Positions 1 through 64,000 of a stretch of 64,000 bases of DNA are shown here, one piece after another. The notes beneath the pieces are model-generated. The model worked only from the letters and a program-made list of their open reading frames with translations, made no database searches and was not told the origin of the DNA. This DNA comes from a virus (taxonomy: Duplodnaviria > Caudoviricetes). The position numbers were made by a program, and so were the translations under genes. The DNA lies in IMG/VR virus record IMGVR_UViG_3300032135_000291, positions 1 to 64,000 of that record; one strand, 5' to 3'. Position 1 is the stretch's first letter. Each line of letters begins with the position of its first letter.

Positions 1-1
1 G

Positions 2-199
2 GGCACTCGGCCCCGCATCTCCGTCAAGGACCTGTTCGAGAGCCTAATCCTCCTGCGCAACGGCGCGGACCTGGACGGACACGTGCGACGGCTCTCTGAC
101 GATGCCGAACGCATGAACAAGGCGACGAAGGAACTTGGTGCAGCACTGATCACAATCGGCGCCGCCGAGCAAGCCGCACGAGGGACGGAAGCAGCATGA
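2..199 (+). CDS. 3' end of hypothetical protein (truncated by window edge)
   Basis: Open frame 2 from the window start to TGA at 197-199, overlapping the ATG at 196 (ATGA coupling). Confidence 0.5.
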   Translation, partial: GTRPRISVKDLFESLILLRNGADLDGHVRRLSDDAERMNKATKELGAALITIGAAEQAARGTEAA

Positions 200-633
200 T
201 GAAGCAGCGATCACTCGGGTCAAGCAGACCAGCCAAGGCGGAGAACGCGCCCGCCGCTGAGCGCACGCCGATCTTCTCGGTAACCACGAAGGACTTGGAT
301 ATCCAGACGTTTACCGCTGGCGGGCCCGGCGGGCAGCACCAGAACCGCAGCCGTACAGGGATCCGTATCGTTCACCACGCATCCGGCGCCCGAGGGGAGT
401 CTCGTGAGCACCGTTCGCAAGCCCAGAACAAGAGGGCAGCCCTCGAACGTCTCGTGCAGACGCACCAGTTCCGCTACTGGGTGCGGGAGCACATCCGTGA
501 GATCGACGGCAAGGAATCCGCAGAGCAATGGGTCGAGCGGCAACTCGCCGATATCGACAACTTAAAGGTCGAAGTCAAGGACGCCGAAGGGCGCTGGACG
601 ACGACAACCATGGAGGAGTTGAGCGCAGAATGA
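196..633 (+). CDS. Peptidyl-tRNA hydrolase / RF-1 (GGQ) domain protein, ArfB/PrfH-like
   Basis: DLDIQTFTAGGPGGQHQNRSRTGIRIVH...ESREHRSQAQNKRAALERL is the stand-alone class I release factor domain 3 signature. Confidence 0.9.
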   Translation: MMKQRSLGSSRPAKAENAPAAERTPIFSVTTKDLDIQTFTAGGPGGQHQNRSRTGIRIVHHASGARGESREHRSQAQNKRAALERLVQTHQFRYWVREHIREIDGKESAEQWVERQLADIDNLKVEVKDAEGRWTTTTMEELSAE

Positions 634-1373
634 CCCGACCGAAGAGATACAACGCTGCGACGCTGCCCGGGTTCGAGGCCGCCGCGCTGCTGCTACGAGA
701 CGAGCCAGGACTTGGACGCCTCGAACTGTCGAGGCGGCTCAACGTCGCCCCTGCGACTGCCATCAACTGGCTCGGTGGACCACTGGTGCAGTTCGCTGTC
801 GGCTCGGACCGTACGGGCACAACGCGTTCGTCGGTGTTTTCCGATGAGGATGTTCTGACTGCACTGCGAGCAGCGGCCGAGGGCATCCCTCCGGGCACTG
901 GACTGTCGGTCGGGCAATACAACGCCGCACGGCGCCGCCTCGAAGACGGTGACATCGAGTTCCCGAGCACCGCACTGGTTGTGCAGCGGTTCGGCTCGTG
1001 GAGCGCCGGGCTCACGCTCGCGGGCGTGGGGGCGAACAAGTCGAACAGGACCGAGTACGTCAGGCGATGGTCGGAAGACGAGATGACGCTTGCCGTCGCC
1101 GACTCGATCCTCGCTACGGGGACATCTGCCTATGAGGCGTACAGAGAGTGGGCACGAGGAGCAGATGCACCGCAGCAGGTGCGAATCTCCTCCGAGCGTT
1201 CGTGGAACGGGCTGGTCGAAGCCGCGTACCGAGAGTTCGCCGATGGCGGCCGCCGTCGGACGCAGTACCAGAAGAGACTTCGCGGGCTTGTAGCAGCACG
1301 ACGCGACGAGTTGGAAGGCGTGGACAACATGCAACACGGCAACACACCGACAGCAGAGGGAGCACAGCGATGA
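630..1373 (+). CDS. HTH plus homing-endonuclease-associated-repeat protein
   Basis: N-terminal HTH-like segment; FPSTALVVQRFGSWSAGLTLAG resembles the PS..RFGSW repeat; start and stop overlap neighbours. Confidence 0.6.
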   Translation: MTRPKRYNAATLPGFEAAALLLRDEPGLGRLELSRRLNVAPATAINWLGGPLVQFAVGSDRTGTTRSSVFSDEDVLTALRAAAEGIPPGTGLSVGQYNAARRRLEDGDIEFPSTALVVQRFGSWSAGLTLAGVGANKSNRTEYVRRWSEDEMTLAVADSILATGTSAYEAYREWARGADAPQQVRISSERSWNGLVEAAYREFADGGRRRTQYQKRLRGLVAARRDELEGVDNMQHGNTPTAEGAQR

Positions 1374-3940
1374 ACATCGTACTGAAGGGTTACCAGGAGG
1401 ACGCTGTCGCTCGCTGCTTGAAGCGTGTCACCCGTGCCGCGGAGGACTGGCGGGACGATATGGCGCAGTCCGCTGTGTCGCTGTTCGCCACCACCTCGGC
1501 GGGCAAGACGATCATCGCGACGGCCCTCATCGAGCAACTGCGCTTCGGAGACAACGACCGCGACCCGAATCCGAACTTGACGGTGCTGTGGCTGACGAAC
1601 TCGCCGCCGCTGAACCGGCAGACGATGATGAAGATGCGCGCGACGTCGACGCACATCAAGGAGCACCACCTGGTCGAGATCGATGACCAAATCTCCGGTG
1701 CCACCCTCGCTCCTGGCAACATTTACTTCCTGAACACCCAGAAGTTGAATGCGCGATCGACCTCGTTCCAGGCGTCAGAATCACGGCCTGTGTCGCTCGA
1801 ACAGATGATCCGCAACACGGTCGACCTGCTCGGCCCGGACTTCCTGCTCGTCATCGACGAGGCCCACATCGGCACCAAGGCGGGGGAGGGCGGCAAGGAA
1901 CAGGTCGCCTACCGCGTGATGAACGGGGTCGACGGCTCCGGCCAGTTCCCCACAGTCCTCGGCATCTCTGCGACACCCAAGCGGTTCCGTGACGCCACCA
2001 CGGCCGCCGGTCGTGGCCTCCAAACGGTTGAGGTGCCCGTCAACGAGATCCGCGAGTCCGGGCTGATCAAGGACCGCATCCTGGCTCACGTGCCCGACGA
2101 CGACCAGTACACGGAGTCGAAGTTCATTCGCGCGGCCGTCGAGAAGTGGCAGGAGGCGACTGAGGACTGGCGCGAGTACCACCAGAGCGACCCCGCGACC
2201 GCCGATGTGGTCCCGCTGCTGCTGGTGCAGGTGCCGCCAGGCGTCTCGGACGACCGTCTGTCTGGACTGCTGCGCGAGATCGAAGAGCATGACGCACGGC
2301 TGTCTGGCGCAGCGATCGCCCACGCGTTCGGTGACCCCAAGGGGCCGCTTCACCTCGGAGACCGGAAGGTCAACTTCATCGCCCCTGAGGACATTCAGGG
2401 TGCGACACACGTCCGCGTGGTGCTGTTCAAGGACGCCCTGACGACAGGTTGGGACTGCCCTCGCGCCGAGGTGCTGGTGTCGCTTCGTACTGCCAAGGAG
2501 CAGACCTACATCACGCAGATGGTGGGACGCATGGTGCGTACACCGCTGGCGCGCCGTATCGAAGGCCACCCGTCACTCAACGACGTCACCATGTATCTGC
2601 CGCTGTACAACTTGGACGCGCTCGAAACGGTGCGCAAAGCGCTCTCCTCGGGCGAGGAGACGGCAGTCGCGTCGGAGTTCGTGACGAAGCCGGTCAGTGT
2701 TCACCTGGTCGCAGGGCGCACGGACAACGTCCTCGAAGGCGACGAAGTGGTCGAACGCTTGCGGTCGATCGTCTCTCACCGTCGGCCCGGCCGACGCGAG
2801 CCGGCCATCGTGAGGCTCGGACGACTGGCCGCACTGATGGAGCGGGTCAGCACCTCCGACAACGGGGTGCCGAAGAACGCCGAGAATCTCGCCAACTCGG
2901 CACTGGCGGACGCCATGTTCGGCGAGTACGAAGAGCACCAAGACGAGATCGATGCACGCGTCGCCGAGTACCACCAGGTGGGCGTCACCGTCGTCGACAT
3001 CGGGGACGGGGCTGGTGGTGCGAGCACCGTCGAGCGCGGCGCCGAGCAGGAGAAGTACGTCGCCACGGGTCTGCCCAGTTTCTATGAGGCGGACCGACTG
3101 TTCAAGGTCGCCGCCCGAGTGTCGGGCTCGCCTCGCGCGTCTGCCGCACTGTGGAGCCGCCTGGCGGGCGAAGACATCACGCAGCCGGACTGGGAGGACC
3201 CCGACAAGCACGTCGAGTCCCAGATTCTCGCCATCGAGATCGCCCAGTTGCCGGGCATGAAGCAAGTCCTCGAAGCGTGCGCTGACACGAAGTTCGACTC
3301 GTGGGTGTCCAAGCATGGACTGGCCCTCAAAGGCGCAGCGGCTATCGAGTTCGCCAACATCATGTCCACCACGAAGGCAGGCGGTGAGACCACGGTCTCC
3401 TTCCCTGAGCGCTACGACACGGGCGGGGCGTTCTTCGCACCTGACGGGCACATCTACGTGGACGACAACGGACAGTACCCGGTCAGTTTGAAGTTGAACC
3501 CCTGGGAGGTCAGCACCATCGAGGCGCTCAAGACGAAGTTCCCCGGGCTCCTCGGCTGGTGGCGCAACGGCACCGGCGGCGACCAGTCGCTTGGTGTGCG
3601 CTACACCGACTCTGCGAGCACTGCGCGGACGATGTACCCCGACTTCCTCGGGATCTACCGTCACGAAGGCGAGATCGTCCTGCGACTGTTCGACCCGCAC
3701 GCCGACTTCTTCGACAAGCAGTCGCTGACGAAGTGGGCGGGACTCGCGGAGTACCTGCGTTCCGACTCGAACACTGCGATCAACGAGGCGTACGCCGTCA
3801 TCAGGGACACTCACGGCACGTTGCGCGCGGTGGATCTGGGGGACGACGAAGTCGTGGAGATGCTGGTTGACCCGACGCTCGGTGACATCGAGAAGGACCT
3901 CTTCGGATCCGCCAAGGGCTTCGTGTTGGGTGCGGGATGA
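1370..3940 (+). CDS. SF2 DEAD/DEAH helicase, type III restriction Res-like
   Basis: LKGYQ Q-motif, ATTSAGKT Walker A variant, IDEAH, LTTGWDCPR, QMVGRMVR, C-terminal YPDFL nuclease-like motif. Confidence 0.8.
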   Translation: MNIVLKGYQEDAVARCLKRVTRAAEDWRDDMAQSAVSLFATTSAGKTIIATALIEQLRFGDNDRDPNPNLTVLWLTNSPPLNRQTMMKMRATSTHIKEHHLVEIDDQISGATLAPGNIYFLNTQKLNARSTSFQASESRPVSLEQMIRNTVDLLGPDFLLVIDEAHIGTKAGEGGKEQVAYRVMNGVDGSGQFPTVLGISATPKRFRDATTAAGRGLQTVEVPVNEIRESGLIKDRILAHVPDDDQYTESKFIRAAVEKWQEATEDWREYHQSDPATADVVPLLLVQVPPGVSDDRLSGLLREIEEHDARLSGAAIAHAFGDPKGPLHLGDRKVNFIAPEDIQGATHVRVVLFKDALTTGWDCPRAEVLVSLRTAKEQTYITQMVGRMVRTPLARRIEGHPSLNDVTMYLPLYNLDALETVRKALSSGEETAVASEFVTKPVSVHLVAGRTDNVLEGDEVVERLRSIVSHRRPGRREPAIVRLGRLAALMERVSTSDNGVPKNAENLANSALADAMFGEYEEHQDEIDARVAEYHQVGVTVVDIGDGAGGASTVERGAEQEKYVATGLPSFYEADRLFKVAARVSGSPRASAALWSRLAGEDITQPDWEDPDKHVESQILAIEIAQLPGMKQVLEACADTKFDSWVSKHGLALKGAAAIEFANIMSTTKAGGETTVSFPERYDTGGAFFAPDGHIYVDDNGQYPVSLKLNPWEVSTIEALKTKFPGLLGWWRNGTGGDQSLGVRYTDSASTARTMYPDFLGIYRHEGEIVLRLFDPHADFFDKQSLTKWAGLAEYLRSDSNTAINEAYAVIRDTHGTLRAVDLGDDEVVEMLVDPTLGDIEKDLFGSAKGFVLGAG

Positions 3941-3941
3941 G

Positions 3942-4718
3942 ATGAGGCTCTACGACGAAGAGCCCGGGCCTCGCTGCACGGCGGGCTCGCACGGGCACGT
4001 CTCGGTAAAAGGGGCGCTGCGGTGTCCTGCATGCCAGACAACAAGGAAGCCCAGATTCAAGTGGTGGTGGGAAGGAACTATCACCCCCGAAGCGTGGGCC
4101 GCCATGCAAGTTTTCTCCCTGTCCCAAAGGGTGCTGCTGGTTGCGGTACGCGACGAGCGCGCAACCCCAGAGTTGTTGTGGATGGCGGCGCGCCACGCGA
4201 CCGAGAGGACACATGGCAGCAGGGACATCATGAAGGCCATCGCCAAGCACGAGTCGTGCCCCGCCGATGTGACGAGTGCGCTGTTTGACACGGAAGAGCG
4301 CGAGATTCACGAGGCGTTGGCCGAAAACCCGTCGGCGTCGCCCGAGATACTAGGCCGCCTTGCAATGTGCAATGACTTTCCCGTGCGCCTGTCTGTCGCG
4401 AGCCACCCAGAAACTCCGCTGCCCGTGCTGATGGAGTTGCTGATAGAGGTGATGGTCAACGGCGACAGGTACGACGGCCCCATCAAGATGGCGATCCTCG
4501 AACACGAAGCAACACCGGCCAAGGTGGTGCGTGCGGTCATGTCCGGACAGCATCCCGTCCGAGCGCTGACCGGGATCGACCCTCGCCACGGCCGCGCGAT
4601 GAAGTACATCCGCACCCAGCCGTGGTGGGAGATGAAGCCCTCGAGCCGAGAAGTGAAACACGCCCTGGCCATTCAGGCCGGAAGCCTACCGAAATCGGGT
4701 CTCGGTCGACAAGAGTGA
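3942..4718 (+). CDS. Zn-knuckle family protein with leucine-rich-variant (LRV/HEAT-like) repeats
   Basis: N-terminal CTAGSHGHVSVKGALRCPAC; repeats ALAENPSASPEIL and SVASHPETPLPVL; C-terminal WWEMKPSSREVKHALAI matches the family tail. Confidence 0.75.
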   Translation: MRLYDEEPGPRCTAGSHGHVSVKGALRCPACQTTRKPRFKWWWEGTITPEAWAAMQVFSLSQRVLLVAVRDERATPELLWMAARHATERTHGSRDIMKAIAKHESCPADVTSALFDTEEREIHEALAENPSASPEILGRLAMCNDFPVRLSVASHPETPLPVLMELLIEVMVNGDRYDGPIKMAILEHEATPAKVVRAVMSGQHPVRALTGIDPRHGRAMKYIRTQPWWEMKPSSREVKHALAIQAGSLPKSGLGRQE

Positions 4719-4721
4719 GCG

Positions 4722-4731
4722 TGGATACCTT
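4722..4731 (+). promoter_or_regulatory. Class B promoter motif
   Basis: TGGA-TACCTT, 7 nt before ATG 4739. Confidence 0.7.
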
Positions 4732-4738
4732 TGCGGGC

Positions 4739-4873
4739 ATGCCAAAGAAATGCACCGCGCTGCACACCGGTCACGCAACAGCCCGAGGGCTTGCCGCCTG
4801 CCCTGCTTGCACTCCAAACGCTGGCGTCACTCGAGCGTTGACCCCTCGCGCTGCCGACACACCGGTGCGGTAG
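4739..4873 (+). CDS. 44-aa stand-alone Zn-knuckle peptide
   Basis: MPKKCTALHTGHATARGLAACPAC...; leaderless behind class B motif; same C-x6-H-x8-C-x2-C spacing as the 3942 protein. Confidence 0.7.
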   Translation: MPKKCTALHTGHATARGLAACPACTPNAGVTRALTPRAADTPVR

Positions 4874-4909
4874 TCGTCACACTTGACCGGCCAATCGCCG
4901 CTATGATAA

Positions 4910-4921
4910 GTGTGGTAGATC
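4910..4921 (+). promoter_or_regulatory. Class A motif (imperfect)
   Basis: GTGTGG-TAGATC upstream of 4944. Confidence 0.4.
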
Positions 4922-4943
4922 AGTCTACTGAGGGATGTGAAGC

Positions 4944-5294
4944 GTGACGAAGGCTTTGGACGCGAATACCGTTGCGACTCGATCCGTTGTGCAGTTCTGC
5001 GCGCTTGAAGCGGGGTACTCGGTGCTCGAGATCAATAAGTTCACCGATGCGCCGAACTACTACTGCTCCGAGAGGTACTCGACAGGGGTGTTGCGGGCGC
5101 TCACGAATATGCAGCAGGCCACCGACAAGGCGATTCGCGCCACCGTGGTGAACGCCGTCAGGATCGGTGCCCTCACGGTGCCGCAGGCTGCCGCGAAGGT
5201 GGACCTCCCCGAGGCGACCGTCCGCTCGTGGGGCGTTCTTCCGGAATGGGAGCGGTACGCAGCCGAGGCGGATGATCAGAGCCGCGCCGCATAG
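4944..5294 (+). CDS. Hypothetical protein, possible C-terminal HTH
   Basis: SD GAGGGA before GTG; LTVPQAAAKVDLPEATVRSW is HTH-like. Confidence 0.6.
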   Translation: MTKALDANTVATRSVVQFCALEAGYSVLEINKFTDAPNYYCSERYSTGVLRALTNMQQATDKAIRATVVNAVRIGALTVPQAAAKVDLPEATVRSWGVLPEWERYAAEADDQSRAA

Positions 5295-5366
5295 CGCCGG
5301 TCCCGGTTTATCTTCCTGCCCGTAGATCCGGTTTGCAGCCCTCCGTCTCAACCAGATTGAGGGGGC

Positions 5367-5376
5367 TGGATACCTT
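5367..5376 (+). promoter_or_regulatory. Class B promoter motif
   Basis: TGGA-TACCTT-N6-ATG 5383. Confidence 0.75.
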
Positions 5377-5382
5377 GAAGAT

Positions 5383-5883
5383 ATGACCGCTCCACAATGC
5401 TCAGCACCTCTCCAGGGACACGTCCCTGGGTCGCTCTTGCAGCAGACATGCCCGAAGCACGGGCTGGCGTCGGGTCGCACTATCTCGCTCCCGCCGCTCC
5501 TGGTGCCCCCGGCTCCATCTTCCGCACCCGCGTCCGGGGGCGAGGTCGTCACCAACGGTCTTGTGGCTCGCCGCAGTGACACGGACAACTCCTACTTCCT
5601 GGTCATGGCCGAAACGGGCCTCCCTGTGTTCCGGACCGAGCAGCGACGTGTTGCGCGTCGCGGAACAACCCCCGGGCCCGGCAACTTCGAGACCGAAGAT
5701 CAGGCGATCGAGTGGGCACGCGACAAGTACCCGTTCCTGAGTGACGTGTCCTCCAAGATCGCCCGCACCACACCGCGACGCCGCACCTACCGGTGCCCCG
5801 TATGCGACAGCCGGCTCATCCTGACCGAAGATTCGCGACGCATTTGCACGCACTGCGACGGCGTCGAGATCGATCGCTCATAG
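5383..5883 (+). CDS. Zn-knuckle family protein with C-terminal Zn ribbon
   Basis: CSAPLQGHVPGSLLQQTCPKH at the N-terminus; CPVC..CTHC at the C-terminus. Confidence 0.75.
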   Translation: MTAPQCSAPLQGHVPGSLLQQTCPKHGLASGRTISLPPLLVPPAPSSAPASGGEVVTNGLVARRSDTDNSYFLVMAETGLPVFRTEQRRVARRGTTPGPGNFETEDQAIEWARDKYPFLSDVSSKIARTTPRRRTYRCPVCDSRLILTEDSRRICTHCDGVEIDRS

Positions 5884-5919
5884 AACTTGGTCGTGGGGAC
5901 CACAAGGAAGGAAGTAATC

Positions 5920-7020
5920 ATGGCGGCACGGTCGAAGTCGAAGGCTGGCGGTAAGCCGAAGGTTCCTTGCACGAACCCGGGGATCTGCGGCAACACCAAG
6001 AACCACATGGTTGGCACGTTCACGCAGAAGCGCTGCGACGAGATCACGAAGCGCCGCGCTGCCGGCGAGGTCATCACCGCAGAGAACGTCATGAGCGTCC
6101 GCCCTCCGGGCATGGAGGCGAGCGGCGACTTCGGTGCACGTAGCGACGAGGTGAGCGAGAAGATGAAGTCGCTCAAGCAGTCTGCCGAGGCGTGGAGGGA
6201 CTCGCCCCAGGACGCCCTCGACTTCGTGCGGTGGGCCAAGAACTTCACCGACTACTCGCCGTTCAACCGTCTGATGATCCACGTGCAGAACCCTGACGCA
6301 ACCGCTGTCGGCTCCGCGAAGAAATGGGGCGGGCTCGGCCGTGAGGTCGCTGAGGACGAGAAGCCGATCGAGATCTTTGCGCCCGGCATGGGCGGGGAGC
6401 GCGCCAAGAAGGACAAGGACGGCAACGTCGAACGTGACGCTGACGGCAAGCAGGTGATGGAGCGACGCTTCGTCAACCGATTCCGTGCAGTGTCCGTGTA
6501 CGACATCGCGCAGACCACGGGTGACACGCTGCCGGAGATCGAAACTCCGGTCGCAAACCCTGAACTGCTTGAACGTGTCGTCGTCGGACTCGAATCGGAC
6601 TACTTCGTCGCACCCATGGAGGTCGTGGCCGGAGCCGACACCCCAGCGCGAATGCTGGAAGACGGATCGATGGCGTACAACGCGTCTACGGCCGACGAAA
6701 GCCAGCGACTGGTGAACCGCCTCGTCGCGGTCGGTATGTCTGCCAGCGCCCGACTGCGCAAGGACACCGAAGCGCGAATCAAGGACCCCTCACGTCACTG
6801 GGGCGAGGCTGAGCACATGTACGCGGGTATCTCTGCCGCGTGGTCGCTGGGCCAGGATGCTGGCATCGACCTGACGGATCTTGCTGTTCAGAAGATGGCG
6901 GACTACAAGGGCAAGGAGCAGATTGCATCGCTCGCCGCCCACGGTTCGAAGGTCACTGAGCACATCGAGAACGTCCGCAACGGACTGCCCGCGGAGATCG
7001 CTGACGCCCTGGCGTCCTGA
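5920..7020 (+). CDS. ArdC-like ssDNA-binding / antirestriction domain protein with N-terminal Zn knuckle
   Basis: YSPFNRLMIHVQNPDATAVGSAKKW..GR.V...EKPIEIFAP and VYDIAQT are ArdC N-terminal domain hallmarks; SD AAGGAAGG. Confidence 0.75.
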   Translation: MAARSKSKAGGKPKVPCTNPGICGNTKNHMVGTFTQKRCDEITKRRAAGEVITAENVMSVRPPGMEASGDFGARSDEVSEKMKSLKQSAEAWRDSPQDALDFVRWAKNFTDYSPFNRLMIHVQNPDATAVGSAKKWGGLGREVAEDEKPIEIFAPGMGGERAKKDKDGNVERDADGKQVMERRFVNRFRAVSVYDIAQTTGDTLPEIETPVANPELLERVVVGLESDYFVAPMEVVAGADTPARMLEDGSMAYNASTADESQRLVNRLVAVGMSASARLRKDTEARIKDPSRHWGEAEHMYAGISAAWSLGQDAGIDLTDLAVQKMADYKGKEQIASLAAHGSKVTEHIENVRNGLPAEIADALAS

Positions 7021-7058
7021 GCGGATTTGGACCCCATTCCGCGTGTAACACTCGCCCC

Positions 7059-9383
7059 ATGAGCGAGGTTCCGAAGGACTATTCTCGCGCTCGCGCCATC
7101 TCGTCTGGCCGCGAGCCTTCTGTGCCCGCGCCCAAAATCACGCCCGCTGCTGCGACGCCAGCGAAGCCGGGAGACGCACCAGGGAAGCCGAAGGCCACAC
7201 CCGCAGCGACTGGCGGCGAGGCGACGCCGTCTTCGCCCACACCCGCAGGCGGGACGAAGGAGCCAGAGGGAGACAAGAAGGCCGCCGACCTGGACCCGCG
7301 CGGGCAGCGCGCTGACACTGAGCGCCCCAACTCCAAGGGTCAGATTGTCAACGCCGGCATTCAGGCACTGGGAGCAGCGGGAGGAAACGTTGCTGGCGGC
7401 GCAGCCGCCGGAGCCGGAGCGGGTGCCGCTACTGCTGGTGCCGGCTCGGACGCGGCACGCGAAACTGGCAAGGCGATGGCGAAGGACTCCCTCCAAAGGG
7501 GAGGCAAGGACGCCGCACGCACAGCCGGAGAACAGGCGATCCGCGGACCGCAGGCTCCTGGCGCGAAGCCGAGCGGTGAAAAGGGCGGCAAGGACTCGTG
7601 GCGGGGGCTAGGGAAAGACGCCGCCGCCGCAGCCAAGGAAACCACCGGGAATCGCGGATCGTCCATCAACCCACTCAGCGACGACGACCGCAGCGGGCTC
7701 ACCAAAGGACGTGACGCGCTCAAGGACAGCACGGGCGTTGACGCCGATAAGGCGGTAGGCGCGGCGGCCGGTGGCGCAGCCGCCGCGGCCGCTGTCGCAA
7801 CGGGTGTTGGTGCCGCAGGGGCAGGCGCGGCGGGCGCGGCCGGAAACAAACTGGGCGCCGCGGCATCGTCCACAGCGCACTCTCTGAACACGAAGTTCAA
7901 CAGCACCCGCAAGACGGTCACAGTCGCCTTCGGCCTGGTGGCCGTACTGATCATCGCGGCCATCACGGGCGTACTGAGCGCCGGTTCTCAGCAGCAGGCG
8001 ATGAACGAGCAGCAGCAGGCGATGCAGGCGGCGCAGGCGCAGCAACAGGCAGAGGCAGACGCGTCGGGACTTTCCTGCTCCGTTACCCAAGAGTTCCCAA
8101 TCGGCTACTTCGCCATGCCCAGCCAGCGGCGGATCATCGCGGACGTGCGTGCCGCAGCCGACGCACAGGGCATTCCGATGTACGGCCAGGTGATGGCAGT
8201 CGCCGTCATGGTCGGTGCGTCCGGAATCTCGCCCGACCCGCACGACGATGCGCTGCTTGGCCCGTTTGGATTCGAGCCGGGTTCGGGCGGACTCACGGAT
8301 GCCGAGTTGCGCGACACAGGGAAGTCAGCGGGATTGTTCTTCGAGCGGCTGCAGGCCGTGCAGTCGTGGTCGGCGACGTCGCTCGCGGACGCGGCCAACC
8401 AGGTGATGGCGTCAGCCTTCCCCGGCGAGTACGGGGCATACGAGTCCTCGGCACGCATGGTGCTGACCGGCGACGGCGCGGAGGCCGGACAGGGGTGCGA
8501 GCCGCTGGGAGTGAAACTCGCCTGCGATCCCGCCCCCGAGTTCGAGGACAACGCTGGCGCGCTCACCCCGGACGCACTGAACACGGCCCGGTGCCTGTAC
8601 AACGTGCTTCACGTGCGGGGCATGACGGCCAGCGCCGGCGGCTACGCGCTGCGGATCCCCTTGACGGGGGCACTGGACATGGAGACGGCTGCCGGCGAGG
8701 GCTCCGACACGTTCGCTGTACGGACGGCGTTCGACGCGGCAGACACGGTCGCGTGGCTCTCGGCGAATGCGACAACGTTCGGCATCAGGGCGCTCGCGTA
8801 CGACGACGTCCAGGTGACCTTCGTTGCCCCCTCGAACCGAAATGAGGAGGGCGACAGGTACACGGTCGACACACTCAGGGACGGGACGACGATCGCGGAC
8901 ACCCTGCTGGTGTCGGTCCACGGGACCGCAGGGACGGGTGTTCTCGAAGGTGGCGCTGGCGGGGCGTGGGTTCTGCCCGTCACCGTGTCGTGCATCTCGA
9001 GCGAGTACGGGATGCGTCTGCACCCGACGCTGCACCGCTGGATTCTTCACGCGGGAATGGACTTCCCGGTCGGATCTGGGACGAATGCTCTGGCCGTCTC
9101 CGGCGGCACCGTGTCGCGCGTCTTCTATGACTCCGGTGGCGGCAACATCTTGGAGATCGACTACGGCGGCGGCGTCACCATGCGATACCTCCACCTGTCG
9201 AAGTACCTCGTCACCGAAGGGCAGGCCGTTGCGTCCGGACAAGTGGTCGCGCTGACGGGCAACACGGGCACTCGAACGACCGGTGCCCACCTCCACTTTG
9301 AGGTCTACCGTGACGGCCGCAGCACGAACCCGCGGGACTTTTTCACGAACGTCGGAGTGGAAGTCCCCGTCGGCTGCTGGTAG
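7059..9383 (+). CDS. Membrane-anchored M23 metallopeptidase (conjugation-type cell-wall hydrolase)
   Basis: About 280-aa Ala/Gly/Pro-rich N-terminus, TM helix, Gln-rich coil, C-terminal SSEYGMRLHP..HAGMDF..YLHL..GNTG..TGAHLHFEV. Confidence 0.85.
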   Translation: MSEVPKDYSRARAISSGREPSVPAPKITPAAATPAKPGDAPGKPKATPAATGGEATPSSPTPAGGTKEPEGDKKAADLDPRGQRADTERPNSKGQIVNAGIQALGAAGGNVAGGAAAGAGAGAATAGAGSDAARETGKAMAKDSLQRGGKDAARTAGEQAIRGPQAPGAKPSGEKGGKDSWRGLGKDAAAAAKETTGNRGSSINPLSDDDRSGLTKGRDALKDSTGVDADKAVGAAAGGAAAAAAVATGVGAAGAGAAGAAGNKLGAAASSTAHSLNTKFNSTRKTVTVAFGLVAVLIIAAITGVLSAGSQQQAMNEQQQAMQAAQAQQQAEADASGLSCSVTQEFPIGYFAMPSQRRIIADVRAAADAQGIPMYGQVMAVAVMVGASGISPDPHDDALLGPFGFEPGSGGLTDAELRDTGKSAGLFFERLQAVQSWSATSLADAANQVMASAFPGEYGAYESSARMVLTGDGAEAGQGCEPLGVKLACDPAPEFEDNAGALTPDALNTARCLYNVLHVRGMTASAGGYALRIPLTGALDMETAAGEGSDTFAVRTAFDAADTVAWLSANATTFGIRALAYDDVQVTFVAPSNRNEEGDRYTVDTLRDGTTIADTLLVSVHGTAGTGVLEGGAGGAWVLPVTVSCISSEYGMRLHPTLHRWILHAGMDFPVGSGTNALAVSGGTVSRVFYDSGGGNILEIDYGGGVTMRYLHLSKYLVTEGQAVASGQVVALTGNTGTRTTGAHLHFEVYRDGRSTNPRDFFTNVGVEVPVGCW

Positions 9384-9464
9384 GCCCACACTTCGTGGCA
9401 TTTCTGGGCGAAATTGGCACCCCAATAGCGCCCTACCATGGGGTCAGATCCTAGGAGGGTTCCT

Positions 9465-10655
9465 GTGGTAGCCGTAGACGTTTTTGAGACCATGTGGGCG
9501 TTGGGCGTGCCCTCGTCAGACATGACCGACCTGAAAAAGGTCGAACCGTTCCGCGTCTCGACGGTGGGCGAGCGTCTCATGCTGCGCAAGGCGATGGAGG
9601 ACACCTTCGACGTGCCCTCTGACGGGTTCATCGAGAACCCCTGGGGCTTCCCGCCGATGCCGCTGCCCGTGCGACGGTCCACGACTTCTGACGGGCTCAT
9701 CATCGCGCCGTCATCCATCTCGTTGGACGGCCTCGGCCACCCGATCTTCTGGATCGACCCTTCTCTGACGCGTCGCACCGACGAAGAGCGGGAGCACCCG
9801 GAGCGTTGGGGTGTCCGGATGTTCTACCTGATCATGGCAATTGGCGGGTACGACCCTGACAGCCTCAAGTGGATCAACATCCCGCGCTCGCAGGGCGTCG
9901 ACTACACGAAGGAAGACTGGATCGCGTACCGCCAGGGCGTCTCGTCTGTGCTCAGCACAGTGCGCCCCTTGGACGAGAGCGATCTTGCCGAGCCGATGGC
10001 GAGCATCAACGTAATGGTTGATTGGGCCCTGGCCACTTGCGTGGAGTTGCAGGCGAAGGTCTTCGCGGACTACCGCGCCGAACTCGATGCCGCCTACACG
10101 ACTGCTGTCGCATCGACGCAGGGCCGCTCCGAGTGGGACGTGTGGGACGCGAAGATGAAGGACGCGACCGCCCGCATCGCCGCCACGGTGGAGTCCGGTG
10201 CTGTACCCTCATCGCAGGTCCCCGAGATTTACGGGCTCGTTGACGACCTCGAACGCGTAGTGAAGCACACCGAACGCTGCGCGTCCATGCTTTCCATTCC
10301 CGTGGTCACCGCGGGCTCCGCCGGAGACAGTGCGGCTGCGGCTGCGGCCGCGACAGCGCTCAACGCGGCGAAGGCCGATGTGGACGTGAGCGTCGATTCG
10401 CTGAAACAAGACGCGCACCGACTCTTCGAACTGTCGTCAAACTCGTCACCACGTGAGTTCGTCCGTCTTCACGAGTCCGCCACGTCGCTGTATATGCGCT
10501 CCTGGAGGGCGATGATGGTGTCCGCCCGCAACCTGGTTCGCGCATCGGAAGGGCAGAGCGCTTACCAGTCGTGGGAGGCGCTCGAACTCGTCGAGGACCC
10601 CCACTCGCAGGCGTGGCCCCCGCTGATGGATCTGCTCGCGGGCCTGGGCCGGTAG
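9465..10655 (+). CDS. Hypothetical protein in transfer-like cluster
   Basis: Long ORF; SD AGGAGG 7 nt before GTG 9465. Confidence 0.7.
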   Translation: MVAVDVFETMWALGVPSSDMTDLKKVEPFRVSTVGERLMLRKAMEDTFDVPSDGFIENPWGFPPMPLPVRRSTTSDGLIIAPSSISLDGLGHPIFWIDPSLTRRTDEEREHPERWGVRMFYLIMAIGGYDPDSLKWINIPRSQGVDYTKEDWIAYRQGVSSVLSTVRPLDESDLAEPMASINVMVDWALATCVELQAKVFADYRAELDAAYTTAVASTQGRSEWDVWDAKMKDATARIAATVESGAVPSSQVPEIYGLVDDLERVVKHTERCASMLSIPVVTAGSAGDSAAAAAAATALNAAKADVDVSVDSLKQDAHRLFELSSNSSPREFVRLHESATSLYMRSWRAMMVSARNLVRASEGQSAYQSWEALELVEDPHSQAWPPLMDLLAGLGR

Positions 10656-10664
10656 GCGGCCCTC

Positions 10665-13382
10665 ATGTTCATTGCATACGCACTAGCGTTGCTGACCTCA
10701 CTCGGGTGGGGCGCGTACGCCTTGCGCTGGTACGTGCGAGAGCGCCTCAGCCAACGCGACGCCCGTGACGCGGACGACCGTCAATGGTTCGAGATCATTC
10801 AGGAGTCCGGGAAGAAGGCCGGCCCGTACACCGCGTCATCCTTCGATGGCATGCGTGCGATCTCCCAACTGCTCAACGGCGACATCTCGCTTGCGCCGAC
10901 CAAGGCGCTGCCGAAGGTGTCGTTCGTGTGGGTCCGCTCCGCCGACGACAAGGCGCAGTTGACGCGCCTGTACGTGAGCGCGAGCGAGTCACTGGGCGAA
11001 TCCGGGCTCCCCGCGCTGCGTGCGTACGCCCGCTCGATCGGCGCACGACTTGGCACGCCCACAGTGCTGCGACTCCCGACCGAGAACGTCATCATGGGGC
11101 GACGACGCCACATTGCACTCGGTCAGATGCGGGATAAGGTCGACGAAATCGGGGTTGTCTCCGACACGATCGCTTCCATCGCCAACGCAGTGGCACGCGA
11201 CGAATCGGTCGCCGTCATGATCACCGTCGAAGGCATGGGCGGCTCCGAGCGGTCCATGCTGCATGACGCGGTCGTCGCGGGCGCCTCACGGGGCGCCGGA
11301 CGCAGAAGCAACCTTGCACGCGACTCCACTGGCGAGGCACGCCAAATGGTCGAAGGCTCGGTCCGTTTGGGCTTGGCGGCCGCGAACCACAACGGCGACG
11401 AGCAGACCTGCCGCACCCTCGTGGACTCGGTCGCGTCCGCGACATCAACACTTGGCTACGAGGTGCAGGCCGTTCCCCCGCGCATCGCCCAGTTGCGTTC
11501 CAGCGTCCAATGGGGCGTGCCTGTCGCGATGATGTCTGTCCTCATGATGCTCACCGGCGCTGTCGGCCCCGCGCTGCTGGCGATCGCGCTGCTCGGCGGC
11601 GGTGCCGCTGCACTCGTGTGGTGGCCCGAAGCCGTTAACGGACCCGTGACCCGCATGGCCGCCAGGGGAGAGGTTCTCCTGCCACGCTTCCTGCCGCGAC
11701 CGATGTCGTTGCGTCGCGGCTTTGAACGTGCCCGCCTGCAAATCTCCACCCGCCGCTTCAACAACGCACAGGACGAGGAGGACGTGGACGTTTCCACACC
11801 GTTCCCGTCTCCCAGCGAAGTCTTGTCGGTGCATCACGCCGCGCTGTTCGAGATGACCACCTTCCCGGCCGAGGCGACTTTGACGGCAAGCGACCGGGTG
11901 CAAAGCCGCGGACTGCCCCCGGACATGATCGACGTTGACGAAGGCATCTTCGTTGGCATGTCTGGCACCGGGCAGCCCGTCATGCTCGACATTGAGGACA
12001 TCCACTACAGCCTCTACACGGCTGGCGCCCCGAACTCCGGTAAGTCGAACCTGCTGCTCGTGATGTACGCAGGCATGGTCAAAGCGTCGATTCAGCGCAC
12101 GTCCGGCCTGAGCGTCTCCCCAATCTGGGGCGAGACCAAGGGCGAGGGCGCGTATGACGCATGGATGATCGCCCGCAACCACCCTGGGGCCATCTTCGTC
12201 GACACGCACAATCCTCGCTCCGGTGCGCGACTCGCGCTCGAGGGGCCTCGACTGTCCGACGGCGCGCCTGTGCCGAAGGTGGTCAGCAACTGCACCGCCC
12301 TGGTGTCGAGCATGCAGGCCGCGTACGGCGACGGGGTCAAGGGCCAGGCCCGCGAGATTCTCGACAACGTGCTGCGCTGCTCCATGCTGATGACGCCCGA
12401 CGAGATCGCCTTCGCGGGGCTTGGCGACCTGGTGAACGCGAAGAAGCCGAACATCATGGAACTGTCGTTCTACCTGCTGCAAGGTGACGCTCGTATCGAC
12501 CCATCCGCCAAGATGATCAAACTCGGCGGCACCCTGAGCGCGTCGCTCGGGCTGCGAGAGCAGGCCCTGTCACGTGCCATCGGGTCAATGTCCAGGTTCT
12601 GGGATCCGGCTACGCGCCGCACCTACTTGGAGCGCATCTCCACCGCGCTGAACAAGTTGAACGACATGCGTAACGCCCCGATGCTGTGGACGCCCGACGC
12701 CGCCCGCAAGGACGTGTACCTCGGCCAGTTGGTGCGTGCGTTCGCCCCGTCCGTCGTCAACATGGGCTCGTTCTATGACCCCATCTCGAAGCAGTTCGAC
12801 CAGTCGATCGACCGCTCTGTTTCGCAGCGGCTGATCCGCTCGTTCAACTACCTGCTGTGGGACTACATCAAGGGTCACTGCAACGGCTGGCAGGAGCAGC
12901 GCAAGAGGATTCCGATGTTCTTCGACGAGGTGGCCGACGTCGCAAGCAACGCCACGGGTGATGACGTCCCGAACACCCTCGAAGAAGGTACGAAGGAGGG
13001 TCGTTCACGCGGAGCGGCGTACTTCCTCGGCTCGCAGTACCCATCACAGATGCCGGAGATGGTCCGCCACCAGGTGCTCGCCTCCCGCGGCAAGTTCTGG
13101 TTCGGGCTGCAGAACCCGACGGACCTCACCCTGGCAATCAGCGACCTCATGGTCGACGACGTGAACGCCGAGGGCGCGATCACGCCCAGCAACATCAAGT
13201 CGCTGTCTAACGGTGTGTGCTTTGCGACGCTGCCGCGCCACAACGCGGTGACCCCACCCACGTTGCTGCGTGTGCCGTACGCCCCCGAGTGGAACAAGAT
13301 CCTGTTCGCCCCGGAGAACGGCGACACCAACGACGCGGTGGCCGACTACGCAGAGTTCACGGCGCGCAAGGTGGCGTCATGA
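10665..13382 (+). CDS. Coupling-protein-like (TraD/VirD4/HerA superfamily) membrane ATPase
   Basis: TM segments, Walker A GAPNSGKS, Walker B FFDEVAD, EGRSRGAAYFLGSQYPSQM. Confidence 0.75.
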   Translation: MFIAYALALLTSLGWGAYALRWYVRERLSQRDARDADDRQWFEIIQESGKKAGPYTASSFDGMRAISQLLNGDISLAPTKALPKVSFVWVRSADDKAQLTRLYVSASESLGESGLPALRAYARSIGARLGTPTVLRLPTENVIMGRRRHIALGQMRDKVDEIGVVSDTIASIANAVARDESVAVMITVEGMGGSERSMLHDAVVAGASRGAGRRSNLARDSTGEARQMVEGSVRLGLAAANHNGDEQTCRTLVDSVASATSTLGYEVQAVPPRIAQLRSSVQWGVPVAMMSVLMMLTGAVGPALLAIALLGGGAAALVWWPEAVNGPVTRMAARGEVLLPRFLPRPMSLRRGFERARLQISTRRFNNAQDEEDVDVSTPFPSPSEVLSVHHAALFEMTTFPAEATLTASDRVQSRGLPPDMIDVDEGIFVGMSGTGQPVMLDIEDIHYSLYTAGAPNSGKSNLLLVMYAGMVKASIQRTSGLSVSPIWGETKGEGAYDAWMIARNHPGAIFVDTHNPRSGARLALEGPRLSDGAPVPKVVSNCTALVSSMQAAYGDGVKGQAREILDNVLRCSMLMTPDEIAFAGLGDLVNAKKPNIMELSFYLLQGDARIDPSAKMIKLGGTLSASLGLREQALSRAIGSMSRFWDPATRRTYLERISTALNKLNDMRNAPMLWTPDAARKDVYLGQLVRAFAPSVVNMGSFYDPISKQFDQSIDRSVSQRLIRSFNYLLWDYIKGHCNGWQEQRKRIPMFFDEVADVASNATGDDVPNTLEEGTKEGRSRGAAYFLGSQYPSQMPEMVRHQVLASRGKFWFGLQNPTDLTLAISDLMVDDVNAEGAITPSNIKSLSNGVCFATLPRHNAVTPPTLLRVPYAPEWNKILFAPENGDTNDAVADYAEFTARKVAS

Positions 13383-14809
13383 GTATCCGCGAACTTCCGT
13401 CACGCGTTTCCACGCTCGCTCACACTCCTGTGCCGGAGGCGCCCGCCGGCGTCCCTGCAGCGCAATACTCGCCCGACAAGGAAGACTTCGGTCTGCCGAG
13501 CCAGCGTTCGATCTGGGAGCGGGAGTTCCTCGTGACTCGTCGCTCGCAGACGATGGGCGTGTCGCGTCGCGAAAACCAAGGGGCGCGCCGCACGAACATT
13601 GGTCACCCACCGGTCCGCCTCGTTGACCGCATCGACCCGTTCTGGGAGATCACCTGGGATGACATGATTGGTGGTGCCGACTGGCGCAGGGCGTCCACCA
13701 CGAAGCACCGTCTGACGACGGACGTGCGCGGCAATGTCGCTGTGAAGTCGTTTGAGGCGTTCTCTCCAATCGCCATGAGCCAGCAGGAGTCGTACGGCGA
13801 GAACATGATGCGGATGATGGCGTTGCTGTTCCAGTACGGCGCTTTGACGTCCAGCCAACTGTGCTCATTCATGGACTCGTCCTTCAGGGGGCTCTCGTTC
13901 CCCCTGAACCGGATGTTCGGGCTCGGCCTGGTGGAGCGCATGACGCCCGCTTGGGTGAAGGTTGGCGCCAGTTCGAGGATGTACCACGGGTCCGGTGACA
14001 TCTGGCGCGTGAACCTGCGCTCCGAAACGGTGACGACGTGGCTCGACGGTCTGTCGAACACCGACTACGCCCTGATGACTGGCGGCCGTGACACGGGCTA
14101 CATGCTCCACAACGGCACGTTCGTGTCCGAGTACGCGCTGCGGCACAACCTCGCGGTTGCCGAACTGTGCCTGCGCGGGCTCGAAACGATCCCCGGCTTG
14201 GCCGGTGCGTGGGGCGAACCGTTCGCCGAGGGCAACAAGTTCCTCTCCGAGATGCTTCGCGGGTCACTGGGCGTCAGGTATGTGCGTGGTGACGCAGCGC
14301 TCGTCGGCAAGGACGGGTCCATCGTGATCGTCGAACTGACCGCCGGGCAGGACTCTCGCGACGACAAGCATGGCGCGACACTGGCGGCGCGCGCCGCTGC
14401 CTGGGCGGCGATCGCTAAGATGTCGGACGTCCCCATGTCGCTCGTCGTCGTCTCGGTCGGCGGCTATGCGGCCTCGCGTCGGATTGCCAAGCACTTGCGC
14501 GAGAACACAGAGGAAGAACTCGCCCAATACTTCGCGGACGTCGGCGATCGCAAGCGGGCGCTCGACACCGTACACATGTCGTCCATCCAAAGTTGGTGGC
14601 CGTCCGCTGGTGCGATCAGCCGCAAGTTCCTCACGTTGGAGGCGTTCTCGCCGTTCACGGGGGAGTACCGCGAACTGCTGCCGGCTGACGCCGAATGGGA
14701 CACCGGCCAGCCTGCGGTCGTCAACACTGTCGCCGCGTTGCACACGCCGCCGTGGTCGCTGCGCCCAGTGATGCCTATCGTCAACAATGAAGGGGGGTCC
14801 GCGGCGTGA
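13379..14809 (+). CDS. Replication-relaxation family protein (winged helix plus PD-(D/E)XK-like)
   Basis: LLFQYGALTSSQL wHTH, LRHNLAVAEL, VRGDA..IVELT; coupled to the ATPase by ATGA overlap. Confidence 0.65.
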   Translation: MSIRELPSRVSTLAHTPVPEAPAGVPAAQYSPDKEDFGLPSQRSIWEREFLVTRRSQTMGVSRRENQGARRTNIGHPPVRLVDRIDPFWEITWDDMIGGADWRRASTTKHRLTTDVRGNVAVKSFEAFSPIAMSQQESYGENMMRMMALLFQYGALTSSQLCSFMDSSFRGLSFPLNRMFGLGLVERMTPAWVKVGASSRMYHGSGDIWRVNLRSETVTTWLDGLSNTDYALMTGGRDTGYMLHNGTFVSEYALRHNLAVAELCLRGLETIPGLAGAWGEPFAEGNKFLSEMLRGSLGVRYVRGDAALVGKDGSIVIVELTAGQDSRDDKHGATLAARAAAWAAIAKMSDVPMSLVVVSVGGYAASRRIAKHLRENTEEELAQYFADVGDRKRALDTVHMSSIQSWWPSAGAISRKFLTLEAFSPFTGEYRELLPADAEWDTGQPAVVNTVAALHTPPWSLRPVMPIVNNEGGSAA

Positions 14810-15285
14810 ACGTCCTCGAAACTGTGGCACGCGACCGGGTCGGCTCCATGCCGGCACTGTCGCGGCAAACGGGTATTAGCGAGCGGCTGCTCGCGGCCAT
14901 AGGTGCAGGCGAGGTTGAGCCCGACACGGCCCATGTGCGCCGGATGCGGCAGGTGCTCGGGCAGGACCTTCCCGCCGAGGCCTTCCCGCACTGTGCGCCG
15001 AAGGTCGATTCCCTCATGAATGTGTCGGAGGCGAAGGTGCTGGCTGTACGCGACGAGCACCTCGTGCGCCCCACCTCTGTGATCAAGGACGACATGATCC
15101 GGCTCGTCACGATACGTGATGACGGGCGGGAGAAGGTCGAAGGCTGGGTGAAGGCCATAGAGGATGCGCGCTGGATCCGCGGCGACCTGGTCGCGTTCAC
15201 CCTCAAGGACGGCTCCGTGGTCGAATGCCACCCGTCGCAGACGGTCACTGTCGCCCGACGTCGCCCACCGGCAGAGGCCGCCTAA
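14806..15285 (+). CDS. Hypothetical protein with XRE-like HTH
   Basis: SMPALSRQTGISERLLAAIGAGEVEP; GTGA overlap. Confidence 0.6.
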   Translation: MNVLETVARDRVGSMPALSRQTGISERLLAAIGAGEVEPDTAHVRRMRQVLGQDLPAEAFPHCAPKVDSLMNVSEAKVLAVRDEHLVRPTSVIKDDMIRLVTIRDDGREKVEGWVKAIEDARWIRGDLVAFTLKDGSVVECHPSQTVTVARRRPPAEAA

Positions 15286-15410
15286 GCCCCTCAAAAGTGT
15301 GGTCCCTCGTCGGCATGCCTCTGCGCGCCTCTGTGGCCCGCTGTGGGCGGATATGGGCCTCTCTGTGGCCGTTATGCTGTGGTAGGTCTTAGACGTAGGG
15401 GAGTGGTGTA

Positions 15411-18400
15411 GTGAGAAACGGCATGTTCGCTCCGTGGGAGGGGTGGCGCAAGGCTTTGGGTGGCGTGACTGCCGCCTTCATGGTGCTACTCGTCATCGCC
15501 TTCTCCATCCCACTGGGCATCGTCGCAGTCGGTGCGATGTTCCTCGCCGCGCAAATCTGGAAGAGTCCGATGGACTCGCCGAACTACGACCGCATGCAGT
15601 ACACGATGATGACCCGGTCCTACCGTGTCGCCCTGTTCTTCGTCACCGTGAAGCAGCAGGCGGCCGTGCTGTTCTCCCCGGTCATCCTCCTCGGCGCCGG
15701 CCCGCCCCGCGAGGACCCCGACCACGACTTGCAGCCAGGCTTCTGGCCGCCGTTCCGGCTTTCATCCTGGTGGAGCATGCTGGGCGCTCTCGCCCTCGCT
15801 CCGCTGGAAATCCTGATCAGCCCGATGCGCATGTCCGTCATCGGGGGGTCACTGCCGTGGTTCATTGCGACGGCCCTTGCGATCCCAGGCTGGTACGCGT
15901 TCTTCCAGGTGCTAGCCGACGCACGCAGGCTCGCCCCCGACAAGGACGCCGGCGCACTGGGCGACCCGCCACCGGCGACCATGCTGAACAAGATCGACGA
16001 CCACATCGAACTGCATCCGTCGCTGATTCGCTCAGCGGCCTTCGGGGCAATCCCCGTCGTCATCGTGATCATCCTGTGGATCACCGTGAAGTGGCCCTGG
16101 TGGGTGACGCTCATCGCCGTGGTCCTGTTGTTCTCCTTCACTGCTGCGATCCTGTGGTCACGCAACCTGATGACCGAGTACCGCTCCGCCTGGGTGGAGC
16201 GTGAAGCCCTGGCCGAGAACTGGCAGAGCATCTGGATGAGCCTCCTTCCAGTGAGGGCCGGATCCCCGCTGTTCAGCAACGAGTTCGACCTGCCAAGCGT
16301 CGACGAGTTCGAGGCCGAACTGGCGCGCTGGCACCGCGAGATGGACGAGTCTGACGACCTTGACGCCTCGCCGCCCGAGTACGAGGTGCTCGTCAAGTGC
16401 GCCAACTTCCGATACGCCCCCGGACAGACCTACGAGACTGTGGCCGGAATGACAGAGGGACTACGTGGCGCGCTCAACGCAGGCCTCGTCGGCGTCATCC
16501 CGTTCGGCGAGACGGACCCGCTCGGCAACGAGATTCCCGGCACCGTCAACGCGTCGTTCTTCCGTGTCTTCTACTCGGAGCAGACGACCGAACTGCCTCA
16601 CCTTCTCGACCCCAATGCGAACGCGTGGGCCACCCGCCTGTCGATCCAAGCGAAGATTCTCGAACCGTTGGCCCAGGTGCGCGGCATCGGCCGGTGCATC
16701 GTCGCGAACTTCTACCTGGTGACCCGCCCCGAGTCCCCGCAGACGATCATCTGCGTCAAGTTGCGTCCGCGCGACCCCGGCGTCTCCGTCGACGTCTTCC
16801 TCGAACGCCTGTCCGACATTCAGCGCGCCGCCAACGTCCGGTGGGTGCGCGTGGGCCAGGGCAACGACGAGGGCGAGATCGTCATGTATCTGGGCGACGA
16901 ACCCGTCATTGACGTCACGATGTACAACCGGCCCGCCAAGCGGGAGAACGACACGATTGACCGCATGAACTGGCTGTACTACTTCCACTCGAACCAACTG
17001 CGTGGCGCCAGCGGAACGCCGCGCCTGGTTCGACGCGAGCCCACAACGCCTGTGGTGGACAAGTTGACGTTCTCCCTACCGCCCGGCCTGCCCATGAAGA
17101 AGATCAAGGCGGCCGACGAGGCGATCGCGACGTCGTCCGGCAACGAGTTCATCGAGATCGCCCTGTTGCAGCCACACGACGACACCGCGCCGACAGTTCG
17201 CAGCCGCGGACCTGCGCAACCCAAGCCGGACACCGGCACCCAGTTTTCCATCATCGCCGCGAAGGCCAACCCGCTGCGGAGGGTGTTCAACTTCACCGAC
17301 TTCACTGACAAGGTGCTGACGGGACGCGAGAAGGGCGTGGCGAAGATCAACTGGGCCACAGGCGTGCTGTCTGACGACTCGTTGGCGTACGACGACTGGG
17401 GTAATTCGGACAATCCGCACTTATTGGTAGCCGGTGCATCAGGAGCCGGCAAATCCGTAGTCATGTCGTCGCTCATCCTTCAACTCGCAGCCAACAACGG
17501 CCCAGGGGAGGTTCGCATCTGGATGGTCGAACCGAAGAACGAGATGCAAATTTATCGCGACCTGGATGTCACGGAGCGCTTCGTCGACACGTGGTCTCCC
17601 AACGGGGAGTTCGTGAAGAACGCAGCGGACATGGTCGACGACGCGGTCGCTGAGATGAACCGCCGCAACGAAGCCTTCGTCACCCACCCCAAGCGGCCGA
17701 AGCAGTTGAAGAAGGCGCGCGAGATCGCCATTCGCGAGTCGGAGCAAGCGGGCACCCCACTCGAACGCCACCCCCTCTATATGCCGTACCTCTTCATCAT
17801 CATCGAGGAGTGCGCATCGCTGTTCTCCGGGGTCCGCAAGGAGGAGCGCGACGACCAAATGCGACTCATGGGCAGCACCACAGAACTAGCGCGCAAGGCT
17901 CGTTCTGCCGGCATCCACCTCATCCTCGCCACACAATATCCAACCAAAGAGAGTCTGCCGGTGACGATTCGTAACCAGTGTCGCTCTGTGGGAATGAAGT
18001 GCCAGAACATGGTGGCATCGCTCGTCGTCATTGGTGAGCCCGGCCTCGAAGACATCAACATCAAAGGCTGTGGCAAGGTGCGGGTCAACGGCGAGATGCG
18101 GCTGTTCCGTGGCTTCTGGGTGCAGGACGGCGACCCCGATTACGGGGAGCAGAACGACATCATCTCGACCCTCGGCAAGTTGCCCTCGAACAACGGGCAG
18201 TCCTCTGCGATGCGCAAGGCAGGCGAGACCCCACGCATCAAGTTGCCCGAACTGGGGGAGAGCGTCTTCTCGCTGTGGGACGAGTCTGCCAGCGGCGGCC
18301 GCGCGCAGGCGTCTATGGTCGCCGACGGCAAGGGCATGTACACGCCAGCGGAAGTGGCCGCCGCCGAGAAGCCAAAGCCGGAACGCCCGGAGGACATCGA

Positions 18401-18434
18401 CAGACTCATGCGGCAGGCGCCCACGGGGCGCTAG
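15411..18434 (+). CDS. FtsK/SpoIIIE-family DNA translocase with N-terminal membrane domain
   Basis: PHLLVAGASGAGKS, WMVEPK, IIIEECA, RKARSAGIHLILATQYP. Confidence 0.9.
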   Translation: MRNGMFAPWEGWRKALGGVTAAFMVLLVIAFSIPLGIVAVGAMFLAAQIWKSPMDSPNYDRMQYTMMTRSYRVALFFVTVKQQAAVLFSPVILLGAGPPREDPDHDLQPGFWPPFRLSSWWSMLGALALAPLEILISPMRMSVIGGSLPWFIATALAIPGWYAFFQVLADARRLAPDKDAGALGDPPPATMLNKIDDHIELHPSLIRSAAFGAIPVVIVIILWITVKWPWWVTLIAVVLLFSFTAAILWSRNLMTEYRSAWVEREALAENWQSIWMSLLPVRAGSPLFSNEFDLPSVDEFEAELARWHREMDESDDLDASPPEYEVLVKCANFRYAPGQTYETVAGMTEGLRGALNAGLVGVIPFGETDPLGNEIPGTVNASFFRVFYSEQTTELPHLLDPNANAWATRLSIQAKILEPLAQVRGIGRCIVANFYLVTRPESPQTIICVKLRPRDPGVSVDVFLERLSDIQRAANVRWVRVGQGNDEGEIVMYLGDEPVIDVTMYNRPAKRENDTIDRMNWLYYFHSNQLRGASGTPRLVRREPTTPVVDKLTFSLPPGLPMKKIKAADEAIATSSGNEFIEIALLQPHDDTAPTVRSRGPAQPKPDTGTQFSIIAAKANPLRRVFNFTDFTDKVLTGREKGVAKINWATGVLSDDSLAYDDWGNSDNPHLLVAGASGAGKSVVMSSLILQLAANNGPGEVRIWMVEPKNEMQIYRDLDVTERFVDTWSPNGEFVKNAADMVDDAVAEMNRRNEAFVTHPKRPKQLKKAREIAIRESEQAGTPLERHPLYMPYLFIIIEECASLFSGVRKEERDDQMRLMGSTTELARKARSAGIHLILATQYPTKESLPVTIRNQCRSVGMKCQNMVASLVVIGEPGLEDINIKGCGKVRVNGEMRLFRGFWVQDGDPDYGEQNDIISTLGKLPSNNGQSSAMRKAGETPRIKLPELGESVFSLWDESASGGRAQASMVADGKGMYTPAEVAAAEKPKPERPEDIDRLMRQAPTGR

Positions 18435-18497
18435 GCGATCTCGGCGACGCGCGGGGCTACCACACTCCATTTCCGATAGTTCTGATATTCTTTCTTC

Positions 18498-20456
18498 ATG
18501 GTCACTAGCCTCGCCGAGACGCACCCGCTGGTGGCAGCACTCTGGGACGCGGAACACAACGACGCCCCGGTGAGCGCGGTGAGCCCCCGGTCCTCAATCA
18601 TCGGGCACTGGCGCTGCGTTGATCATCCCGAGCACCGCTGGTCCGCCCCTGTGTACAAGATGACCCAACGCAAGCGGGCCTGTGAGCGATGCGCGAGCCT
18701 TGCGTTTCATCACCCCGAGATTGCCGCCCAATGGGACCAGGTTGCGAACGGCATCGTTACGCCATGGGATGTGACTCGGACGTCCGGGAAGGTTTTTCAC
18801 TGGATTTGCCCGAGCGACGATAGGCACCGATGGACGGCGCGAGTTAACTCACGCACCTCCAACGGCGCGGGCTGTCCGCAGTGCTCCGGACGGACGGTTA
18901 CTCCCGGAGTAAACGACCTCGCCACCGTCAATCCTGGACTCGCCGCCGAGTGGGACAACGAGGCCAATGGTGCGCTCACCCCTGGCGGAGTGATGGCGGT
19001 ATCGGGCGTGTCCGCCGCGTGGATTTGCTCAAGCAATCCTGCGCACCGGTGGCGGGCACAGATTTCGAACCGCAAGAACGGTGCAGGTTGCCCGATGTGC
19101 GCGGGGATTGCGGTGTCTCCGGACAATTGCTTGGCCTTCAAACACCCAGCGCTGGTTGCGCAGTTCGTTCGCTCGGTGTTCCCGGTCGGGTTGACGGCGA
19201 ATGAAGTCACCGCGTGCAGCACTGTCCGCGTCCTGTGGCGTTGCGAGTCGGGTCACGAGTACGAGGCGCCGGTCTACGCTCGCACTTCCAGTCGGTCGGG
19301 CTGCCCGGTGTGCGTGAACAGGGAGGTGAGGCCAGGAATCAACGATCTAGCCACCACACACCCCGAGTTGGCTGCACAGTGGGTCGTGGCTGCGGCACGA
19401 CCGCAACTCACGCCGTCCGGTGTCCCTCGCGGGGCCGACCTTGTGGTCACGTGGCAATGCCCGGAGGTCGCGACTCACCGCTGGGAAGCCTCCGTTACGT
19501 CTCGCGCGGTTAGTGGCTGCGGCTGTCCGTCGTGCCGCCCTCCACAATCCGCGCCCGAGCGTGACCTTGCGAATGTGGTCAAACTTCTCGTCGGCGATGA
19601 ACAGGTATCCACGTCAGTGCGCGGCCGCATCCCCGGGGAAATCGACATACTCGTGGAGCCGCTAGGCGTCGCCATCGAGTTCAACGGGCTGTATTGGCAT
19701 TCCGAGCGCGCGGGCAAAGGGTCCGACTATCACCAAACGAAGACTGTCGCGGCGCGCGAGTCGGGCCTGCAACTGATTCACGTTTGGGAGGACGACTGGA
19801 CGGACCGCCGCGATGTCGTCGTGCGGAGCGTTGCGCACAGACTGAACGCAACGCAGCGGATCGACGAGCCCGGCGTGCTCAACGAACGCGACCCGCTGCT
19901 CAAAGAGCGACTTAACGCGCGCTCGCTGGTGCTGGCTCCGGTGACTTCGACCAGGGCGTCAGCGTTCCTGGAGGCCAACCACATTCAAGGCAGGGCTCGC
20001 GCCACGCATCACTTGGGACTACTTGATGACAACGGCCTCGTCCGCGCCGTCCTGTCAGTGATGCGCGGGCGGTCCGGCGAGTGGACGATCGAAAGGTTTG
20101 CCACCCGGGGCGTGGTCCGCGGGGGCTTTACTCGGCTGCTCGCATTCGCGGAACGACACATCAAGGATTCCGGGGGAGGGGTCGCTCGCTGGGTGACGTT
20201 CGCCGACGAGGCCCTGAGCGTGGCAGGCCTGTATGTCGACAGTGGCTTTGAGTTGGATAACGCGCTGCCCCCCGACTACCGCTACGTTGTCGGCAGAAAG
20301 CGAGTGCACAAGTTCAACTACCGGATCAAACGCTTTGCCGAAGACCCGTCGCTGGACTTTGTGGCGGGAGCCACGGAACGAGAGTTGGCGGCGCTTAACG
20401 GCCTGGCGAGGATCTGGGACTGCGGCAAGACGCGCTGGGTCAAGCCCGTCGGCTAG
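18498..20456 (+). CDS. Zinc-ribbon (DUF4379-type) repeat protein, 5 repeats, plus Vsr/PD-(D/E)XK-like and Hef-like C-terminal domains
   Basis: NDLAT.HP.LAAEW..W.C...H.W...GCP.C units; EIDI..AIEFNGLYWH; leaderless TATTCT-N6-ATG. Confidence 0.85.
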   Translation: MVTSLAETHPLVAALWDAEHNDAPVSAVSPRSSIIGHWRCVDHPEHRWSAPVYKMTQRKRACERCASLAFHHPEIAAQWDQVANGIVTPWDVTRTSGKVFHWICPSDDRHRWTARVNSRTSNGAGCPQCSGRTVTPGVNDLATVNPGLAAEWDNEANGALTPGGVMAVSGVSAAWICSSNPAHRWRAQISNRKNGAGCPMCAGIAVSPDNCLAFKHPALVAQFVRSVFPVGLTANEVTACSTVRVLWRCESGHEYEAPVYARTSSRSGCPVCVNREVRPGINDLATTHPELAAQWVVAAARPQLTPSGVPRGADLVVTWQCPEVATHRWEASVTSRAVSGCGCPSCRPPQSAPERDLANVVKLLVGDEQVSTSVRGRIPGEIDILVEPLGVAIEFNGLYWHSERAGKGSDYHQTKTVAARESGLQLIHVWEDDWTDRRDVVVRSVAHRLNATQRIDEPGVLNERDPLLKERLNARSLVLAPVTSTRASAFLEANHIQGRARATHHLGLLDDNGLVRAVLSVMRGRSGEWTIERFATRGVVRGGFTRLLAFAERHIKDSGGGVARWVTFADEALSVAGLYVDSGFELDNALPPDYRYVVGRKRVHKFNYRIKRFAEDPSLDFVAGATERELAALNGLARIWDCGKTRWVKPVG

Positions 20457-20527
20457 GGCGCTAAACGATCAAGGCGCCGCGCGGGACTACCACACCTCAA
20501 ATGCACCAAATCTGCTACGATCACTAA

Positions 20528-23146
20528 GTGACTACGATTGCGGTTGGATTCCCAGACATTGCTGCGTGCTGGGATGTTGAGCGCAACGGCAAGACGCCCG
20601 AAGAGGTGGGCACGAAGTCCAGCGCAGTCGCCTACTGGAAGTGCACAGAGCACCCCAGTCACACGTGGGAAGCCTCCGCGGCGAAGATGACCCAGAGGTC
20701 GTATGTGTGCCCCCGCTGCCAGAGCGTGGCGTTCCTGTTCCCGAATCTGCTTGCCGAGTGGGACTACGAAGCCAACGGTGACTTGTCTCCGTGGGATCTG
20801 TCTGCTGGGTCGTCCAAGGAGGCGCACTGGGTGTGCCGAAAGAACTCCGCGCACCGCTGGCCGGCTCGCGTCGTGTCTCGCTCGAAGCGTGGCGCGCAAT
20901 GCCCCATCTGCACGGGGCGCAAGTTGGTCTCCGGACTCAACGACCTTGCTAGCCAGTACCCGGAGGTCGCGGCCGAGTGGGACGCCGAAGCCAACGGAGA
21001 CGTGACTCCGGGAAGTGTTCACTCCGGCTCGGCAGATGAAGCGCATTGGGTGTGCTCGAACAACTCAGAGCACCGCTGGTCGGCGCGCATCAGCAACCGG
21101 ACGCACCAGGGCGCGGGCTGCCGAAAGTGCGCAGCCCAGAGCAGCGGCGAGAAGCGTCGAGGGCAGCCGACGAAGCGTCGAGCGTACGTGCCGTCGCCGG
21201 AGAGGTCCTTTGCGGCGCTGCGCCCGGACCTGCTGAGTGAGTGGGCGGATCCAGACCACGACCCGAAGACCACCGCCGGAAAGTCGAACACCAACATCCT
21301 GTGGGCTTGCCCAAAGCCTGGACACGGAACGTGGCGAGCGAAGGTATGCGAACGGACAGTCGGTCGCGGTGGGTGCCGCGTGTGCAGCGGCAAGGATGTC
21401 GTGAAGGGCGTCAACGACCTCGCGACGACTCACCCCGAACTCGCCCGTCAGATGGTTGACCCGGTAATCGCCGCTGACGCCATCAACTGGCGGTGCCGTG
21501 ACAAGGCCCTGTGGCAGTGCGTTCGCGACGAATCGCACCGGTGGCGCGCAACCGTGCGCTCGAGAGCAGACCAGGGGAACGGATGCTCGCTGTGCCGCGG
21601 ACTCCTCGCGAACAAGGGCGTCAACGACCTCGCGACGACCCACCCGCACCTCCTCGAAGAGTGGAACCACCCGAGCATCGACCCGACGACCATCAAGGCT
21701 GGCAGCGGCTTCCGCGTCCGGTGGAAGTGCTCCCGCAACCCTGCGCACGAGCCGTGGGTGACGGCCATCTCAGAGCGCGCACAGCGAGGGACGGGGTGCC
21801 CGAAGTGCGCATGGGCACCGGAGGTCGGCGAGACCGATCTCGCGACAACTCACCCGCACCTTCTCGAAGAGTGGGCCGACGAGACGGTGAGCGCCGACGA
21901 AGTCACCGCTGGCAGTGGGGCCATCGTCCAGTGGCGCTGCCGCGTCGACCAACGACACGTGTGGCCGGCGTCCGTCGCAAAGCGCGCCGCAGGGTCGGGC
22001 TGCCCGGCCTGCCGAGGACGCCTGTCCATCCCGGGCGTGAACGACCTCGCGACAACTCACCCGGAACTGGCAGCGGAATGGAACGACGCGGAGCGAGCCC
22101 CCTCGTCCGTGACTTCCCGGTCGATCTACCGCGCGACGTGGAAATGCTCCAAGAACCCCAAGCACACCTGGACGTGCCTCGTTCAGCAGCGCGCGGTCGA
22201 CGGCACAGGGTGTCCGGACTGCTGGCGCCTCACATTCACTTCCAAGGCGGAGAACGATATTGTCTCCATCGTGAAGTCGCTCTGCCCGGACGTCACGATT
22301 GTTCGCAACGACCGTTCACTCGGGGGAGGGGAACTCGATATCCACGTCCCAGAACGCCAACTGGCGATCGAGTTCAACGGCATCTACTGGCACACCGAAG
22401 ACGCAGGGCGTGACCGCGAATACCACCGCGATAAGACTCTGGCCGCTCGCGCTGCGGGCCTGCAACTGGTGCATGTATGGGAAGACGAGTGGGCCGTTCA
22501 TCGCGACGTCGTGGTGCGTGGCATCGCGCATCGCCTGAACGCGACCGACCGCCTCGGGGCGCCCGGAGTGCTCCTGGACCCTGACCCTGCGACGTGGGAG
22601 CGACTGAACGCTCGATCTCTCACCGTCGCGGCCGTGGGTGCGACCGATGCCGCCACCTTCCTCGATGCCAACCACGTGCAAGGTGGCGTCCGTGCGACAC
22701 ACCACCTCGCGCTTCTCGACGAGGCCCACGCGGTCCGTGCCGTCCTGTCGGTCATGCGCGGCAAGAGTGGGCAGTGGAGCATCGAACGGTTCGCCACTCG
22801 TGGCGTGGTTCGTGGCGGCTTCACGCGGCTGCTCGTCGCAGCAGAGCGTCGCATCACGTCGGACGGCAGCACCGTCAAGAGTTGGGCCACCTTCGCGGAC
22901 GAAGGCATGAGCATCGCCGGCCTGTACGCCAACAATGGCTTCGTTCTGGATGGCACGCTGCCGCCCGATTACCGTTACGTCGTCGCAGGGCAACGAGTGC
23001 ACAAGTTCAACTACCGGCTCAAGCGCTTCGCGGCGGATCCGTCTCTCGACTTCGTGGAAGGCGCCACGGAGCGCGAACTCGCGGAGATGAACGGTCTGGC
23101 GAGAATCTGGGACTGCGGCAAAACGCGATGGGTGAGGGACGTCTGA
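20528..23146 (+). CDS. Tandem paralog of 18498 with 8 zinc-ribbon repeats
   Basis: Same repeat unit and near-identical C-terminal domains (ELDI..AIEFNGIYWH, RIWDCGKTRW); TACGAT-N6-GTG. Confidence 0.85.
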   Translation: MTTIAVGFPDIAACWDVERNGKTPEEVGTKSSAVAYWKCTEHPSHTWEASAAKMTQRSYVCPRCQSVAFLFPNLLAEWDYEANGDLSPWDLSAGSSKEAHWVCRKNSAHRWPARVVSRSKRGAQCPICTGRKLVSGLNDLASQYPEVAAEWDAEANGDVTPGSVHSGSADEAHWVCSNNSEHRWSARISNRTHQGAGCRKCAAQSSGEKRRGQPTKRRAYVPSPERSFAALRPDLLSEWADPDHDPKTTAGKSNTNILWACPKPGHGTWRAKVCERTVGRGGCRVCSGKDVVKGVNDLATTHPELARQMVDPVIAADAINWRCRDKALWQCVRDESHRWRATVRSRADQGNGCSLCRGLLANKGVNDLATTHPHLLEEWNHPSIDPTTIKAGSGFRVRWKCSRNPAHEPWVTAISERAQRGTGCPKCAWAPEVGETDLATTHPHLLEEWADETVSADEVTAGSGAIVQWRCRVDQRHVWPASVAKRAAGSGCPACRGRLSIPGVNDLATTHPELAAEWNDAERAPSSVTSRSIYRATWKCSKNPKHTWTCLVQQRAVDGTGCPDCWRLTFTSKAENDIVSIVKSLCPDVTIVRNDRSLGGGELDIHVPERQLAIEFNGIYWHTEDAGRDREYHRDKTLAARAAGLQLVHVWEDEWAVHRDVVVRGIAHRLNATDRLGAPGVLLDPDPATWERLNARSLTVAAVGATDAATFLDANHVQGGVRATHHLALLDEAHAVRAVLSVMRGKSGQWSIERFATRGVVRGGFTRLLVAAERRITSDGSTVKSWATFADEGMSIAGLYANNGFVLDGTLPPDYRYVVAGQRVHKFNYRLKRFAADPSLDFVEGATERELAEMNGLARIWDCGKTRWVRDV
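21411..22063 (+). repeat. Intragenic direct repeats encoding NDLATTHP
   Basis: AACGACCTCGCGACRACYCACCC-like unit near 21411, 21621, 21837 and 22040. Confidence 0.8.
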
Positions 23147-24474
23147 TGGGCAAGAAGGCGAAGATGGGCACGCCGGCGCAGCAGGTGCGCGTTGGACTGA
23201 ATCTGGCGGTGTGGCAGATGCGGCTTGCCGTCGAAGACGGGCTGCTGACGCGCCTGAGTGACGCTTCCTATGAGCCTGTACAAGTGGCACGAGCGCTCTC
23301 GGACCCGGAGCGCTTCCACCGGGAACTGCACGCCGCGGAGCGACTGAACGCAACCGAGGCTGCCGCCGACCTTGGGGTTTCGGTACCTGTGTTCAAACGA
23401 GCCATGAGTCGGGTTGCGCTGGAGCCGGCCGAAGTGGTTGATGTGCGCAAGTATGGCCAGGTGCTGACGGTGCGCAAGTGGAGGCGCGGCGATCTGCGGC
23501 GGCTTGTTGCCCCGGTGATCGAAATCGACGAAGTGCTCCGTGAGAGCGTAGCGCCCGTGGCGAGATCCGAGGCGGCAAAAAAGGCTGCGTCCACGCGCCG
23601 ACGAAATGCGGAGCAGCGCACCGCGGCAGTAGAGCAGATGGAGTCTGCGCTGATCCTGGGGACGCTCGACACGGAATCGACCGCATCGCTGTGCCGGCTC
23701 CACGTCGCGCTGTCGGACGACGCCTCCGGTGAGTATGCCAGAGACGCCGCGTGGGCGGAATCTGTTAGCAGGGCGCGGCTCGCCCCTGTTGAGCGCGACG
23801 AATGGCTGGCCCGCGTCGAGGCGGCAGCCGGCGGGGTCATGACGCGCCTGGAGGACGTGTGGGTTGTGGAGCAAGAATCTGGAATCGACGCGCAGGCCAT
23901 CCGACGTAGGGTCCCGATGGTGGGGCACAAGGTGCTTCTCGAGTGGGTGGAGTTGCACGCTTCACGCAACCCAAACTGGGCGACGGCCGCACGTGCGGCT
24001 TTTGATCAGCGCACTGCGCAGAGGGCGGAGCGGGAGCGCGACGCTATCGCAAAGGAGGCGTGGGGGCACCAAGTCCCGACGTCTGAGGTCGCTGCGAGCG
24101 TCGGACTTGATGTGGAGACATTGCGCGCCCTGTTGCCCGGAGGGGTGACAGTCGGCGCGTTGATGAAGGTGATGGCTCTGCCGATCAACAAGCGCCCCGT
24201 GTGGGCTCAGGGCGCCGAGCGTGCGCGAGGCGAGATCGCTCGCCTTGCCGCTGTGCGCGAAGCGGAGAACGCGCAGCGGGCCGCCAGGGTCCAACGCCGT
24301 CGCGAACTGTGGGCGGGTCACCTCGGGGTCGATGTCGACTTGGTGCCAGATAGTTTCGCGAAGAGCACTGCATTCTCGCGCGGACATCGAGATCGGTCGA
24401 ATAAGCGGATCAAGCGCTTCAATTGGGTTGCTGGCGCGCGGGAGGAAACAGCGTCGCGCAGACTGCGTCGGTAA
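23146..24474 (+). CDS. Hypothetical protein
   Basis: Long ORF whose ATG overlaps the upstream TGA. Confidence 0.65.
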   Translation: MGKKAKMGTPAQQVRVGLNLAVWQMRLAVEDGLLTRLSDASYEPVQVARALSDPERFHRELHAAERLNATEAAADLGVSVPVFKRAMSRVALEPAEVVDVRKYGQVLTVRKWRRGDLRRLVAPVIEIDEVLRESVAPVARSEAAKKAASTRRRNAEQRTAAVEQMESALILGTLDTESTASLCRLHVALSDDASGEYARDAAWAESVSRARLAPVERDEWLARVEAAAGGVMTRLEDVWVVEQESGIDAQAIRRRVPMVGHKVLLEWVELHASRNPNWATAARAAFDQRTAQRAERERDAIAKEAWGHQVPTSEVAASVGLDVETLRALLPGGVTVGALMKVMALPINKRPVWAQGAERARGEIARLAAVREAENAQRAARVQRRRELWAGHLGVDVDLVPDSFAKSTAFSRGHRDRSNKRIKRFNWVAGAREETASRRLRR

Positions 24475-24715
24475 TTGCTCCTTGGTGCGGAACCCGAGAG
24501 TTCGCTCGGCAAGGAGACAGGACGAGTCCAGCCCTGTCGCTCGGGAGGTTCGGCCCCGCTGACGCGCGCGAGGTGATGGCGGTGAGCCGTGGCGTTTGGC
24601 GGATAGAGACCCGCGGCGAGCATCTCGTCGCCCACCGTCCGTAAGGGCAGGGACTGCGAGCGGCACTTTGGTTAAGCGGTCGGCTAGTCGCCGCCAGCGT
24701 CCGACACGAAGCGAG

Positions 24716-24725
24716 CGGATACCTT
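24716..24725 (+). promoter_or_regulatory. Class B promoter motif
   Basis: CGGA-TACCTT-N6-ATG 24732. Confidence 0.7.
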
Positions 24726-24731
24726 GACGCT

Positions 24732-25784
24732 ATGAGCCGTTGCAGCGCCCCAGTCTGGGGGCACAAGACCGACAAGTCGCGAGAGAAGTGTCCCGTGCAC
24801 CGGCTGAGCACGAAGGTCCCCGGGCGCCTTGCCGCGCCGCCGTCACCGCGCGGATCTTCTGGCGGCTCGGTGGACGACTTCCCCGAGCACACGTTCTTGG
24901 ATCCCGGGATGGTGGCCTCGATCGACTACTCCCGCACGACGCGAGGGCGCGACAAGTCGTACTCGCGTGAGTGGAAGGGCCTTCACACCGCGACGAAGGG
25001 GCAGATTCGCCCAGGTCGAATCAACACGGGGTACACGATCGCAAAGGTCGCAGACCTCGCGGGCGTCGTCCGCCTAGGACCGAAGCCCGTGGCGTTTGAC
25101 GCCTGCGACTTCCCGTCCGGGACCATGACAAACACCTACGCGGCTGTGATGTACGAAGCGTGCCGTTTCGCCGACGGGCTGGAAGTTACCGCCCCCGGCT
25201 CAGAGATCAACCGTTGCGTGGTGATGGGGAAACTGGTGGTCGGCGGAGGCGTGCGAGCGAAAGGGACCTACGTCAGCGGTCGCATATACATCAACGACGT
25301 GAATTCGGCCCTTGACGGTGTCGTCGTTGTCGGGCCCGTCAGTGCCCCGTGTAGCCCCGCCCTCGTGGTGGATTCGTACTCCGCGACGGGGTGGCTTCTT
25401 GGCCCAAACGTCTCTGGATTCAAGGACGGCTACTGTCGCCTCTCCCGTCCGGGGCAGTTGGTCGTCGTGCCGGACCACGAGTTGGACCGTCCGGTCGTAG
25501 AGGTCCCTGACGACGGCACGATCGGCGTGGTCACCGAGTCGGAGTCGTTGACCATGTTTGGCGACGCGTACGCGTCGCCCGTCAAGGAGGCTGCGGAGGT
25601 CGAACGCCGCATGCGGACGTTCTCGTCGCTCCTGGGCCGCCCCAAGGACGACTCTGACGGCCGGTGGCTTGACGGCCGCAACCATGGGGCCTGGACGACG
25701 CTGATCGACCTGGGCGGCATCGATGGCGACGAAGTCAACGAGGAGTCCCTTAGCGTGGCGTTGGCGCTGAGCCCGAACCCGTAA
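24732..25784 (+). CDS. Zn-knuckle / LALxPNP family protein (beta-rich middle)
   Basis: CSAPVWGHKTDKSREKCPVH ... WLDGRNHGAW ... VALALSPNP*. Confidence 0.8.
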   Translation: MSRCSAPVWGHKTDKSREKCPVHRLSTKVPGRLAAPPSPRGSSGGSVDDFPEHTFLDPGMVASIDYSRTTRGRDKSYSREWKGLHTATKGQIRPGRINTGYTIAKVADLAGVVRLGPKPVAFDACDFPSGTMTNTYAAVMYEACRFADGLEVTAPGSEINRCVVMGKLVVGGGVRAKGTYVSGRIYINDVNSALDGVVVVGPVSAPCSPALVVDSYSATGWLLGPNVSGFKDGYCRLSRPGQLVVVPDHELDRPVVEVPDDGTIGVVTESESLTMFGDAYASPVKEAAEVERRMRTFSSLLGRPKDDSDGRWLDGRNHGAWTTLIDLGGIDGDEVNEESLSVALALSPNP

Positions 25785-25807
25785 GGCCGGCATCGCTCGC
25801 CGCCGGC

Positions 25808-25817
25808 TGGATACCAT
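25808..25817 (+). promoter_or_regulatory. Class B promoter motif
   Basis: TGGA-TACCAT-N6-ATG 25824. Confidence 0.75.
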
Positions 25818-25823
25818 CACGAC

Positions 25824-26864
25824 ATGAGCCTCCCGCGGTGCACCGCACCTACCGGTCACCGGACGCATTCGGGAAGGGCGAAGTGCCCGCTCCATAGTCA
25901 CTCTCCGATACAGGGCCCGATCCGTCGCCCAGCGGTGCCGAAGGGCGTGGAAGTACCCGTGAACCAGGAAAGCGCCCTTGAAGCGTTGCTCACGCTGCCT
26001 CCCACGGCCACCCTCGCCGAGACGATGACCGCGTACTACCGGCTGGAGCGCCAGGCGCGCGAGTTCTTCGCGGGCAACGAGAGGACTCGCCTCGACGTAT
26101 TGCGCGTACTCGCAGAGGAGCGCGGCGAGACGATTCGCGCTCGGGTCGCCATCAACAAGAGCGCCGACGAGCCGCTGCTTCGCACCCTCGCGGAGGACCC
26201 CGACCCCGAGGTGCGCAGGGTCGTCGCCCACAACTTCAAGTGCCCGCCCGACGTTCTGGATGCACTCTCGCGCGACGCGGTGAGGGAGGTGCGAAAGTCT
26301 GTCGGGATGTGTCACCGAACGCCACTCCCCGCACTCGAGCGGTTGGTTCGCGACCCCGTGCGGTTCGTTCGAGGCGCGGCCATGACGAATCCTGTGTGGC
26401 CACGAGAGGACCTGGAAAGGCTAGGGGCCGAATTCCGGGAGACGACGGAAGAGGAGGGTCTGGCCGCGAACGTCAACCTCCCACCAGAGATGCTTCGGGA
26501 GATCGCCCTGCGCGCCCCGCGCACCCCCGGCAAGAAGGAGTCGCGCAAGTTCCGTGCCGCGGCGAACCCGTCGACACCGGAGGATGCCCTGCTGGTTTTG
26601 GCGGACACCGGGGACTACAACTCGGGGCTCTTGCGAAACCCCAAGGTGCCGTCCATCGCCGTCCAGCGGATTGCGGAGGGCGGGGACGACCCGCACGTGC
26701 GGAAGCGGGCGCTCGAAGTCCGTGCCGCACGCATCTTCGAGGCCACCGGGGTACAGCCCGACAACGTGGGCGCTCAGGACTACCTCGTCGACACCGAGTG
26801 GTGGACGCTGACGCCGGACTCCCCCGAGGTGACGCTAGCCCTAGCGCTCTCCCCGGACTTGTGA
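25824..26864 (+). CDS. Zn-knuckle / LALxPNP family protein with LRV/HEAT-like repeats
   Basis: CTAPTGHRTHSGRAKCPLH; LAEDPDPEVRRVVAHN repeats; WWTLTPDSPEVTLALALSPDL*. Confidence 0.8.
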   Translation: MSLPRCTAPTGHRTHSGRAKCPLHSHSPIQGPIRRPAVPKGVEVPVNQESALEALLTLPPTATLAETMTAYYRLERQAREFFAGNERTRLDVLRVLAEERGETIRARVAINKSADEPLLRTLAEDPDPEVRRVVAHNFKCPPDVLDALSRDAVREVRKSVGMCHRTPLPALERLVRDPVRFVRGAAMTNPVWPREDLERLGAEFRETTEEEGLAANVNLPPEMLREIALRAPRTPGKKESRKFRAAANPSTPEDALLVLADTGDYNSGLLRNPKVPSIAVQRIAEGGDDPHVRKRALEVRAARIFEATGVQPDNVGAQDYLVDTEWWTLTPDSPEVTLALALSPDL

Positions 26865-26885
26865 GTTCACCCCAAAGCGATTCAT

Positions 26886-26908
26886 CGGCGGGGCTAAAGA
26901 CCCCGCCG
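26886..26908 (+). terminator. GC-rich intergenic hairpin
   Basis: CGGCGGGG-N7-CCCCGCCG; weak U tail. Confidence 0.4.
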
Positions 26909-26936
26909 CTCTCTCGCTAAAGGCTTAGGTAGCGCA

Positions 26937-26946
26937 TGGATACCGT
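26937..26946 (+). promoter_or_regulatory. Class B promoter motif
   Basis: TGGA-TACCGT-N6-ATG 26953. Confidence 0.75.
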
Positions 26947-26952
26947 CCGGTC

Positions 26953-27663
26953 ATGAGCAGCAACCCAATGATTCAGCCCTGCCCCAACGGCGGCAAGTGC
27001 GGCGCACGCACCCACGACGTGACCAAGAACCAGTTCCGTGAGTGCAAGCGGCTGGCCTCCTCGGGTATCAGGTCGATGGCCGGGGCGAGTGCAGCGCCCC
27101 CACCTCCGTCTGCTCCGCACGCCTTTGATGCCGCCGCGTTTGATGAGTCCATGGCGCAGGTGCGCACGCGACTGGCCTCCGCTGAGACTGACGCGCAAGA
27201 GGCAATACGCCGCCGGTTCGTTGGTCACGTAGATGCGCAAATTGCAGTGGCAGAAACCGTGTGCCGTCGCATCGAAAGACTGGACTGGGAACCGGATGGC
27301 GACAATGACGAGATGACTCTGGCGCTGACGTGCGGTTGCAGCGGCGAAGGTGTCGACGCCAGACGCTTCTTGGACGAGCACGACGTCTCGTCAAATATCG
27401 CGCTGGGCGTGCTCGAATCCTCGCGGGAGTGGCGGGAGTTCCCGACGTTCTCCGGATCGTCCCCAGTCAGCGCCGTCGACGACGAGGAAGACGACTACGA
27501 GCAGGTCTGGCGGTGGGACGGCATGGGTAACCACATGGAGGCGTTTGGGTTGAGTGCGAACAACGACGGTGCGCGCGCCTTCCTGCGCGACTACGAGTGG
27601 TGGGATCTCAACTCGGAGTCCCCGGAGGTCGCTCTCGCGAAAACGCTTCATCCGGGCTCGTAG
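26953..27663 (+). CDS. Zn-knuckle (CCHC) family protein with shared C-terminal domain
   Basis: CPNGGKCGARTHDVTKNQFREC; WWDLNSESPEVALAKTLHPGS*. Confidence 0.8.
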   Translation: MSSNPMIQPCPNGGKCGARTHDVTKNQFRECKRLASSGIRSMAGASAAPPPPSAPHAFDAAAFDESMAQVRTRLASAETDAQEAIRRRFVGHVDAQIAVAETVCRRIERLDWEPDGDNDEMTLALTCGCSGEGVDARRFLDEHDVSSNIALGVLESSREWREFPTFSGSSPVSAVDDEEDDYEQVWRWDGMGNHMEAFGLSANNDGARAFLRDYEWWDLNSESPEVALAKTLHPGS

Positions 27664-27667
27664 CGCC

Positions 27668-27677
27668 TGGATACCGT
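27668..27677 (+). promoter_or_regulatory. Class B promoter motif
   Basis: TGGA-TACCGT-N6-ATG 27684. Confidence 0.75.
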
Positions 27678-27683
27678 CAGGGC

Positions 27684-28406
27684 ATGAGCAATCCGATGAT
27701 CCAGCCCTGTCCTAACGGCGGAAAATGTGGCGCACGCACCCACGACGTGTCGAAGGCTCAGTTTCACGAGTGCAAGCGGGCGGCGTTCGGGTTGCCGCCG
27801 ACGGCCGTCTGGGCTTCTGCCCCCGTGCTGCAATCACCCGAGCCCATTGACCCAGTTGGGTCCACCGACTTCGAGGCCGCCATCAAGACTGCGTGCGACG
27901 CCGCGGGGGCGGCCGAGACGGCTTCTTATCACGCCAGGAAGAAGGCCTTCGCGGCGCAAATCGAGGCGGCGGTAGTGGTCGCCCGGGCTACCTGCAAGAG
28001 TCTCGAATCCATGAAGTGGACAGGAGACGATGAGGGCGGACAGTCAACGACGCTGGCCTTGTTCTGTGGGTGTGAGCAGGCTGAATGCGATCCCGAGGAC
28101 GGACTCGATGCTGACGGAGAGTTTCTGAGCGCGCACGGCATCGACTCCTGGAACGCGCAAGGCGCGCTCGACGGCAGGCCCGACAAGGGCGACTTCGAGT
28201 CATTTCACTGGGAGGCGGACCTCAACGAGCCCAGCAAATATGACTACAAGTGGACGCGCGACTTCTTCGACGAGCACGTCACGGCCCTCGGTGTTGACGA
28301 GTCAAATAAGCCCGCTCGTGATTTCCTGCGCGATTATGAGTGGTCGACGCTGACGCCAGAATCGCCAGAGGTGGCCCTAGCGAAGACGCTGCACCCCGAC
28401 GTGTAG
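27684..28406 (+). CDS. Tandem paralog of 26953
   Basis: CPNGGKCGARTHDVSKAQFHEC; WSTLTPESPEVALAKTLHPDV*. Confidence 0.8.
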   Translation: MSNPMIQPCPNGGKCGARTHDVSKAQFHECKRAAFGLPPTAVWASAPVLQSPEPIDPVGSTDFEAAIKTACDAAGAAETASYHARKKAFAAQIEAAVVVARATCKSLESMKWTGDDEGGQSTTLALFCGCEQAECDPEDGLDADGEFLSAHGIDSWNAQGALDGRPDKGDFESFHWEADLNEPSKYDYKWTRDFFDEHVTALGVDESNKPARDFLRDYEWSTLTPESPEVALAKTLHPDV

Positions 28407-28615
28407 TCGGAACAGAACTGACGGGGACTCTCGTCGGCTTTCCTGCGGAAGTCGGGTTTGAGAATTGGGCGCTTGACGGCTTCGTCCACCGCCTGCAACC
28501 TGGCGCCGTGCGCGCTTGCCAAATTGCGCACATTGCTGGGGCCACGTAGCGGAGTCACTATGCTTCCCGTAGACCGCAACAGGTTTTATTGCCGAGCAGT
28601 ATTCACGAGGGAGAC

Positions 28616-28948
28616 ATGCCTGTGTCACGACAGATAGTCGTCATTCTTAAAGACGATGTTGACGGGGGAGACGGAGACGAAACTGTCAATTTCGCGCTGG
28701 ATGGCGTCACCTACGAGATTGACCTTTCAACGCAGAACGCGGACGCACTAAGGGCGGCGATGGAGCCCTGGATTTCTGCGGGCCGTCGCGTCCGCTCGAA
28801 GCGGTCAGAGTCCGCGGGCGGGACAACCCGGTCGGCCAAGCGCGATTCCACCCGGATCAGAACGTGGGCGGCGGCCCACGGCTACGAGGTCGGCGAACGC
28901 GGGCGCATCCCCGGGGACGTCGAGAAGGCGTACTTCGACAGCCTGTGA
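28616..28948 (+). CDS. lsr2: Lsr2 nucleoid-associated protein
   Basis: DDVDG..DETVNFALDGVTYEIDLS..NADALR; IRTWA..GYEVGERGRIP. Confidence 0.95.
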   Translation: MPVSRQIVVILKDDVDGGDGDETVNFALDGVTYEIDLSTQNADALRAAMEPWISAGRRVRSKRSESAGGTTRSAKRDSTRIRTWAAAHGYEVGERGRIPGDVEKAYFDSL

Positions 28949-28956
28949 CCTTGGCG

Positions 28957-28966
28957 TGGATACCGT
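28957..28966 (+). promoter_or_regulatory. Class B promoter motif
   Basis: TGGA-TACCGT-N6-ATG 28973. Confidence 0.75.
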
Positions 28967-28972
28967 ACGGGT

Positions 28973-29833
28973 ATGAAGTGTTCAGCGCCCGTGGAGGGGC
29001 ACACCAGTCGGTCGGAAGAGTTGAAGTGTCCGGCGCACGGCAAGAGCGACCCCGCGCGGCGCTCTGCTCGTGCACCTTCCGCGCCGACCAGTCCTGACGG
29101 CGCATACCCCAACGCGGACGTCACGGCCAAGGCGTCCGCCAATGGCGCCGCCACTCGGGGGCTACGAGTGTCCGGCACGCTGACCGCAGCACACAACTCC
29201 GTCGTCGAGGACTGCGTTGCTGGCGCCATCACCGTGAATACCGGCGCCACCTTGACGGACTGCCACGCCATCGAGAGCGGCCAGCAGGAAGACCGCCCGC
29301 CAAACGCCTTCATCGAGGGGTACTGCAGCGACATCTCAATGACCAACTGCACTGCGCAGGGCATCAAGTTGCAGATCAGGAACTCGTCGATCGTCGACTG
29401 CCACGCACGAGGCAACTTCGCGATGGAGAGTGCGGTGGAGAGCGAGGTCGTTGGGTGCACGTCAGATCGCATGATCGTGCTGGACGACGGATACAAGACT
29501 CGGGTCGTCATCACGGAGCCCGGGCAGATTTTCGTGTCTCCTAGATCCAACTTGGAGTGCGCCGTCGAGTGCCCGATAGACCTCACCATCATCCTTCCGT
29601 CCGACCACCCGTGGCATAATCCCAGGAGCGGCGATGACGTGACGTGGATCAACAAGGAGATCGCTCTCCGCCGATCGCTGGTGCTGCGCCCAAAGGACGG
29701 CTCGCACGGTCTTTGGCTGGACGCACGCAATGAGAAAGCCTGGGAGGCTCTTCTCGAGTCCGCCGACCTGGAAGCCTGCTCGGTCGAGGACAGCGCCGTG
29801 TTCGTCGCGTTGGCGCTATACCCGAACCCCTAG
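28973..29833 (+). CDS. Zn-knuckle / LALxPNP family protein (beta-helix-like middle)
   Basis: CSAPVEGHTSRSEELKCPAH ... WLDARNEKAW ... VALALYPNP*. Confidence 0.8.
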   Translation: MKCSAPVEGHTSRSEELKCPAHGKSDPARRSARAPSAPTSPDGAYPNADVTAKASANGAATRGLRVSGTLTAAHNSVVEDCVAGAITVNTGATLTDCHAIESGQQEDRPPNAFIEGYCSDISMTNCTAQGIKLQIRNSSIVDCHARGNFAMESAVESEVVGCTSDRMIVLDDGYKTRVVITEPGQIFVSPRSNLECAVECPIDLTIILPSDHPWHNPRSGDDVTWINKEIALRRSLVLRPKDGSHGLWLDARNEKAWEALLESADLEACSVEDSAVFVALALYPNP

Positions 29834-29856
29834 GCTCGGTCTGGCTCAATCCAACT

Positions 29857-29868
29857 GTGTGGTAGCCT
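29857..29868 (+). promoter_or_regulatory. Class A promoter motif (extended -10)
   Basis: GTGTGG-TAGCCT-N7-ATG 29876. Confidence 0.65.
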
Positions 29869-29875
29869 TTAACGC

Positions 29876-30550
29876 ATGGGAGCCACATTGGGTATCGGTA
29901 TCGCAATCCTTTTGTGGTCGGCCGCGGCGGCGCTGTCCCTTCCACAGACGGTCGCGGCCACTCACTTTCTTGCACGCTCCCCGGTCACCCTGGTCCACGA
30001 GTTCTCGCACGTCGTAGCGGCAACGCTCACTGGCGGCTTCTCGTGGAGTCTGCGCCTCTCGGGCGCCGGGGGAGCGCGGGTACGAAGCGTTCACCTCACA
30101 CTCGCCTCGCACCTGGTCACGCCCCTCGCCGGCTATCTGGGACCGCCCCTCGTTGGCGCGATGGTCGTGGTGCTAGACGTCAAGATGAATGGCGCCATGT
30201 GGGACTCCGCCCCGGTGCTCCTGTTCGGAATCGTCGGTGTCTCCTGTCTGCTGCTGTCGAGGGACTGGCGCGCACTCCTCGCCTCCGCGTGGCTCCTGGC
30301 ACTGGTCGGGGTGCTCATGCAGACCGGGTGGACGCTTCTCGCGCCAATCGGTCTGGCGTTGTGCTTGGTAGGGACCGTCGACACCATCCGGCTCGTCATC
30401 CTGCATTCACGTTTCGGTTCCGACATGCCCAGCGACGCGGTTGACGCCGGCCGAGGGGTCGTGCCACCCGTGGCGATCGCGGTCCTGTGGGCCACGGTCG
30501 CCATCGCGTGCACCGTCGCTGCCGTGCTCGTCATCGCGCGGGTCTTGTGA
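29876..30550 (+). CDS. M50B-like membrane metallopeptidase
   Basis: LVHEFSHVVAATLTGG (HExxH), LAGYLGPPLVG, late SDA; multiple TM helices. Confidence 0.85.
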   Translation: MGATLGIGIAILLWSAAAALSLPQTVAATHFLARSPVTLVHEFSHVVAATLTGGFSWSLRLSGAGGARVRSVHLTLASHLVTPLAGYLGPPLVGAMVVVLDVKMNGAMWDSAPVLLFGIVGVSCLLLSRDWRALLASAWLLALVGVLMQTGWTLLAPIGLALCLVGTVDTIRLVILHSRFGSDMPSDAVDAGRGVVPPVAIAVLWATVAIACTVAAVLVIARVL

Positions 30551-30582
30551 CTCCGTGTTGGACACCATTAGCGCCCTCAAAA

Positions 30583-30594
30583 GTGTGGTAGTTT
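30583..30594 (+). promoter_or_regulatory. Class A promoter motif
   Basis: AAAA-GTGTGG-TAGTTT upstream of the MTase-sigma-topoisomerase run. Confidence 0.65.
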
Positions 30595-30628
30595 TCGCAC
30601 GGGCATATTGAAACATCAAGGGAGAGAA

Positions 30629-31639
30629 GTGAGCGTAGCGGACGAAGCAGGGCAAGCGCTGAGCCCTGCATTTAGCGACGCCTACGCCACGGTGTACCAG
30701 GGCGACTGCGAAAGCGTTCTCCCTCAACTTCCCGCCGAATCGGCGGACTCAATAGTCACCGATTCGCCCTACGGCCTGACGATGATCGACGAGGCCAAGA
30801 CCCGAGCCGCACTCGACCAGTGGCTGTCTGGCAACGACTCGTTCGTTCCTGATGGCGCCGGTTTCATGAGCAACGAGTGGGACCGTTTCGTGCCCCCGCC
30901 GGCCACGTGGAGAGCAGCAGCCCGCGTCCTCAAGCCGGGCGGTTACGTGCTGTGCTTCGCCGGGTCGCGCACCGTGGACCTGATGATGCTGAGCCTGCGC
31001 CTCGCGGGCCTTCACATCGCAGGGACGACCGAGTGGGTCTACGGCACGGGCATGCCCAAGGCGTCCGACGTGTCCCGCACGATCGATAGACACCTCGGTC
31101 ACGAAGGTGAGGTCGTTGGGTCGCGTCTGGTGGACACCAGCATCCGCAACCAGAACCTGCACTCCGGCTCCCGCACCGCGATGATGGTCACCCAGGACGT
31201 GCGCTCACTCAGCGCCCTCGCCCAGCCGTGGGAGGGCTGGTATCCAAACCTCAAACCCGCCCACGAGCCGGTCATCATCGCGCAGAAGCCGCGCGAAGAC
31301 GGAAGCGTGGACTCACGCAAGGTACCGCCCTTCCGCTACATCGCCAAGGCCAGCACGTCAGAGCGGCCCGCCTACTTCGACGAAGAGGGCAACGAGGTCT
31401 CGCACAACACAGTGAAGCCCGTGGCTGTGATGAAGTGGCTCGTCTCGCTGGTCACGCCCGTGGGCGGCACGGTGCTCGATCCGTTCGTCGGCTCGGGCAC
31501 GACATGCGAGGCTGCAACGCTCGTCGGTGTCGACTCCATTGGAATCGAGTTGGACGCCAAGCACATCCCTCTGGTGGTGGCCCGCATGACCAGCAAGGAC
31601 CTCTGGGGCGGCTCGCTCTTCGACTGGAACATGCAATGA
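30629..31639 (+). CDS. Beta-class N6/N4 DNA methyltransferase
   Basis: Motif IV VTDSPYG at the N-terminus, motif I VLDPFVGSGTT at the C-terminus, HNTVKP. Confidence 0.9.
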   Translation: MSVADEAGQALSPAFSDAYATVYQGDCESVLPQLPAESADSIVTDSPYGLTMIDEAKTRAALDQWLSGNDSFVPDGAGFMSNEWDRFVPPPATWRAAARVLKPGGYVLCFAGSRTVDLMMLSLRLAGLHIAGTTEWVYGTGMPKASDVSRTIDRHLGHEGEVVGSRLVDTSIRNQNLHSGSRTAMMVTQDVRSLSALAQPWEGWYPNLKPAHEPVIIAQKPREDGSVDSRKVPPFRYIAKASTSERPAYFDEEGNEVSHNTVKPVAVMKWLVSLVTPVGGTVLDPFVGSGTTCEAATLVGVDSIGIELDAKHIPLVVARMTSKDLWGGSLFDWNMQ

Positions 31640-32409
31640 GTGGCTGGGGTGTGGCGCTTGAAGGCCTGCGGTCTCGCGAGAGCGGATCGTTCGGCAGCGC
31701 CGTCATCGACGTCGAATGGGATCTCGAAGCGCCCTCGCTCGCCGTGCCGCCCGCCGCGTTGGGCGAGATGCCCATGATGCGGGTGGCGAAGGAGTGCGCT
31801 CGAGTGCTGCTTCCCGGTTCGGTCGTCGCGCTGCGAGTTCCCTCTCGTCTCGTCGACATTGCGGGGCTCGCTCTGCGACTTGCCGGGTTCGAGTTCCGCG
31901 ACTCCATCGCCGTGCTGGACGACGAACAGCCTTCGTACTGGATCATCGCTCGTGCTGCGCTCGATGGCACACTGCCCGCCAACGTGCTCAAACACGGGAC
32001 TGGCGTGCTGAACGTCCGAGACACCAGAATCGCGGCCGCAGGCGGTGCGTCCGCGGGCAAAACGGCGACGCCCGGAGGCCGCTTCACTCCCAACGTCATC
32101 CTCTCGCCCGCGGCCGCGATAGAGATGGACCGTCAGGCGCCCGTGGCTGGCGCAGGAGGCCCCGCTTCTGGACCCACGTTCTCTGGCGCCTCGAAATCGA
32201 ACTCGATGGCAGGGCACTTCTCCGGCATGGGCGATCGCTCCCCCTCCTTTCACGCGGACAGCGGGGGAGCGTCGCGCTTCTTTCCGACTGTTGACACGAT
32301 TGCGTCCGACTGGATTGGGGTGCTCATCGGCGTGCCAGCAGCACCAACCTTGAATGTCCCAGCGATCGTTTCAGACAGCAAAAGCCTCCCACACCGGTTG
32401 ATAGCATGA
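31636..32409 (+). CDS. Degenerate methyltransferase-like protein lacking catalytic and SAM motifs
   Basis: ECARVLLPGS..LRLAGFEFRD, GTGVLNVRDTRI, GRFTPNVI, SGGASRFF; no DPPY or FxGxG. Confidence 0.65.
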   Translation: MSGWGVALEGLRSRESGSFGSAVIDVEWDLEAPSLAVPPAALGEMPMMRVAKECARVLLPGSVVALRVPSRLVDIAGLALRLAGFEFRDSIAVLDDEQPSYWIIARAALDGTLPANVLKHGTGVLNVRDTRIAAAGGASAGKTATPGGRFTPNVILSPAAAIEMDRQAPVAGAGGPASGPTFSGASKSNSMAGHFSGMGDRSPSFHADSGGASRFFPTVDTIASDWIGVLIGVPAAPTLNVPAIVSDSKSLPHRLIA

Positions 32410-32431
32410 GGAAACACCTACAAGGAGCGCG

Positions 32432-33400
32432 ATGTACCCCAAAGTTCGCTTGATCTGGGAGGACGAAGTCCGCCTCAGCGATGCGATCTTCCCTGCGCGC
32501 GAAGTTCGGTTGCGCCTTGGGGGCTCAGAGGCCACCACACAACTTGATCAGGACGTCTTGGCGAAGGCTCAGGTCGCGATGGACGAACTTGTCCTGTCGC
32601 ACTCGACCCTCGCGCAACGCGCAGCCGACGAGGTGCTCTTTGGCTCTCCGTCGTCGGCGACCATCGATCGTGAAGACCTCGTCCAGGTCGGCATGATCGC
32701 CATGTACTCGTGCGCGAAGGCATTCGACGCGCGACGCCGCAGCGATGGCATCGACCGTGACACCGGTAACCGCTTCTCGTTCTACGCGAAGATGTACATC
32801 AAGCGCGCCATGTACCGCACCCTGAAGGGTGGCGACGCGCTGATGACGGGATCCGTGGCAACACGCGACCGCACGCGAGAGTGGCTCAACCACCGCGACG
32901 CACTCGCCGAGGAACTTGGCCGCAAGCCCACACTCGTCGAGGTGTCCGAGTATTGCGGCATTGCCATAGACACCATCGACATGACGCTGCTCGGACGCCG
33001 GGCCGTCATCAGCGCACCATCGGGCACCAGCGACGACGGCGAGGAGATGGAGGTCGATGCAGGGGAGCCGGAACGCACTGGCGACGTTGACGACCAGATC
33101 CTCGCAGAGGCGTACGCGCTCGCACTGGACCGGGTGCTGCGATCGGTCCTTATGCCCGATGAAGTCGACGCGTTCTCTCTCTGGATGGGAATTGACCGGG
33201 CCGTGCCGCGGTCCGTGCCCGAAGTGGCCAGAGAATTGGGCTTCAAGGTCGCTCCGACTATGGAACTCGTTGGCCGGGCCGTTGCGCGACTGCGCCACCC
33301 ACAAAACTTGACACTGATTCGCGAGGCGGCACGTGATGCCCTCGATGCGATTGAGGGCGCTCACCAGGAGTTTGCTGCACTAGAAATGGCGCGTCGATAA
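32432..33400 (+). CDS. Sigma-70 family RNA polymerase sigma factor
   Basis: REDLVQVGMIAM..AKAFD..RFSFYA (region 2), LAEELGRKPTLVEVS (region 3), region 4 HTH ending ARLRHP. Confidence 0.85.
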   Translation: MYPKVRLIWEDEVRLSDAIFPAREVRLRLGGSEATTQLDQDVLAKAQVAMDELVLSHSTLAQRAADEVLFGSPSSATIDREDLVQVGMIAMYSCAKAFDARRRSDGIDRDTGNRFSFYAKMYIKRAMYRTLKGGDALMTGSVATRDRTREWLNHRDALAEELGRKPTLVEVSEYCGIAIDTIDMTLLGRRAVISAPSGTSDDGEEMEVDAGEPERTGDVDDQILAEAYALALDRVLRSVLMPDEVDAFSLWMGIDRAVPRSVPEVARELGFKVAPTMELVGRAVARLRHPQNLTLIREAARDALDAIEGAHQEFAALEMARR

Positions 33401-33432
33401 GACGTTCGCGGGGACCAAGAGAGGCTGCACCC

Positions 33433-35448
33433 ATGACGAATTATGGAGCCGATGACATCATCGCGCTTGAGGGGCTCGAAGCGGTCTATCGTCGTCCCGC
33501 AATGTATGTCGGCACCACAGATAAGCGCGGCTTTCACCACCTGCTGTGGGAGATCGTCGATAACTCCGTAGACGAGGCAATGGGCGGTCACGCCAACCGC
33601 ATCACCGTGACGATTCACGAGGACGAGTCCGTCACCGTGACGGACAACGGCCGCGGCATCCCCGTCGCGAAGCAGACCCATGGGTCATACAAGGGCATGT
33701 CGACCCTCGAAATGGTCATGACGGTGCTGCACGCTGGCGGCAAGTTCGAGGGCAAGGGCTATCAGTTCTCCGGCGGCCTGCACGGCGTCGGCGTGTCCGT
33801 CGTCAACGCGCTGTCGACCCGCGTCGAAGTGCAGGTGCGCAGAGACGGCCAAATCCACTCGATGGCCTTCGCCGGCAAGAAGAAGAAGGTCCGCGGACAG
33901 ACCGAGTCGTTCATCCCAGGGCTCGTCGACGAGCCGCTCAAAGTCATCGGCACCACCAAGACGAAGGCCGAGACGGGCACCCAGACGAGGTTCTGGCCGA
34001 ACCTGGACATCTTCACGTGCGACACGTGGGACTCCAAGTTGGTCCTCGCGCACATGCGCCGCAGCGCCTTCCTGAACCCAGGTCTCACGTTCGTGTTCTC
34101 GGACGAGCGCCACAGCGACGCACCCGTCGAGTTCTGCTACCCCAACGGCCTGGCCGACTTCATGGCAGAAGAGGCCGCGGAGCGCATCGCAGACGACGAG
34201 GAAGCGTCGATCGACAACGTCCACCCGAAGGACGCAATCGTCCTCAGCGGGGCTGCGGAAGACGGCACGGGACAGTGGGACCTGGCGATGCTGTGGTTCC
34301 CTGACGAGCGCTACGTCATCCACTCGTTTGCCAACGGCGTGAACACGCCCAACGGTGGCGCACACGTCAAGGGCCTCGAAGAGGCCATGACCGCGTCGCT
34401 GAACAAGTACGCCCACCAGGACCACATCGCACTGCTGGGGGAGAAGGACCAGAACCTCGCCGCGTCCGACTGGCGCTCCGGCTGCGGCTACGTGATTGCC
34501 GCGAAGGTGCGCGAGCCGCAGTTCGTCGGCCAGACCAAAGAGGAACTGTCCAACCCCGAGATCAAGGCGATGGTGAAGAGCCAATTCTCTGTGCAGTTCG
34601 CGCAGTGGCTTGATGCCCACCCGGCCGAGGCGAAGAACCTCGTCGAGCGCTTCGTGCAGCAGATGCGGTTCCGCATCAAGATGGCTGACTTCGCCAAGTC
34701 CGAGAAGTCCAAGGGCAAGCAGGGCTTCCAGGCCGCCAAGTTGCCGCTGCCGGCCAAACTGGCTGACTGCTCGCGCCACACCGGCGCCGAACTGTTCATC
34801 GTCGAGGGTGACTCCGCTGCCGGTCCAGCCATCAAGGCCCGCAACTCGGGCTTCCAGGCGGTCCTGCCGGTAAGAGGCAAGGGCCTCAACATCGAGCGGG
34901 CACTCAACGGACGTGACGCCGAGTCGAAGATCTCCGACAACCGAGAGGTCCAGGGGATCATCGCCGCCATCGGCGCCGGCTCGCAGGACATGTTCGACCC
35001 GTCGAAGATGCGCTACGACAAGATCGTCATGCTGATGGACGCGGACCCTGACGGTCGGCACATCGCCATCCTGCTGATGACCCTGTTCTACCGACTGATG
35101 CCGCAACTGGTGGAGGACGGTCACCTGTATGTGGCACGGCCGCCGCTGTTCGGAACCAGGCAGAAGGACAAGAAGGTCTACCTGTCGAGCGAGGCTGAAC
35201 GCGACGCCTTCCTCGCAGCGAACCCTCGTCACGCGGATCCGATGCTCCGATTCAAGGGTCTCGGTGAGATGAACTTCCGCGAACTCGGGGAGACCACGAT
35301 CGAGCCCTCGACCCGTTCACTGGGGCGGCTCGTCATCGAAGACGCTCTGCAGGCCGACGCAACGCTCCGAAGCCTCATGGGCTCCAACTCGGCGACCAAG
35401 TGGGACGTCCTGAAAGATGCAGTGTTCGACGAGGAGGATGTCGCATGA
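33433..35448 (+). CDS. gyrB: Type IIA topoisomerase subunit B (GyrB/ParE family)
   Basis: EIVDNSVDE, DNGRGIP, SGGLHGVG, IVEGDSA, PVRGK, MDADPDG, RFKGLGEM; gyrase versus topo IV not resolved. Confidence 0.95.
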   Translation: MTNYGADDIIALEGLEAVYRRPAMYVGTTDKRGFHHLLWEIVDNSVDEAMGGHANRITVTIHEDESVTVTDNGRGIPVAKQTHGSYKGMSTLEMVMTVLHAGGKFEGKGYQFSGGLHGVGVSVVNALSTRVEVQVRRDGQIHSMAFAGKKKKVRGQTESFIPGLVDEPLKVIGTTKTKAETGTQTRFWPNLDIFTCDTWDSKLVLAHMRRSAFLNPGLTFVFSDERHSDAPVEFCYPNGLADFMAEEAAERIADDEEASIDNVHPKDAIVLSGAAEDGTGQWDLAMLWFPDERYVIHSFANGVNTPNGGAHVKGLEEAMTASLNKYAHQDHIALLGEKDQNLAASDWRSGCGYVIAAKVREPQFVGQTKEELSNPEIKAMVKSQFSVQFAQWLDAHPAEAKNLVERFVQQMRFRIKMADFAKSEKSKGKQGFQAAKLPLPAKLADCSRHTGAELFIVEGDSAAGPAIKARNSGFQAVLPVRGKGLNIERALNGRDAESKISDNREVQGIIAAIGAGSQDMFDPSKMRYDKIVMLMDADPDGRHIAILLMTLFYRLMPQLVEDGHLYVARPPLFGTRQKDKKVYLSSEAERDAFLAANPRHADPMLRFKGLGEMNFRELGETTIEPSTRSLGRLVIEDALQADATLRSLMGSNSATKWDVLKDAVFDEEDVA

Positions 35449-37937
35449 GCCCGCAGAAGGCACCAGTCAGCACGGCACTTGCGGCAGAGGACGTCGACTT
35501 CTCGGTCGAAGCCACCAACGCCTTCGTCGAGTTCGGTTCGTACTCCAACTCGCGAGCCATCCCGGACGTGCGTGACGGGCTCAAAATGGGTGGCCGCCGC
35601 ACCATTTGGGCCTTCTACAAGGCGAACGCCGTTCCCGGCAAGCCGACACGTAAGGCGGCACTCCTCGTCGGTCAGGTCATGGCGTGGCACCCGCACGGTG
35701 ACGCGGGCATCTACGACGGCGTCGTCACGATGACGCACGTGCCGTCCGATGGTCCGCCCATCCGCAAGTTGGTGCCGCTGGTCTACGGGCAGGGCGGTTG
35801 GGGCGACATCGACAACGGTGCTTCCCAGCCGCGTTACACGGAGGCGCGACTGAACGACGAGTCCATGCTGCTGCTCGGGCTGTCCGAGTCCGTGCTGGGC
35901 GCCGGAGAGGCCGCCGAGGTCGCCGAGAACGGCGTCCGCCTGGTGAAGAACTACTCAGGCGAACTGGACGAGCCGACCGTGATGCCCGCGTTGTGGCCGC
36001 AGTTCGTCATCAACGGCGTGGAAGGCATCGGTGCGGGCGTCTCCACGTTCACCCCCGGCCACCACCCTGTAGAGGCACTCGACTTGGCGTTGTCGCTCGT
36101 GGATACGGACAACCCGCGCTGGGCGACCATTCAGAAGTTGATGCCGGGCCCCGACCTGCCCGCCGACTGCGACATCTACGACATCGACGGCGGCATTGAG
36201 TCCTACATGACGACCGGCAAGGGCCAGTTCGTGCAGCGCGCCCGCTACGAGGTCATCCCCACGGAGGGCAAGGGCAACAAGGGCAGCACCATGGTTGTCA
36301 CCGGCTTCCCGTTCCGCGTCTCTCCCGCCATGGTCATTGAGGGCATCAACGATCAGATCGCGTCCGAAGACCTCCCTCCGATGTCGATGCGCAACCTGTC
36401 CGACGGTGACGGCTTCCGCCTCGAAATCGACCTTGGCAACGGCGACACCGAGGCGATCATTCAGCGGCTGCTGTACCTGGGACGCAAGGTGCACCTCCAA
36501 GAGACCTTCTCGGTTAACTCGTGGGCGATCGTCGACAACCAGGTCCGTCGCGTGTCCACCGTCGACGCGCTGCGTCACTGGGTGGCTCACCGCCGCACGG
36601 TGATCCGTCGCCGCACAAAGTTCCGTCTCGACAAGGCCGAGGAGCGCCACGAGATCGTCGTCGGCCTGCTCAAGGCAGTGCCGATCGCTCACCTCATCGT
36701 TGAGGTCGTCCGGTCCAGCGCGAACCGCGCCGAAGCGGCCGTCGAGATGACTAAGCAGTGGGGCTTCACGGAGCGCCAGAACCAGGCCATCCTCGACATG
36801 AACGTCGGGCAACTGGCCCGCATCGGTGTGGAGCGCTACGAGAACGAGAAGATCTACCTCGAAGCGCGTATCGCCGACTGCAAGGAAATCCTCGGAGACC
36901 CCAAGGCGCTGTCTGCCCGCCTCAAGGACGAGATCCGTGCGACCAAGAAGCACTTCGCGGGCCACGAGCGACGCTGCCGCCTGATGGAGGGCTGCGCCAA
37001 GGTGGAACGCCCCAAGGTCGCAGTGAGCATGGTGCCTTCCAAGAAGATCTATCTCGCGCACACATCCACCTGGTATTTGCGCCAGGTCGCCAAGCGCAAC
37101 ATCAACCCCATCGTGGGTGTTGACCACGTCGTCGGGTTCCTGGAAACCACGAGCCACGACATGGTCGACGTCGTCACCAACAGGGGCAACCTGACTCGCA
37201 TCAAGGCCGACTCGGTCCCCGACAAGGCGACCCGCGCGGATGCGCTGGTCAAGGTCGAGGTGGGAGAGCGGGCGATCCTGGCGGGGTCAACCGCCGGCGG
37301 CGCTGACGTCATCCTGGTGACCCGCAGCGGCCTTGTGAAGCGAGCCGGTCACGACGACAACTCGGCGATGCGTCCGGGGCGCGCGTACTGCGTCCAGCCG
37401 GTGTCTGACGGCGACGAGGTCGCCTGGGCCTTCCACGCCCGTCCTGGGGCCGATGAGAGGCTCATCGGGATCACAGCGAACGGGTACGTGCTGGCCGTGA
37501 ACGCCGACGACCCTGTGTTCCGTGCGAGGTCACGTACTGCGCGAGGTAACTCGCTCATCAACGTGGTCAGCGGTGACTCACTCGTGTGGGTTGGACTGGT
37601 AGGCGCCAAGGATCGCGTCGTCGCCTGGACCGAAGCCGGCGGCACCTTCGCGCTCAAATCTTCGCAGATGAACACGCTCAACCGCGGTACGAAGGGCACC
37701 CGGGTGTGCCACCACAAGTCGCTGGTCGCCGGAGCCACATCCGGCCCCGGCCGCACGTTGGCCATGTTCAACATCGGAGATGAAGGCGATGCAGCACGCG
37801 AAGTCGACGTGCGGACGCTCACCGAAGGGCCCGAGGTCAAGCGCCCCACTGTCGTCGACGGGATCACCAAGGCTGGCACCGTCATCTGGCTGACAGAAGC
37901 AGGCAGCCTTGCCGAAGACGGTGAGGAAACAGCATGA
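35445..37937 (+). CDS. gyrA: Type IIA topoisomerase subunit A (GyrA/ParC family)
   Basis: RAIPDVRDGLK, WHPHGD, QPRYTEARL catalytic Tyr, PGPDLP, beta-pinwheel-like CTD without a clear GyrA box. Confidence 0.95.
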   Translation: MSPQKAPVSTALAAEDVDFSVEATNAFVEFGSYSNSRAIPDVRDGLKMGGRRTIWAFYKANAVPGKPTRKAALLVGQVMAWHPHGDAGIYDGVVTMTHVPSDGPPIRKLVPLVYGQGGWGDIDNGASQPRYTEARLNDESMLLLGLSESVLGAGEAAEVAENGVRLVKNYSGELDEPTVMPALWPQFVINGVEGIGAGVSTFTPGHHPVEALDLALSLVDTDNPRWATIQKLMPGPDLPADCDIYDIDGGIESYMTTGKGQFVQRARYEVIPTEGKGNKGSTMVVTGFPFRVSPAMVIEGINDQIASEDLPPMSMRNLSDGDGFRLEIDLGNGDTEAIIQRLLYLGRKVHLQETFSVNSWAIVDNQVRRVSTVDALRHWVAHRRTVIRRRTKFRLDKAEERHEIVVGLLKAVPIAHLIVEVVRSSANRAEAAVEMTKQWGFTERQNQAILDMNVGQLARIGVERYENEKIYLEARIADCKEILGDPKALSARLKDEIRATKKHFAGHERRCRLMEGCAKVERPKVAVSMVPSKKIYLAHTSTWYLRQVAKRNINPIVGVDHVVGFLETTSHDMVDVVTNRGNLTRIKADSVPDKATRADALVKVEVGERAILAGSTAGGADVILVTRSGLVKRAGHDDNSAMRPGRAYCVQPVSDGDEVAWAFHARPGADERLIGITANGYVLAVNADDPVFRARSRTARGNSLINVVSGDSLVWVGLVGAKDRVVAWTEAGGTFALKSSQMNTLNRGTKGTRVCHHKSLVAGATSGPGRTLAMFNIGDEGDAAREVDVRTLTEGPEVKRPTVVDGITKAGTVIWLTEAGSLAEDGEETA

Positions 37938-38263
37938 GTGAGTCGACGACGTTCGCAGCGCTATTCCTCCTCGTTCTCGCGCACTACGTGGCCAACTCCG
38001 GGATGCAGGCGGGGCAAGTTGCCTATGAGAAGGGCCGGACCCGCGGAGACTCGAACGGCCCCCGGGGGCTTGTCGCGCACGCGTGCATTCACGGGGCCAC
38101 AGTTACTGCGGCACTAATGGCCGTGGGTCTTCCGTGGCTTGTCCCTGCGATGACGACCATTGTTGTGTACGGCGTGATCGGTTCCTTCAAGAGCGCACGC
38201 ACTGATTGGGTGCTGCACGCGGGTCGTATCATCTTTGTTTGGCTCTTGGCGCTCAACCTGTGA
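37934..38263 (+). CDS. Small membrane protein, DUF3307-like
   Basis: LAHYVAN..MQ..K..GLVAHACIHG pattern; hydrophobic helices. Confidence 0.55.
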   Translation: MSESTTFAALFLLVLAHYVANSGMQAGQVAYEKGRTRGDSNGPRGLVAHACIHGATVTAALMAVGLPWLVPAMTTIVVYGVIGSFKSARTDWVLHAGRIIFVWLLALNL

Positions 38264-38384
38264 GCCCCAGCAGGGCAAAGAGCACATGGTCGTCTCGAGG
38301 AAGTGCCTGCGGGCGTTGTTCTTCGTGAATCGAGGCACGAACCGCTCCGGGTCGCGCAACCGTCCGTGGACACCAGGTCAGGCC

Positions 38385-38422
38385 CCGTCATCTGGCTGAC
38401 AGACGCAAGCAGCCTTGCCAAA
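38385..38422 (+). repeat. Degenerate copy of the gyrA 3' end
   Basis: CCGTCATCTGGCTGACAGA.GCA.GCAGCCTTGCC.AA matches 37879-37916 with 3 mismatches. Confidence 0.75.
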
Positions 38423-38452
38423 ATCGACGAGGCCGCTTGATGAATGCCCGGG

Positions 38453-38831
38453 TGGACACCTTCACCAAAATGCCGCCAGGAAGCCCCGTCCGTAAGGGCG
38501 GGGAGGATGTCAATATGCGGACTTTGAAGGCGGGGAGTACCCCGTCATGCAGGGCTCGCCGAGCCACCGCGACTCCGGGGCGACGCACCCACTGAACCCA
38601 CTGCACCCGGAAGAGCGCGCCGTGCGCAGGGAGTTGTGTCGCCGCAAGAGCGATGACTCCGAGGGCCGGTATCTCCACCCGCACAATCAGGCAGCGTGGA
38701 GTGCACTGCTCGAGGGCGGGTACATCGAGCGGCACGAGGTGTTCTCCGACGATGGCTACGAGGATGGCGAAACGCACTCGTTGGACGACTCGCACCTGAT
38801 GCTGGTCCTGGCCCTCTACCCGAACCCGTAG
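38453..38831 (+). pseudogene. Decayed LALxPNP family member (ORF 38547-38831)
   Basis: Mutated class B motif TGGA-CACCTT, ATG 38470 followed by an early stop, no knuckle; remnant ends LVLALYPNP*. Confidence 0.55.
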
Positions 38832-38841
38832 GGCCGCCGAA

Positions 38842-40194
38842 CTACTTGGCTGCGGCCTCTGCTGGCGTCGCTGCATCACGAGCGATACGGCGGATCTCTG
38901 GTGGCACAAACGCGGGGATGGCCACCGTGCGGTCGATGAGACCGTCCTGCATGGCCTTGGCTCCCACTGTCGCGAGTCGGCCGAGCGCTTTGGAGAGTCC
39001 CGCACGGTCTGCCTCGGTAGGGGCGGCACAGGCGAAAGCCCAGCCTCCCACGTAGCAGTCCAGCGAGAACGTGCCCTTGTCGTCGAGTGCGCGGTCGGCC
39101 AGGCGCGTGAGCACCTGTGCGGCCTGGTCGTGACGCAGGTCTGGATCCCAAGGGGAGCCCGCTTCTGCGATCACCGCGTCCAGATCAGTGGCCTTTGCGA
39201 GTTCACGCGGATCCGCTGCGCGAACCCACGAGATCACGCTCGTCTCCGACGTGTTGTCGGCCCGCTGAGCGAGAGCGACCGCAGCGATATCCGCCCAATG
39301 CGGGCCGAGCAGCGCCCGACACACCTCGACGATGTAGTGCTGCGTGACATAGTCCGGCGAGTCCGCGAAGACGTCTTCGATCAACTCGGTCATCCGAGCC
39401 ATTTCCGTCACGGCACGCTCGGTGTGTTCGAGCATGTCCCACGGCACGAGTGTGCCCGGCGTCCACCGGTTATCCACGGCACGGAATACCTTGTCGGGGT
39501 CCTGGTCAAACATCCGGTTCACGAGGCGGACAGTGGACTCGCGCGGCGGCGTGGTGGCGCCAGCAAAGCCGGTAGACCACTCGTCGACGAACAGTTTGCG
39601 GTCGCCGAACCAGGCGACGTGCCCGCCGCGGTTCAGGACGGCTTCGTTGAGGGGGATGACGCTCGATACAGCGCCCTCGGGGTTTGCGGCCATGACGATC
39701 GAGATGTGCTTGGAAATATCAGCGTCCTCGAACTTGCCGTGGGTGAGCAGACCCAGCATCGCGTTCTGCTGGCTGGGCATACAGGTAGTCAGTTCGTCCA
39801 CGAAGAGAATCGTCAGGCCGTTCGCTTCCTCGGCGTGCCGCATCACTTGCTCGGCGACGCGAGGGATGGAGCGCTGCATGACGGTCTTGTCGCCCTCGCG
39901 GGAGGTGTACATCATGCCGTGGATGATCGTCGGGTCCTGCGTCGACGGTTGCAGCGTGATGACCTGGTACGGGACATCGTTGTTGTCGCGCTCGCGGCCG
40001 AGTGCCTCGATGGTGCGCGTCTTGCGGGCGCCCACAGGTCCCCAAAGCGTCACGGGGGTGCGGTTGGCCAGGAAGAGACGGAGCAGGTCTACAGCCACCC
40101 TGCGGGGGTTGTGGACGAGTTCCGCGGCGCTGGTGGCGTTGGTGCCCCAGAGCCGCTCCGTGGCGGCTAGCGGCAGGAAGGACGGGTCAGGCAC
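38842..40194 (-). CDS. MoxR-like AAA+ ATPase with variant Walker A
   Basis: GPVGARKT, LFVDELTT, VMAANP, NRGGH; SD GAGGA before GTG. Confidence 0.8.
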   Translation of the reverse strand: MPDPSFLPLAATERLWGTNATSAAELVHNPRRVAVDLLRLFLANRTPVTLWGPVGARKTRTIEALGRERDNNDVPYQVITLQPSTQDPTIIHGMMYTSREGDKTVMQRSIPRVAEQVMRHAEEANGLTILFVDELTTCMPSQQNAMLGLLTHGKFEDADISKHISIVMAANPEGAVSSVIPLNEAVLNRGGHVAWFGDRKLFVDEWSTGFAGATTPPRESTVRLVNRMFDQDPDKVFRAVDNRWTPGTLVPWDMLEHTERAVTEMARMTELIEDVFADSPDYVTQHYIVEVCRALLGPHWADIAAVALAQRADNTSETSVISWVRAADPRELAKATDLDAVIAEAGSPWDPDLRHDQAAQVLTRLADRALDDKGTFSLDCYVGGWAFACAAPTEADRAGLSKALGRLATVGAKAMQDGLIDRTVAIPAFVPPEIRRIARDAATPAEAAAK

Positions 40195-40849
40195 GCTGTC
40201 CTCGGAAGGACTCGCCGTCGAACGAAGCGATGGTGGATGAGTCGCGGATGCGGTCCCAGCCGCTGTCGCCAACGATGTCTTGTAGGCCGATGCCGTCGCG
40301 ATTGCCGCGAAGAGCCATGTTGCTGGTGATGATCGTGATCCGATCGTTGGCCCACCGGGAGTCGATGAGACTCCACAGGCTACGGCGTTGGTGGTCAGAC
40401 ATCCCGTCGTTCATCGCGCCGAGGTCGTCGATCACCAGGATGGGCGCCGCGCAAAGGTCTTCGAGCACTTCCGCTGCGCTGCGGCCTTCCCAGCCGAACG
40501 AGAACTGGGTGAGCATGCCGGTCGCCGCAACGAAGCGTGCGGACAGGTGGTGAGTCTTGATGAGTTCGGTCACCAGCGCACACGCGGCGGTCGACTTTCC
40601 TGTGCCCGTAGGACCCGTCAAGACGAGGAACTTGGTGGGAGCCTCCAAGTAGCGGGAGAGCGTGAGCGCGTCCCCTCGACCGAGGGCGCCCGACCAGTTG
40701 GAGCCGTTGGTCAGCGTCTCAACGCCGAACGCGCGGTATTGCCCTGGTGTTTGGCGCGCAAACTGCTCAAGCGCGTGCTCAATAACTTCGTCAGCGGCCT
40801 CGGCCTGACGTTGGGCCAGTCGGTCGAGTCTGCGGGTCGGGGTAATCAT
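40187..40849 (-). CDS. DnaC/IstB-like ATPase (helicase loader)
   Basis: GPTGTGKS, LVIDDLG, IDSRW, IITSN; leaderless TAGTCT-N6-ATG. Confidence 0.9.
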   Translation of the reverse strand: MITPTRRLDRLAQRQAEAADEVIEHALEQFARQTPGQYRAFGVETLTNGSNWSGALGRGDALTLSRYLEAPTKFLVLTGPTGTGKSTAACALVTELIKTHHLSARFVAATGMLTQFSFGWEGRSAAEVLEDLCAAPILVIDDLGAMNDGMSDHQRRSLWSLIDSRWANDRITIITSNMALRGNRDGIGLQDIVGDSGWDRIRDSSTIASFDGESFRGQRA

Positions 40850-40855
40850 GCGGGA

Positions 40856-40867
40856 AGACTACCACAC
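40856..40867 (-). promoter_or_regulatory. Class A promoter motif
   Basis: GTGTGG-TAGTCT-N6-ATG 40849. Confidence 0.7.
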
Positions 40868-40898
40868 AATTGCGATCGCTCATCCGCTATGCGCCGCC

Positions 40899-40908
40899 TG
40901 GATACTCT
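40899..40908 (+). promoter_or_regulatory. Class B promoter motif
   Basis: TGGA-TACTCT-N6-GTG 40915. Confidence 0.75.
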
Positions 40909-40914
40909 GTAACC

Positions 40915-41874
40915 GTGAGCGAGTGCACAGCGAAGTCCGGGCAGCACGTCTCCGAGCGCGCGGCGCAGAAATGTCCCGTGCACAAGGTCCGTGACGGAAG
41001 TGCACCAATGTCTCCGGCCCGCGCCGCGGGGCTCGCCAGGGCGAAGGCCGCACCGCCCGCCTTCGCCGGGCCGCTCAACTTGCCTCAGAACAGCGCGTCG
41101 TCATCCTCTCTGGTCCCCCTCAAAGGGTTCCACAACGTCGGGTTCCGGCTCGAAGCCAAGCACCGGGCCGTGTTTCGTCCAGGGACGTCATTCGGTGGCT
41201 GCACCTTCGAGGACGGCCTTGGCCGTTCAGATGACGGATCCGCCGACAAACACGCTGCATTGGCGCTCATCGACTGCGAGGTCTACGGCGACTCTCACCT
41301 GGGCACCGGGTCGCACATCCTCGACAGCACCGTGCATGGCTCCTTGTCTCTCGACAACGCACGCGCAGAGCGCTGCACAATCGAAGGGTCGGCGGAGGTC
41401 CACTTCGGTGCCGAGTTGGTCGACTGCGAGGCCAAGCACGTGGGCGTGGACACTGGGGCGACGGCATCTTTCACGAAGCCGGTGGGCGTAGGGTCCGGGC
41501 CGCAGGTGCACATCAACACGGGCCTCTGGGGGCAAACGCCTGCGAAGATCCACCTCGCGGCCGGCGGCGTCATCCACGCCTCCCCGGAGGACGTAGAGGT
41601 GACAGGTGCTCTCGACTTCGTTGTGCTGGTCGAGCCGCCGAGCAAGGTCGCAGAAGATAGCGCCGTGTGGAGGTCGAACGAGAACATCGCCAGGGCGCGT
41701 TACGCGACGGCCGTGGCGACCGATCGCTCCGACCCCTTGTGGCTTTCGACCCAGAATACCGACGCGTGGCAGATGATCTTCGATGGCGGATACGTGGACG
41801 CAACGGACTCCGACCCGCAGCCCGTACCGGAAGAAGTCCGGTCGTGGGTGCTCGCGCTGTACCCCAATCCGTAG
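40915..41874 (+). CDS. Zn-knuckle / LALxPNP family protein (beta-helix-like middle)
   Basis: CTAKSGQHVSERAAQKCPVH ... WLSTQNTDAW ... WVLALYPNP*. Confidence 0.8.
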   Translation: MSECTAKSGQHVSERAAQKCPVHKVRDGSAPMSPARAAGLARAKAAPPAFAGPLNLPQNSASSSSLVPLKGFHNVGFRLEAKHRAVFRPGTSFGGCTFEDGLGRSDDGSADKHAALALIDCEVYGDSHLGTGSHILDSTVHGSLSLDNARAERCTIEGSAEVHFGAELVDCEAKHVGVDTGATASFTKPVGVGSGPQVHINTGLWGQTPAKIHLAAGGVIHASPEDVEVTGALDFVVLVEPPSKVAEDSAVWRSNENIARARYATAVATDRSDPLWLSTQNTDAWQMIFDGGYVDATDSDPQPVPEEVRSWVLALYPNP

Positions 41875-41893
41875 CGTCTAACCCCGGCTAAAG

Positions 41894-41905
41894 GTGTGGT
41901 AGGCT
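41894..41905 (+). promoter_or_regulatory. Class A promoter motif
   Basis: GTGTGG-TAGGCT upstream of dnaB. Confidence 0.65.
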
Positions 41906-41939
41906 TTCGTCTTGCACTCACCTTTGGGAAGTCGGAGAC

Positions 41940-43439
41940 ATGTCGCAAGAATCAAGCACGAGAACCTCTATGGCGCTGCCGCACGCCCCGGCGACCGAGG
42001 CAAGCGTCCTGGCATCCAGCCTTATTGACAACCGGTACTGGCCGCTAGCCGAGTCGCTCGACCCCGACGTGGAGACGCTCTTCTATGAGCCCGACCACGC
42101 CCGTGTAGCGGCAGCAATGCACAGGCTCTTCGCCGCGGGACGCATGGTCACCGAGGACTCCGTCATCGACGTGATGCGCACCACCGGTGATGAAATTGAA
42201 GGCGGCACGCGCGACTTCCTGCTCGAACTGGCGCTGCGCGCGTCTGCTCGCGAGCAGCGCGAGTTCAAGGACCAGATTTCAACCCTCGCCGAGAAGCGCA
42301 CCCTGCGGGGGATGCACTCGTCGCTCTTGCAGTTGTCGGAGCGCGCTCGCAACGAGGAGGCGACACCGGCAGAACTGGCCGAGGCCGCGCGCTCTGTGGC
42401 CGAGACAGGCCGCAGCGGGGCCGGGCCCATCAAGCGGTTCGGCGAGTACATCGACTCGATGGACGCCAAGGCTTCGTACCGGATCCCAACGTGCCTCAGC
42501 GGGCTGAACAACATCATTGGCGGCTGGGAGTCCGGACGCACCTACGCGATCGGCGCACGGCCGAAGGTCGGCAAGTCCGCCTTGGCGCTCAACTCTGCCA
42601 TCAGCGGGCTCGCGTCCGGGGCTGTCGTCGTCGTGTTCTCCTTTGAGATGTCGCGACGCGAGTTGTGGGGGCGGCTGCTGGCTTGTGCGGCCGGTCTTGA
42701 CGTGACCCTGGTTCAGAAGTATCTGAACAAGGAGATGTCGATCGACGACTTCCCTGCCGAGCAGCGTGAGGACCTCGAAGCGACTGTCGACCAGTTCCGT
42801 GTCGCAGACTTGTTTATCGTGGAGGAGTCTGACGTTCGCTCGGGTCTTCACGACGTGATCGCCACCATGGTCGATATCAAGGCGCGCTACGGCGACCGGA
42901 AAATGGTCGTCTTCGTTGACTACCTGCAACTGCTCGTCAGGGACGCCCACGAGACGGTCGCGGAAGTGACCAACATGACCCGCGAGTTCAAACTCATGGC
43001 CGGGCGTCTCGACATCCCCATCGTCATGCTGTCGCAGATCAACAGAGGCGGCGCAGGCGGAGACACAGGGATGCCGAGCCCGCACCACATGAGAGGCTCC
43101 GGCTCCATCGAGGAGGCCGCCGACGTCACCATCCTGATGCACCGCAAGCACCTCGACGACAACGACCACCCCGAGTCCGACATGCAACTGCACGTGGCGC
43201 TGTCGCGCTACTCGAGCAATGGCTGGGTGGACGCGTTCTATGCGGTCCGGGAGCAGATCCTGTCCGACGCCAACAGCGACGGGCAGCCGACGGGGGAGGG
43301 CGACCACGAGTCACGCCAGTCGTCACGCCCCGCAGGCGCCACCACGCGACCCGCAGAGGTTACGGCCGAGGTGGACGTAGACGACCCCGACTTTGACGAC
43401 GCCAGCGTCGACGAGTTGGACCCTGAGTACAGTTCCTAG
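41940..43439 (+). CDS. dnaB: Replicative DNA helicase DnaB
   Basis: LPHAPATEASVL, GARPKVGKS, FVDYLQL, LSQINR, RGSGSIEEAADV. Confidence 0.93.
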   Translation: MSQESSTRTSMALPHAPATEASVLASSLIDNRYWPLAESLDPDVETLFYEPDHARVAAAMHRLFAAGRMVTEDSVIDVMRTTGDEIEGGTRDFLLELALRASAREQREFKDQISTLAEKRTLRGMHSSLLQLSERARNEEATPAELAEAARSVAETGRSGAGPIKRFGEYIDSMDAKASYRIPTCLSGLNNIIGGWESGRTYAIGARPKVGKSALALNSAISGLASGAVVVVFSFEMSRRELWGRLLACAAGLDVTLVQKYLNKEMSIDDFPAEQREDLEATVDQFRVADLFIVEESDVRSGLHDVIATMVDIKARYGDRKMVVFVDYLQLLVRDAHETVAEVTNMTREFKLMAGRLDIPIVMLSQINRGGAGGDTGMPSPHHMRGSGSIEEAADVTILMHRKHLDDNDHPESDMQLHVALSRYSSNGWVDAFYAVREQILSDANSDGQPTGEGDHESRQSSRPAGATTRPAEVTAEVDVDDPDFDDASVDELDPEYSS

Positions 43440-43463
43440 ACCCCACACGAAAGAGGAGACTCC

Positions 43464-43574
43464 ATGGACGGCGACAAATGCGTTGGATGCGGGACGGCCA
43501 TCACGGATGAGAACGCCACACAGGACCCCGACGGCGTGACGTACGGGCTTTGCGATGAGTGCGCTGGCGACTGA
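43464..43574 (+). CDS. 36-aa CxxC..CxxC zinc-ribbon peptide (not in ORF track)
   Basis: MDGDKCVGCGTAITDENATQDPDGVTYGLCDECAGD*; SD AGAGGAG. Confidence 0.6.
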   Translation: MDGDKCVGCGTAITDENATQDPDGVTYGLCDECAGD

Positions 43575-43584
43575 GTCCGCCTAC

Positions 43585-43619
43585 ACAGAAGCGCCGGGGT
43601 TTCCCTCCGGCGCTTCTGT
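43585..43619. terminator. Bidirectional intrinsic terminator between convergent genes
   Basis: ACAGAAGCGCCGG-N9-CCGGCGCTTCTGT followed by GTTTCT. Confidence 0.75.
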
Positions 43620-43642
43620 GTTTCTGCTGTCGGGTGTGGCGC

Positions 43643-44404
43643 CTAGGCTGCCGCATCCCTCATCAGATGATCCGACTGTGCTTCCTGTGTGACCAGGTTC
43701 GCGATCTGCGCGGCGCGGTCCTCGAAGTCTTTGCGCATGCCCTTGAGCATGCCGCCGTTGGAGTACGACCGGCGCATCGCGTTGAACCTGTTGATCATGA
43801 GGTGGCGCTCGCGCTCATCCAGTCCGCCCCAGACCCCGAACGTGTCGTTGCCGATGGTGCTTGCGGTGAGGCATTCGAGGCGGAAGGAGCATCCCTGGCA
43901 CTCGTTCTTGGCTTCGTCGTACTTGGCTCTGTTGCGCAGCACGATCTGAGTGAACTTGGCGATCGAGATGCCAGCGTCCTTTTTCTTATCCTGATTCGTG
44001 TTGACCTCGGCCTCGTCCTGGTTGGCGTCTTCATCGCCCAGCGGGTCGAGCGTCGGCTCCCAGAGGATTGCGTCTAGGTCGGCATCTGACGGGAAGAAGA
44101 TTTCGGGGTTCACGTCGTCGGACTGGCAGTTGGCTGTTGACGGCATCGTCGGTGGCTTCACGTGGTGCTTGGTCGCGAGGAGCCATGTCAGGAATGCGTG
44201 CTCGACGAAGTGCGTCACGACGTTGTTCGCAAGTCCGCCGAGGGCAACGTACGAGCGCCCGGTGGGAGGCCTGTGGCGAATGGTGATCCCGTCGCCAAGA
44301 AGGCTCTCGCTGATGAGAGCGCTGATGCTTTCCGATCCATCACTGTCACGCGGGGACTCGACCCCCGCGTGGAGGTCGGTGTCTGCGGAGCGGGTGCTGA
44401 TCAT
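43643..44404 (-). CDS. whiB: WhiB family transcriptional regulator with long extension and insertion
   Basis: C..EIFFP..AKNECQGCSFRLEC..FGVWGGLDERER. Confidence 0.9.
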   Translation of the reverse strand: MISTRSADTDLHAGVESPRDSDGSESISALISESLLGDGITIRHRPPTGRSYVALGGLANNVVTHFVEHAFLTWLLATKHHVKPPTMPSTANCQSDDVNPEIFFPSDADLDAILWEPTLDPLGDEDANQDEAEVNTNQDKKKDAGISIAKFTQIVLRNRAKYDEAKNECQGCSFRLECLTASTIGNDTFGVWGGLDERERHLMINRFNAMRRSYSNGGMLKGMRKDFEDRAAQIANLVTQEAQSDHLMRDAAA

Positions 44405-44454
44405 CGGCAGTATCTCTTCCGTTCGTGGCCGGGATTGGCTATGCTGCTGAGGGA

Positions 44455-44466
44455 AGACTACCACAC
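44455..44466 (-). promoter_or_regulatory. Class A promoter motif
   Basis: GTGTGG-TAGTCT upstream of whiB. Confidence 0.65.
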
Positions 44467-44535
44467 CTTTGCCGAATAGCAACAACGCGCGCGGAGACGC
44501 AAAGTGGCCCAGAGCGCAAACGGATATGGTGGGCT

Positions 44536-44545
44536 TGGATACTCT
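44536..44545 (+). promoter_or_regulatory. Class B promoter motif (leadered)
   Basis: TGGA-TACTCT, then SD GAGGA and ATG 44581. Confidence 0.65.
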
Positions 44546-44580
44546 TGGAGTAGACAAACCTTCCACACGAGAGGACGACC

Positions 44581-46146
44581 ATGTCGAAGGCCTTGATTCC
44601 CTGCCCATTGGGTGCGCAGTGCCGCACCGGCTCCACCCTGGGGCACGAACCCGGAAGCGACGCGTTGCGTGACTGCACCGCAGCCGCAGTCGGCTCGGGA
44701 CAGGCTTCGGCCACCCGCGGTCAGCACGACCCGACCGCCGCGTACCAGCAGTTAACCGACCCCATGAAGCGCCTGACCTCTCAGGTCAAGCGCGCGTTCG
44801 GCGCTGACGGCCGCGGTATCCCCAACCTTGTGGGCCCTCCCGGTATCGGCAAGTCGGCCATCGTCGAGAATATGGCGCGGTCCATGAACGCGGACTACAT
44901 GATCTTTGACGTGTCATCCCTGGATCCGGACATCTTCAACGGCATTCCGTACAACCCGGGTGGCGAGGTCCCCGAAGGCATGATGGTCATGGCAGGGCGC
45001 CTCTACGAGCGCGAGGTCGTGTCGATGTTCTCCCGCTCGGACAAGAAGGACAAGCCGCTACTCGTCTTCCTCGATGAGATCAACGGTGGCAAGGAAGCGC
45101 TGATGTCGTCCTTGCAGAAGGTCATGACCGGACGCATGTTGCCGCAGGAGGGTGTGTCGCTCAACGACAACGTCTTCCTGGTCGCAGCGATGAACGATGC
45201 AGACCAGACGTCCAACGGTAACGACCTCGCCGCGGCCATGGTGTCGCGTCTGACGCCGATCCCCGTGAACCCGAACTTCGACGAGTGGACGAACGGAGAA
45301 CTGACCTTCTGGGGCCAGGGGTACAACGAAGAGCGAACATCGGCTGTCGCGCGCGCCCTGGACCTCAAGGCTCCCACAGTCGAGCAGCACCTCATGGCGG
45401 CCGCCTCGGTGGCCTCCTACTTGGAGGACATGGGCAACCCCCGCTTGAAGTCGCTCTCGCGAGACGAAACCTCAATGAACCTCTTCTCGGAGCCGTTGGA
45501 CGAGGACGACCTGACCACCAAGGTGGGTCAGCCTCGGTCGTGGTCCAAGGCCATTTCCGGCATCGCTATGGCGATCGCGAACCCGGACGAAGGGGAGTCG
45601 GACACCAGCGCCTACGCAGATGTCATCCGATCCAACTGTGGCGAGCGTGCCGCACGCGGCTTCGTCGCGTACCACGAGACTCACCGCGACCTCCCCGACA
45701 TCAAGGGCGCCCTGGACAAGGGGACGCTTGGGGACGCACCCACCGAATGGGCACGCAACGGTCGCAGCGACATCCCGATGTTCACCATGTCCGTCCTGGC
45801 GAACCAGAACTTCGAGAACGACATCGAGAAGATGGGTGTCGCGGTCGACCTCATCGGCGAGATCGCGGGGAAGTTCCCCGACATCGCTGGTGCGAAGGTC
45901 GCACCCATCGTGAAGCAGTGGACCGGCCAGATCCGCGACGAGTATGGCGTTTCCAGCGAGCAGGGCAAGGCGCTGTCGACAATGCTTGCCGAGAAGATCA
46001 ATAAGAAGGGCAACGAGCCGCTTCGTGTCGCGGTCGGAAGGTCCGGCGTTGTTGCAGGCCTCGTCGACGGACGCTCGGACATCGACCAGATTGCGGTGAG
46101 CGCAGCGAAGGCTGCCGCGAACGACGACGACAAGAAGAAGAACTAG
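44581..46146 (+). CDS. MoxR-like AAA+ ATPase with N-terminal Zn knuckle
   Basis: CPLGAQCRTGSTLGHEPGSDALRDC; GPPGIGKS, FLDEIN, AAMN, PRSW. Confidence 0.88.
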   Translation: MSKALIPCPLGAQCRTGSTLGHEPGSDALRDCTAAAVGSGQASATRGQHDPTAAYQQLTDPMKRLTSQVKRAFGADGRGIPNLVGPPGIGKSAIVENMARSMNADYMIFDVSSLDPDIFNGIPYNPGGEVPEGMMVMAGRLYEREVVSMFSRSDKKDKPLLVFLDEINGGKEALMSSLQKVMTGRMLPQEGVSLNDNVFLVAAMNDADQTSNGNDLAAAMVSRLTPIPVNPNFDEWTNGELTFWGQGYNEERTSAVARALDLKAPTVEQHLMAAASVASYLEDMGNPRLKSLSRDETSMNLFSEPLDEDDLTTKVGQPRSWSKAISGIAMAIANPDEGESDTSAYADVIRSNCGERAARGFVAYHETHRDLPDIKGALDKGTLGDAPTEWARNGRSDIPMFTMSVLANQNFENDIEKMGVAVDLIGEIAGKFPDIAGAKVAPIVKQWTGQIRDEYGVSSEQGKALSTMLAEKINKKGNEPLRVAVGRSGVVAGLVDGRSDIDQIAVSAAKAAANDDDKKKN

Positions 46147-46164
46147 GCAGCGGGGGACTCTCCA

Positions 46165-48096
46165 ATGAGCACGCCAGGCGTCACGCGCACCATCCCCGCC
46201 GGGGGCATCGCATGCCTCAGCAACGGGCGGTGTGGAGAGTCGACCGGCTGGCACCACATGGGCTCCGACGCGCACAAGCGCTGCATCCACGCTGCCGAGG
46301 CACTGGATGCGACCGGAGCGCGGGTCAGGGACGCCGTGACTGCGGGCAATATGCGGGCCAATCAGCAGCCAGGTGACCACGAGCGTCGTCCGCTGCGCCG
46401 ACTGGAGCAGGACGAAAGCGAACTCCTCAACAGCACCCGCGCGATGGCCTTGAAGTTCCTGCCGTTCTACTCGCACATGATGTACCGCGTGCGCCCTGTC
46501 GCCGTAGACGAGGAGCCGACGATCCTGCCCGATGGCACACCCCAGTGGGAGATGCGTGCCGCTATCTCTCGGGACTGGCGCCTCATGCTCAACTTTGACT
46601 GGATGCGCTACGAGTTCGAGCAGGGCTACGAGAACAACAAGGACCGTGTTGCCAAGGCAATGATCGAGTCAGACGTCACGCCGACCGACGAAGCGGTTCG
46701 CCGCGGCTGCGACACGGCGACGTCCGTCCAACTCGGGAAGGTGCTCCTCCACGAGATGGGGCACGCGATGTACAACACGTGGGAAGTCGCCGAGGAGAGG
46801 AAACTCGACGGCCAGACCCTGAACCGCGCAGAGGACGCTGTCATCAACAACGCGTTGCGCGTGCTGGGTCACGGCAAGGCCCCGCTCGAGAACAAGGACA
46901 TCAACGGCGAGTTCCTCCCGAACGCTGTCTACGGTGGAACCGTGGAGTGTGACGACCCCAACCACTCATGGCACTACATCGACCCGGAGACGGGCGAAAC
47001 GTCTTCGCGTTGCTCGTATGAGCAGACGATTTGGCACTACTACGAGCGCCTCGACAAGCAGGAGAAGGAAGACTCAAAGCAGGGGTCAACCGGCGACGGC
47101 GACCCCGACGGTGCGCCAGACGCCGCGAAGGGCGAGGCAAAGGGCGATCAGAAGGGCCAGGCTGGCGGCTCGCAAAGAACCGAAGGCTCTCCCTCTGGTT
47201 CCACGCCCGGGGCCGAAGGCGACGGTGACGGCGAAGGAGGCGAAGGCGCCAAGCCCTCTGACGCATGTGGACGCAAGGCTGCCGAGAAGTACGAGGACGA
47301 CCCATACGAGAAGGGGAGCATCAGCGAGTCGCAGAAGCAGGACTCGCTCGACGTGACCGCATCGGAACTTGACGAGTGGGGCAAGGAGAACGAGGAACGC
47401 GCCAAGAAGGCAGGCTTCGGCTCCGATTCGATGGCCCGCAAGTGGGCCCAGCACCGCCGCAAGATCGACGGGATTCACTGGGACGCGCTGCTCAAGAGGA
47501 CCATACGCAAGACCGTGGAGTCCAAGAAGAGCACGCGCGAGACCTACACAAAGGTTCGCCGGCGCGACGCCTCCAACTCCGGGATCCTGCGTCGCGGCAC
47601 CAAGGCGGGCTACATGCCCTCGATCGCCGCGGCAGTCGACACCTCGGGTTCGATGTCGCCAGACGACCTCTTCGCCGCGTACAACAGCGTGTACTCCGTC
47701 ATCAAGAGGACGGGCATCAACCACCTGGACGCGTTCGCTGTCGACTCCGAAGCGAAGACCAAGCCGATTGCGATCAAGAAGGCCGAAGACTTGGCTCCGC
47801 TACTTCGCGGTGGAGGCGGTACTGACATGTGCGCCGGCATTGAGGTGGCAGCACAGGCGGACAAGGACGTCTGCATCGTCTTCACTGACGGAGTCGTCCC
47901 GTGGGGCAAGATGGCCGAGCGCCCGAGTGACACCAAGAAGATGGACGTGATCATCGCCATCATCGCGGAGAACGATGATGCGTGTGCGCGCTTGGCGGAC
48001 GACGTGCCCTCCTGGATGAGCACGGTCAAGATCAACAAGGAACTGCTCGACGAGGGCCGCGAGAAGAAGACCCCCAAGGACGGGTACCTTGGCTAG
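46165..48096 (+). CDS. HExxH metallopeptidase-like plus vWA domain protein (DUF2201-type) with N-terminal Zn knuckle
   Basis: CLSNGRCGESTGWHHMGSDAHKRC; LLHEMGH; VDTSGSM, GGGGTD, FTDG. Confidence 0.85.
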   Translation: MSTPGVTRTIPAGGIACLSNGRCGESTGWHHMGSDAHKRCIHAAEALDATGARVRDAVTAGNMRANQQPGDHERRPLRRLEQDESELLNSTRAMALKFLPFYSHMMYRVRPVAVDEEPTILPDGTPQWEMRAAISRDWRLMLNFDWMRYEFEQGYENNKDRVAKAMIESDVTPTDEAVRRGCDTATSVQLGKVLLHEMGHAMYNTWEVAEERKLDGQTLNRAEDAVINNALRVLGHGKAPLENKDINGEFLPNAVYGGTVECDDPNHSWHYIDPETGETSSRCSYEQTIWHYYERLDKQEKEDSKQGSTGDGDPDGAPDAAKGEAKGDQKGQAGGSQRTEGSPSGSTPGAEGDGDGEGGEGAKPSDACGRKAAEKYEDDPYEKGSISESQKQDSLDVTASELDEWGKENEERAKKAGFGSDSMARKWAQHRRKIDGIHWDALLKRTIRKTVESKKSTRETYTKVRRRDASNSGILRRGTKAGYMPSIAAAVDTSGSMSPDDLFAAYNSVYSVIKRTGINHLDAFAVDSEAKTKPIAIKKAEDLAPLLRGGGGTDMCAGIEVAAQADKDVCIVFTDGVVPWGKMAERPSDTKKMDVIIAIIAENDDACARLADDVPSWMSTVKINKELLDEGREKKTPKDGYLG

Positions 48097-49195
48097 CAAG
48101 ACCTCGGTGGCGCCAGTGCTGTGCGACAACCCGTGGTGCGGCACCAAGACGCGATCGCACATGTCCGCGTTCGCGAAGCGACGCTGCGACCAGAGCAAGG
48201 GTGCACAAGTACGCGTCCACGCCTCTCAGGTCGCCACACAGAAGCATTCGAGTCGTCAGAGCGCTGACGAGGCCCAAGCAGTATTTGGTGGCGACACAGA
48301 GCAAGGTACCGTCGGCTACAGCACGCTTCGTGACGGGCACTTCGAGGGCGCGGTGTTCGACAACGTCGTTCTCGCCGAGGCGCAGGGCGCGAACTTCGAG
48401 GGCGCTACCTTCGGCGAAGTCGTGTTCGACGGAGGGGTCATCGAGTGCTCCTTCGCGGGCGCCTCCGGCTTCGACGTGCGGATCCAGAAGGTCATCTCCG
48501 ACACACGCATGGACGACATGCGTGTCGCCGGATTGCACGTCGAATCGGGGACCGAGGTGCGAGACCTGTCCGTGTCCGGGGCGCTCATCAACGACTCAAC
48601 GTGGGGCAGGCATAGCGACGTCAAGGACTCGTCCTTCCGGTTCGCATCCATGCGCCGCAGCACCTTTGGAGAGTCGATCCAGTTTCGCAACTGCGACTTC
48701 ACCGGCGTCGACCTGGCCCGGTCCGAGTTCGCGGGATCGTACGCAGGGAAGTCGACCTTTTCCAGCGTCATCATCGAGCGGGCGAACTTCTCGGGAGTCG
48801 ACCTCACCAACGTGACCTTCGCGGACGTCCCGCTCGCCGAAACGATCTACTTCGTCGACGGCGACACGCTCCCCATGCTGAACCCCGGAACGCTGGACCC
48901 GTCCGACTTCGGCCGCGAGTTCATGACCCGGGCACTGACCGACGAGCAGTACTCCGACTTCGTCACGAATCTGGGCGCCTCCGAGGCGGAAGTACGCGGG
49001 GCGATGTCACGACTGTCGCCCGCTTTCGTGCCGGTCTACGAGGACGGTGCTGTGGGCACTCGAGGCGAGTTGTTGCGGCGGGCCATGCTTGGCGACGACG
49101 TGGGGATGCTGACAAACATCCAAGCGGAACTATGGGACGCGTCACGCCCCCATAACCGAATGCTGGTCGAGTCTCCGGACGCTTTGTACTCCTGA
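48089..49195 (+). CDS. Pentapeptide-repeat protein with N-terminal Zn knuckle
   Basis: CDNPWCGTKTRSHMSAFAKRRC; ANFEGATF, CDFTGVDLARSEF, ANFSGVDLTNVTF. Confidence 0.75.
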   Translation: MASKTSVAPVLCDNPWCGTKTRSHMSAFAKRRCDQSKGAQVRVHASQVATQKHSSRQSADEAQAVFGGDTEQGTVGYSTLRDGHFEGAVFDNVVLAEAQGANFEGATFGEVVFDGGVIECSFAGASGFDVRIQKVISDTRMDDMRVAGLHVESGTEVRDLSVSGALINDSTWGRHSDVKDSSFRFASMRRSTFGESIQFRNCDFTGVDLARSEFAGSYAGKSTFSSVIIERANFSGVDLTNVTFADVPLAETIYFVDGDTLPMLNPGTLDPSDFGREFMTRALTDEQYSDFVTNLGASEAEVRGAMSRLSPAFVPVYEDGAVGTRGELLRRAMLGDDVGMLTNIQAELWDASRPHNRMLVESPDALYS

Positions 49196-49275
49196 CAGCA
49201 TCAGGCCTACCGCACCGTTGCTATGGTGTCGGCATACGCCACACGCGCGCGACGGCCGAGCCCCGGAGGAATGCA

Positions 49276-49710
49276 GTGACCGCAGCATCACGAGAGGTCG
49301 ACTTGGGCGCTGCGACTGGCGCCCCGGTCGTGGTCCGGACGTGGCGCGGCAAGGGCGGCCGCGTGTTCACCGCCGCGCGCGTCCCGCGGGCGCCCGACGA
49401 CGCAACGCCATGGAGCGTGTACGAGGGCGTCAAGTACCTGGGCAACTGCGGGAACGACAAGATCCCGTCGGACGCAGCAGTTCTCTACCCCGAGGGCGAC
49501 AGGGGAATCGAGGTCGTCGACGGCGTGTACTACGCCGTGATCGTCGACCGGCAAGAAGGCGTGGGCGTGCGCAACAGCCCCCTCACTGCGCGCGACCCCG
49601 ATCGCCCCTGGGCGGTAAGCCTGCCTGACGTCTTGGAGGATCGCGTCGTTATCGACTCGCTTCCCGAGCAGATGGTTGACGTCGTGCGTGCACTGGACGC
49701 CGGCCTGTAG
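49276..49710 (+). CDS. Hypothetical protein
   Basis: SD GGAGG before GTG. Confidence 0.6.
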   Translation: MTAASREVDLGAATGAPVVVRTWRGKGGRVFTAARVPRAPDDATPWSVYEGVKYLGNCGNDKIPSDAAVLYPEGDRGIEVVDGVYYAVIVDRQEGVGVRNSPLTARDPDRPWAVSLPDVLEDRVVIDSLPEQMVDVVRALDAGL

Positions 49711-50090
49711 AACTGCGTCGCCTACCACACCGTTCCTGACGCTGTCTGAAAACGACACGCTGATCTACCAGGCACTTCGCACGCCCCTTGCAAATGTCAG
49801 TCATAGGGCATAGGTTTACCGACGTCAGCACATGCTGACTCTTTGCCTTACTACCGAGAAGACCCGAAGGGGGTGAACGGCAAATGATGCAATCACAGCG
49901 CATCGCACGCGACGAATCCAACGTCGCCAATTTGTCGACACCCACTAGCGGGTATCAGCAGGAATGGCGCCGCGATCCCAAAGCGACCACCAGCCTGCAC
50001 TCCGGCCTTGTGCTGCCGGGCTTTACGCCCAAGCACTAGACAGCCGCGAGTAACGCTCTCGTCCCGGCAGCAACAAGGGACTACCACAAT

Positions 50091-50163
50091 TCCTCGGTGG
50101 TGTAATTGGCAACACGTCCGACTGTTAATCGGAAGTCTCAAGGTTCGAGTCCTTGTCGAGGAA
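50091..50163 (+). tRNA. tRNA-Asn(GTT)
   Basis: Cloverleaf; TCCGA-CTGTTAA-TCGGA. Confidence 0.9.
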
Positions 50164-50365
50164 CGCAGGCCAACTACGGTTGCGCCTTTGTACTCGCCTC
50201 GGCGGGATTGAGAATTCCATAGTGGATGAGTGTGCAAAGCAGAGACCTCTGCCTCGCCGCCGCCGATTCGCCCCTCGCGGGTGTGACGGTCGTGGCCCGG
50301 GGGGTCTCTCAGAGCGGCCCCGCCCATTTTCCTGAAAGGGAATCCCAGGGCGGGGCCGCACATTG

Positions 50366-50441
50366 GGGCCAATGGCGCAACTGGTAACGCAGCGCTTTTG
50401 CAAGGCGAAGAGTCTCGGTTCAAATCCGAGTTGGTCCACCA
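50366..50441 (+). tRNA. tRNA-Ala(TGC)
   Basis: G3:U70, loop TTTGCAA, encoded CCA. Confidence 0.88.
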
Positions 50442-50608
50442 AGACGACTAGATCAGCGGCGGGGAGACCCCGTGACGAGCATCGAAATCGTTGAGGGAGT
50501 GCGTGACAAACGTGCTCCCGGCGCGGGGACGCCCGCGCTTAACTGACCCACCAGCGGTGGGAACAGTAACGGGGGGGCCTCGCCGTAATGCGGTGGGGCT
50601 CCCAGCCA

Positions 50609-50682
50609 CGGGGTGTGGCGCAGTCTGGTAGCGCATCCGCTTTGGGAGCGGAGGGCCAGGGGTTCGAATCCCTTCACCCCGA
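50609..50682 (+). tRNA. tRNA-Pro(TGG)
   Basis: TCCGC-TTTGGGA-GCGGA. Confidence 0.93.
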
Positions 50683-50787
50683 CTTTGCGGGCTTGCTCGT
50701 CGTCGGCTCGGCGAGAGTCACCGACTCCGGCGCGCGCTCTTGAAGGGAGCGAAGCGCTGTGCGGGGTTGGCGGCGAGCAAATACTTA

Positions 50788-50849
50788 CGGGGTGTGGCGC
50801 AGTTTGGTAGCGCGCGTCGTTCGGGACGACGAGGTCGTGGGTTCAAATC
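50788..50849 (+). pseudogene. 5' fragment of tRNA-Pro(CGG) truncated in the T-loop
   Basis: 62 nt with 2 differences from 50925-50986; 3' acceptor strand absent. Confidence 0.85.
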
Positions 50850-50924
50850 TTATGAACACTGTGACCCGTTAAGATAAGTTAATAGGCAGGTACAATTGTC
50901 ACCGGCATGTTGGTGACAGTGCTT

Positions 50925-50998
50925 CGGGGTGTGGCGCAGTTTGGTAGCGCGCGTCGTTCGGGACGACGAGGCCGTGGGTTCGAATCCCGCCACCCCGA
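50925..50998 (+). tRNA. tRNA-Pro(CGG)
   Basis: CGTCG-TTCGGGA-CGACG. Confidence 0.93.
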
Positions 50999-51048
50999 CT
51001 CCCAGGAGGGACTCGCTATGAGCACCAACGACATCTAGTAGCGCTCAC

Positions 51049-51121
51049 GCTCCTCTGGCTCAAACGGCAGAGCAACTGACTCTTAATCAGTGGGTTCCGG
51101 GTTCGAATCCCGGGGGGAGCA
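51049..51121 (+). tRNA. tRNA-Lys(CTT)
   Basis: ACTGA-CTCTTAA-TCAGT. Confidence 0.93.
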
Positions 51122-51139
51122 CTCGCAGCAAGCAGCACT

Positions 51140-51214
51140 GGGCCCGTAGTGAAACTGGCATCACTCTGGACTTTTAATCCTGAATTTCGGGTTCGAATCC
51201 CGGCTGGCCCACCA
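51140..51214 (+). tRNA. tRNA-Lys(TTT), atypical body
   Basis: CTGGA-CTTTTAA-TCCTG; single mismatches in two stems; encoded CCA. Confidence 0.8.
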
Positions 51215-51248
51215 GGCAAGACGCGAGCCTTGATCGCGTCAAACACTC

Positions 51249-51321
51249 GGCTCTGTAGCGCAGTCGGTAGCGCGCCTGACTGAAAATCAGGAGGTCATCG
51301 GTTCGATCCCGATTGGAGCCA
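51249..51321 (+). tRNA. tRNA-Phe(GAA)
   Basis: CCTGA-CTGAAAA-TCAGG. Confidence 0.93.
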
Positions 51322-51328
51322 CTCAGGG

Positions 51329-51420
51329 AGCCCTGCCCGTTCAACTCGCGGCAGGCAAACATCGGCGGTTCAACTCCGCTTCCCGGCGGTCCGGGCGATG
51401 AGCAGACCGGCGTCTGGGCT
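51329..51420 (+). ncRNA. Candidate tRNA-elbow-mimic RNA (T-loop hairpin before a GG hairpin)
   Basis: ATCG[GCGG-TTCAACT-CCGC TT CCCGG-CGGT-CCGGG]CGAT three-way junction. Confidence 0.4.
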
Positions 51421-51427
51421 TTCGCAC

Positions 51428-51500
51428 GCGAGTGTCGTATAGCGGCCAAGTACCTCTGTTTTCCAAGCAGATGACACGGGTTCAAATCCCGTCACTCGCT
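51428..51500 (+). tRNA. tRNA-Gly(TCC)
   Basis: TCTGT-TTTCCAA-GCAGA. Confidence 0.9.
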
Positions 51501-51531
51501 CCGGGCCCGCCAGAGCCCCAATCTGGCATCT

Positions 51532-51602
51532 AGGGGTGTGGCGTAACGGCAACGCGGCGGTCTCCAAAACCGTGCATGGGGGTTCGATTCCCTCCACCTC
51601 TG
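51532..51602 (+). tRNA. tRNA-Trp(CCA)
   Basis: GCGGT-CTCCAAA-ACCGT. Confidence 0.92.
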
Positions 51603-51677
51603 CCCAGGCACCTTGTCGGCCCTTGGTGCGTTGCGCTAACATCTAGGCAACCACACCTCATCGACCGGGAGGACGCG

Positions 51678-52535
51678 ATGGCTAGCGTGACCCAGCGAGT
51701 CAAGCAGGTGAAGCAGCCGCGCGGAGGCTACGTCAATCCGAGGGTGATGGAGGTCCAATATCTAAGCGGAGGCGCCCCCGCCCTCCTGGATCACCGGGCG
51801 GAGAACATTCACGCCTCCCTGGTTGGTATGGCTGTGGACTACCTCACCAGAGCGGCGTGTGGAACCCGTGCGGAAACGGTGTTCAACATCTCCCTCTATG
51901 GCGCAAAAAAGGTCGGAGACCTGGCGCTTCATCAGGCTCTCGTGGACTGCGCGACCATTGAGAGTGGCGGCTTAGACACCCCCTCGATTGAGGCTGCGTG
52001 CCGCCTTGTTGGGTATGACGTAATCTTCCGGGCGGGGATGGCTCAGTACAACCCCGCGGCAAACCTCGCGCCTGACGCATTCACCGTCCTAAATATCAGA
52101 GCCATGGTCGAGCGCGCGCTCCGCTTTTTCGATGAATATGGACCAGTCGAGATCGACGGGTTTCTCCCCCTCGGTAGGGCCACAGAGTTTGTGGACAGTG
52201 GAGATGGCGACTTTCTGACTTTTGACACCCTATGGGACTTTAAGGTTTCAGTGAATCCGCCGACCATCGCCCACACGTTGCAATTGCTTATGTATTGGCT
52301 CATTGGTCGCGACGGCAACTGGTGCTGGCAGGTTGGGAACCCACCGGTTCAGCCCGACTTGCAGAGGCTTCTCGAGTATGGGCTCTACGACCCCAGGATT
52401 CACGGTGGTCCTATCCCAACCAGGCTGGGCATCTACAACCCTCGGCTCGATGCCGTCTACCTATTGAGTGTGACCGACATCCCTGCCGACGTCATTACCG
52501 CAGTATCGCGAGACGTAATCGGATACCACGAGTAG
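51678..52535 (+). CDS. PD-(D/E)XK nuclease-like protein inserted in the tRNA array
   Basis: GDGDFLTFDTLWDFKVS..HTLQLLMY; SD GGAGG; visibly lower GC than flanks. Confidence 0.7.
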   Translation: MASVTQRVKQVKQPRGGYVNPRVMEVQYLSGGAPALLDHRAENIHASLVGMAVDYLTRAACGTRAETVFNISLYGAKKVGDLALHQALVDCATIESGGLDTPSIEAACRLVGYDVIFRAGMAQYNPAANLAPDAFTVLNIRAMVERALRFFDEYGPVEIDGFLPLGRATEFVDSGDGDFLTFDTLWDFKVSVNPPTIAHTLQLLMYWLIGRDGNWCWQVGNPPVQPDLQRLLEYGLYDPRIHGGPIPTRLGIYNPRLDAVYLLSVTDIPADVITAVSRDVIGYHE

Positions 52536-52707
52536 ACGTCCCGGGAAGACGACGGCGCGGGGGTTCGGCCCCTCTGCCCCCGCTCCGCGGCGGTCGCCCG
52601 TCGCGTCACTCGCTCCCCGCAGCCGGATCCCCGGAACCGGAGAGATTCGCCCACCAGCGTGAGTCATGGCGATCGAGGACAAAGGGATCTCACGCCCGAG
52701 GCGACAT

Positions 52708-52779
52708 GCCGAGATAGCACAGCGGTAGTGCGTCGCCATGGTAAGGCGAAGGTCGTGGGTTCGACCCCCACTCTCGGCT
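52708..52779 (+). tRNA. tRNA-Thr(GGT)
   Basis: TCGCC-ATGGTAA-GGCGA. Confidence 0.92.
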
Positions 52780-52789
52780 CGCAGCAGTC

Positions 52790-52866
52790 GCTCGGAGAAG
52801 CGCGCTGAAAGGGTGGCAGCGGTTCGACTCCGCGAACGATGGTCGGGTCACCCCAATTCTCCGAGC
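52790..52866 (+). ncRNA. Candidate tRNA-elbow-mimic RNA
   Basis: 10-bp outer stem GCTCGGAGAA/TTCTCCGAGC; GGGTGGC[A GCGG-TTCGACT-CCGC GAA CGA-TGG-TCG G]GTCACCC. Confidence 0.45.
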
Positions 52867-52884
52867 GGCTGTGTCTCGTCCTGA

Positions 52885-52956
52885 TCCGCCCTGGTGTAGC
52901 GGCAGCATGCAGGCCTTTGGAGCCTTGCGATCCAGGTTCGAATCCTGGGGGCGGAA
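52885..52956 (+). tRNA. tRNA-Gln(TTG)
   Basis: CAGGC-CTTTGGA-GCCTT. Confidence 0.9.
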
Positions 52957-52999
52957 CGCATGGATTTACCCGAGCCTCGCCGTTGCGCGGGTCCGGTGC

Positions 53000-53073
53000 A
53001 GTCGTATGGCGCAACTGGTAGCGCGGCTCCTTCACACGGAGACGGCTTGGGGGTTCGAGTCCCTCTACGACTA
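53000..53073 (+). tRNA. tRNA-Val(CAC)
   Basis: GCTCC-TTCACAC-GGAGA. Confidence 0.87.
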
Positions 53074-53157
53074 CGCCTCGGCTACTCGGCCGCTGCATGA
53101 AGGCAGCGACAAGAGGCCCGAAATCCCCTGGCAGACGGGGAGATAGTCTGCTGCTTT

Positions 53158-53240
53158 GCCGGCGTTGGACATATGGATGGTCCGCCTGACTGTAAATCAG
53201 GTTCCTTCGGGACGTGGAGGTTCGAGTCCTCTCGACGGCA
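53158..53240 (+). tRNA. tRNA-Tyr(GTA)
   Basis: CCTGA-CTGTAAA-TCAGG, long variable arm. Confidence 0.9.
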
Positions 53241-53316
53241 CTGTGTGCGCACGACTGGCTGGGGGTTGATATGTCCCCCGGGGGAACTGACCCTCCCTGC
53301 ACAAGAAAGGGTCGCT

Positions 53317-53389
53317 GCGCTCGTGGCTCAACGGATAGAGCACTTGGTTACGGACCAAGGGGTTGGAGGTTCGAATCCTCTCGGGCGCG
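53317..53389 (+). tRNA. tRNA-Arg(ACG)
   Basis: CTTGG-TTACGGA-CCAAG. Confidence 0.93.
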
Positions 53390-53668
53390 CTGGGACAGCA
53401 CGAGTAGAACCGGGTCGCTCCGGGGAGATGGACTCGTGCCGGCTGTCGCGTGCCGGATGCAAAACGCGGACCCTGCCGGTGATGGGAGGCTACCTAGGCC
53501 GAACCGGAAGGCAGCGATCGACGTGGCGGCTCCGGCTGCCGCGCTCGGGAGTGCTGTGGGCCCGTGACCACCGGGCTGACCTGACCACCGGCGGGTGAAG
53601 ATTCAGGCATAGGGGTGAGAGTCCCCAGGGGAGCGGTTCGGCTGGCAAGTCGGCGACCTCCCCGCACA
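53390..53668 (+). ncRNA. Candidate structured ncRNA in the longest gene-free spacer
   Basis: About 280 nt with several helices, including the T-loop-like GGGG-TGAGAGT-CCCC. Confidence 0.35.
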
Positions 53669-53669
53669 T

Positions 53670-53754
53670 GCCCGTGTGGCGGAACGGTAGACGCGCCAGT
53701 TTCAGGAACTGGTATCCCGTGAGGGGTGTGAGGGTTCGAATCCCTCGATGGGCA
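53670..53754 (+). tRNA. tRNA-Leu(CAG)
   Basis: CCAGT-TTCAGGA-ACTGG, long variable arm. Confidence 0.92.
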
Positions 53755-53816
53755 CAATCCGGCCTCGACAGGTCGGCGGAGGTACTCGGGCACCTGGAAG
53801 ACCCCGAGCGTGGACT

Positions 53817-53889
53817 GCGGATATGGCTCAGTTGGCAGAGCGTCACCTTGCCAAGGTGAAGGCCGCGAGTTCGAATCTCGCTATCCGCT
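53817..53889 (+). tRNA. tRNA-Gly(GCC)
   Basis: TCACC-TTGCCAA-GGTGA. Confidence 0.93.
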
Positions 53890-53972
53890 CAGCGCTCGCA
53901 CTCTCTCCGTCTGATCGTCACGGCCTCCGGTGTCAGACCCGGATCCGCGGTGGGGGAGAGCGCGAGCCACAT

Positions 53973-54047
53973 TTCCCCATGGTGTAACTGGCAGCACGAC
54001 TGGCCCTGGTCCAGTTAGTTGAGGTTCGAATCCTTATAGGGAAGCCA
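53973..54047 (+). tRNA. tRNA-Gln(CTG), C33
   Basis: ACTGG-CCCTGGT-CCAGT; encoded CCA. Confidence 0.85.
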
Positions 54048-54091
54048 AAAGTTCGTTGTGCGGCTGGTCGCGAGCCTCATCGCGGCGCAAA

Positions 54092-54165
54092 GGACCCGTG
54101 GCGCAGATGGTTAGCGCGCTTCGCTGATAACGAAGAGGTCGGAGGTTCAAGTCCTCCCGGGTCTA
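54092..54165 (+). tRNA. tRNA-Ile(GAT)
   Basis: CTTCG-CTGATAA-CGAAG. Confidence 0.93.
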
Positions 54166-54180
54166 CTAGCGCGGATTGAA

Positions 54181-54252
54181 GATCGCATGGCGCAGCGGTA
54201 GCGCGCTTCCCCGACACGGAAGAGGCCGAAGGTTCGAACCCTTCTGCGATCA
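54181..54252 (+). tRNA. tRNA-Val(GAC), C33
   Basis: CTTCC-CCGACAC-GGAAG. Confidence 0.88.
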
Positions 54253-54300
54253 CAGGTTTGGTCCTCCGAGATTCGGGCTTTCCGAATCGGCAGGGCCTGA

Positions 54301-54374
54301 TGCGCGAATGGGGAAAGGGCGTCCCGCCTGGCTCATATCCAGGAAATCGGTGGGTTCGACTCCCACTCGCGCAA
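54301..54374 (+). tRNA. tRNA-Met(CAT), partly initiator-like
   Basis: CCTGG-CTCATAT-CCAGG; T1:A72, G11:C24, A8. Confidence 0.8.
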
Positions 54375-54469
54375 CCGCTCGAAGTGGTCCTCCTACTTGG
54401 CTCCGGCGAGGGGGTGAGGGAAGCGCGGAGAGTGTCGGCGGCGGACCTGAAATCCGCGCGGCCGACGAT

Positions 54470-54545
54470 GGTGTTCGAGGCCGAAAAGCGAGGCGCGTGG
54501 TTGTGGTCCACGTCGTAGCGGGGGCAGTACCCGTCGAACACCCCA
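54470..54545 (+). tRNA. tRNA-His(GTG) with non-canonical T-loop
   Basis: G-1, GTGTTCG/CGAACAC, C73, CCA; CGTGG-TTGTGGT-CCACG; T-arm GCGGG-GGCAGTA-CCCGT. Confidence 0.85.
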
Positions 54546-54546
54546 C

Positions 54547-54618
54547 GGTCCCGTGGTGTAAGTGGCAGCACGCCGCCCTCTCAAGACGGTAGCGGGGGTT
54601 CAAATCCCCTCGGGACTA
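54547..54618 (+). tRNA. tRNA-Glu(CTC)
   Basis: CCGCC-CTCTCAA-GACGG. Confidence 0.88.
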
Positions 54619-54762
54619 CGAAACGTCCCTCCTCGCCAGCAAGAGCCCCCGGGCTCTACCGGCAATACGTCCGGTCAGGCGAGGAGGTCACAGGTTGGAC
54701 GCTCAGCGCCGGGACTTGCCGGCGTCGAAGACCTGGGGGCTGCGGCCCCGGAAGCGTCACTT

Positions 54763-54837
54763 GGTCCTGTGGAGCAGTCTGGAGTGCTCGCCACCCTGTC
54801 ACGGTGGAGGTCGTGGGTTCAAATCCCATCAGGATCG
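54763..54837 (+). tRNA. tRNA-Asp(GTC)
   Basis: CCACC-CTGTCAC-GGTGG. Confidence 0.93.
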
Positions 54838-54876
54838 CGAGAAGTACGCTCCGCCGCAGATCGGCCCGGAGCCGGG

Positions 54877-54886
54877 TGGATACCTT
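54877..54886 (+). promoter_or_regulatory. Class B promoter motif
   Basis: TGGA-TACCTT-N5-ATG 54892. Confidence 0.72.
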
Positions 54887-54891
54887 GAAGC

Positions 54892-55494
54892 ATGAGCAAG
54901 TGCACCTCGAGAACCGGCCGTCACCTCCCCGGTTCGTGGACCGAGCAGGAGTGCCCCGAGCACGGCTTGCTTGCCGCCAGGAGGGCCACCGCGGCGGCCC
55001 CCACAGCGAGCATGAGCGCCCCTCAGCCGGCTCCGGGACGTGACCAGCCGCCCGCCTACGAAGGGACGCTGGGGAGCCTTCCGGAAGAGATCGTAGAGGA
55101 CCTGATTTCTCGTCGTTCGCGACGAGGTGCGAGCCGAGAAGAGAGCGCGGCGCTCCTCGGAGAGTTCGTGCGGTCACACTCCGGCGCCAACCTCGCATCC
55201 GCGCTGGTCTACAACAACTTCGCCAGGACGCCGAACGTGGACCGTATCGTTCGCGACATCGACGCGACCCGGCCGCCAACCCGCCGCCCGTCACCGAAGC
55301 CGCAGTCAGCGCGGATCGAGACGCTACGAGGCGGAGACACGTTCGAGGACGGAGAGTTCCGCGCTCGCGAAGAGGTCCTCGAAGTCACCGACCAGGGCGA
55401 CAACATCTACGTCACCACAGACGCCTCCCAGGACGCCGGTGCGGGTGCATACCGGTTCCGCAAGGGCGAGACCGTTTGGGCGACCACCGCGTAA
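54892..55494 (+). CDS. Zn-knuckle family protein within the tRNA array
   Basis: CTSRTGRHLPGSWTEQECPEH. Confidence 0.75.
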   Translation: MSKCTSRTGRHLPGSWTEQECPEHGLLAARRATAAAPTASMSAPQPAPGRDQPPAYEGTLGSLPEEIVEDLISRRSRRGASREESAALLGEFVRSHSGANLASALVYNNFARTPNVDRIVRDIDATRPPTRRPSPKPQSARIETLRGGDTFEDGEFRAREEVLEVTDQGDNIYVTTDASQDAGAGAYRFRKGETVWATTA

Positions 55495-55510
55495 CAGGGG
55501 ATGAGCCACG

Positions 55511-55606
55511 ATGCCCGAGTTCAACGACGTAGGAGGGGGTGATCCGATTTGAGCGAGTCCTCGAACCTTCGAATGCCCAAGTCGTCGAACTAGGAGGTGA
55601 TCCAAT
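55511..55606 (+). repeat. Tandem ATGCCC.AGT..TAGGAGG(GG)TGATCC units with extended 16S 3'-end complementarity
   Basis: TAGGAGGGGGTGATCCGAT at 55530 and TAGGAGGTGATCCAAT at 55591. Confidence 0.6.
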
Positions 55607-55723
55607 CTCACGCCGTAGGGCCCGACGCGGATGGCGCCGGGAGTGTGGCGCTGTCGCAGGATCTGGCCCGCATCCCCGGCGCTACCGTGTTGGGCGACCA
55701 GCACCGATCAGGAGTTGAACGAG

Positions 55724-56152
55724 ATGCCCACATGCAATATCCGTCACGAACCAGGGTCGGACGCACAGAAGAAGTGCGCCGTGCACGGCCGTCGAGTGGG
55801 CCGCGGGGTGGCAGCGAGTCTCACGCCGCCAATGCTTCGGCAGAAGACTCCGGAGGCCGCGATCCCGGAGTTGCCCGACGACGTGGCAGAGGGCCTTCTT
55901 CGCCGCCGCACGCAGAAGGGGTACTCCCACGATGCGTCGGTCGAACGGCTTGCGGAGATTGCGTCCGACGCCGAACTATCAGCAGTGGAAGTCAAGTACG
56001 CCTTGGTCAACGAGGACTTCGAGGACAGCGTCGTCAGTGCCGGGCTCGTGAGCGAGATGGTGCGGGGCGGACGCAGGATCAAGGACCTTTCGGCTCAGAT
56101 CGAGGCGGCAGAGTCGCGCTCTCCCGCGAAGGTCGCCGAAGCGACTGACTAG
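55724..56152 (+). CDS. Zn-knuckle family protein within the tRNA array
   Basis: MPTCNIRHEPGSDAQKKCAVH; SD AGGAG. Confidence 0.72.
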   Translation: MPTCNIRHEPGSDAQKKCAVHGRRVGRGVAASLTPPMLRQKTPEAAIPELPDDVAEGLLRRRTQKGYSHDASVERLAEIASDAELSAVEVKYALVNEDFEDSVVSAGLVSEMVRGGRRIKDLSAQIEAAESRSPAKVAEATD

Positions 56153-56179
56153 CGATCGTCCGTCCGCACCGCAACGCTT

Positions 56180-56268
56180 GGAACCGTCGCATAGTCCGGT
56201 CTAGTGCGCGTCCCTGCTAAGGACGTGGTGGGGCAACTCACCCGTGGGTTCAAATCCCACCGGTTCCG
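56180..56268 (+). tRNA. tRNA-Ser(GCT)
   Basis: CGTCC-CTGCTAA-GGACG, long variable arm. Confidence 0.92.
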
Positions 56269-56273
56269 CGCAA

Positions 56274-56360
56274 GGAAGATTCGCCTAGCGGTCTATGGCG
56301 CGCGCTTGGAAAGCGCGTTGGGCGTAAAAGCCCTCGGGGGTTCGAATCCCCCATCTTCCG
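56274..56360 (+). tRNA. tRNA-Ser(GGA)
   Basis: CGCGC-TTGGAAA-GCGCG. Confidence 0.92.
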
Positions 56361-56365
56361 CTCGT

Positions 56366-56455
56366 GGATGGCTGGCAGAGCGGCCAAATGCGCCGGTTTT
56401 GAAAGCCGGAGGCGGGGAGACTCGCTCGGGGGTTCGAATCCCTCGCCATCCGCCA
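56366..56455 (+). tRNA. tRNA-Ser(TGA)
   Basis: CCGGT-TTTGAAA-GCCGG; encoded CCA. Confidence 0.92.
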
Positions 56456-56456
56456 A

Positions 56457-56541
56457 GGAAGATTCGCCTAGTGGCCTATGGCAGCCGTTTCGAAAGCGGC
56501 CTGGGGTGAAACCCTCGGGGGTTCGAATCCTCCATCTTCCG
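56457..56541 (+). tRNA. tRNA-Ser(CGA)
   Basis: GCCGT-TTCGAAA-GCGGC. Confidence 0.92.
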
Positions 56542-56557
56542 CAAGAAGACCCCGCCC

Positions 56558-56630
56558 GCGCTCGTAGTTCAGGGGACAGAACGCCACCTTCCTACGGTGG
56601 ATGCCGGGGGTTCGAATCCCTCCGAGCGCA
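56558..56630 (+). tRNA. tRNA-Arg(CCT)
   Basis: CCACC-TTCCTAC-GGTGG. Confidence 0.88.
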
Positions 56631-56680
56631 CGTTTCTCCAAGCCAACTCCAAGCAACTGCAACTCTTGGAGTTGAGCATT

Positions 56681-56768
56681 GTCCGTCTGGCGGAATGGCA
56701 GACGCGCCGGCTCGAGGTGTCGGTGCCCCACGAAACGGGGCGTGAGGGTTCGAGTCCCTTGACGGACA
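56681..56768 (+). tRNA. tRNA-Leu(GAG), C33
   Basis: CCGGC-TCGAGGT-GTCGG, long variable arm. Confidence 0.85.
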
Positions 56769-56796
56769 CAACGCGGTCGCAGAACGGCCGCAGTAA

Positions 56797-56873
56797 GCCC
56801 ACCTAGCCCAATTGGCAGAGGCGTACGGCTCAAACCCGTACCAGTGAGGGTTCGAGTCCCTCGGTGGGCACCA
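56797..56873 (+). tRNA. tRNA-Leu(CAA) with short variable loop
   Basis: TACGG-CTCAAAC-CCGTA; 5-nt variable region; encoded CCA. Confidence 0.85.
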
Positions 56874-56899
56874 CCCGGTCGCTGCGGCGGACTGGGAGT

Positions 56900-56975
56900 G
56901 CCGCACAAGCACATGTGGACGTGCGCCCGCCCCGTAAGCGGGAGGCAGCGAGTTCAAGGCTCGCGTGCGGCTCCA
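56900..56975 (+). tRNA. tRNA-Thr(CGT), A8 and C33
   Basis: CCCGC-CCCGTAA-GCGGG; encoded CCA. Confidence 0.83.
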
Positions 56976-57004
56976 AGCGCCCCTCATTGGGGGCGTCAAG
57001 AATT

Positions 57005-57080
57005 GCCCTCGTAACTCAGCGGATAGAGTGCTGGCTTCCGGTGCCAGACGTCGCAGGTTCGAATCCTGTCGCGGGCGCCA
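57005..57080 (+). tRNA. tRNA-Arg(CCG)
   Basis: CTGGC-TTCCGGT-GCCAG; encoded CCA. Confidence 0.9.
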
Positions 57081-57113
57081 GCGGGCGGACAAACGCACCA
57101 CATGGGCGGCGCG

Positions 57114-57123
57114 TGGATACCCT
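57114..57123 (+). promoter_or_regulatory. Class B promoter motif (leadered)
   Basis: TGGA-TACCCT, then SD GAGGAGG and GTG 57154. Confidence 0.65.
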
Positions 57124-57153
57124 GGCGGAGAGAACATCCGAGGAGGCTGCCCC

Positions 57154-57729
57154 GTGCCCGCAGAGTGCCGAGTGAAACACGTCCCAGGCTCGCAGTCAGA
57201 GAGCCTGTGCCGGACGCACGGCGCGCGCGGCCGCGGACGTGGCTTCCGCCCTCCGGCACCCACACAGGAGACGGTGCAACGCGGATCCGTGGAGATGCCG
57301 GCCTGCGACGGGGACTCCTCCGAGCAGCGGGCCGAGATGCTTGCCGCGAACGGACCGATCGACACCCTTGCGGCGCAGCAGGGGCTGCTTCCGCTGAATG
57401 ACCGCGGCGTCTCGCTGCGCAAGGCGGCCACCGGTAAATGGCTCGTCCGCCTGACAATGCTCGAAGGCGAACCCGAGGCGGGGGAGTACGGGTTCGGGCG
57501 CACGCCCGAGGAGGCCTTCTACGCGGCGCTGACCGACTACACCGACGCTCCCGACGGCGCGGACGTCCTGATCAGCCGGGATCCAGAGAACTCGCTCGTA
57601 TCAGCGTCGGACGTCAGCGCGGTGTACGTGCTCGACCTGCATGACGAACGCGACTCCGAAGCGGCCAGGCCCAGCGACGATTCGGCCCGTGCATGGCTCT
57701 GTCGTCCTGATGGAGTGTTCTCCCTCTAA
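57154..57729 (+). CDS. Zn-knuckle family protein within the tRNA array
   Basis: CRVKHVPGSQSESLCRTH. Confidence 0.72.
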   Translation: MPAECRVKHVPGSQSESLCRTHGARGRGRGFRPPAPTQETVQRGSVEMPACDGDSSEQRAEMLAANGPIDTLAAQQGLLPLNDRGVSLRKAATGKWLVRLTMLEGEPEAGEYGFGRTPEEAFYAALTDYTDAPDGADVLISRDPENSLVSASDVSAVYVLDLHDERDSEAARPSDDSARAWLCRPDGVFSL

Positions 57730-57745
57730 CTTCTGTCCCACTCAT

Positions 57746-57817
57746 GGTGCCGTGGCTGAATTGGCTAGGCGCCGGACTGCAAATCCGGTCATACGGGTTC
57801 GAACCCCGTCGACACCT
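57746..57817 (+). tRNA. tRNA-Cys(GCA)
   Basis: CCGGA-CTGCAAA-TCCGG. Confidence 0.9.
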
Positions 57818-57823
57818 CGCGAA

Positions 57824-57896
57824 GCCCCCATCGTCTAGTGGCCTAGGACGCCGCCCTTTCACGGCGGTAGCACGGGTTCGAATCCCGTTGGGGGTA
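57824..57896 (+). tRNA. tRNA-Glu(TTC)
   Basis: CCGCC-CTTTCAC-GGCGG. Confidence 0.93.
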
Positions 57897-57919
57897 CTTC
57901 TCTACCGCATTCCTACAAG

Positions 57920-57931
57920 GCGTGGTAGACT
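57920..57931 (+). promoter_or_regulatory. Class A promoter motif before tmRNA
   Basis: GCGTGG-TAGACT. Confidence 0.55.
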
Positions 57932-57943
57932 TCTCCCGTACAA

Positions 57944-58340
57944 GGGGGCGAAATGGCATCGACAGTGCCGAGCAGCCTATTGCATCGAGCCGAGGAACTG
58001 GCTACCCACACCTCGTAAATCATGGGGCGGCCAAGCGAACCGTCGCGTAGATATCGCTCCGTCACCAGCGTGTGACGGGCGGCTCTGAGTGGGACCACCC
58101 TGGCCACACAGAATGCCGTTCGAGACCAGGGTGCGGCCGCTGCGGGTTTCCGCGACGTAGCGGGAGGACAACGGCGGAAACCGAGGCTCAACACCCGGGG
58201 TCACACTCGGGTCTCACTGCCTCAGCGCTTCGGCGTGAAGGTGAGTGGTGGCGGACGCGACCAGGATGCGTACGAAACGCTCGTAGACGTGTAGTGGGAT
58301 GGCGAAGTTCTGGATCGGAGTTCGACTCTCCGCGCCTCCA
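57944..58340 (+). ncRNA. ssrA: tmRNA
   Basis: 5' GGGGGCGAAATGGCATCGAC, 3' GGAG-TTCGACT-CTCC-G-CGCCTCC-A, G3:U70 acceptor stem, about 397 nt. Confidence 0.88.
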
Positions 58341-58377
58341 CAAAACGGATTACTCACGTAGTCCCGTGTTCCAGTTT

Positions 58378-58424
58378 GGTGCCCACTTGCATCGCCGAGA
58401 GGCGACGTGTGTGGGCACCTTTTT
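58378..58424 (+). terminator. Hairpin with U-tract after tmRNA
   Basis: GGTGCCCAC..GTGGGCACC-TTTTT. Confidence 0.55.
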
Positions 58425-58497
58425 GCCGGTGAAGCACAATTGGCCGTGCGCTCGACCTGTAATCGAGAGGCAGAGGGTTCGACCCCCTCCACCGGCT
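58425..58497 (+). tRNA. tRNA-Thr(TGT), A8 and C33
   Basis: CTCGA-CCTGTAA-TCGAG. Confidence 0.85.
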
Positions 58498-58529
58498 CCT
58501 AGCCCCCGCGGGCCGCCCCACGCTCACTC

Positions 58530-58602
58530 GCCCTCGTGGCTCAGCGGATAGAGCAGCGGATTTCTACCCCGAAGGTCGCAGGTTCGAATCCTGCCGAGGG
58601 CA
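58530..58602 (+). tRNA. tRNA-Arg(TCT), weak anticodon stem
   Basis: GCGGA-TTTCTAC-CCCGA (two terminal mismatches). Confidence 0.8.
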
Positions 58603-58692
58603 CACATCACGCCAACGCCGCGATCGGCCATTCCGTCGCGCGCGCACAAAGCATGGCGCAAGCATCAACAACTCGAAGGGAGGTGCAAGGCC

Positions 58693-59289
58693 ATGACCGC
58701 AGTATTCACGCTCGAGACCCGAGCAACAATCAACCAGCAGGACAGCATTCGTCGCGCAATGACACTCGTGGTCGGCGTTGACGGCCGCGTCTTGCACTTC
58801 GTCGAGTGGAAGCGTGCGATCTCGATGGTGACGGCCAGGCAGGCGTACGTCATCGATACCGTCAAGAGGCGGACAGACACCGGGGAGTTGGAAGACGCCC
58901 TCGTGCGGTCGCCCTCTGTGCGGATCCCCTTGCCGCTGATCGTGGGACTGCTGCCGCACGTGAGCGTCCCGGCCATCGCGTTCGTTCAGGCCAAGTCTGA
59001 GAAGGCGGGCCGAATCGCGATCCTTCGGCGAGACAAGAAGGTGTGCACGTACTGCGGGGAGCGGGGTCTGACCATCGACCACATCTTCCCCAAGTCGCGT
59101 GGCGGCCGCAGCACGTGGCAGAACCTCGTGGCCGCGTGCGGTGAGTGCAACAACCGCAAGGCGGACCGCACCCCGGAAGAGGCCGGCCTGGTCATGCTGT
59201 TCGACCCTCGCGTGTTCGAGGGCGGGATGGCCGACCTGCAGGCCGAGGTGTGGCGCCACATGGACGCCGCTTGCGGCGTTGTTGCCTGA
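58693..59289 (+). CDS. HNH endonuclease
   Basis: RRDKKVCTYCG..TIDHIFPKSRGG..WQNLVAACGECNNRK. Confidence 0.93.
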   Translation: MTAVFTLETRATINQQDSIRRAMTLVVGVDGRVLHFVEWKRAISMVTARQAYVIDTVKRRTDTGELEDALVRSPSVRIPLPLIVGLLPHVSVPAIAFVQAKSEKAGRIAILRRDKKVCTYCGERGLTIDHIFPKSRGGRSTWQNLVAACGECNNRKADRTPEEAGLVMLFDPRVFEGGMADLQAEVWRHMDAACGVVA

Positions 59290-59380
59290 CAGAACACTCG
59301 TCCACCGTGGCAGCAGAGGCTCGGTATCCGTACGTGGTGTCGGGCCTCTGCTGCGTCTTGGCCCAGGTGTTGCCTGAAAA

Positions 59381-59392
59381 GTGGGGTAGTCT
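59381..59392 (+). promoter_or_regulatory. Class A promoter motif variant
   Basis: AAAA-GTGGGG-TAGTCT upstream of 59422. Confidence 0.55.
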
Positions 59393-59421
59393 TTGCATAG
59401 CCCACCACACTCCATCGGAGG

Positions 59422-60216
59422 ATGACAATGACCGTCGTAGACCTCGACAGGACTCAGGCCTACATCCACCCCCACCATGGGGTGGCTTTGCTTGACGGTC
59501 CGACTGTCGAGCGGAGCGTCAAGGGACAACAGGTGCTCATGCAGCCGCTCGCCGCGGCGCAAGCACAGTCGTGGGCGGCGCTCCTCGGTTTGCCGGGCGG
59601 GGCGATCTTGGCAAACGCCGAGGTGCACTCGCTCGTACCCGTCTCCTTGCTCGACTCAGAGGCATGCTCCTGGGCGCGGTGCCCGCGCGTGGCGCTGGAA
59701 GACATCGTCCATCACCTGGACGTGGAGCCCGTGGACATGTGGATCGACCAGATCGACGCGCCGGCCCCGGCGAAGATGCTCAACGTTTGTCAGTCCCAAA
59801 TGGTGATGGTCGGCAGGGGCGACGACTCGACGGCCGAACTCTCCGAGTTGGTGCGCCAGGTCGCCGACTACTTGACGATGTGGCACCTCGTGGGGCTGTA
59901 CGGGGTCCTTGATCACGTTGTGGTCAGGAGAGGCCTCGCAGAGACCTTCGAGGAAGCCTTCACTCATGGCGGGCCATTTTGGAGCAGGTGCATCGCCCAG
60001 ACGTACACGATGCGTGTCTCTGGCCGCGACCTGATTGCGCTGCTCGGACGCGTCGTCTCGGTGATTGCGCTCAGCAGCGACCTGCGGCCCGAGCAGGTCG
60101 CTTCGACGCTCGAACTCGCCATCTCGAACCGGGTGCGGGCTCGCATCCTGGAACTTCGCGACCATGCGGCTGGGTGCCGCGCCAGCGTAGCAAATGTCGA
60201 TCCAACCAAGTGGTAG
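59422..60216 (+). CDS. Hypothetical protein
   Basis: Long ORF; SD GGAGG. Confidence 0.65.
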   Translation: MTMTVVDLDRTQAYIHPHHGVALLDGPTVERSVKGQQVLMQPLAAAQAQSWAALLGLPGGAILANAEVHSLVPVSLLDSEACSWARCPRVALEDIVHHLDVEPVDMWIDQIDAPAPAKMLNVCQSQMVMVGRGDDSTAELSELVRQVADYLTMWHLVGLYGVLDHVVVRRGLAETFEEAFTHGGPFWSRCIAQTYTMRVSGRDLIALLGRVVSVIALSSDLRPEQVASTLELAISNRVRARILELRDHAAGCRASVANVDPTKW

Positions 60217-60248
60217 TTTTGTCCTGATATTCTGAAAGGAAGTGCACC

Positions 60249-60509
60249 ATGTCCGAGAGCCCATTCAGTGGAATCGGCGAGACCGCAAGTTCCACCCCTG
60301 ACCAGCCCGCACAGGCCCCGAAGAGCAATGTTCGCGCGCACCTGAGGGCGATCGTCGGCACGATCCTTGTACTCGTCGGCTTCGCCTGGAAGTTCTTCGC
60401 CGGTAGCGCCTCTGGCGCCGACAGCAGCACTCTGGTCGACGCCGCATGGCTCGCCCCGATTGTGGTTGGTGGCGCGCTGCTCGTATGGAGCATGAGGCGT
60501 CGCACCTAA
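60249..60509 (+). CDS. Small two-TM membrane protein
   Basis: Two hydrophobic helices; SD AAGGA; AAGTGG-TAGTTT upstream. Confidence 0.65.
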   Translation: MSESPFSGIGETASSTPDQPAQAPKSNVRAHLRAIVGTILVLVGFAWKFFAGSASGADSSTLVDAAWLAPIVVGGALLVWSMRRRT

Positions 60510-60532
60510 GCGCGGTCTTCTCGCCCTTTGAG

Positions 60533-60544
60533 GTGTGGTAGTTT
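60533..60544 (+). promoter_or_regulatory. Class A promoter motif
   Basis: GTGTGG-TAGTTT-N6-ATG 60551. Confidence 0.7.
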
Positions 60545-60550
60545 TGACTC

Positions 60551-60865
60551 ATGACTAACGCAACTCTTGGAGAATTTAACGCTACCCTCGGCGAGTTTCT
60601 TGCATGGTCCGGTAAGCCGGCCCGTGAAGGCAGTGCACTTGAACGTGCGGCCATCGCGCTCGTGGAAGAACTCGCAGGGCAGTTCCTGAAAGAACGAAAC
60701 GACGCGATGATCGCTCTTGACGCAAATGCACCCTTCGAGCCCTTGCACGTCATTGATGGCGGCCTCACGCAGAAGCGGACCGCCGAAGAGATCCAGTGCA
60801 TGGCCGACCACCCGAGTGCCCGCGGGCACGGGGCGCAACGGTTGCAGGCGCTACCAGTTCGGTAG
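60551..60865 (+). CDS. Hypothetical protein (leaderless)
   Basis: ATG 6 nt after the class A -10. Confidence 0.6.
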   Translation: MTNATLGEFNATLGEFLAWSGKPAREGSALERAAIALVEELAGQFLKERNDAMIALDANAPFEPLHVIDGGLTQKRTAEEIQCMADHPSARGHGAQRLQALPVR

Positions 60866-60875
60866 GGCAGGCCCG

Positions 60876-60885
60876 CGGATACTCT
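60876..60885 (+). promoter_or_regulatory. Class B promoter motif (leadered)
   Basis: CGGA-TACTCT, then SD GAGG and GTG 60907. Confidence 0.6.
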
Positions 60886-60906
60886 GTAAAGAACAGAGAG
60901 GTATTC

Positions 60907-62268
60907 GTGACACGAAAGCAGAACACGGGCACGCAGGCGGGTCTCCTTGACTGCCCTGCGTGCGGTCGCGCGCACCGCGTTGGGTCCGACAGGTACAAGT
61001 TGTGCCAGGCGCGGCTTCAACCCGGGGGCGGGGCGCACCCTGCCGTTCGCGCGCGTCCCGTCGTTGTTGCTTTCGGGGAACTCTCCCGCACGGGCGAGGG
61101 GGAGCGACCAGCGCGCGAGCCGATGCCTCACCCGGTCTTCTCTGCCCAGGCGCTGCCACGCGACGTCCAGGCGGCCCCGCAGGACTCGCACGAGACCATT
61201 CCAACGACGCGTCCCGAGTCCAAACGGCTCGTTGCCACACTGCGTGCAGCGGCCGCCTCGGCGGTCCGCGAGTGGCGCGCCAAGGGCGCGGAGCCCACCC
61301 AGCACATGATGTTCGACATGGACGTGTACCGCGACGAGGTCATCGACCTCCTCGATATCCACATAGAGACCACGCGAGACGCCGAGCAAGCGCTGGCCTC
61401 GCGCGGGCTCGGATCCGCCACCGCAGGGTCGAGCGAGCACGCCGAACGGCTGTGCTACCACGCCATCAGGACAGTCAAGGGCCTCGCCATCCACCCGTCT
61501 GTCATGGCTCGCATTCTCGCGAGGGCAGATATTGGCTCCGGCTACGACTCCCGCGACTTCACCAAGTTCGCGATCGGCCTCCGCGCCGTCGCTCACACCA
61601 ACCCCGCAGTCCGCCGCGTGCTGTCCAAGCCCACAGAGGACGTCGACCCGAGCGACCTCAACGCCGTCGCGGCGCTCCTGCGCAATTTTGCCGCCACACG
61701 CTCCGGGCGCGTGCGACTCGACGAGGCGGGCCGCGCGAGAAGCGAAGTGCTTCGCGAGCACCTCGCCGGCTTCGGTCCGGACGCAATCACCGAGGTCAAC
61801 GAAACGATCGAACGGATCCATGCCGCAGCAGCCGCTCACGGGGAGTACTCGCCGCTGTCGGCGTCCGACGACTGTGGCGGGCTACTCGCGCTGCCGTCCG
61901 TTGTGGCCGGAGACCTCCTTGCGCACGGGCTCTCGTATGCCCAGTGGCGCGATCTTGGGTGGTCTCAGTACGCAGGAGACTCGCCCCTCATGCTGCTCGA
62001 GCCGGCGCTGGTCGCAATGCGTCGCGACGGAATGCCTGACGAGATGATCCTCGCGATTCGGCCAGATGTGGGGTCGGACGACACCGAGTATCCGTACTCC
62101 GTTTCACGATTCCTGGCAGGCCCCGGCGCATACGCCGTCGGCGGCCAAAGCGAACGGGGCGTTGAGGCGTTCGGCTCCGACGTCATCACGAACGAGGCGG
62201 AACAGATCCGTGAGCGGTTCGAGCGCGACACCCGCGGACGCAAGACGGACCGGCTTCCCGGCGTCTAA
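60907..62268 (+). CDS. Zn-knuckle (CCHC) family protein
   Basis: CPACGRAHRVGSDRYKLC followed by a Pro-rich linker and a helical domain. Confidence 0.72.
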   Translation: MTRKQNTGTQAGLLDCPACGRAHRVGSDRYKLCQARLQPGGGAHPAVRARPVVVAFGELSRTGEGERPAREPMPHPVFSAQALPRDVQAAPQDSHETIPTTRPESKRLVATLRAAAASAVREWRAKGAEPTQHMMFDMDVYRDEVIDLLDIHIETTRDAEQALASRGLGSATAGSSEHAERLCYHAIRTVKGLAIHPSVMARILARADIGSGYDSRDFTKFAIGLRAVAHTNPAVRRVLSKPTEDVDPSDLNAVAALLRNFAATRSGRVRLDEAGRARSEVLREHLAGFGPDAITEVNETIERIHAAAAAHGEYSPLSASDDCGGLLALPSVVAGDLLAHGLSYAQWRDLGWSQYAGDSPLMLLEPALVAMRRDGMPDEMILAIRPDVGSDDTEYPYSVSRFLAGPGAYAVGGQSERGVEAFGSDVITNEAEQIRERFERDTRGRKTDRLPGV

Positions 62269-63998
62269 GCCTCGATCGAGTCGAGTTCCCGAGCGACATC
62301 GAGCAGCAGCGTCAGGTACGCGGGCTCATCCTCGGTCTTGACTCCGCTGGATGCCAGCGACCGAACAGCCCTCACGCGCGTCAGGATGGACGCAGGAGCG
62401 TCTCTGGCGGACCGTGCGGCCTCTGCCAGCACCACGCGCCCCAGGCCCCGCAGAATGGGCTCTATGGACTCGACCGTGTCGTCCTGGGACATGCATGAGG
62501 AGACCGCTTCGACGACCTCGGTGTCGTAGTGCTCGGCGTGCGGGAAGAGCGTGTACCCGATGGCCGCCACGTCAACGAGGCCCTTCGTGGGCAGCCAGCG
62601 CTTGGCAAAGCCCTGCGACTGGTCGTCCCAGCCACCGAACGTCGAGGCGATCGCCAGCAACTCGCGCGGTGGCACCTGCAACATGCGTGCGACGAGATGC
62701 CTCACGGAGGGGGAGAGGTCGACCCGCAGAGCATTGGACCGTGCGCGGCCGCCCTTGGCGAGCGTCTGGCGGCGCACAGTCTCACCGTACTCGCCCACAC
62801 TCACCTTCCTGAACTTGGATGCTGCGCGAAGCAGCGCGTCCGAGTGGTCGGGGGTCCGAGCGGCTTGGATGAGCGCGGCGATGGCGGTGTCGAACTCTGT
62901 GTCGTCCTTGACGACTGCCTTCACGGCAGACAGGCAGGCTTCGGTGAGTGGCCGCTGGTGGGCCTCGTCGATGTCTGCGGCTAGGGAGCCCTTGGTGTAG
63001 CGGTCCCAGGGGTCCTTGCCCTCGGTGGGGTCCAGCAGGATGCCGAAGCCGCGGGCGCCAAGCGCCTCCGCGGCCCAGGACAGGCGAGACGTGGCAGCGA
63101 GTCCCGCGTCGTCACCGTCCATCACGAATACGACCCGAGCCTCGGGGGCTCCGGTCTCCTGGATCAGTTCAATGTGGCTGTGGGTGATGGACGTGCCGCA
63201 GGAGGCGACGCCGGCAATCGTGGGGTCGTTCAGTGCGTTCACGGCCAGCGCGTCCATGTAGCCCTCGCATACGATGATGCGTTCGACCTTGTCGGAAATG
63301 AACTCCGCGCCGTAGAGGACGTGTGACTTGTCGTAGATGTCGGTCTGCACGGTGTTGATGAACTTGTTCTCTTCGTGGCGCGTCACTCCCGGCACAACGC
63401 GTCCGCCGAAGCCAACCACGCGGTTGCTGGCGTCCCGAATTGGGAAGATCACGCGTCCGGCGAAGGGGCAGTAGATGTTGCCCGCCGACGACTTCTTGAG
63501 GATTCCGCACTGCAACAGCGCGTTAGTGGTGCCCAGGTGCTCTTCGAGCAGTCCTCGGAGTGAAGGCCTATCGGGGACGAAGCCGATCTGGCCGAGTTCG
63601 ATCTCGTCGTCCGTGAGTCCGCGCTCGGTGGTCAGCCAGTCCCACGCCTTGTCGATCGTTTCGGGATCGTCGAGCACCGACTTGTTGGAGACGAGCGCCT
63701 TGGCGAACATCTGGGCTGCCTTCGCCATGATGTCGTACATGCTGCGGCGGTCGATCGACCGCTCGCGCTCCGGGAGTTTGACGCCCGCCGTTGCGGCCAG
63801 CGCGACGAGTGCGTCCTTCTTGCTGGTCGAGTTGTTCTTCGCCAGCCACAGCGTGACGATGTCGCCGCCGGACGCGCACTCCGAGTGGCAGAACCAGATA
63901 CCGCGGTTGTCATCGATATGAAAGTTGGGCTTCTCGCCCCCGTGGATCGGGCACGCCGTAGCGAACTTGCCCGATCCACGGGAGTGAAGGACCGACCC
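62265..63998 (-). CDS. dnaG: DNA primase DnaG (5' end beyond the window)
   Basis: CHC2 finger CPIHGGEKPNF..WFCHSEC, FAGRVIFPI..VGFGGR, KFINT, TOPRIM VCEGYMD and MDGDDAG; frame open to the edge. Confidence 0.93.
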   Translation of the reverse strand, partial: GSVLHSRGSGKFATACPIHGGEKPNFHIDDNRGIWFCHSECASGGDIVTLWLAKNNSTSKKDALVALAATAGVKLPERERSIDRRSMYDIMAKAAQMFAKALVSNKSVLDDPETIDKAWDWLTTERGLTDDEIELGQIGFVPDRPSLRGLLEEHLGTTNALLQCGILKKSSAGNIYCPFAGRVIFPIRDASNRVVGFGGRVVPGVTRHEENKFINTVQTDIYDKSHVLYGAEFISDKVERIIVCEGYMDALAVNALNDPTIAGVASCGTSITHSHIELIQETGAPEARVVFVMDGDDAGLAATSRLSWAAEALGARGFGILLDPTEGKDPWDRYTKGSLAADIDEAHQRPLTEACLSAVKAVVKDDTEFDTAIAALIQAARTPDHSDALLRAASKFRKVSVGEYGETVRRQTLAKGGRARSNALRVDLSPSVRHLVARMLQVPPRELLAIASTFGGWDDQSQGFAKRWLPTKGLVDVAAIGYTLFPHAEHYDTEVVEAVSSCMSQDDTVESIEPILRGLGRVVLAEAARSARDAPASILTRVRAVRSLASSGVKTEDEPAYLTLLLDVARELDSIEA

Positions 63999-64000
63999 AT

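Follow-up and report, generated by a model that had tools for sequence, protein, structure and literature searches.

Short N-terminal modules common to unrelated proteins of one mobile element are known from phages and injection systems. Portable addresses of this kind are the capsid-targeting sequence of T4, the P1 Dar proteins and the N-terminal packaging signals of eCIS/PVC; these peptides lack structure as well as Cys/His ligands, and some undergo cleavage. In the Azotobacter LRV protein, the LRV repeats are preceded at the N-terminus by a Cys-rich metal domain, an Fe-S domain (LRV_FeS, PF05484, PDB 1LRV). Compact metal fingers of the beta-beta-alpha type, with four ligands each, are represented by the CHHC fingers (zf-U11-48K, Gtsf1), described as eukaryote-only, and by the retroviral CCHC knuckles. 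Gtsf1 combines N-terminal fingers with a disordered tail and tRNA binding, the latter by its ZnF1 (bioRxiv 10.1101/2020.08.11.246769). CHHC fingers are also able to bind proteins, according to the abstract of PMC13650160. Effector-associated domains are small N-terminal adaptors on diverse effectors and a core NTPase, as described by Kaur et al. 2020 (PMC7159879), a paper in which text searches brought up no Cys/His knuckle adaptor.

The window analysed here is a stretch of 64,000 bp (positions 1 to 64,000 of the IMG/VR virus record IMGVR_UViG_3300032135_000291). Across the whole record of 74,915 bp, 19 genes start with a Cys/His tag, 17 in the window and two outside it at 71907 (plus strand) and 73567 (minus strand). 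The tag thus stands at the start of about one third of the genes of this large actinobacterial mobile element. The Cys/His pattern that a sequence-only reading had described was found at all 17 sites, at residues 3-40 of high-GC3 ORFs; the spacing in the gene at 44581 was corrected to C-x7-H. The core, C-x3-6-H-x8-9-C, gave 18 matches within 30 residues of a start. The shuffled control, run as a check, consisted of 2000 residue shuffles of the proteome and gave a mean of 0.13 matches and a maximum of 3. In an alignment of the 19 N-termini, C, H and C are invariant, and a profile built from them matched these 19 places and no others when the record was translated in all six frames. Both types of tag align on this one core and differ solely in the position of the fourth ligand. 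Type 1 reads C, H, C, then H/C two residues on; type 2 has an additional Cys upstream of the core and no trailing ligand.

The knuckle is about 25 residues long and lies at the extreme N-terminus. It is followed by a basic stretch, then by a disordered leash rich in Ala, Pro and Arg (and Ser), and finally by the cargo. The net charge of the first 45 residues is +3.9 in tagged and +0.4 in untagged N-termini (p=4e-4), whereas the cargo of the tagged proteins is mostly acidic.

All 17 tagged genes of the window are on the plus strand. The gene at 3942..4718 (type 1, 258 aa; knuckle nt 3975-4034) carries LRV-repeat cargo, and its start overlaps the stop of a ResIII helicase gene (1148-3940). The type 1 ORF at 4739..4873 (44 aa; knuckle nt 4751-4810) comprises 44 codons with tag and linker only. 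A weak C-terminal zinc-ribbon-like cargo is found at 5383..5883 (type 1, 166 aa; knuckle nt 5398-5460) and an ArdC-N cargo at 5920..7020 (type 2, 366 aa; knuckle nt 5968-6036). Cargo group A is represented by 24732..25784 (type 1, 350 aa, tail end ALSPNP; knuckle nt 24741-24800), 28973..29833 (type 1, 286 aa; knuckle nt 28979-29038) and 40915..41874 (type 1, 319 aa, with a weak pentapeptide-like match; knuckle nt 40924-40983). The gene at 25824..26864 (type 1, 346 aa; knuckle nt 25839-25895) has LRV/HEAT cargo that aligns to residues 42-206 of 1LRV. Cargo group B is found at 26953..27663 (type 2, 236 aa; knuckle nt 26980-27045), with a paralogue at 27684..28406 (type 2, 240 aa; knuckle nt 27708-27773). 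An operon of type 2 genes encodes a MoxR-type AAA_5 ATPase (44581..46146, 521 aa; knuckle nt 44602-44676), a DUF2201 vWA-like protein with a putative metallopeptidase (46165..48096, 643 aa; knuckle nt 46213-46284) and a pentapeptide-repeat protein (48089..49195, 368 aa; knuckle nt 48122-48187). Three type 1 genes of unknown cargo lie within a tRNA array, at 54892..55494 (200 aa; knuckle nt 54901-54963), 55724..56152 (142 aa; knuckle nt 55733-55786) and 57154..57729 (191 aa; knuckle nt 57166-57219). The cargo of the last gene, 60907..62268 (type 2, 453 aa; knuckle nt 60952-61005), is also unknown.

These proteins had been described as 17 unrelated ones. When the parts after residue 45 were compared by all-against-all BLAST, three paralogue groups emerged (24732/28973/40915/73567, 25824/26953/27684/3942 and 54892/55724), with eight singletons as the remainder; at least 10 unrelated cargo families still stand behind the tag. 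Pfam scans identified LRV, ArdC-N, MoxR AAA_5, DUF2201 vWA-peptidase and pentapeptide cargo in the window, besides unknowns, and gave no match to a TIR domain on its tagged proteins. Outside the window, tagged cargo includes TIR, LRV, DUF7007, DUF732 and nucleotidyltransferase.

Most tagged genes have a promoter of the class GGATAC(C/T)NT, 5-7 nt ahead of the start codon. The string GGATAYNNT-N6-RTG occurs seven times against 0.05 expected, and all seven occurrences are at tagged starts. Leaderless promoters were placed at 5368, 24717, 25809, 26938, 27669, 28958 and 40900, ahead of the genes at 5383, 24732, 25824, 26953, 27684, 28973 and 40915, respectively. Further promoters of tagged genes were placed at 4723 (GGATACCTT, for 4739), 44537 (for 44581, with a 35-nt leader), 54878 (for 54892), 57115 (for 57154) and 60877 (for 60907). 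The motif counts support joint regulation of the tagged cohort from a leaderless promoter dedicated to it.

Structure prediction with AlphaFold, also run as a check, gave a small beta-beta-alpha finger. In the type 2 model (pLDDT 82) the strands span residues 7-9 and 20-22 and the helix residues 26-37, with the Cys knuckle on the beta-hairpin, the His on strand 2 and a Cys in the helix. The type 1 model reached only moderate confidence (pLDDT 68 overall, 72-82 over residues 1-20). Metal binding is predicted, most likely of a single zinc ion on four Cys/His ligands; the type 1 set of two Cys and two His could instead accommodate iron or a 2Fe-2S cluster. A Foldseek search with the tag model returned no match, and the best fold neighbours, the Sgf11 ZnF and the Gtsf1 CHHC finger, scored at the noise level (Z 2.0-2.7). 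As modelled, the tag resembles the CHHC and CCHC fingers in its small four-ligand beta-beta-alpha architecture, but ligand identities and spacings differ, the tag occurs in a bacterial element, and it is without the conserved aromatics of the nucleic-acid-binding retroviral knuckles. It differs from LRV_FeS in having His among the ligands, a long leash before the repeats and non-LRV cargo as well.

Seven tagged genes (5383, 5920, 44581, 46165, 48089, 57154 and 60907) have orthologues in a sister element (G001). The pairs are 32-52% identical overall (51% for 5920, 52% for 44581 and 44% for 60907); all keep the tag with all its ligands, and tag identity equals or exceeds linker identity. An exhaustive profile search among 1.84 billion representatives identified 171 proteins at E<=1e-3, and in nearly all of them the match falls at residues 1-30. 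When all 17 proteins were scanned with Pfam at E<=0.1, adaptor and zinc-finger families included, nothing on the tag rose above threshold, the only match on any tag being zf-tcix on the 44-aa ORF (15 bits, with a cut-off of 31 bits). PF05484 (LRV_FeS) and PF05253 (zf-U11-48K) matched none of the six frames of the record at E<=10, and a PDB profile search with the tag gave a best E of 0.16. The earlier remark that the tag was not recognised as a described family holds for sequence searches of Pfam, NCBIfam, PHROGs and PDB, but the PADLOC model PDLC00424 spans the knuckle within a TIR protein. On the basis of these searches, the tag is an autonomous N-terminal knuckle that is present in no curated domain library as a domain.

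The majority of the 171 proteins belong to this widespread stand-alone TIR family (PDLC00424, 'ThsB1|ThsB'), modelled by PADLOC as ThsB1. Its knuckle, at residues 1-30, reads C-[TS]-A-P-x2-G-H-x8-C-P-x-[CH]-G, and its tags are very strongly conserved across phyla. An HMM of the TIR-type tags alone found six type 1 tags of the element at E<=1e-4 and a seventh at 0.014, and matched no untagged ORF among 1115 ORFs. In the other direction, the TIR tags scored about 38-48 bits with an HMM of the element tags alone, which no reversed decoy scored with, and a joint profile search returned the element tags and the TIR tags in one list of matches. A PADLOC scan of five window proteins gave no match to PDLC00424. 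Judged from the reciprocal profile scores, the knuckles of the element proteins and the stand-alone TIR proteins are homologous. In both, the knuckle is joined to its effector domain through a disordered leash, but in the TIR family the leash is rich in Ser, Gly and Tyr and the cargo is always TIR, whereas in the element the leash is rich in Ala, Pro and Arg and the cargo is varied. The TIR gene travels singly and has no ThsA as a neighbour in the plasmids, prophages and defence islands where it lies, whereas the element holds 19 copies together. The bacteria that carry the tagged TIR protein (locus GC 34 to 67%) are without this element.

The preferred reading, to which a probability of about 0.4 is given, is that the tag is a tethering handle with nucleic acid as its most likely partner. 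Cargo that is otherwise unrelated, of the binder, mimic and chaperone types (LRV/HEAT solenoids, pentapeptide beta-helices, ArdC-N, and MoxR together with its vWA partner), would be held by the knuckle at a single partner inside the cell. Nucleic acid is the most likely candidate, or else a polyanionic assembly of protein and nucleic acid that deals with the DNA or RNA of the element. The cohort would appear together, because most of its genes would be fired from one promoter class. In the TIR protein, the same handle may serve to position or cluster its TIR domain at a target of that kind. The basic tag region, the acidic cargo and the disordered linkers are counted for a tether and not a catalytic part. 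Hints of a nucleic-acid partner come from the weak zinc-finger fold neighbours (Gtsf1, Sgf11) and from the ArdC-N cargo, a domain that binds ssDNA. The fold does not decide the partner, since CHHC fingers can bind proteins too. Nor is it obvious why a MoxR hexamer or a pentapeptide DNA mimic should have to be held on nucleic acid. Among the destinations that the sequence-only reading had offered, nucleic-acid docking appears to be the best fit.

That reading had proposed a portable addressing module for co-transfer or packaging. The module is real, portable, provided with a flexible linker and joined to unrelated cargo, but two results speak against an element-specific export or packaging address, in which the membrane FtsK/SpoIIIE-type ATPase or the VirD4-like coupling protein of the element, or a capsid assembly machine, would recognise the knuckle. 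The position of the tag, N-terminal and on a leash ahead of unrelated cargo, agrees with such an address, and ArdC-N and pentapeptide cargo would suit the early protection of incoming DNA, as if the tagged anti-restriction-type proteins travelled with the DNA into the next cell. A conjugation-like module is present at 7-18 kb of the window, with an M23 peptidase, a membrane FtsK and a 905-aa protein distantly related to the coupling proteins of actinobacterial plasmids. At eight loci of a lineage with 52-56% GC, type 2 arrays of two to five tagged genes lie directly behind the FtsK orthologue. In sister lineages, however, FtsK is directly followed by the Metallophos backbone gene with no tagged genes between, so the array beside FtsK is an accessory insertion; and unrelated bacteria have the same knuckle on the stand-alone TIR protein, next to which no such machinery lies. 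These two results render the address less likely. Export substrates are also not usually folded metal domains or AAA+ hexamers, and no conserved processing or cleavage site was seen downstream of the tag, in contrast to those phage and injection-system signals that are cleaved. Among the genes of the 75 kb, none for a capsid, portal or terminase was recognised, which is weak evidence in a record estimated to be only about 29% complete. Recognition by such a machine is considered unlikely, and joint travel into the next cell is equally doubtful.

An assembly adaptor is likewise rather improbable: the knuckles would bind each other or one protein hub, and the cohort would co-assemble in the manner of effector-associated domains. 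The MoxR/vWA/pentapeptide operon speaks for it, as all three of its proteins have type 2 tags, including the AAA+ core, the MoxR ATPase; so do the tag-only 44-aa ORF and the cross-phyla conservation of the TIR-type tags, which suits a conserved partner. The activation of TIR enzymes by clustering, described in the abstract of PMC10899771, likewise speaks for it. That the stand-alone TIR protein enters such assemblies through its knuckle, or is set off by them, is just as improbable as the adaptor itself. Against the adaptor, the fold alone can explain most of the conserved non-ligand residues (Pro after Cys, Gly, and Ser four after His), and the adaptor families in the Pfam scans did not match the tag region. 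It is very unlikely that the knuckle acts as a switch responding to metal or redox state, or as a protective cap, and regulates each protein in cis with no common partner; sensing of zinc, iron or oxidation, and protection of the N-terminus against proteolysis, are similarly remote. Ligand sets of the Cys2His2 and Cys3His kind typically occur at reactive sites, and the Azotobacter LRV protein is a precedent, the cargo of 25824 matching 1LRV from residue 42; but the long disordered leash argues against control in cis, LRV_FeS has no match anywhere in the record, and the consistent basic charge is left unexplained.

A further reading, regarded as quite unlikely, makes the knuckle an object of contest in an arms race: the ultra-conserved stand-alone TIR immune protein and early proteins of large mobile elements would have one handle in common because they compete for one target or meet there. 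Foreign nucleic acid, either incoming or replicating, might be this target, as might a hub with affinity for it. The TIR domain would be clustered and switched on where the knuckle proteins of the invader gather, or be crowded out by the 19 knuckles. If true, this would be the first handle on how that TIR family senses invaders.

Tagged genes also occur in tandem in other metagenomic elements: a 12-kb contig carries 13 of them, with LRV in most and the same promoter in many.

The tag, a putatively metal-binding Cys/His module of about 25 residues at the N-terminus, occurs in two layouts: C, H, C and then H or C two residues later (type 1), or with an extra Cys before the core instead (type 2). 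The sequence-only reading had placed it at 17 gene starts in the window, and the motif is present at all 17; two further tagged genes lie beyond the window (71907 on the plus strand, 73567 on the minus strand). Roughly one gene in three in the record is tagged. The core C-x3-6-H-x8-9-C was found no more than 30 residues from a start 18 times, whereas shuffling the proteins gives an expectation of 0.13, with at most 3 in 2000 shuffles. In an alignment of the 19 N-termini, C, H and C are invariant, followed in type 1 by C-P-x-H/C and preceded in type 2 by the additional Cys. Because stretches such as H-E-P-G-S-D-A are common to members of both types, the two are regarded as one family in which the fourth ligand has moved. 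A profile of the 19 tags, searched against all six frames of the record, returned exactly those 19 places.

The cargo behind tag and linker had been described as unrelated throughout. This stands for ten or more unrelated families, which include LRV, ArdC-N, MoxR AAA_5, DUF2201 vWA-peptidase and pentapeptide repeats, but not for all 17 proteins, as the cargo falls into three paralogue groups plus eight singletons. The linkers are rich in Ala, Pro, Arg and Ser. A second strict linker motif was considered and rejected; the enrichment of [AS][LAVIM]P is no more than mild (27 of 47, mean 16.2). A cause of the conserved 5' ends at the level of RNA or DNA was also rejected: the Cys/His codons alone are invariant, the spacing varies, and related tags on TIR proteins (see below) stand behind ordinary Shine-Dalgarno leaders. 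Several tagged proteins (24732-41874; genome 72599-73567) share a C-terminal module ending in L-A-L-(Y/S)-P-N-P or a close variant, so that their ends are constant and their middle is variable; this tail resembles an LRV repeat unit. A 44-codon ORF at 4739-4873 has its own promoter and encodes the knuckle and a short linker only, and the nearest gene in the sister IMG/VR record (G001) encodes 145 aa. The ORF may be a truncated copy; alternatively, it may be a free tag that acts in regulation.

Most of the tagged genes share a promoter class. The pattern GGATA(C/T)NNT occurs 15 times in the record, 13 times just upstream of a tagged start; of the other two, one precedes the 44537 site by 15 nt and the other, on the minus strand, fronts no gene. 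With exact spacing to ATG or GTG, seven matches were found in the window (0.05 expected), all seven at tagged genes. The hexamer agrees with TANNNT, the actinobacterial -10 consensus, and its distance from the start codon suggests that the mRNAs of these tagged genes are leaderless.

Searches of Pfam, NCBIfam and PHROGs assigned the tag to no family, in agreement with the earlier view, which did not recognise it as a described one, and a sequence profile search of the PDB yielded nothing significant. LRV_FeS and zf-U11-48K were tried as identities and rejected (no match anywhere in the record). In literature searches no paper came up that describes the knuckle, and its only appearance is an implicit one, within one full-length PADLOC model. 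Searched against 1.84 billion representative proteins, the type 1 profile gave 171 matches at E<=1e-3, nearly all at residues 1-30. A minority are element-like tags (H-x-P-G-S, C-P-x-H-G, Ala/Pro/Arg linker) with LRV, DUF7007, DUF732 or nucleotidyltransferase cargo. The majority, proteins of about 230 aa, start with M-A-R-C-T-A-P-V-x-G-H-R-T-A-S-G-x-A-x-C-P-A-C-G and have a Ser/Gly/Tyr-rich linker and a TIR domain behind it. These TIR proteins match the PADLOC model PDLC00424 (ThsB1|ThsB) end to end; a PADLOC scan of five window proteins gave no match. At the loci inspected each is encoded by a stand-alone gene within a defence island, and ThsA is not among the neighbours. Many IMG/VR contigs carry such TIR proteins (locus GC 34-67%), and among 401 Actinomycetota genomes sampled a clear match was present in just two, both times this knuckle-tipped TIR protein.

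The homology between element tag and TIR tip, as judged by profiles, holds in both directions. An HMM built from 78 TIR-type tags alone recovered six type 1 tags of the element at E<=1e-4 and a seventh at 0.014, with no untagged match among 1115 ORFs. An HMM of the 12 type 1 tags of the element alone scored the TIR tags at about 38-48 bits, and no reversed decoy scored. To our knowledge, it is new that about 19 proteins of one element share a knuckle and a private promoter, and that a widespread immune protein has a homologous knuckle at its tip. Compared with the portable N-terminal modules that mark effector cohorts, the tag would be the same kind of module in a putative metal-knuckle variant, and we know of no earlier description of such a variant in high-GC mobile elements.

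The type 2 tag was modelled with AlphaFold2 on a 30-sequence alignment (pLDDT 82). In the model a beta-hairpin (strands 7-9 and 20-22) bears the two-Cys knuckle and the His, and a helix (26-37) bears the last Cys. The type 1 model (pLDDT 68; 72-82 over residues 1-20) places short helices behind the His and behind C-P-x-H. Foldseek found no match in the PDB for either model. A wide VIA-align search gave none for type 1, and for type 2 only Z 2.0-2.7, with small zinc fingers, Sgf11 and the Gtsf1 CHHC finger in the top rows; the likeness of the predicted type 2 fold to Sgf11 and Gtsf1 CHHC is a lead and no more. A feature search of the ESM Atlas with a TIR-type tag gave no usable match. Over their first 45 residues, tagged proteins have a net charge of +3.9 and untagged ones +0.4 (p=4e-4), and the cargo is acidic.

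The sister record G001 (69.5 kb, CheckV 26%) is syntenic with the element. The ArdC-like, MoxR, vWA and pentapeptide genes, 60907 and two small genes have orthologues there that are likewise tagged. These orthologues are 32-52% identical overall, keep all ligands, and are at least as similar in the tag as in the linker that follows. A 12-kb metagenome contig (L005; Logan SRR9031946) has 13 type 1 tagged genes in tandem, mostly LRV. Many of these have TGGATACCNT-N6-ATG promoters as in the element, and several are translationally coupled via C-terminal L-Y/S-P-N tails. In a second lineage (52-56% GC), with an FtsK orthologue 41% identical and conserved at its N-terminus, two to five type 2 tagged genes directly follow FtsK behind ordinary ribosome-binding sites (L179, L180, L186, L187, L190-L192, L197). 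In other lineages FtsK is followed at once by a Metallophos gene and tagged genes are absent (L185, L188, L189, L196, L198); the array next to FtsK is thus an accessory insertion, not backbone. The junction between FtsK and Metallophos (SbcD-like) behaves as an insertion hotspot. No tagged LRV relative was found among cultured phages, and a loose promoter-plus-tag pattern with variable gaps, scanned over genome contigs, gave chance matches only. A C-T-A-P-C-P-G-H-R-K... match that recurs in many IMG/VR contigs (L007-L010, L013, L016, L021, L025, L026, L032, L042, L043) is not the tag: it spans 26 codons off-frame in some conserved gene and has no start codon.

That the tag is a domain, that it forms a family and that it is used as a module is well supported. 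Small shared N-terminal modules are the cargo marks of several secretion, packaging and immune systems. The favoured reading of function is that the tag would act as a tethering handle, holding diverse cargo at one shared partner, because it is an autonomous, basic module on a leash, because its fusion partners are binder, mimic and chaperone-type cargo, and because the tagged proteins are expressed as a cohort. The charge and the finger-like predicted fold, together with ArdC-N as a cargo and RGG- or SYG-like linkers in some members, point to a nucleic acid as the most likely partner. An address for export or packaging is possible, as a conjugation-like module and FtsK are adjacent; two findings weaken this, as TIR proteins of unrelated bacteria bear the knuckle and the array next to FtsK is accessory. 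Equally possible is a homotypic or hub-binding adaptor, which would link the cohort directly to switching the stand-alone TIR protein on or off. Of the four readings, a redox or metal switch ranks last in likelihood.

The tagged cohort of these rare, very large actinobacterial elements probably consists of host-takeover or anti-defence proteins, and the finding joins it to a previously separate subject, a very widespread stand-alone TIR protein of putative immune function whose knuckle tip had been no more than a curiosity. If found, the partner of the knuckle would explain the role of the cohort and probably the placement or triggering of the TIR family. Further cargo can readily be searched for with the tag, which, as a short portable handle, is also easy to use in reporter assays.

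The window covers 64 kb from the start of one 74,915-bp contig, which is classed in IMG/VR as linear viral (CheckV completeness 29%) and has 62-66% GC and almost all genes on the plus strand. Plasmid and phage nucleotide searches gave just two short matches covering 1% of the query, and IMG/VR queried with DnaB and MoxR gave no close relative. Since none of the genes recognised in the 75 kb of a record estimated as 29% complete encodes a capsid, portal or terminase protein, the element may be a giant phage, a plasmid or a hybrid. The untagged genes of the window include a ResIII helicase and, in a conjugation-like module at 7059-18434 in this viral-classed record, an M23 peptidase (774 aa), a 905-aa protein (10665-13379) and a membrane-anchored FtsK/SpoIIIE ATPase (1007 aa). 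The 905-aa protein is a distant relative of VirD4/TraG-type coupling proteins, 23-26% identical to annotated type IV secretion DNA-transfer proteins on actinobacterial megaplasmids, and has no relative among cultured phages; no tags were found on the Curtobacterium megaplasmid with its nearest relative. Two adjacent large untagged proteins at 18498-23146 carry five and eight copies of the DUF4379 treble-clef zinc finger, the second with a weak sub-threshold REase_MTES_1575 nuclease-domain match (28 bits, cut-off 38). N6/N4 DNA methylases, DnaB, a sigma-70 region 2 protein (32432-33400) and gyrase B and A homologues (33433-37937) are also encoded in the window; beyond it lie DnaG primase and a 489-aa RecA homologue (L001 2268-5557), a prepilin-type peptidase, a SNF2 helicase and an exonuclease. 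At 50091-58603 there is an array of 35 tRNA genes, and G001 has 38 in similar order. The small tagged genes 54892, 55724 and 57154 lie inside this array, and at the corresponding position G001 likewise has tagged genes (53133, 53877).

Follow-up and report, generated by a model that had tools for sequence, protein, structure and literature searches.

Gene content of the replicon

The window analyzed here is a stretch of 64,000 nucleotides, positions 1 to 64,000 of IMG/VR record IMGVR_UViG_3300032135_000291, which has a total length of 74.9 kb. The element carries 36 tRNAs and a tmRNA, and encodes gyrase, DnaB, DnaG, RecA, its own sigma factor, WhiB and Lsr2. A first-pass annotation, made from the sequence alone, had described it as a transferable element, which fits this gene content better than the label "virus" of IMG/VR, and the source appears to be a giant plasmid-like replicon of an uncultured actinobacterium. 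The comparative sample consists of two records: this record and a relative of 69.5 kb (G001), whose proteins show about 50-60% identity to those of this record (51% for the MoxR AAA ortholog). CheckV estimates them at 26-29% of a whole genome, so that more sigma factors or regulators may be located in the unsampled part.

Distribution of the class B box

Twelve exact copies of a ten-base motif, YGGATACYNT, i.e. (T/C)GGATAC(C/T)NT, here named the class B box, are present in the window. All of them are on the plus strand at the positions given in the first-pass annotation, and all lie, as stated there, directly upstream of genes whose products have an N-terminal Cys/His knuckle. The first two copies, both TGGATACCTT, are located at 4722..4731, 7 nt before the ATG of a 44-aa ORF that consists only of the knuckle (4739-4873), and at 5367..5376, 6 nt before the ATG of the knuckle gene 5383-5883, which is followed by an ArdC-N knuckle gene (5920-7020) with its own Shine-Dalgarno (SD) sequence. 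Copies at 24716..24725 (CGGATACCTT), 25808..25817 (TGGATACCAT), 26937..26946, 27668..27677 and 28957..28966 (the last three TGGATACCGT) lie 6 nt before the ATG of the knuckle genes 24732-25784, 25824-26864 (LRV/HEAT repeats), 26953-27663, 27684-28406 and 28973-29833, respectively. The box at 27668 begins 4 nt past the preceding stop codon, and the box at 28957 sits 8 nt past the stop codon of lsr2.

The sequence TGGATACTCT is found at 40899..40908, 6 nt before the GTG of the knuckle gene 40915-41874, and at 44536..44545, 35 nt before the start of an operon encoding a MoxR AAA protein (44581-46146), a VWA/DUF2201 protein (46165-48096) and a pentapeptide protein (48089-49195), all three with a knuckle. 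The predicted transcription start site (TSS) of this operon is the A at ~44552, with a 29-nt leader that contains the SD sequence GAGAGGA. Another TGGATACCTT copy, at 54877..54886, lies directly after tRNA-Asp and 5 nt before the ATG of the knuckle gene 54892-55494, with the knuckle gene 55724-56152 and a tRNA block downstream. The copy at 57114..57123 (TGGATACCCT) lies directly after tRNA-Arg and 30 nt before the GTG of the knuckle gene 57154-57729 (predicted TSS, G at ~57130; SD, GAGGAGG), and the copy at 60876..60885 (CGGATACTCT) lies 21 nt before the GTG of the knuckle gene 60907-62268 (predicted TSS, A at ~60892; SD, GAGAGG). The boxes at 54877 and 57114, within the tRNA array, may feed the downstream tRNAs too.

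Four knuckle genes (5920, 46165, 48089 and 55724) come after motif-headed genes, as proposed previously, and three of the four have their own SD sequence. The remaining gene listed as lacking the motif, 3942..4718 (+), encodes a knuckle protein with LRV repeats and is indeed not preceded by a class B box; the stop codon of the ResIII helicase gene 1148-3940 lies immediately next to its ATG. Beyond the window, the exact box occurs once more in the record (13 copies in total), at 71891 (+), with the knuckle gene 71907 starting after a spacer of 6 nt, and a degenerate copy, AGGATACAAA, precedes the knuckle gene at 73561 on the minus strand. Furthermore, a near-copy at 74827, GGATACCTA-N5-ATG, precedes an ORF interrupted by the contig end, and the knuckle is absent from the 25 readable residues of this ORF. 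The statement that the motif marks only knuckle genes holds for the first gene behind each exact copy.

Specificity and conservation of the class B box

The 12 copies in the window compare with 0.53 expected, and none of 100 dinucleotide shuffles of the window attained this number. In the whole record, 13 forward and 0 reverse exact copies were found; G001 contains six, all forward and all preceding knuckle genes, three of them at N6. In the two records, 19 of 19 exact copies precede knuckle genes, versus 0 of 22 copies of a second motif, the class A box described below (p = 4e-12). The other plus-strand GGATAC sites (29489, 36101, 41788 and 52521) do not have the YNT ending, in agreement with the first-pass annotation.

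The nine specified bases of the box are invariant across the 19 copies, and all of them show GGA at -15/-14/-13. Upstream regions of orthologous genes in this record and G001 are 23-34% identical, versus 80-90% for the 10-mer, so that the motif alone is conserved and its flanks are at chance similarity. The proteins downstream are unrelated to each other beyond the knuckle, which is fused to ArdC-N, MoxR AAA, VWA/peptidase, pentapeptide and LRV/HEAT domains. A recent tandem duplication links genes 26953 and 27684, which begin with near-identical codons, and the knuckle family clearly grows by duplication, which would suit a box without function, a relic copied along with a duplicated promoter-plus-knuckle cassette. 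Such a relic is extremely improbable, however, given nine bases that stay invariant although the two records differ by about 40-50% in protein, spacers and flanks at random identity, and downstream proteins that share nothing outside the knuckle.

Position of the box relative to start codons and translation signals

The last six bases of the box conform to the TANNNT hexamer. Record-wide, TACYNT-N6-RTG is found at 8 of the 13 copies, and N5 or N7 at two more. The hexamer therefore lies 5-7 nt before the start codon at 10 of 13 copies in this record and at three of six in G001, and it is 21-35 nt away at three of 13 in this record. For the window, these distances agree with the earlier count of nine boxes at 5-7 nt, among which seven have exactly 6 nt. 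A purine is located 6-8 nt past the hexamer in 19 of 19 copies.

Anti-SD pairing is weak at the N5-7 starts (-3 to -4 kcal/mol, with two at -7). Of the five distant starts tested, four show strong pairing (-8 to -12 kcal/mol); in the fifth, from G001, it was scored a few nt away from the ATG. Knuckle genes internal to operons show pairing energies of -6 to -10 kcal/mol. In leaderless promoters of Actinomycetota, a -10 element TANNNT ends 6-7 nt before a 5'-terminal AUG or GUG, and mutual exclusion of the SD sequence and a near -10 element is the criterion for leaderless genes in mycobacteria (Shell et al. 2015, PMC4633059). The actinobacterial leaderless geometry recognized in the first-pass annotation gains indirect support here from TANNNT-N6-RTG and from the same mutual exclusion. 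The box as an SD sequence was ruled out by its weak anti-SD pairing and, at distant sites, by its separation from the true SD sequences.

Action of the motif on RNA was also considered, either as an unusual ribosome-binding or translational-enhancer sequence or as a nuclease site at which polycistronic RNA is trimmed to leaderless mRNAs. Two thirds of the copies stand at a fixed distance from the start codon, which agrees with such a role, as do the tight cassettes, in which boxes start from 4 nt past the previous stop codon and would be included in read-through RNA. Nevertheless, six copies in the two records lie 15-55 nt from the start with a normal SD sequence in between and are not tied to the start, the box pairs weakly with the anti-SD and has no local structure, it matches a -10 element exactly in both sequence and spacing, and leaderless mRNAs are produced by transcription rather than processing according to Shell et al. 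2015 (PMC4633059). An RNA-level function is thus very unlikely, and the class B box is very probably a promoter.

A -35 partner was sought in a position-by-position information table of the 19 sites, which showed no signal upstream of the class B box. Enrichment of 4/5-mers between -45 and -8 revealed nothing (best p = 0.01, uncorrected for 1,280 tests), and between 24000 and 30000 neither a generic sigma-70 two-hexamer scan nor an intrinsic-terminator scan gave hits above shuffles. Local hairpins were not detected, as windows of 120 nt at the 19 sites fold like shuffles (mean z = -0.08). Frpo-type promoters of conjugative plasmids arise when the transferred strand folds into a long hairpin, and a single-stranded DNA promoter of this leading-region type was ruled out by the same z value. 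Rfam reported tRNAs and the tmRNA and no other structured RNA.

The class A box and candidate readers of class B

The class A box, TGTGGTAGNNT, is found in 10 and 12 copies in the two records and is private to them; it heads replication, sigma and WhiB genes. Its form, TGTGG-TAGNCT, is an exact fit to the canonical extended -10 TRTGn-TANNNT. In the window, class A boxes are located at 29858..29868 (+; TGTGGTAGCCT), 7 nt before the ATG of the M50B peptidase gene 29876-30550; at 30584..30594 (+), before the DNA methylase gene 30608-31639, in the unit leading to the sigma gene; at 40856..40866 (-), 6 nt before the ATG of the IstB-like ATPase gene 40187-40849 (-) and divergent from the class B box 40899; at 41895..41905 (+), before the DnaB-like helicase gene 41940-43439; at 44455-44465 (-), heading the WhiB-domain gene 43643..44404 (-); and at 60534..60544 (+), 6 nt before the ATG of ORF 60551-60865. 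The WhiB-domain gene is divergent from the class B box 44536, and the arrangement in G001 is alike.

The sigma-70-family gene, 32432..33400 (+), lies downstream of the class A box 30584, carries its own TTGATAGCAT, and encodes a very divergent protein with regions 2-4. Each of the two records contains only one sigma gene, located behind class A boxes in both. The protein belongs to a seven-member lineage from metagenomes only, the same size as the lineage of the knuckle-AAA protein. Its family matches, to FliA/WhiG, SigB/F/G and RpoD, are all far below the cut-off, so that its specificity is not predictable. Since its gene follows a canonical class A box, the element sigma is the most economical candidate reader of class B. 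However, its region 4 is normal and class B has no -35, which counts against this reading. Primary sigma factors also accept TAC-type hexamers, and TACGAT-N6-GTG is found before a non-knuckle gene at 20528.

Class B could instead be a -10-only promoter of the host primary sigma factor, with YGGA and the C at -10 forming an overlapping site for a regulator of the element. This regulator may be a repressor, with zygotic-type induction, or a sigma-A activator or adaptor such as a WhiB-like protein. TACYNT conforms to TANNNT, in each record a WhiB gene lies next to, and divergent from, the class B box that heads the AAA operon, and the specificity of the element sigma cannot be read from its weak family matches. 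Furthermore, many sigma-A promoters in actinobacteria have no -35, and PafBC is a precedent in this phylum for an adaptor that reprograms sigma-A (PMC8635444). Nonetheless, the conserved bases run directly into the hexamer and continue within it rather than forming an upstream site of the -26/-35 type, the flanks show no dyad symmetry or second half-site in the alignment of 19 sites, and the PafBC consensus tGTCgg-N10-tAN3T is absent. WhiB-like proteins are known to bind sigma region 4 in the neighbourhood of -35, a position at which class B carries no information. We therefore regard reading by the host sigma as rather unlikely, though the best placed of the rivals considered here.

Comparison with known promoter classes

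Leaderless sigma-A promoters of actinobacteria share with class B the TANNNT hexamer, the 6 nt to the start and the lack of both an SD sequence and a -35 (PMC4633059). Unlike these generic promoters, which are degenerate at the positions concerned, class B has four upstream bases and hexamer positions 3-4 invariant and is confined to one gene family in one element lineage. Extended -10 or "-16 region" promoters of Gram-positive bacteria show TRTGn-TATAAT, or TGn in mycobacteria, and are, like class B, independent of a -35, with information directly upstream of the hexamer. Class B as a canonical TGn/TRTGn promoter was ruled out by G-15 G-14 A-13 in 19 of 19 copies, in which the TG is displaced by one base; the T-15 G-14 feature is present in class A (TGTGG-TAG).

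Promoters of the group 3 factors SigB, SigF and SigH in Actinobacteria and Firmicutes have the -10 GGGTAY and require a GTTT-type -35. In the same register, the class B GGATAC differs from GGGTAC at one of six positions only, and the weak family matches of the element sigma include SigB/F/G and FliA/WhiG; a bipartite SigB/SigF-type promoter was ruled out by the lack of a GTTT-like -35. Temporal promoter classes read by sigma factors of the element itself are those of SPO1 gp28 and gp33/34 and the late promoters of T4 gp55, TATAAATA. They have in common with the element studied here short, single-box private promoters, two classes with distinct gene sets, and a sigma gene behind the host-type class. 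Unlike them, class B is linked to an N-terminal protein tag and not to a late or morphogenetic module, and its mRNAs would be mostly leaderless.

The PafBC promoters of "sigma adaptation", tGTCgg-N10-tAN3T, are also actinobacterial, with a canonical -10, no -35 and a regulon-defining role (PMC8635444). Class B as a PafBC promoter was ruled out, as no GTC occurs in columns -12 to -7 of the 19 sites; class A does not have it either. Start-associated sequences of cluster K mycobacteriophages include a GGAG that resembles a ribosome-binding site, with a proposed translational role. They resemble class B as conserved words a few bases before a subset of start codons, and differ from it in that class B has no SD sequence and shows -10 geometry.

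Proposed mechanism

The balance of this evidence inclines us, by a little, to class B as a -35-independent promoter class of extended -10 type that yields mostly leaderless mRNAs, defines one regulon and is read via an element factor whose gene is driven by class A. Most likely, class B is private to this element family and most of its messages begin on the start codon. The earlier proposal of a dedicated promoter-like signal and a co-ordinated regulon has indirect support from the specificity (19/19), the conserved motif and the geometry, with "only" limited to the first gene behind each box. The sigma at 32432 and WhiB, named there as plausible readers, are candidates by inference.

The six 3' bases of class B would be the -10 hexamer, of the actinobacterial TANNNT type, and the four 5' bases would occupy the extended -10 position in a non-canonical form, with neither TGn nor a -35 element. 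RNA polymerase would open the DNA at the hexamer and start at the purine 6-8 nt, usually 7 nt, past its last T. For roughly two thirds of the boxes, this purine would be the first base of the ATG or GTG, giving a leaderless mRNA, and the remaining copies would give leaders of 15-55 nt with a normal SD sequence. As leaderless genes have no ribosome-binding site, each would need its own box, and head-to-tail promoter-plus-gene cassettes would therefore result. The class B regulon would comprise the genes for proteins that open with the Cys/His knuckle on unrelated domains, while replication and regulator genes of the element would use the class A box instead. Class A would be read by the host primary sigma and would drive the sigma gene of the element; the element sigma, or another specificity factor encoded by the element, would then read class B. 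We lean slightly towards an element-encoded factor for class B, and its identity with the sigma at 32432 is a tentative assignment with a little under an even chance.

Implications and occurrence in other elements

Leaderless TANNNT promoters and element-specific promoter classes are already established. Short, single-box promoters appear to serve two or more separate transcription programmes of the element, and about one third of its genes, all with the same N-terminal zinc-type module, have one of these programmes to themselves. The reading of an extended -10-only promoter by a divergent sigma or an adaptor could be cleanly tested on class B, and the class B regulon would be a way into the function of the knuckle tag. 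A more speculative and distinctly doubtful reading is a two-part addressing, in which a private sigma and leaderless promoters switch on exactly the genes with a zinc-knuckle "address" and the tag docks their products to one partner. If true, this partner could be, for example, the FtsK/T4CP-type transfer machine of the element, for delivery into a new host, and among the addressed products would be ArdC-like anti-restriction proteins, pentapeptide proteins that mimic DNA, MoxR/VWA proteins and repeat proteins. One functional set would thereby be labelled twice, in DNA by its promoter class and in protein by its tag, and the elements that use this system would form a new family of giant, conjugative-type replicons of actinobacteria.

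The class B box is a cheap computational handle on the whole regulon in related elements. A pattern scan of IMG/VR with box-N6-ATGAGC gave 95 single matches, evidently random and none with a knuckle. A 25-kb megablast query found zero relatives among plasmids and phages, a tblastn search of plasmids with a knuckle protein was likewise negative, and an Atlas look-up of knuckle residues 1-45 gave no usable match. Two distant megaplasmids share the T4CP/FtsK/M23 module with the element, from Curtobacterium (607 kb) and Euzebya (572 kb), and neither the class A nor the class B box is enriched in their 1.18 Mb in total. A genome scan returned generic AAA proteins only, and IMG/VR scans with the AAA protein or alignment, a T4CP-like alignment and a sigma alignment recovered G001 alone. 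A metagenome scan returned the G001 contig again, and the AAA protein and the sigma factor have five to six more relatives in metagenomes.

Distribution of the class B box

The 10-mer YGGATACYNT (class B box) occurs 12 times in the window versus 0.53 copies expected, and none of 100 shuffles reached 12. All copies are on the + strand, at 4722, 5367, 24716, 25808, 26937, 27668, 28957, 40899, 44536, 54877, 57114 and 60876, as the first-pass annotation had listed them, and the whole 74,915 bp record contains 13 forward copies and no reverse copy. Seven window sites have 6 nt between the last T and the start codon, 4722 has 7 nt and 54877 has 5 nt, in agreement with the earlier count of nine sites at 5-7 nt and seven at exactly 6; the remaining distances are 35 nt (44536), 30 nt (57114) and 21 nt (60876). 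The thirteenth copy, at 71891, again has an ATG 6 nt downstream. Each of the 12 window copies precedes a knuckle gene, as had been claimed, and so does the thirteenth.

The proteins encoded behind these boxes all (13/13) start with a small Cys/His module, the knuckle, in the form C-x3-7-H-x8-10-C-x2-(H/C) or C-P-x4-C-x5-7-H-x9-C. The rest of these proteins is unrelated and shows LRV/HEAT repeats, MoxR AAA, VWA/DUF2201, pentapeptide repeats, ArdC-N or no known family. In the MoxR AAA protein, the knuckle residues C8, C14, H22 and C32 are invariant in seven metagenomic orthologs. Furthermore, several knuckle proteins have a common C-terminal tail, ...LAL(Y/S)PNP (window 25760-25784, 26840-26864, 29809-29833 and 41850-41874). 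The record contains 19 knuckle genes: 13 show an exact class B box, one is on the minus strand with a degenerate box AGGATACAAA, four follow a box-headed gene within an operon, three of these four having a Shine-Dalgarno of their own, and one (3942) adjoins the helicase gene. This is the arrangement proposed previously, with four genes in operons behind boxes and only 3942 outside it.

The proposed restriction to knuckle genes holds for the exact boxes, and the proposed dedicated promoter is favoured by sequence logic and by a relative; two observations weigh against a strict restriction. A near-copy, GGATACCTA-N5-ATG, is found 3' of a C-rich non-coding stretch at 74827-74835 (+) of the full record, outside the window, and the ORF behind it, cut by the contig end, has 25 readable residues without a knuckle; it is the sole candidate exception to the box-knuckle rule. 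In addition, the tRNA array contains the boxes at 54877 and 57114, and transcription from these two may extend into tRNAs farther downstream.

Conservation in a relative

One relative was retrievable (G001, IMGVR_UViG_3300027271_000063; 69,499 bp, 66% G+C), mostly syntenic with the record under study (G000), and the comparison thus covers two partial records, 144 kb together; further collection scans yielded no additional relative. G001 carries ParA (2576-3349); a TnpB/IS605 OrfB-type gene (26170-27423, -) and a GmrSD-C/HNH gene (27961-28743) are missing from the corresponding position in the window. Its six exact class B copies are in forward orientation, each in front of a knuckle gene. Three are at N6 and the other three farther upstream of the starts; among the distant ones, two starts show a clear Shine-Dalgarno and the position of the third start is uncertain. 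Another knuckle gene (MAAECTIEHQ..., ~53850-53877, +) lies behind CGCTACCCT-N6-ATG, which keeps the hexamer TACYNT and its spacing with GGA replaced, and could represent either a degraded class B box or a variant of it.

In five orthologous pairs, anchored identity is 23-34% in the upstream flank (80 nt) and 25-42% in the downstream one, which is chance level for this composition. The 10-mer itself is 80-90% identical, with mismatches confined to its Y and N positions, and a passive relic of duplication is therefore ruled out.

Promoter-like features of the class B box

In TACYNT-N6-RTG, the last T of the hexamer is at -7 from the first base of the start codon, and geometry of the TANNNT-N6-RTG type is the leaderless arrangement of Actinobacteria. 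A purine is present 6-8 nt after the hexamer in all 19 copies of both records. Anti-Shine-Dalgarno pairing is -3 to -4 kcal/mol before the N5-7 starts (two at -7), -8 to -12 kcal/mol before the distant starts, except for one G001 start whose scored position was displaced from the ATG by a few nt, and -6 to -10 kcal/mol before operon-internal knuckle genes. By these energies, a close -10 and a Shine-Dalgarno are mutually exclusive at class B starts. Such mutual exclusion marks leaderless genes, whose mRNAs were concluded to be made by transcription and not by processing (Shell et al., PMC4633059).

No hairpin was found at the box (mean z = -0.08, 19 sites), no Rfam family matched it, no -35 partner was detected and literature searches found no published description. 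The class B observation is real and specific, and sequence logic and one independent relative give good, if indirect, support to its reading as a promoter, mostly leaderless.

Class A as a contrast class

Inspection of the sequence 5' of every called gene revealed a second element-private box, TGTGGTAGNNT (class A), with six exact copies in the window versus 0.06 expected (29858, 30584, 40866(-), 41895, 44465(-) and 60534) and looser copies at 4911, 15378, 57921 and 60209. G000 has 10 copies and G001 has 12; they occur on either strand, oriented as the genes, and two distant megaplasmids (1.18 Mb total) have none. Among the genes behind class A boxes are those for the M50B peptidase, DnaB, the IstB-like ATPase, WhiB and the SNF2 helicase, as well as a methylase unit leading to the sigma gene; some class A genes are also predicted to be leaderless by spacing (N6-7). 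With knuckles assigned by regular expression and two variant knuckles by eye, 19/19 class B boxes and 0/22 exact class A boxes precede a knuckle gene (Fisher p = 4e-12), so that across 144 kb the class B motif is not equally frequent before non-family genes.

Upstream of both DUF4379 paralogs, at window 18440-18497 and 20470-20527, stand generic leaderless hexamers (TATTCT-N6-ATG and TACGAT-N6-GTG) and a conserved word, G(G/A)CTACCACAC. This word is the class A core in reverse, without T-7, and may be an operator or antisense promoter.

Candidate factors reading the boxes

The class A sequence T-G-T-G-G-TAGNCT is a textbook case of the Gram-positive extended -10 consensus, TRTGn-TANNNT, and could thus plausibly be read by the host primary sigma. 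Class B, with G-15 G-14 A-13 and a C in every copy at -10, is therefore not a canonical TGn promoter. It resembles the -10 GGGTAY of SigB/SigF-type factors; however, those also have a -35, which class B lacks.

Each record has one sigma gene. The element sigma (32432-33400) contains regions 2-4, its family matches are FliA/WhiG, SigB/F/G and RpoD only, all far below cut-off, and its lineage has seven members, from metagenomes only. In G001 the operon that contains this gene follows a class A box; in G000 the gene lies behind the methylase unit headed by class A, with a degenerate TTGATAGCAT of its own. In the most economical scheme, which we put forward tentatively, host sigma would act on class A to express the element sigma, which in turn would read class B. 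The main rival, that sigma-A reads class B together with a box-binding element regulator, is considered somewhat less likely. A PafBC-type 'sigma adaptation' promoter was tested and excluded.

Nature of the element

G000 is classed as linear in IMG/VR and 29% complete by CheckV estimate, with a G+C content of 62-66%. The window encodes a ResIII helicase, an M23 peptidase, a 905-aa T4CP-like ATPase, a 1007-aa FtsK/SpoIIIE protein, two DUF4379 zinc-finger proteins, Lsr2, the M50B peptidase, a DNA methylase, one sigma-70-family protein, GyrB/GyrA, DnaB, the IstB-like ATPase and WhiB; DnaG, RecA, the SNF2 helicase and an exonuclease are outside it. The T4CP-like ATPase, FtsK-like protein and M23 peptidase make up plasmid-like/conjugative content at 10665-13382 and 15411-18434. 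The ATPase is ~25% identical to actinobacterial megaplasmid 'type IV secretory system conjugative DNA transfer' proteins and a search of 50,697 phage records gave no match to it; likewise, no virion gene was detected in the record. A module of ParA, T4CP-like protein, DnaB, FtsK-like protein and M23 peptidase is common with the Euzebya pacifica megaplasmid pEDY32-46I (~25% identity). On these grounds, and because it encodes the actinobacterial markers WhiB and Lsr2, the element is probably a giant actinobacterial replicon of plasmid-like type, and probably conjugative. The IMG/VR label 'virus' is at odds with this gene content; the element may also be a phage-plasmid.

The window has 35-36 tRNAs and a tmRNA; the 36th tRNA (50791-50861, +; Rfam 36.2 bits) is not in the ARAGORN list. 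The tmRNA (57944-58343, +; RF00023, 62 bits) is directly 3' of the class A-like box CGTGGTAGACT at 57921. Together with an RF-1-domain, ArfB-like ORF (196-633), the tmRNA and 36 tRNAs form a large translation-support set.

Follow-up and report, generated by a model that had tools for sequence, protein, structure and literature searches.

In high-GC bacteria, nine genes of a large, high-GC element resembling a phage or plasmid encode proteins that carry a small alpha-helical C-terminal module, here called the tail, which has not been described before. The solenoid proteins that bear it form a fast-turning-over accessory gene family, most of them with an N-terminal Cys/His knuckle. We tentatively propose that the tail serves as a shared module for docking or assembly that also caps variable solenoids, a putative role deduced from the homology of the tails, their predicted helical structure, purifying selection at the protein level, their presence on more than one type of scaffold, and the finding that the genes are gained, lost or decayed at fixed sites.

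Tail-bearing genes of the element

A six-frame scan of the 74,915-bp contig, which is classed as viral in IMG/VR with a CheckV completeness of ~29 %, found nine tail-bearing genes. Eight lie within the window, the 64,000-nucleotide stretch analysed here, and gene H lies outside it. The C-termini listed in an earlier note on this DNA were all present at the genes concerned. The tails belong to two subfamilies, group 1 (genes A, E, F, G and H) and group 2 (genes B, C and D, and gene 3942 subterminally).

3942..4718, plus strand: gene 3942, a knuckle-bearing LRV-repeat protein whose group 2-like tail (4536-4685) is subterminal, with 10 residues after it
24732..25784, plus strand: gene A (350 aa), in which an N-terminal C/H knuckle and a linker precede a beta-helix-type middle and a group 1 tail (25572-25781); promoter-like GGATACCTT-N6-ATG at positions 24717-24734
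25824..26864, plus strand: gene B (346 aa), knuckle, LRV/HEAT repeat middle and group 2 tail (26712-26861); promoter motif at 25809-25826
26953..27663, plus strand: gene C (236 aa), type 2 knuckle, acidic middle and group 2 tail (27511-27660); promoter motif at 26938-26955
27684..28406, plus strand: gene D (240 aa), a paralog of C with a group 2 tail (28254-28403); promoter motif at 27669-27686
28973..29833, plus strand: gene E (286 aa), in which a knuckle and a disordered linker precede a right-handed parallel beta-helix (residues ~50-210) and a group 1 tail (29621-29830); promoter motif at 28958-28975
38547..38831, plus strand: gene F (94 aa), a group 1 tail only, without knuckle or beta-helix
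40915..41874, plus strand: gene G (319 aa, GTG start), knuckle, beta-helix-type middle and group 1 tail (41662-41871), with dnaB directly downstream; promoter motif at 40900-40917
contig 72599-73567 (beyond the window), minus strand: gene H, group 1, with the C-terminus LAVALYPNP

Two tail subfamilies and their scaffolds

Group 1 tails are 70 aa long, with three helices and the motifs RPKDGSxGxWLDxRNxxAW and a terminal ALALYPNP, while group 2 tails span 45 aa and carry NxxAxDxL, WWxLxPxSPEV and LAxxLxP. Within a subfamily the similarity is far above chance: leave-one-out HMMs recovered the left-out group 1 tails at E values of 1e-9 to 1e-19 (3.6e-13 for gene A, 9e-14 for gene F), and gene 3942, with its subterminal copy, was detected by the group 2 HMM at E 3e-4. 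Between the subfamilies, plain HMMs gave no cross-match (E ~4), and hhalign of profiles built from 5 and 3 sequences reached a probability of 2.7 %. With 10 and 7 sequences hhalign gave 74 % (E 2.8e-5), over 35-36 columns only, and with the hybrid tails of the collinear relative G001 added, 86 % (E 5.3e-6), again for small profiles and only 35-36 columns. The match is confined to the last two helices and places the upstream N-x2-A motif, present in both tail types, in the register proposed earlier. The hybrid tails, which end in LLVHPNT, are found on LRV proteins of G001 and support the link between the two groups; one of them, on the positional orthologue of gene 3942 next to a ResIII helicase, combines WWTMSPTSPEV with LLVHPNT. 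The common tail of the earlier note is real but falls into two subfamilies, tentatively linked by this short profile match.

The module core comprises ~40 residues folded as helix-loop-helix, (G/W)(V/L)xxxNxxAxxxL, a loop, and (D/E)xx(V/L)xLALxL(H/Y/S)PN(P/T). In the beta-helix subfamily an extra helix in front and the RPKDGSxG loop extend it to ~70 residues and three helices. Invariant residues include polar D, S and N and the terminal N-P, not just core hydrophobics. Most members end exactly at N-P, and several continue for 1-12 residues beyond it.

The middles had been described as unrelated scaffolds, and several types do occur, but they are shared among genes more than that description allows. 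Genes A, E, G and H have one common right-handed beta-helix (blastp 1e-6 for E-H, 0.004 for G-H), in which a conserved PGQ strand precedes the tail; C and D are paralogous over their full length (blastp 2e-13); and B and 3942 both have LRV repeats (Pfam LRV 5.7e-11 and LRV_2 4.2e-9 for B, LRV 2e-7 for 3942). Group 1 homology continues upstream of the tail through the PGQ strand and the beta-helix, an observation that speaks against docking.

The AF2 model of E (pLDDT 85.8, pTM 0.79) has helices at residues 220-237, 254-263 and 273-282; these three tail helices have block-mean pLDDT values of ~82-97, and the tail runs on from the beta-helix as one confident unit. VIA searches with this model retrieved 8ja4_A (Z 12.5, rmsd 2.8 over 157 residues) and 7o0y_A (Z 12.5), as well as tailspikes at Z 11-12, with all alignments confined to residues ~40-210. 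At the level of fold, then, the group 1 middle is a right-handed parallel beta-helix of the pectate-lyase-like kind. It did not qualify as a pentapeptide repeat of the Qnr/MfpA type: G reached E 0.016 with Pentapeptide_3 (15.8 bits against a cut-off of 27), the relative P0015 gave E 0.009, under the cut-off, and A and E had no match to the Pfam Pentapeptide models. Gene F modelled alone shows the same helices as E (mean pLDDT 74.7, best VIA Z 3.1), and as modelled it is not a compact known fold.

The tail itself matched no family in Pfam, NCBIfam, PHROGs or PADLOC. The nine isolated tails gave no Pfam family at E values up to 10, and where B and 3942 match LRV, the matching part precedes the tail. 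Its best scores were E 0.63 against PDB sequence profiles, E 2.6 in Foldseek against the PDB, Z 3.1 in the wide VIA search and a feature score of 0.76 in the ESM Atlas; for VIA this means the absence of a listed match, not proof of a new fold.

Selection, rarity and turnover

The constant-variable-constant architecture was borne out, mean pairwise identity being higher at the two ends (knuckle 37 %, tail 34 %) than in the middle (20 %). Between C and D, pN was 0.05 in the knuckle, 0.50 in the middle and 0.27 in the tail, while pS was 0.62-0.84 throughout. Since synonymous sites are saturated, the ends are under purifying selection at the protein level, as had been claimed. The PNP codons likewise differ synonymously, in four combinations (CCG AAC CCG, CCG AAC CCC, CCC AAT CCG and CCC AAC CCG). 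Orthologue comparisons gave omega values of 0.23-0.35, and 0.16-0.34 for the tail alone, which is not clearly below the whole-protein value in every orthologue pair. No dN/dS above 1 was seen in these comparisons, so an arms-race library is not borne out, and no defence or anti-defence family was matched. The idea of a recognition, secretion or processing signal on a polymorphic effector or anti-defence library is unsupported.

The tail is rare. An exhaustive profile search of 1.84 billion representatives returned 16 proteins, in all of which the match lies at the C-terminus or at most about 12 residues from it. On this contig the knuckle accompanies the tail in 8 of 9 genes, compared with ~10 of the 52 genes that lack a tail (Fisher p 1e-4), but the association does not extend to four outside members (P0009, P0011, P0012 and P0014). 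P0014 carries its tail on a different repeat scaffold (MORN-like by eye) in an unrelated integrase island, where no homologue of any element gene was found at E 1e-5. The earlier note had counted tails outside the knuckle or element context against its own reading, and these proteins supply such cases in part. Scaffolds that bear the tail are of no fewer than three or four types, namely the beta-helix, the LRV/HEAT repeat, the acidic middle of C and D, and the MORN-like repeat of P0014.

Family-gene sites are filled in some relatives and empty or decayed in others. Gene B has two orthologues, B' and B'', in relative L012, where D' is 88-90 % identical to D at the amino acid level (omega 0.23). 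The positional orthologue of gene G in L011, P0012, shares 28 % identity with it, against 54-77 % for the flanking genes, and in G001 that site is reduced to a tail remnant of 38 aa. The site of gene F (GyrA, gene, AAA on the minus strand) holds a full-length gene in relative L009; its product P0009 (268 aa) has the tail nearest to that of F (44 %). For F, tblastn matched the tail part alone, with no beta-helix remains upstream, and the canonical GGATAC motif is absent. Most likely gene F is a decapitated remnant of a full-length gene, and both tail-only open frames, F and the G001 remnant, may be dead.

The promoter-like motif GGATAC(C/T)NT was observed 7 times where 0.04 occurrences were expected, and tail genes account for 6 of these. 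The family genes behave as gain-and-loss cassettes, and almost every one is leaderless behind its own promoter-like motif. The earlier interpretation holds as far as the protein-level conservation of the ends around much freer middles and the several scaffolds are concerned. Group 1, in which the tail is contiguous with a common beta-helix in a confident single model, consists largely of ordinary, fast-diverging full-length paralogs.

Possible roles of the tail and its likeness to known systems

In the reading that we favour, the tail would close the C-terminal end of cytoplasmic solenoid proteins and would probably do two jobs, capping the solenoid and offering one common protein-protein interface. 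This interface could serve self-association or docking to a common partner, probably host-encoded, while the solenoid would provide a lineage-specific surface.

It is possible, though rather unlikely, that the tail is a structural cap only: the last part of one globular fold that ordinary paralogs have in common by descent, its conservation a folding constraint and the resemblance between subfamilies weak, old or convergent. Solenoids generally need caps. The single confident unit of the E model (pTM 0.79), the homology reaching upstream of the tail and the failure of plain HMMs to connect the two groups agree with this explanation. So does gene F, which lacks a compact fold match on its own (best Z 3.1); its tail helices may need the solenoid for packing, which favours a mere cap. 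Caps are normally scaffold-specific, however, whereas this module is found on an LRV alpha-solenoid, a beta-solenoid and others, and hybrid tails occur on the LRV proteins of G001. Invariant polar residues and the exact N-P chain end also argue against a cap alone.

We regard it as improbable that the tail is an export, transfer or packaging signal read by an element ATPase that would deliver a solenoid effector library. Besides the MoxR-vWA pair, the candidate readers are:

15411-18434: FtsK/SpoIIIE-like protein
10665-13382: 905-aa ATPase-like protein

Type IV substrates have C-terminal signal domains and the tail of EsxB is read by EccC; by analogy, a C-terminal module conserved at the chain end of varied cargo could act in this way. 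FtsK-family and MoxR/vWA genes are present on the contig, a family gene lies directly 3' of the FtsK gene in L002, and the tail is associated with the knuckle. The co-occurrence evidence is nevertheless mixed: the P0014 island and the members lacking a knuckle count against such a signal, G001 retains FtsK, MoxR and vWA without any group 1 tail, and by inspection the tails have no signal peptide or recognisable WxG or YxxxD/E motif. Quite improbable is the putative extension in which the tail would be the handle by which the element's machine (the FtsK-like or 905-aa ATPase, or the MoxR-vWA pair) picks from a changing solenoid library for delivery into a newly entered cell, with the knuckle as a second key and the element a jumbo-phage- or plasmid-like one of actinobacteria.

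A putative degron or processing site, at which a protease would read the free C-terminus ALALYPNP-COOH and time removal or maturation, is extremely unlikely: although most members end exactly at N-P, the ALAL stretch loosely resembles ssrA-type ends and peptidase-like genes occur on the element (candidates are an adjacent M50B-like peptidase, a DUF2201 putative metallopeptidase, and host Clp or tail-specific proteases), several members extend past NP, the 3942 tail is subterminal, the last residues are modelled as a confident helix end instead of a floppy tag, and 40-70 conserved residues far exceed the need of a degron.

29876-30550: M50B-like peptidase

If the tail is a docking handle, it would mark the accessory protein set of almost unstudied, very large tRNA-array-bearing mobile elements and would offer a clean 40-70-residue reagent to fish for attachment partners, with gene F as a tail-only form that exists in nature. 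If it is no more than a cap, it is still a new orphan domain family unnamed in current databases, and tail, knuckle and leaderless promoter motif delineate a co-regulated gene set. Its value is limited by extreme rarity (~16-20 sequences known) and a host without culture. The delivery reading, if true, would make the tail a new signal for protein delivery in high-GC Gram-positives.

XVIPCD (Xanthomonas type IV substrates), BID domains and the type IX CTD are C-terminal targeting domains of polymorphic effectors. Like the tail, they are conserved C-terminal modules that follow variable cargo, and one mobile element or genome encodes several such paralogs. Neither by sequence nor by fold was the tail found to be related to them, no secretion system of these kinds is recognisable in the 75 kb, and the tail is also present where the element machinery is absent. 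The C-terminal helices of MfpA/Qnr and pectate-lyase-like caps resemble the tail in that helices directly follow the last right-handed beta-helix rung. Qnr, MfpA and AlbG were the top, weak Foldseek rows (E 0.03 or worse, TM 0.2-0.3), and the VIA rows 6fls and 2w7z extend into the tail helices. They differ in that the group 1 rungs are not pentapeptide repeats by Pfam and that the tail is also borne by LRV alpha-solenoids. From LRV repeats (PF01816/PF25591) the tail is set apart by the lack of a Pfam match for isolated tails and by its presence on non-LRV scaffolds; the likeness is that B, 3942 and their relatives are LRV proteins with the tail after the last repeat, and that the tail, too, is a helix-loop-helix with a Pro-rich turn.

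Two groups of C-terminal tails and their distribution

Every C-terminus quoted in the earlier note was found at its gene, and scanning the full contig in six frames added a ninth tail gene, H, which lies outside the window (contig 72599-73567, minus strand) and ends LAVALYPNP. Two groups of tails can be told apart. In group 1 (A, E, F, G and H) the tails share about 70 residues with the consensus RPKDxSxGxWLDxRNxxAW, followed by a variable acidic loop and the chain-end ALALYPNP, and leave-one-out HMMs run against the contig six-frame translation retrieve each omitted tail at E 1e-9 to 1e-19. Group 2 (B, C and D) has a consensus of about 45 residues, GVxxxNxGAxDFLRDYEWWxLTPESPEVxLAxxLxPxx, and its HMM matches a subterminal copy (E 3e-4) in the LRV protein encoded at 3942-4718 (plus strand; gene 3942). 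A similar C-terminal end was not found in the contig's other predicted genes.

Six of these genes also share a sequence motif at their start. GGATACYNT-N6-RTG has seven exact matches in the window against 0.04 expected, each placed right where a gene encoding the knuckle, an N-terminal Cys/His motif, has its start codon.

Matches of GGATACYNT plus six bases plus ATG or GTG in the window
5368-5385, start of a knuckle gene
24717-24734, start of A (group 1)
25809-25826, start of B (group 2)
26938-26955, start of C (group 2)
27669-27686, start of D (group 2)
28958-28975, start of E (group 1)
40900-40917, start of G (group 1)

This arrangement fits predicted leaderless units, with A, B, C, D, E and G each transcribed separately, and the position of the matches suggests a dedicated leaderless promoter class. 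The element has a sigma-70-like gene of its own at 32432-33400.

When the group 1 tail profile was compared with 1.84 billion representative proteins, only 16 matches reached E 1e-3 or better, all of them at the C-terminus, or no more than about 12 residues from it, in proteins of 94-389 aa. Five are the contig's five group 1 genes, represented by their own products or by orthologues at about 84 % identity or more. A knuckle of the same kind starts seven of the other 11, the exceptions being P0009, P0011, P0012 and P0014 (called starts taken as given). The earlier note had proposed to check, with a tail HMM, co-occurrence with the knuckle and with the ATPases: seven outside matches carry the knuckle and four do not, and P0014 lies outside the element.

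Known occurrences of the group 2 tail are limited to this contig, the 3.4-kb contig L012 and G001 (IMGVR_UViG_3300027271_000063), a 69.5-kb fragment that is collinear with the window contig at 29-72 % amino acid identity along most of its length; the profile search itself returned the window's own proteins and the L012 relatives only. A word-based search with E found only E, scanning IMG/VR for the ALALYPNP end as a pattern gave no relative, and a search with profile A4 returned the known set and P0022 (304 aa, no listed source), nothing clearly new. The tail had no match in Pfam, NCBIfam, PHROGs, PADLOC, PDB sequences or the ESM Atlas, and Atlas feature searches with the E tail and with D gave nothing usable. 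We conclude that this is a real tail module, one that is extremely rare, has no name and has no detectable relative.

Folds, selection and the relation between the two groups

The AlphaFold2 model of E, built from 18 family sequences, is confident (mean pLDDT 85.8, pTM 0.79). Knuckle residues 1-24 are poorly defined and a linker (25-41) is disordered; a beta-helix then spans about 50-210, and the tail forms helices at 220-237, 254-263 and 273-282, with regional block-mean pLDDT of about 82 to 97. Superposition matches the beta-helix to enzymes and tailspikes with a right-handed parallel beta-helix (8ja4_A, Z 12.5, rmsd 2.8 over 157 residues; 7o0y_A, Z 12.5), and these matches hardly enter the tail. 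Searches with E in Foldseek (PDB, BFVD) and by Atlas shape yielded generic beta-helix and pentapeptide rows only, at E 0.005 or worse. F, modelled alone, has the same three helices (mean pLDDT 74.7) and no fold neighbours (Foldseek best E 2.6, wide VIA best Z 3.1). The beta-helix rungs of E (28973-29833) and other group 1 proteins repeat xVxDCxA / xxTNCxA, with 4-11 cysteines per protein, a sequence pattern that suggests an internal cysteine ladder and would fit a cytoplasmic protein.

The earlier note had described constant ends around variable, unrelated middles. That description is right for the most part and the constant-variable-constant architecture holds, but it needs correcting on two points: the tails form two subfamilies, and a single fold is common to the group 1 middles. 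Homology is detected between the middles of E and H (blastp 1e-6) and between those of G and H (0.004), and in the family alignment a conserved PGQ strand, with a YPxxTT strand as well, immediately precedes the tail. Group 1 thus forms a single full-length family, and its middles are not unrelated scaffolds. B and gene 3942 encode LRV/HEAT repeat proteins, and C and D are paralogs (2e-13) of no assigned fold.

Synonymous divergence between C and D is saturated throughout (pS 0.62, 0.67 and 0.84), while the non-synonymous values are 0.05 for the knuckle, 0.50 for the middle and 0.27 for the tail. Saturated pS together with lower pN at the ends indicates that the ends are kept by purifying selection on the protein. 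This supports the proposal that selection acts on the protein rather than on a DNA site, and the synonymous differences among the PNP codons, from which that proposal came, were confirmed. Across group 1, mean pairwise identities are 37 % in the knuckle, 20 % in the middle and 34 % in the tail. Two DNA-level origins of the constant ends, a DNA site and gene conversion in the recent past, were rejected, since C-D synonymous sites are saturated there too and orthologue pairs do not show consistently low dS in the tail. Diversifying selection is not indicated: orthologue-pair omega is 0.23-0.35, and no region exceeds 1.

H differs from its orthologue on the related contig L004 at a dS of 0.27, compared with 0.04-0.09 for three neighbouring genes (L001:8599-9567, minus strand, which is contig 72599-73567, against L004:1459-2427). 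This points to a mosaic replacement in an otherwise closely related stretch, rather than to fast point evolution. The H tail has five synonymous changes, fewer than the middle predicts (Poisson p about 0.008), but the B and D pairs run the opposite way, so we draw nothing from this deficit.

Whether the two groups share an origin was addressed by profile comparison. A plain HMM of one group gave no link to the other (E about 4), and a first profile-profile comparison scored 2.7 %. An hhalign comparison of 10 group 1 tails, including outside relatives, with seven group 2 tails, including those of L012, scored 74 % (E 2.8e-5, 35 columns). It pairs the final two helices, and the register is the one that the earlier note had proposed: N-x2-A, loop, xEVxLALxLxP. 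G001 supplies intermediates in three of its ends. Its LRV protein beside the ResIII helicase ends GVDEDNLEAIDLLL, WWTMSPTSPEV, LLVHPNT, joining a body of group 2 type to an end like that of group 1. A 392-aa knuckle-LRV protein finishes with DNTQALDFLL, a long loop and ENEIKLALLVHPNT, and a short frame closes with AINKEAHALIEAFGG followed by VQAALLVHPNT. With the G001 ends added, hhalign scored 86 % (E 5.3e-6). A helix-loop-helix core of about 40 residues is likely, though unproven, to be common in origin to both groups. In L012, the gene upstream of the B orthologue (L012:3-317) ends TPMPTQEQVKAALAARA, which may be a third, degenerate tail variant or a chance resemblance.

The element and the sites of tail genes

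The window spans the first 64 kb of one 74,915-bp contig, a linear IMG/VR virus record of about 29 % CheckV completeness and 65 % GC, whose plus strand carries nearly all genes. It has 35 tRNA genes.

Gene content of the contig assigned by Pfam
ResIII helicase, ArdC-N protein, M23 peptidase
FtsK/SpoIIIE ATPase; two DUF4379 zinc-ribbon arrays with MTES_1575 nuclease domain
M50B-like peptidase, N6/N4 methylase, sigma-70 factor
GyrB, GyrA, DnaB, DnaG, RecA
MoxR, vWA/DUF2201 protein, pentapeptide protein
SNF2 helicase, type IV prepilin peptidase

Capsid (PF05065) and terminase (PF03354) models had no match in either 70-75-kb fragment; as each is only about 26-29 % complete, this carries little weight. 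Megablast of 24000-42000 against plasmid and phage collections gave no match, and literature searches for the element type gave general tRNA-array papers alone (PMC5966550 and PMC12803027 among them), with none on the tail family. The type IV prepilin peptidase and RecA lie on the tail end of the contig (L001:1943-3319 and L001:88-1557, both minus strand), and a related contig (L007:4660-7706) bears a PilB-type ATPase, PilM and ThyX; together with the FtsK, ArdC and M23 genes they make an unusual mix in the lineage.

The related contigs are fragments of elements of this kind and share synteny. Relatives occur in the samples IMG 3300027271 and 3300038660, SRR24762751 and ERZ27294380, and element proteins conserved in G001 and L011 include the FtsK-like protein, a 905-aa ATPase-like protein, MoxR, vWA, the AAA protein at 38842-40272 and DnaB. 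One of the contigs (L011) runs GyrA, ThyX, two AAA genes (minus strand), P0012, DnaB, a WhiB-family gene (minus strand; Pfam Whib), MoxR and vWA, an order that makes P0012 the positional orthologue of G, to which it is 28 % identical while flanking genes are at 54-77 %. Another (L009) runs GyrA (86 %), P0009, and an AAA gene. P0009, a full-length beta-helix with tail (268 aa), occupies the exact site of the 94-aa F in the window, and its tail is closest to that of F (44 %, same long acidic insert). Beta-helix coding remains were not found upstream of F (window 38264-38546), and F is best read, from these comparisons, as a probable decapitated copy. The same upstream interval holds a GC-rich hairpin (CCCCGTCCGTAAGGGCGGGG), then AGGATGTCAA. 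A family gene directly follows FtsK in L002, and another lies upstream of the ArdC-M23 block in L010.

In G001 the F site is empty and A-E are all missing. Its G site (39595-39765), between a 220-aa AAA-partner gene and dnaB, holds a short frame with the tail core only, ending LLVHPNTDR; GC3 is 0.87-0.90, and the sole start, a GTG, gives 38 aa. The frame is either a remnant or a mini-protein. The interval from the FtsK-like gene to the M50B/methylase block is a variable region, measuring 11.3 kb in the window (18498-29833; two zinc-ribbon nuclease genes and A-E) versus 3.5 kb of other content in G001 (24872-28332).

P0014 (within L008:1-20813, ERZ27297473 k141_879350) is the sole tail gene outside the element family. 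Its middle is a MORN-like repeat, as judged by eye, and the gene overlaps the stop of a 389-aa unknown gene. The 42-kb contig carries an integrase, a GntR regulator, an MmeI-type restriction-modification enzyme, Metallophos, Fic, RNase_H_2 and GIY-YIG, giving it a defence-island-like look, and no other genes common to it and the element were found at E 1e-5. The scaffold and context of P0014 show that the tail module moves between scaffolds and between elements.

Readings of tail function

These findings fit a small helical module placed at the end of a solenoid and retained for reasons that go beyond the scaffold carrying it. Alpha-solenoids and beta-solenoids both bear the tail, its invariant polar residues are D and S in RPKDGS, N in RNxxAW and the N-P at the chain end, and tail-only frames persist at two sites. 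Our preferred reading, held tentatively, is that the tail would combine a solenoid cap with a common interaction surface serving self-association or docking to a shared partner. The P0014 island would require such a partner to be either encoded by the host or very general.

The plainest rival, a cap and nothing else on ordinary paralogs, draws on the one confident model of E, on homology that reaches upstream of the tail and on the non-compact model of F; we consider it less likely. The earlier note's proposal that the tail acts as a signal, for which support is circumstantial, seems improbable, given the P0014 context, the tail members that lack a knuckle, and G001, where all candidate ATPases are kept but group 1 tails are absent. 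A role as degron or processing site would suit the exact chain end, but the 40-70-residue span, the helical model and members with extra residues make it very improbable indeed.

Although the present tail has no detectable relative, the kind of system is a familiar one, in which a conserved terminal module is carried on the variable repeat proteins of mobile elements.
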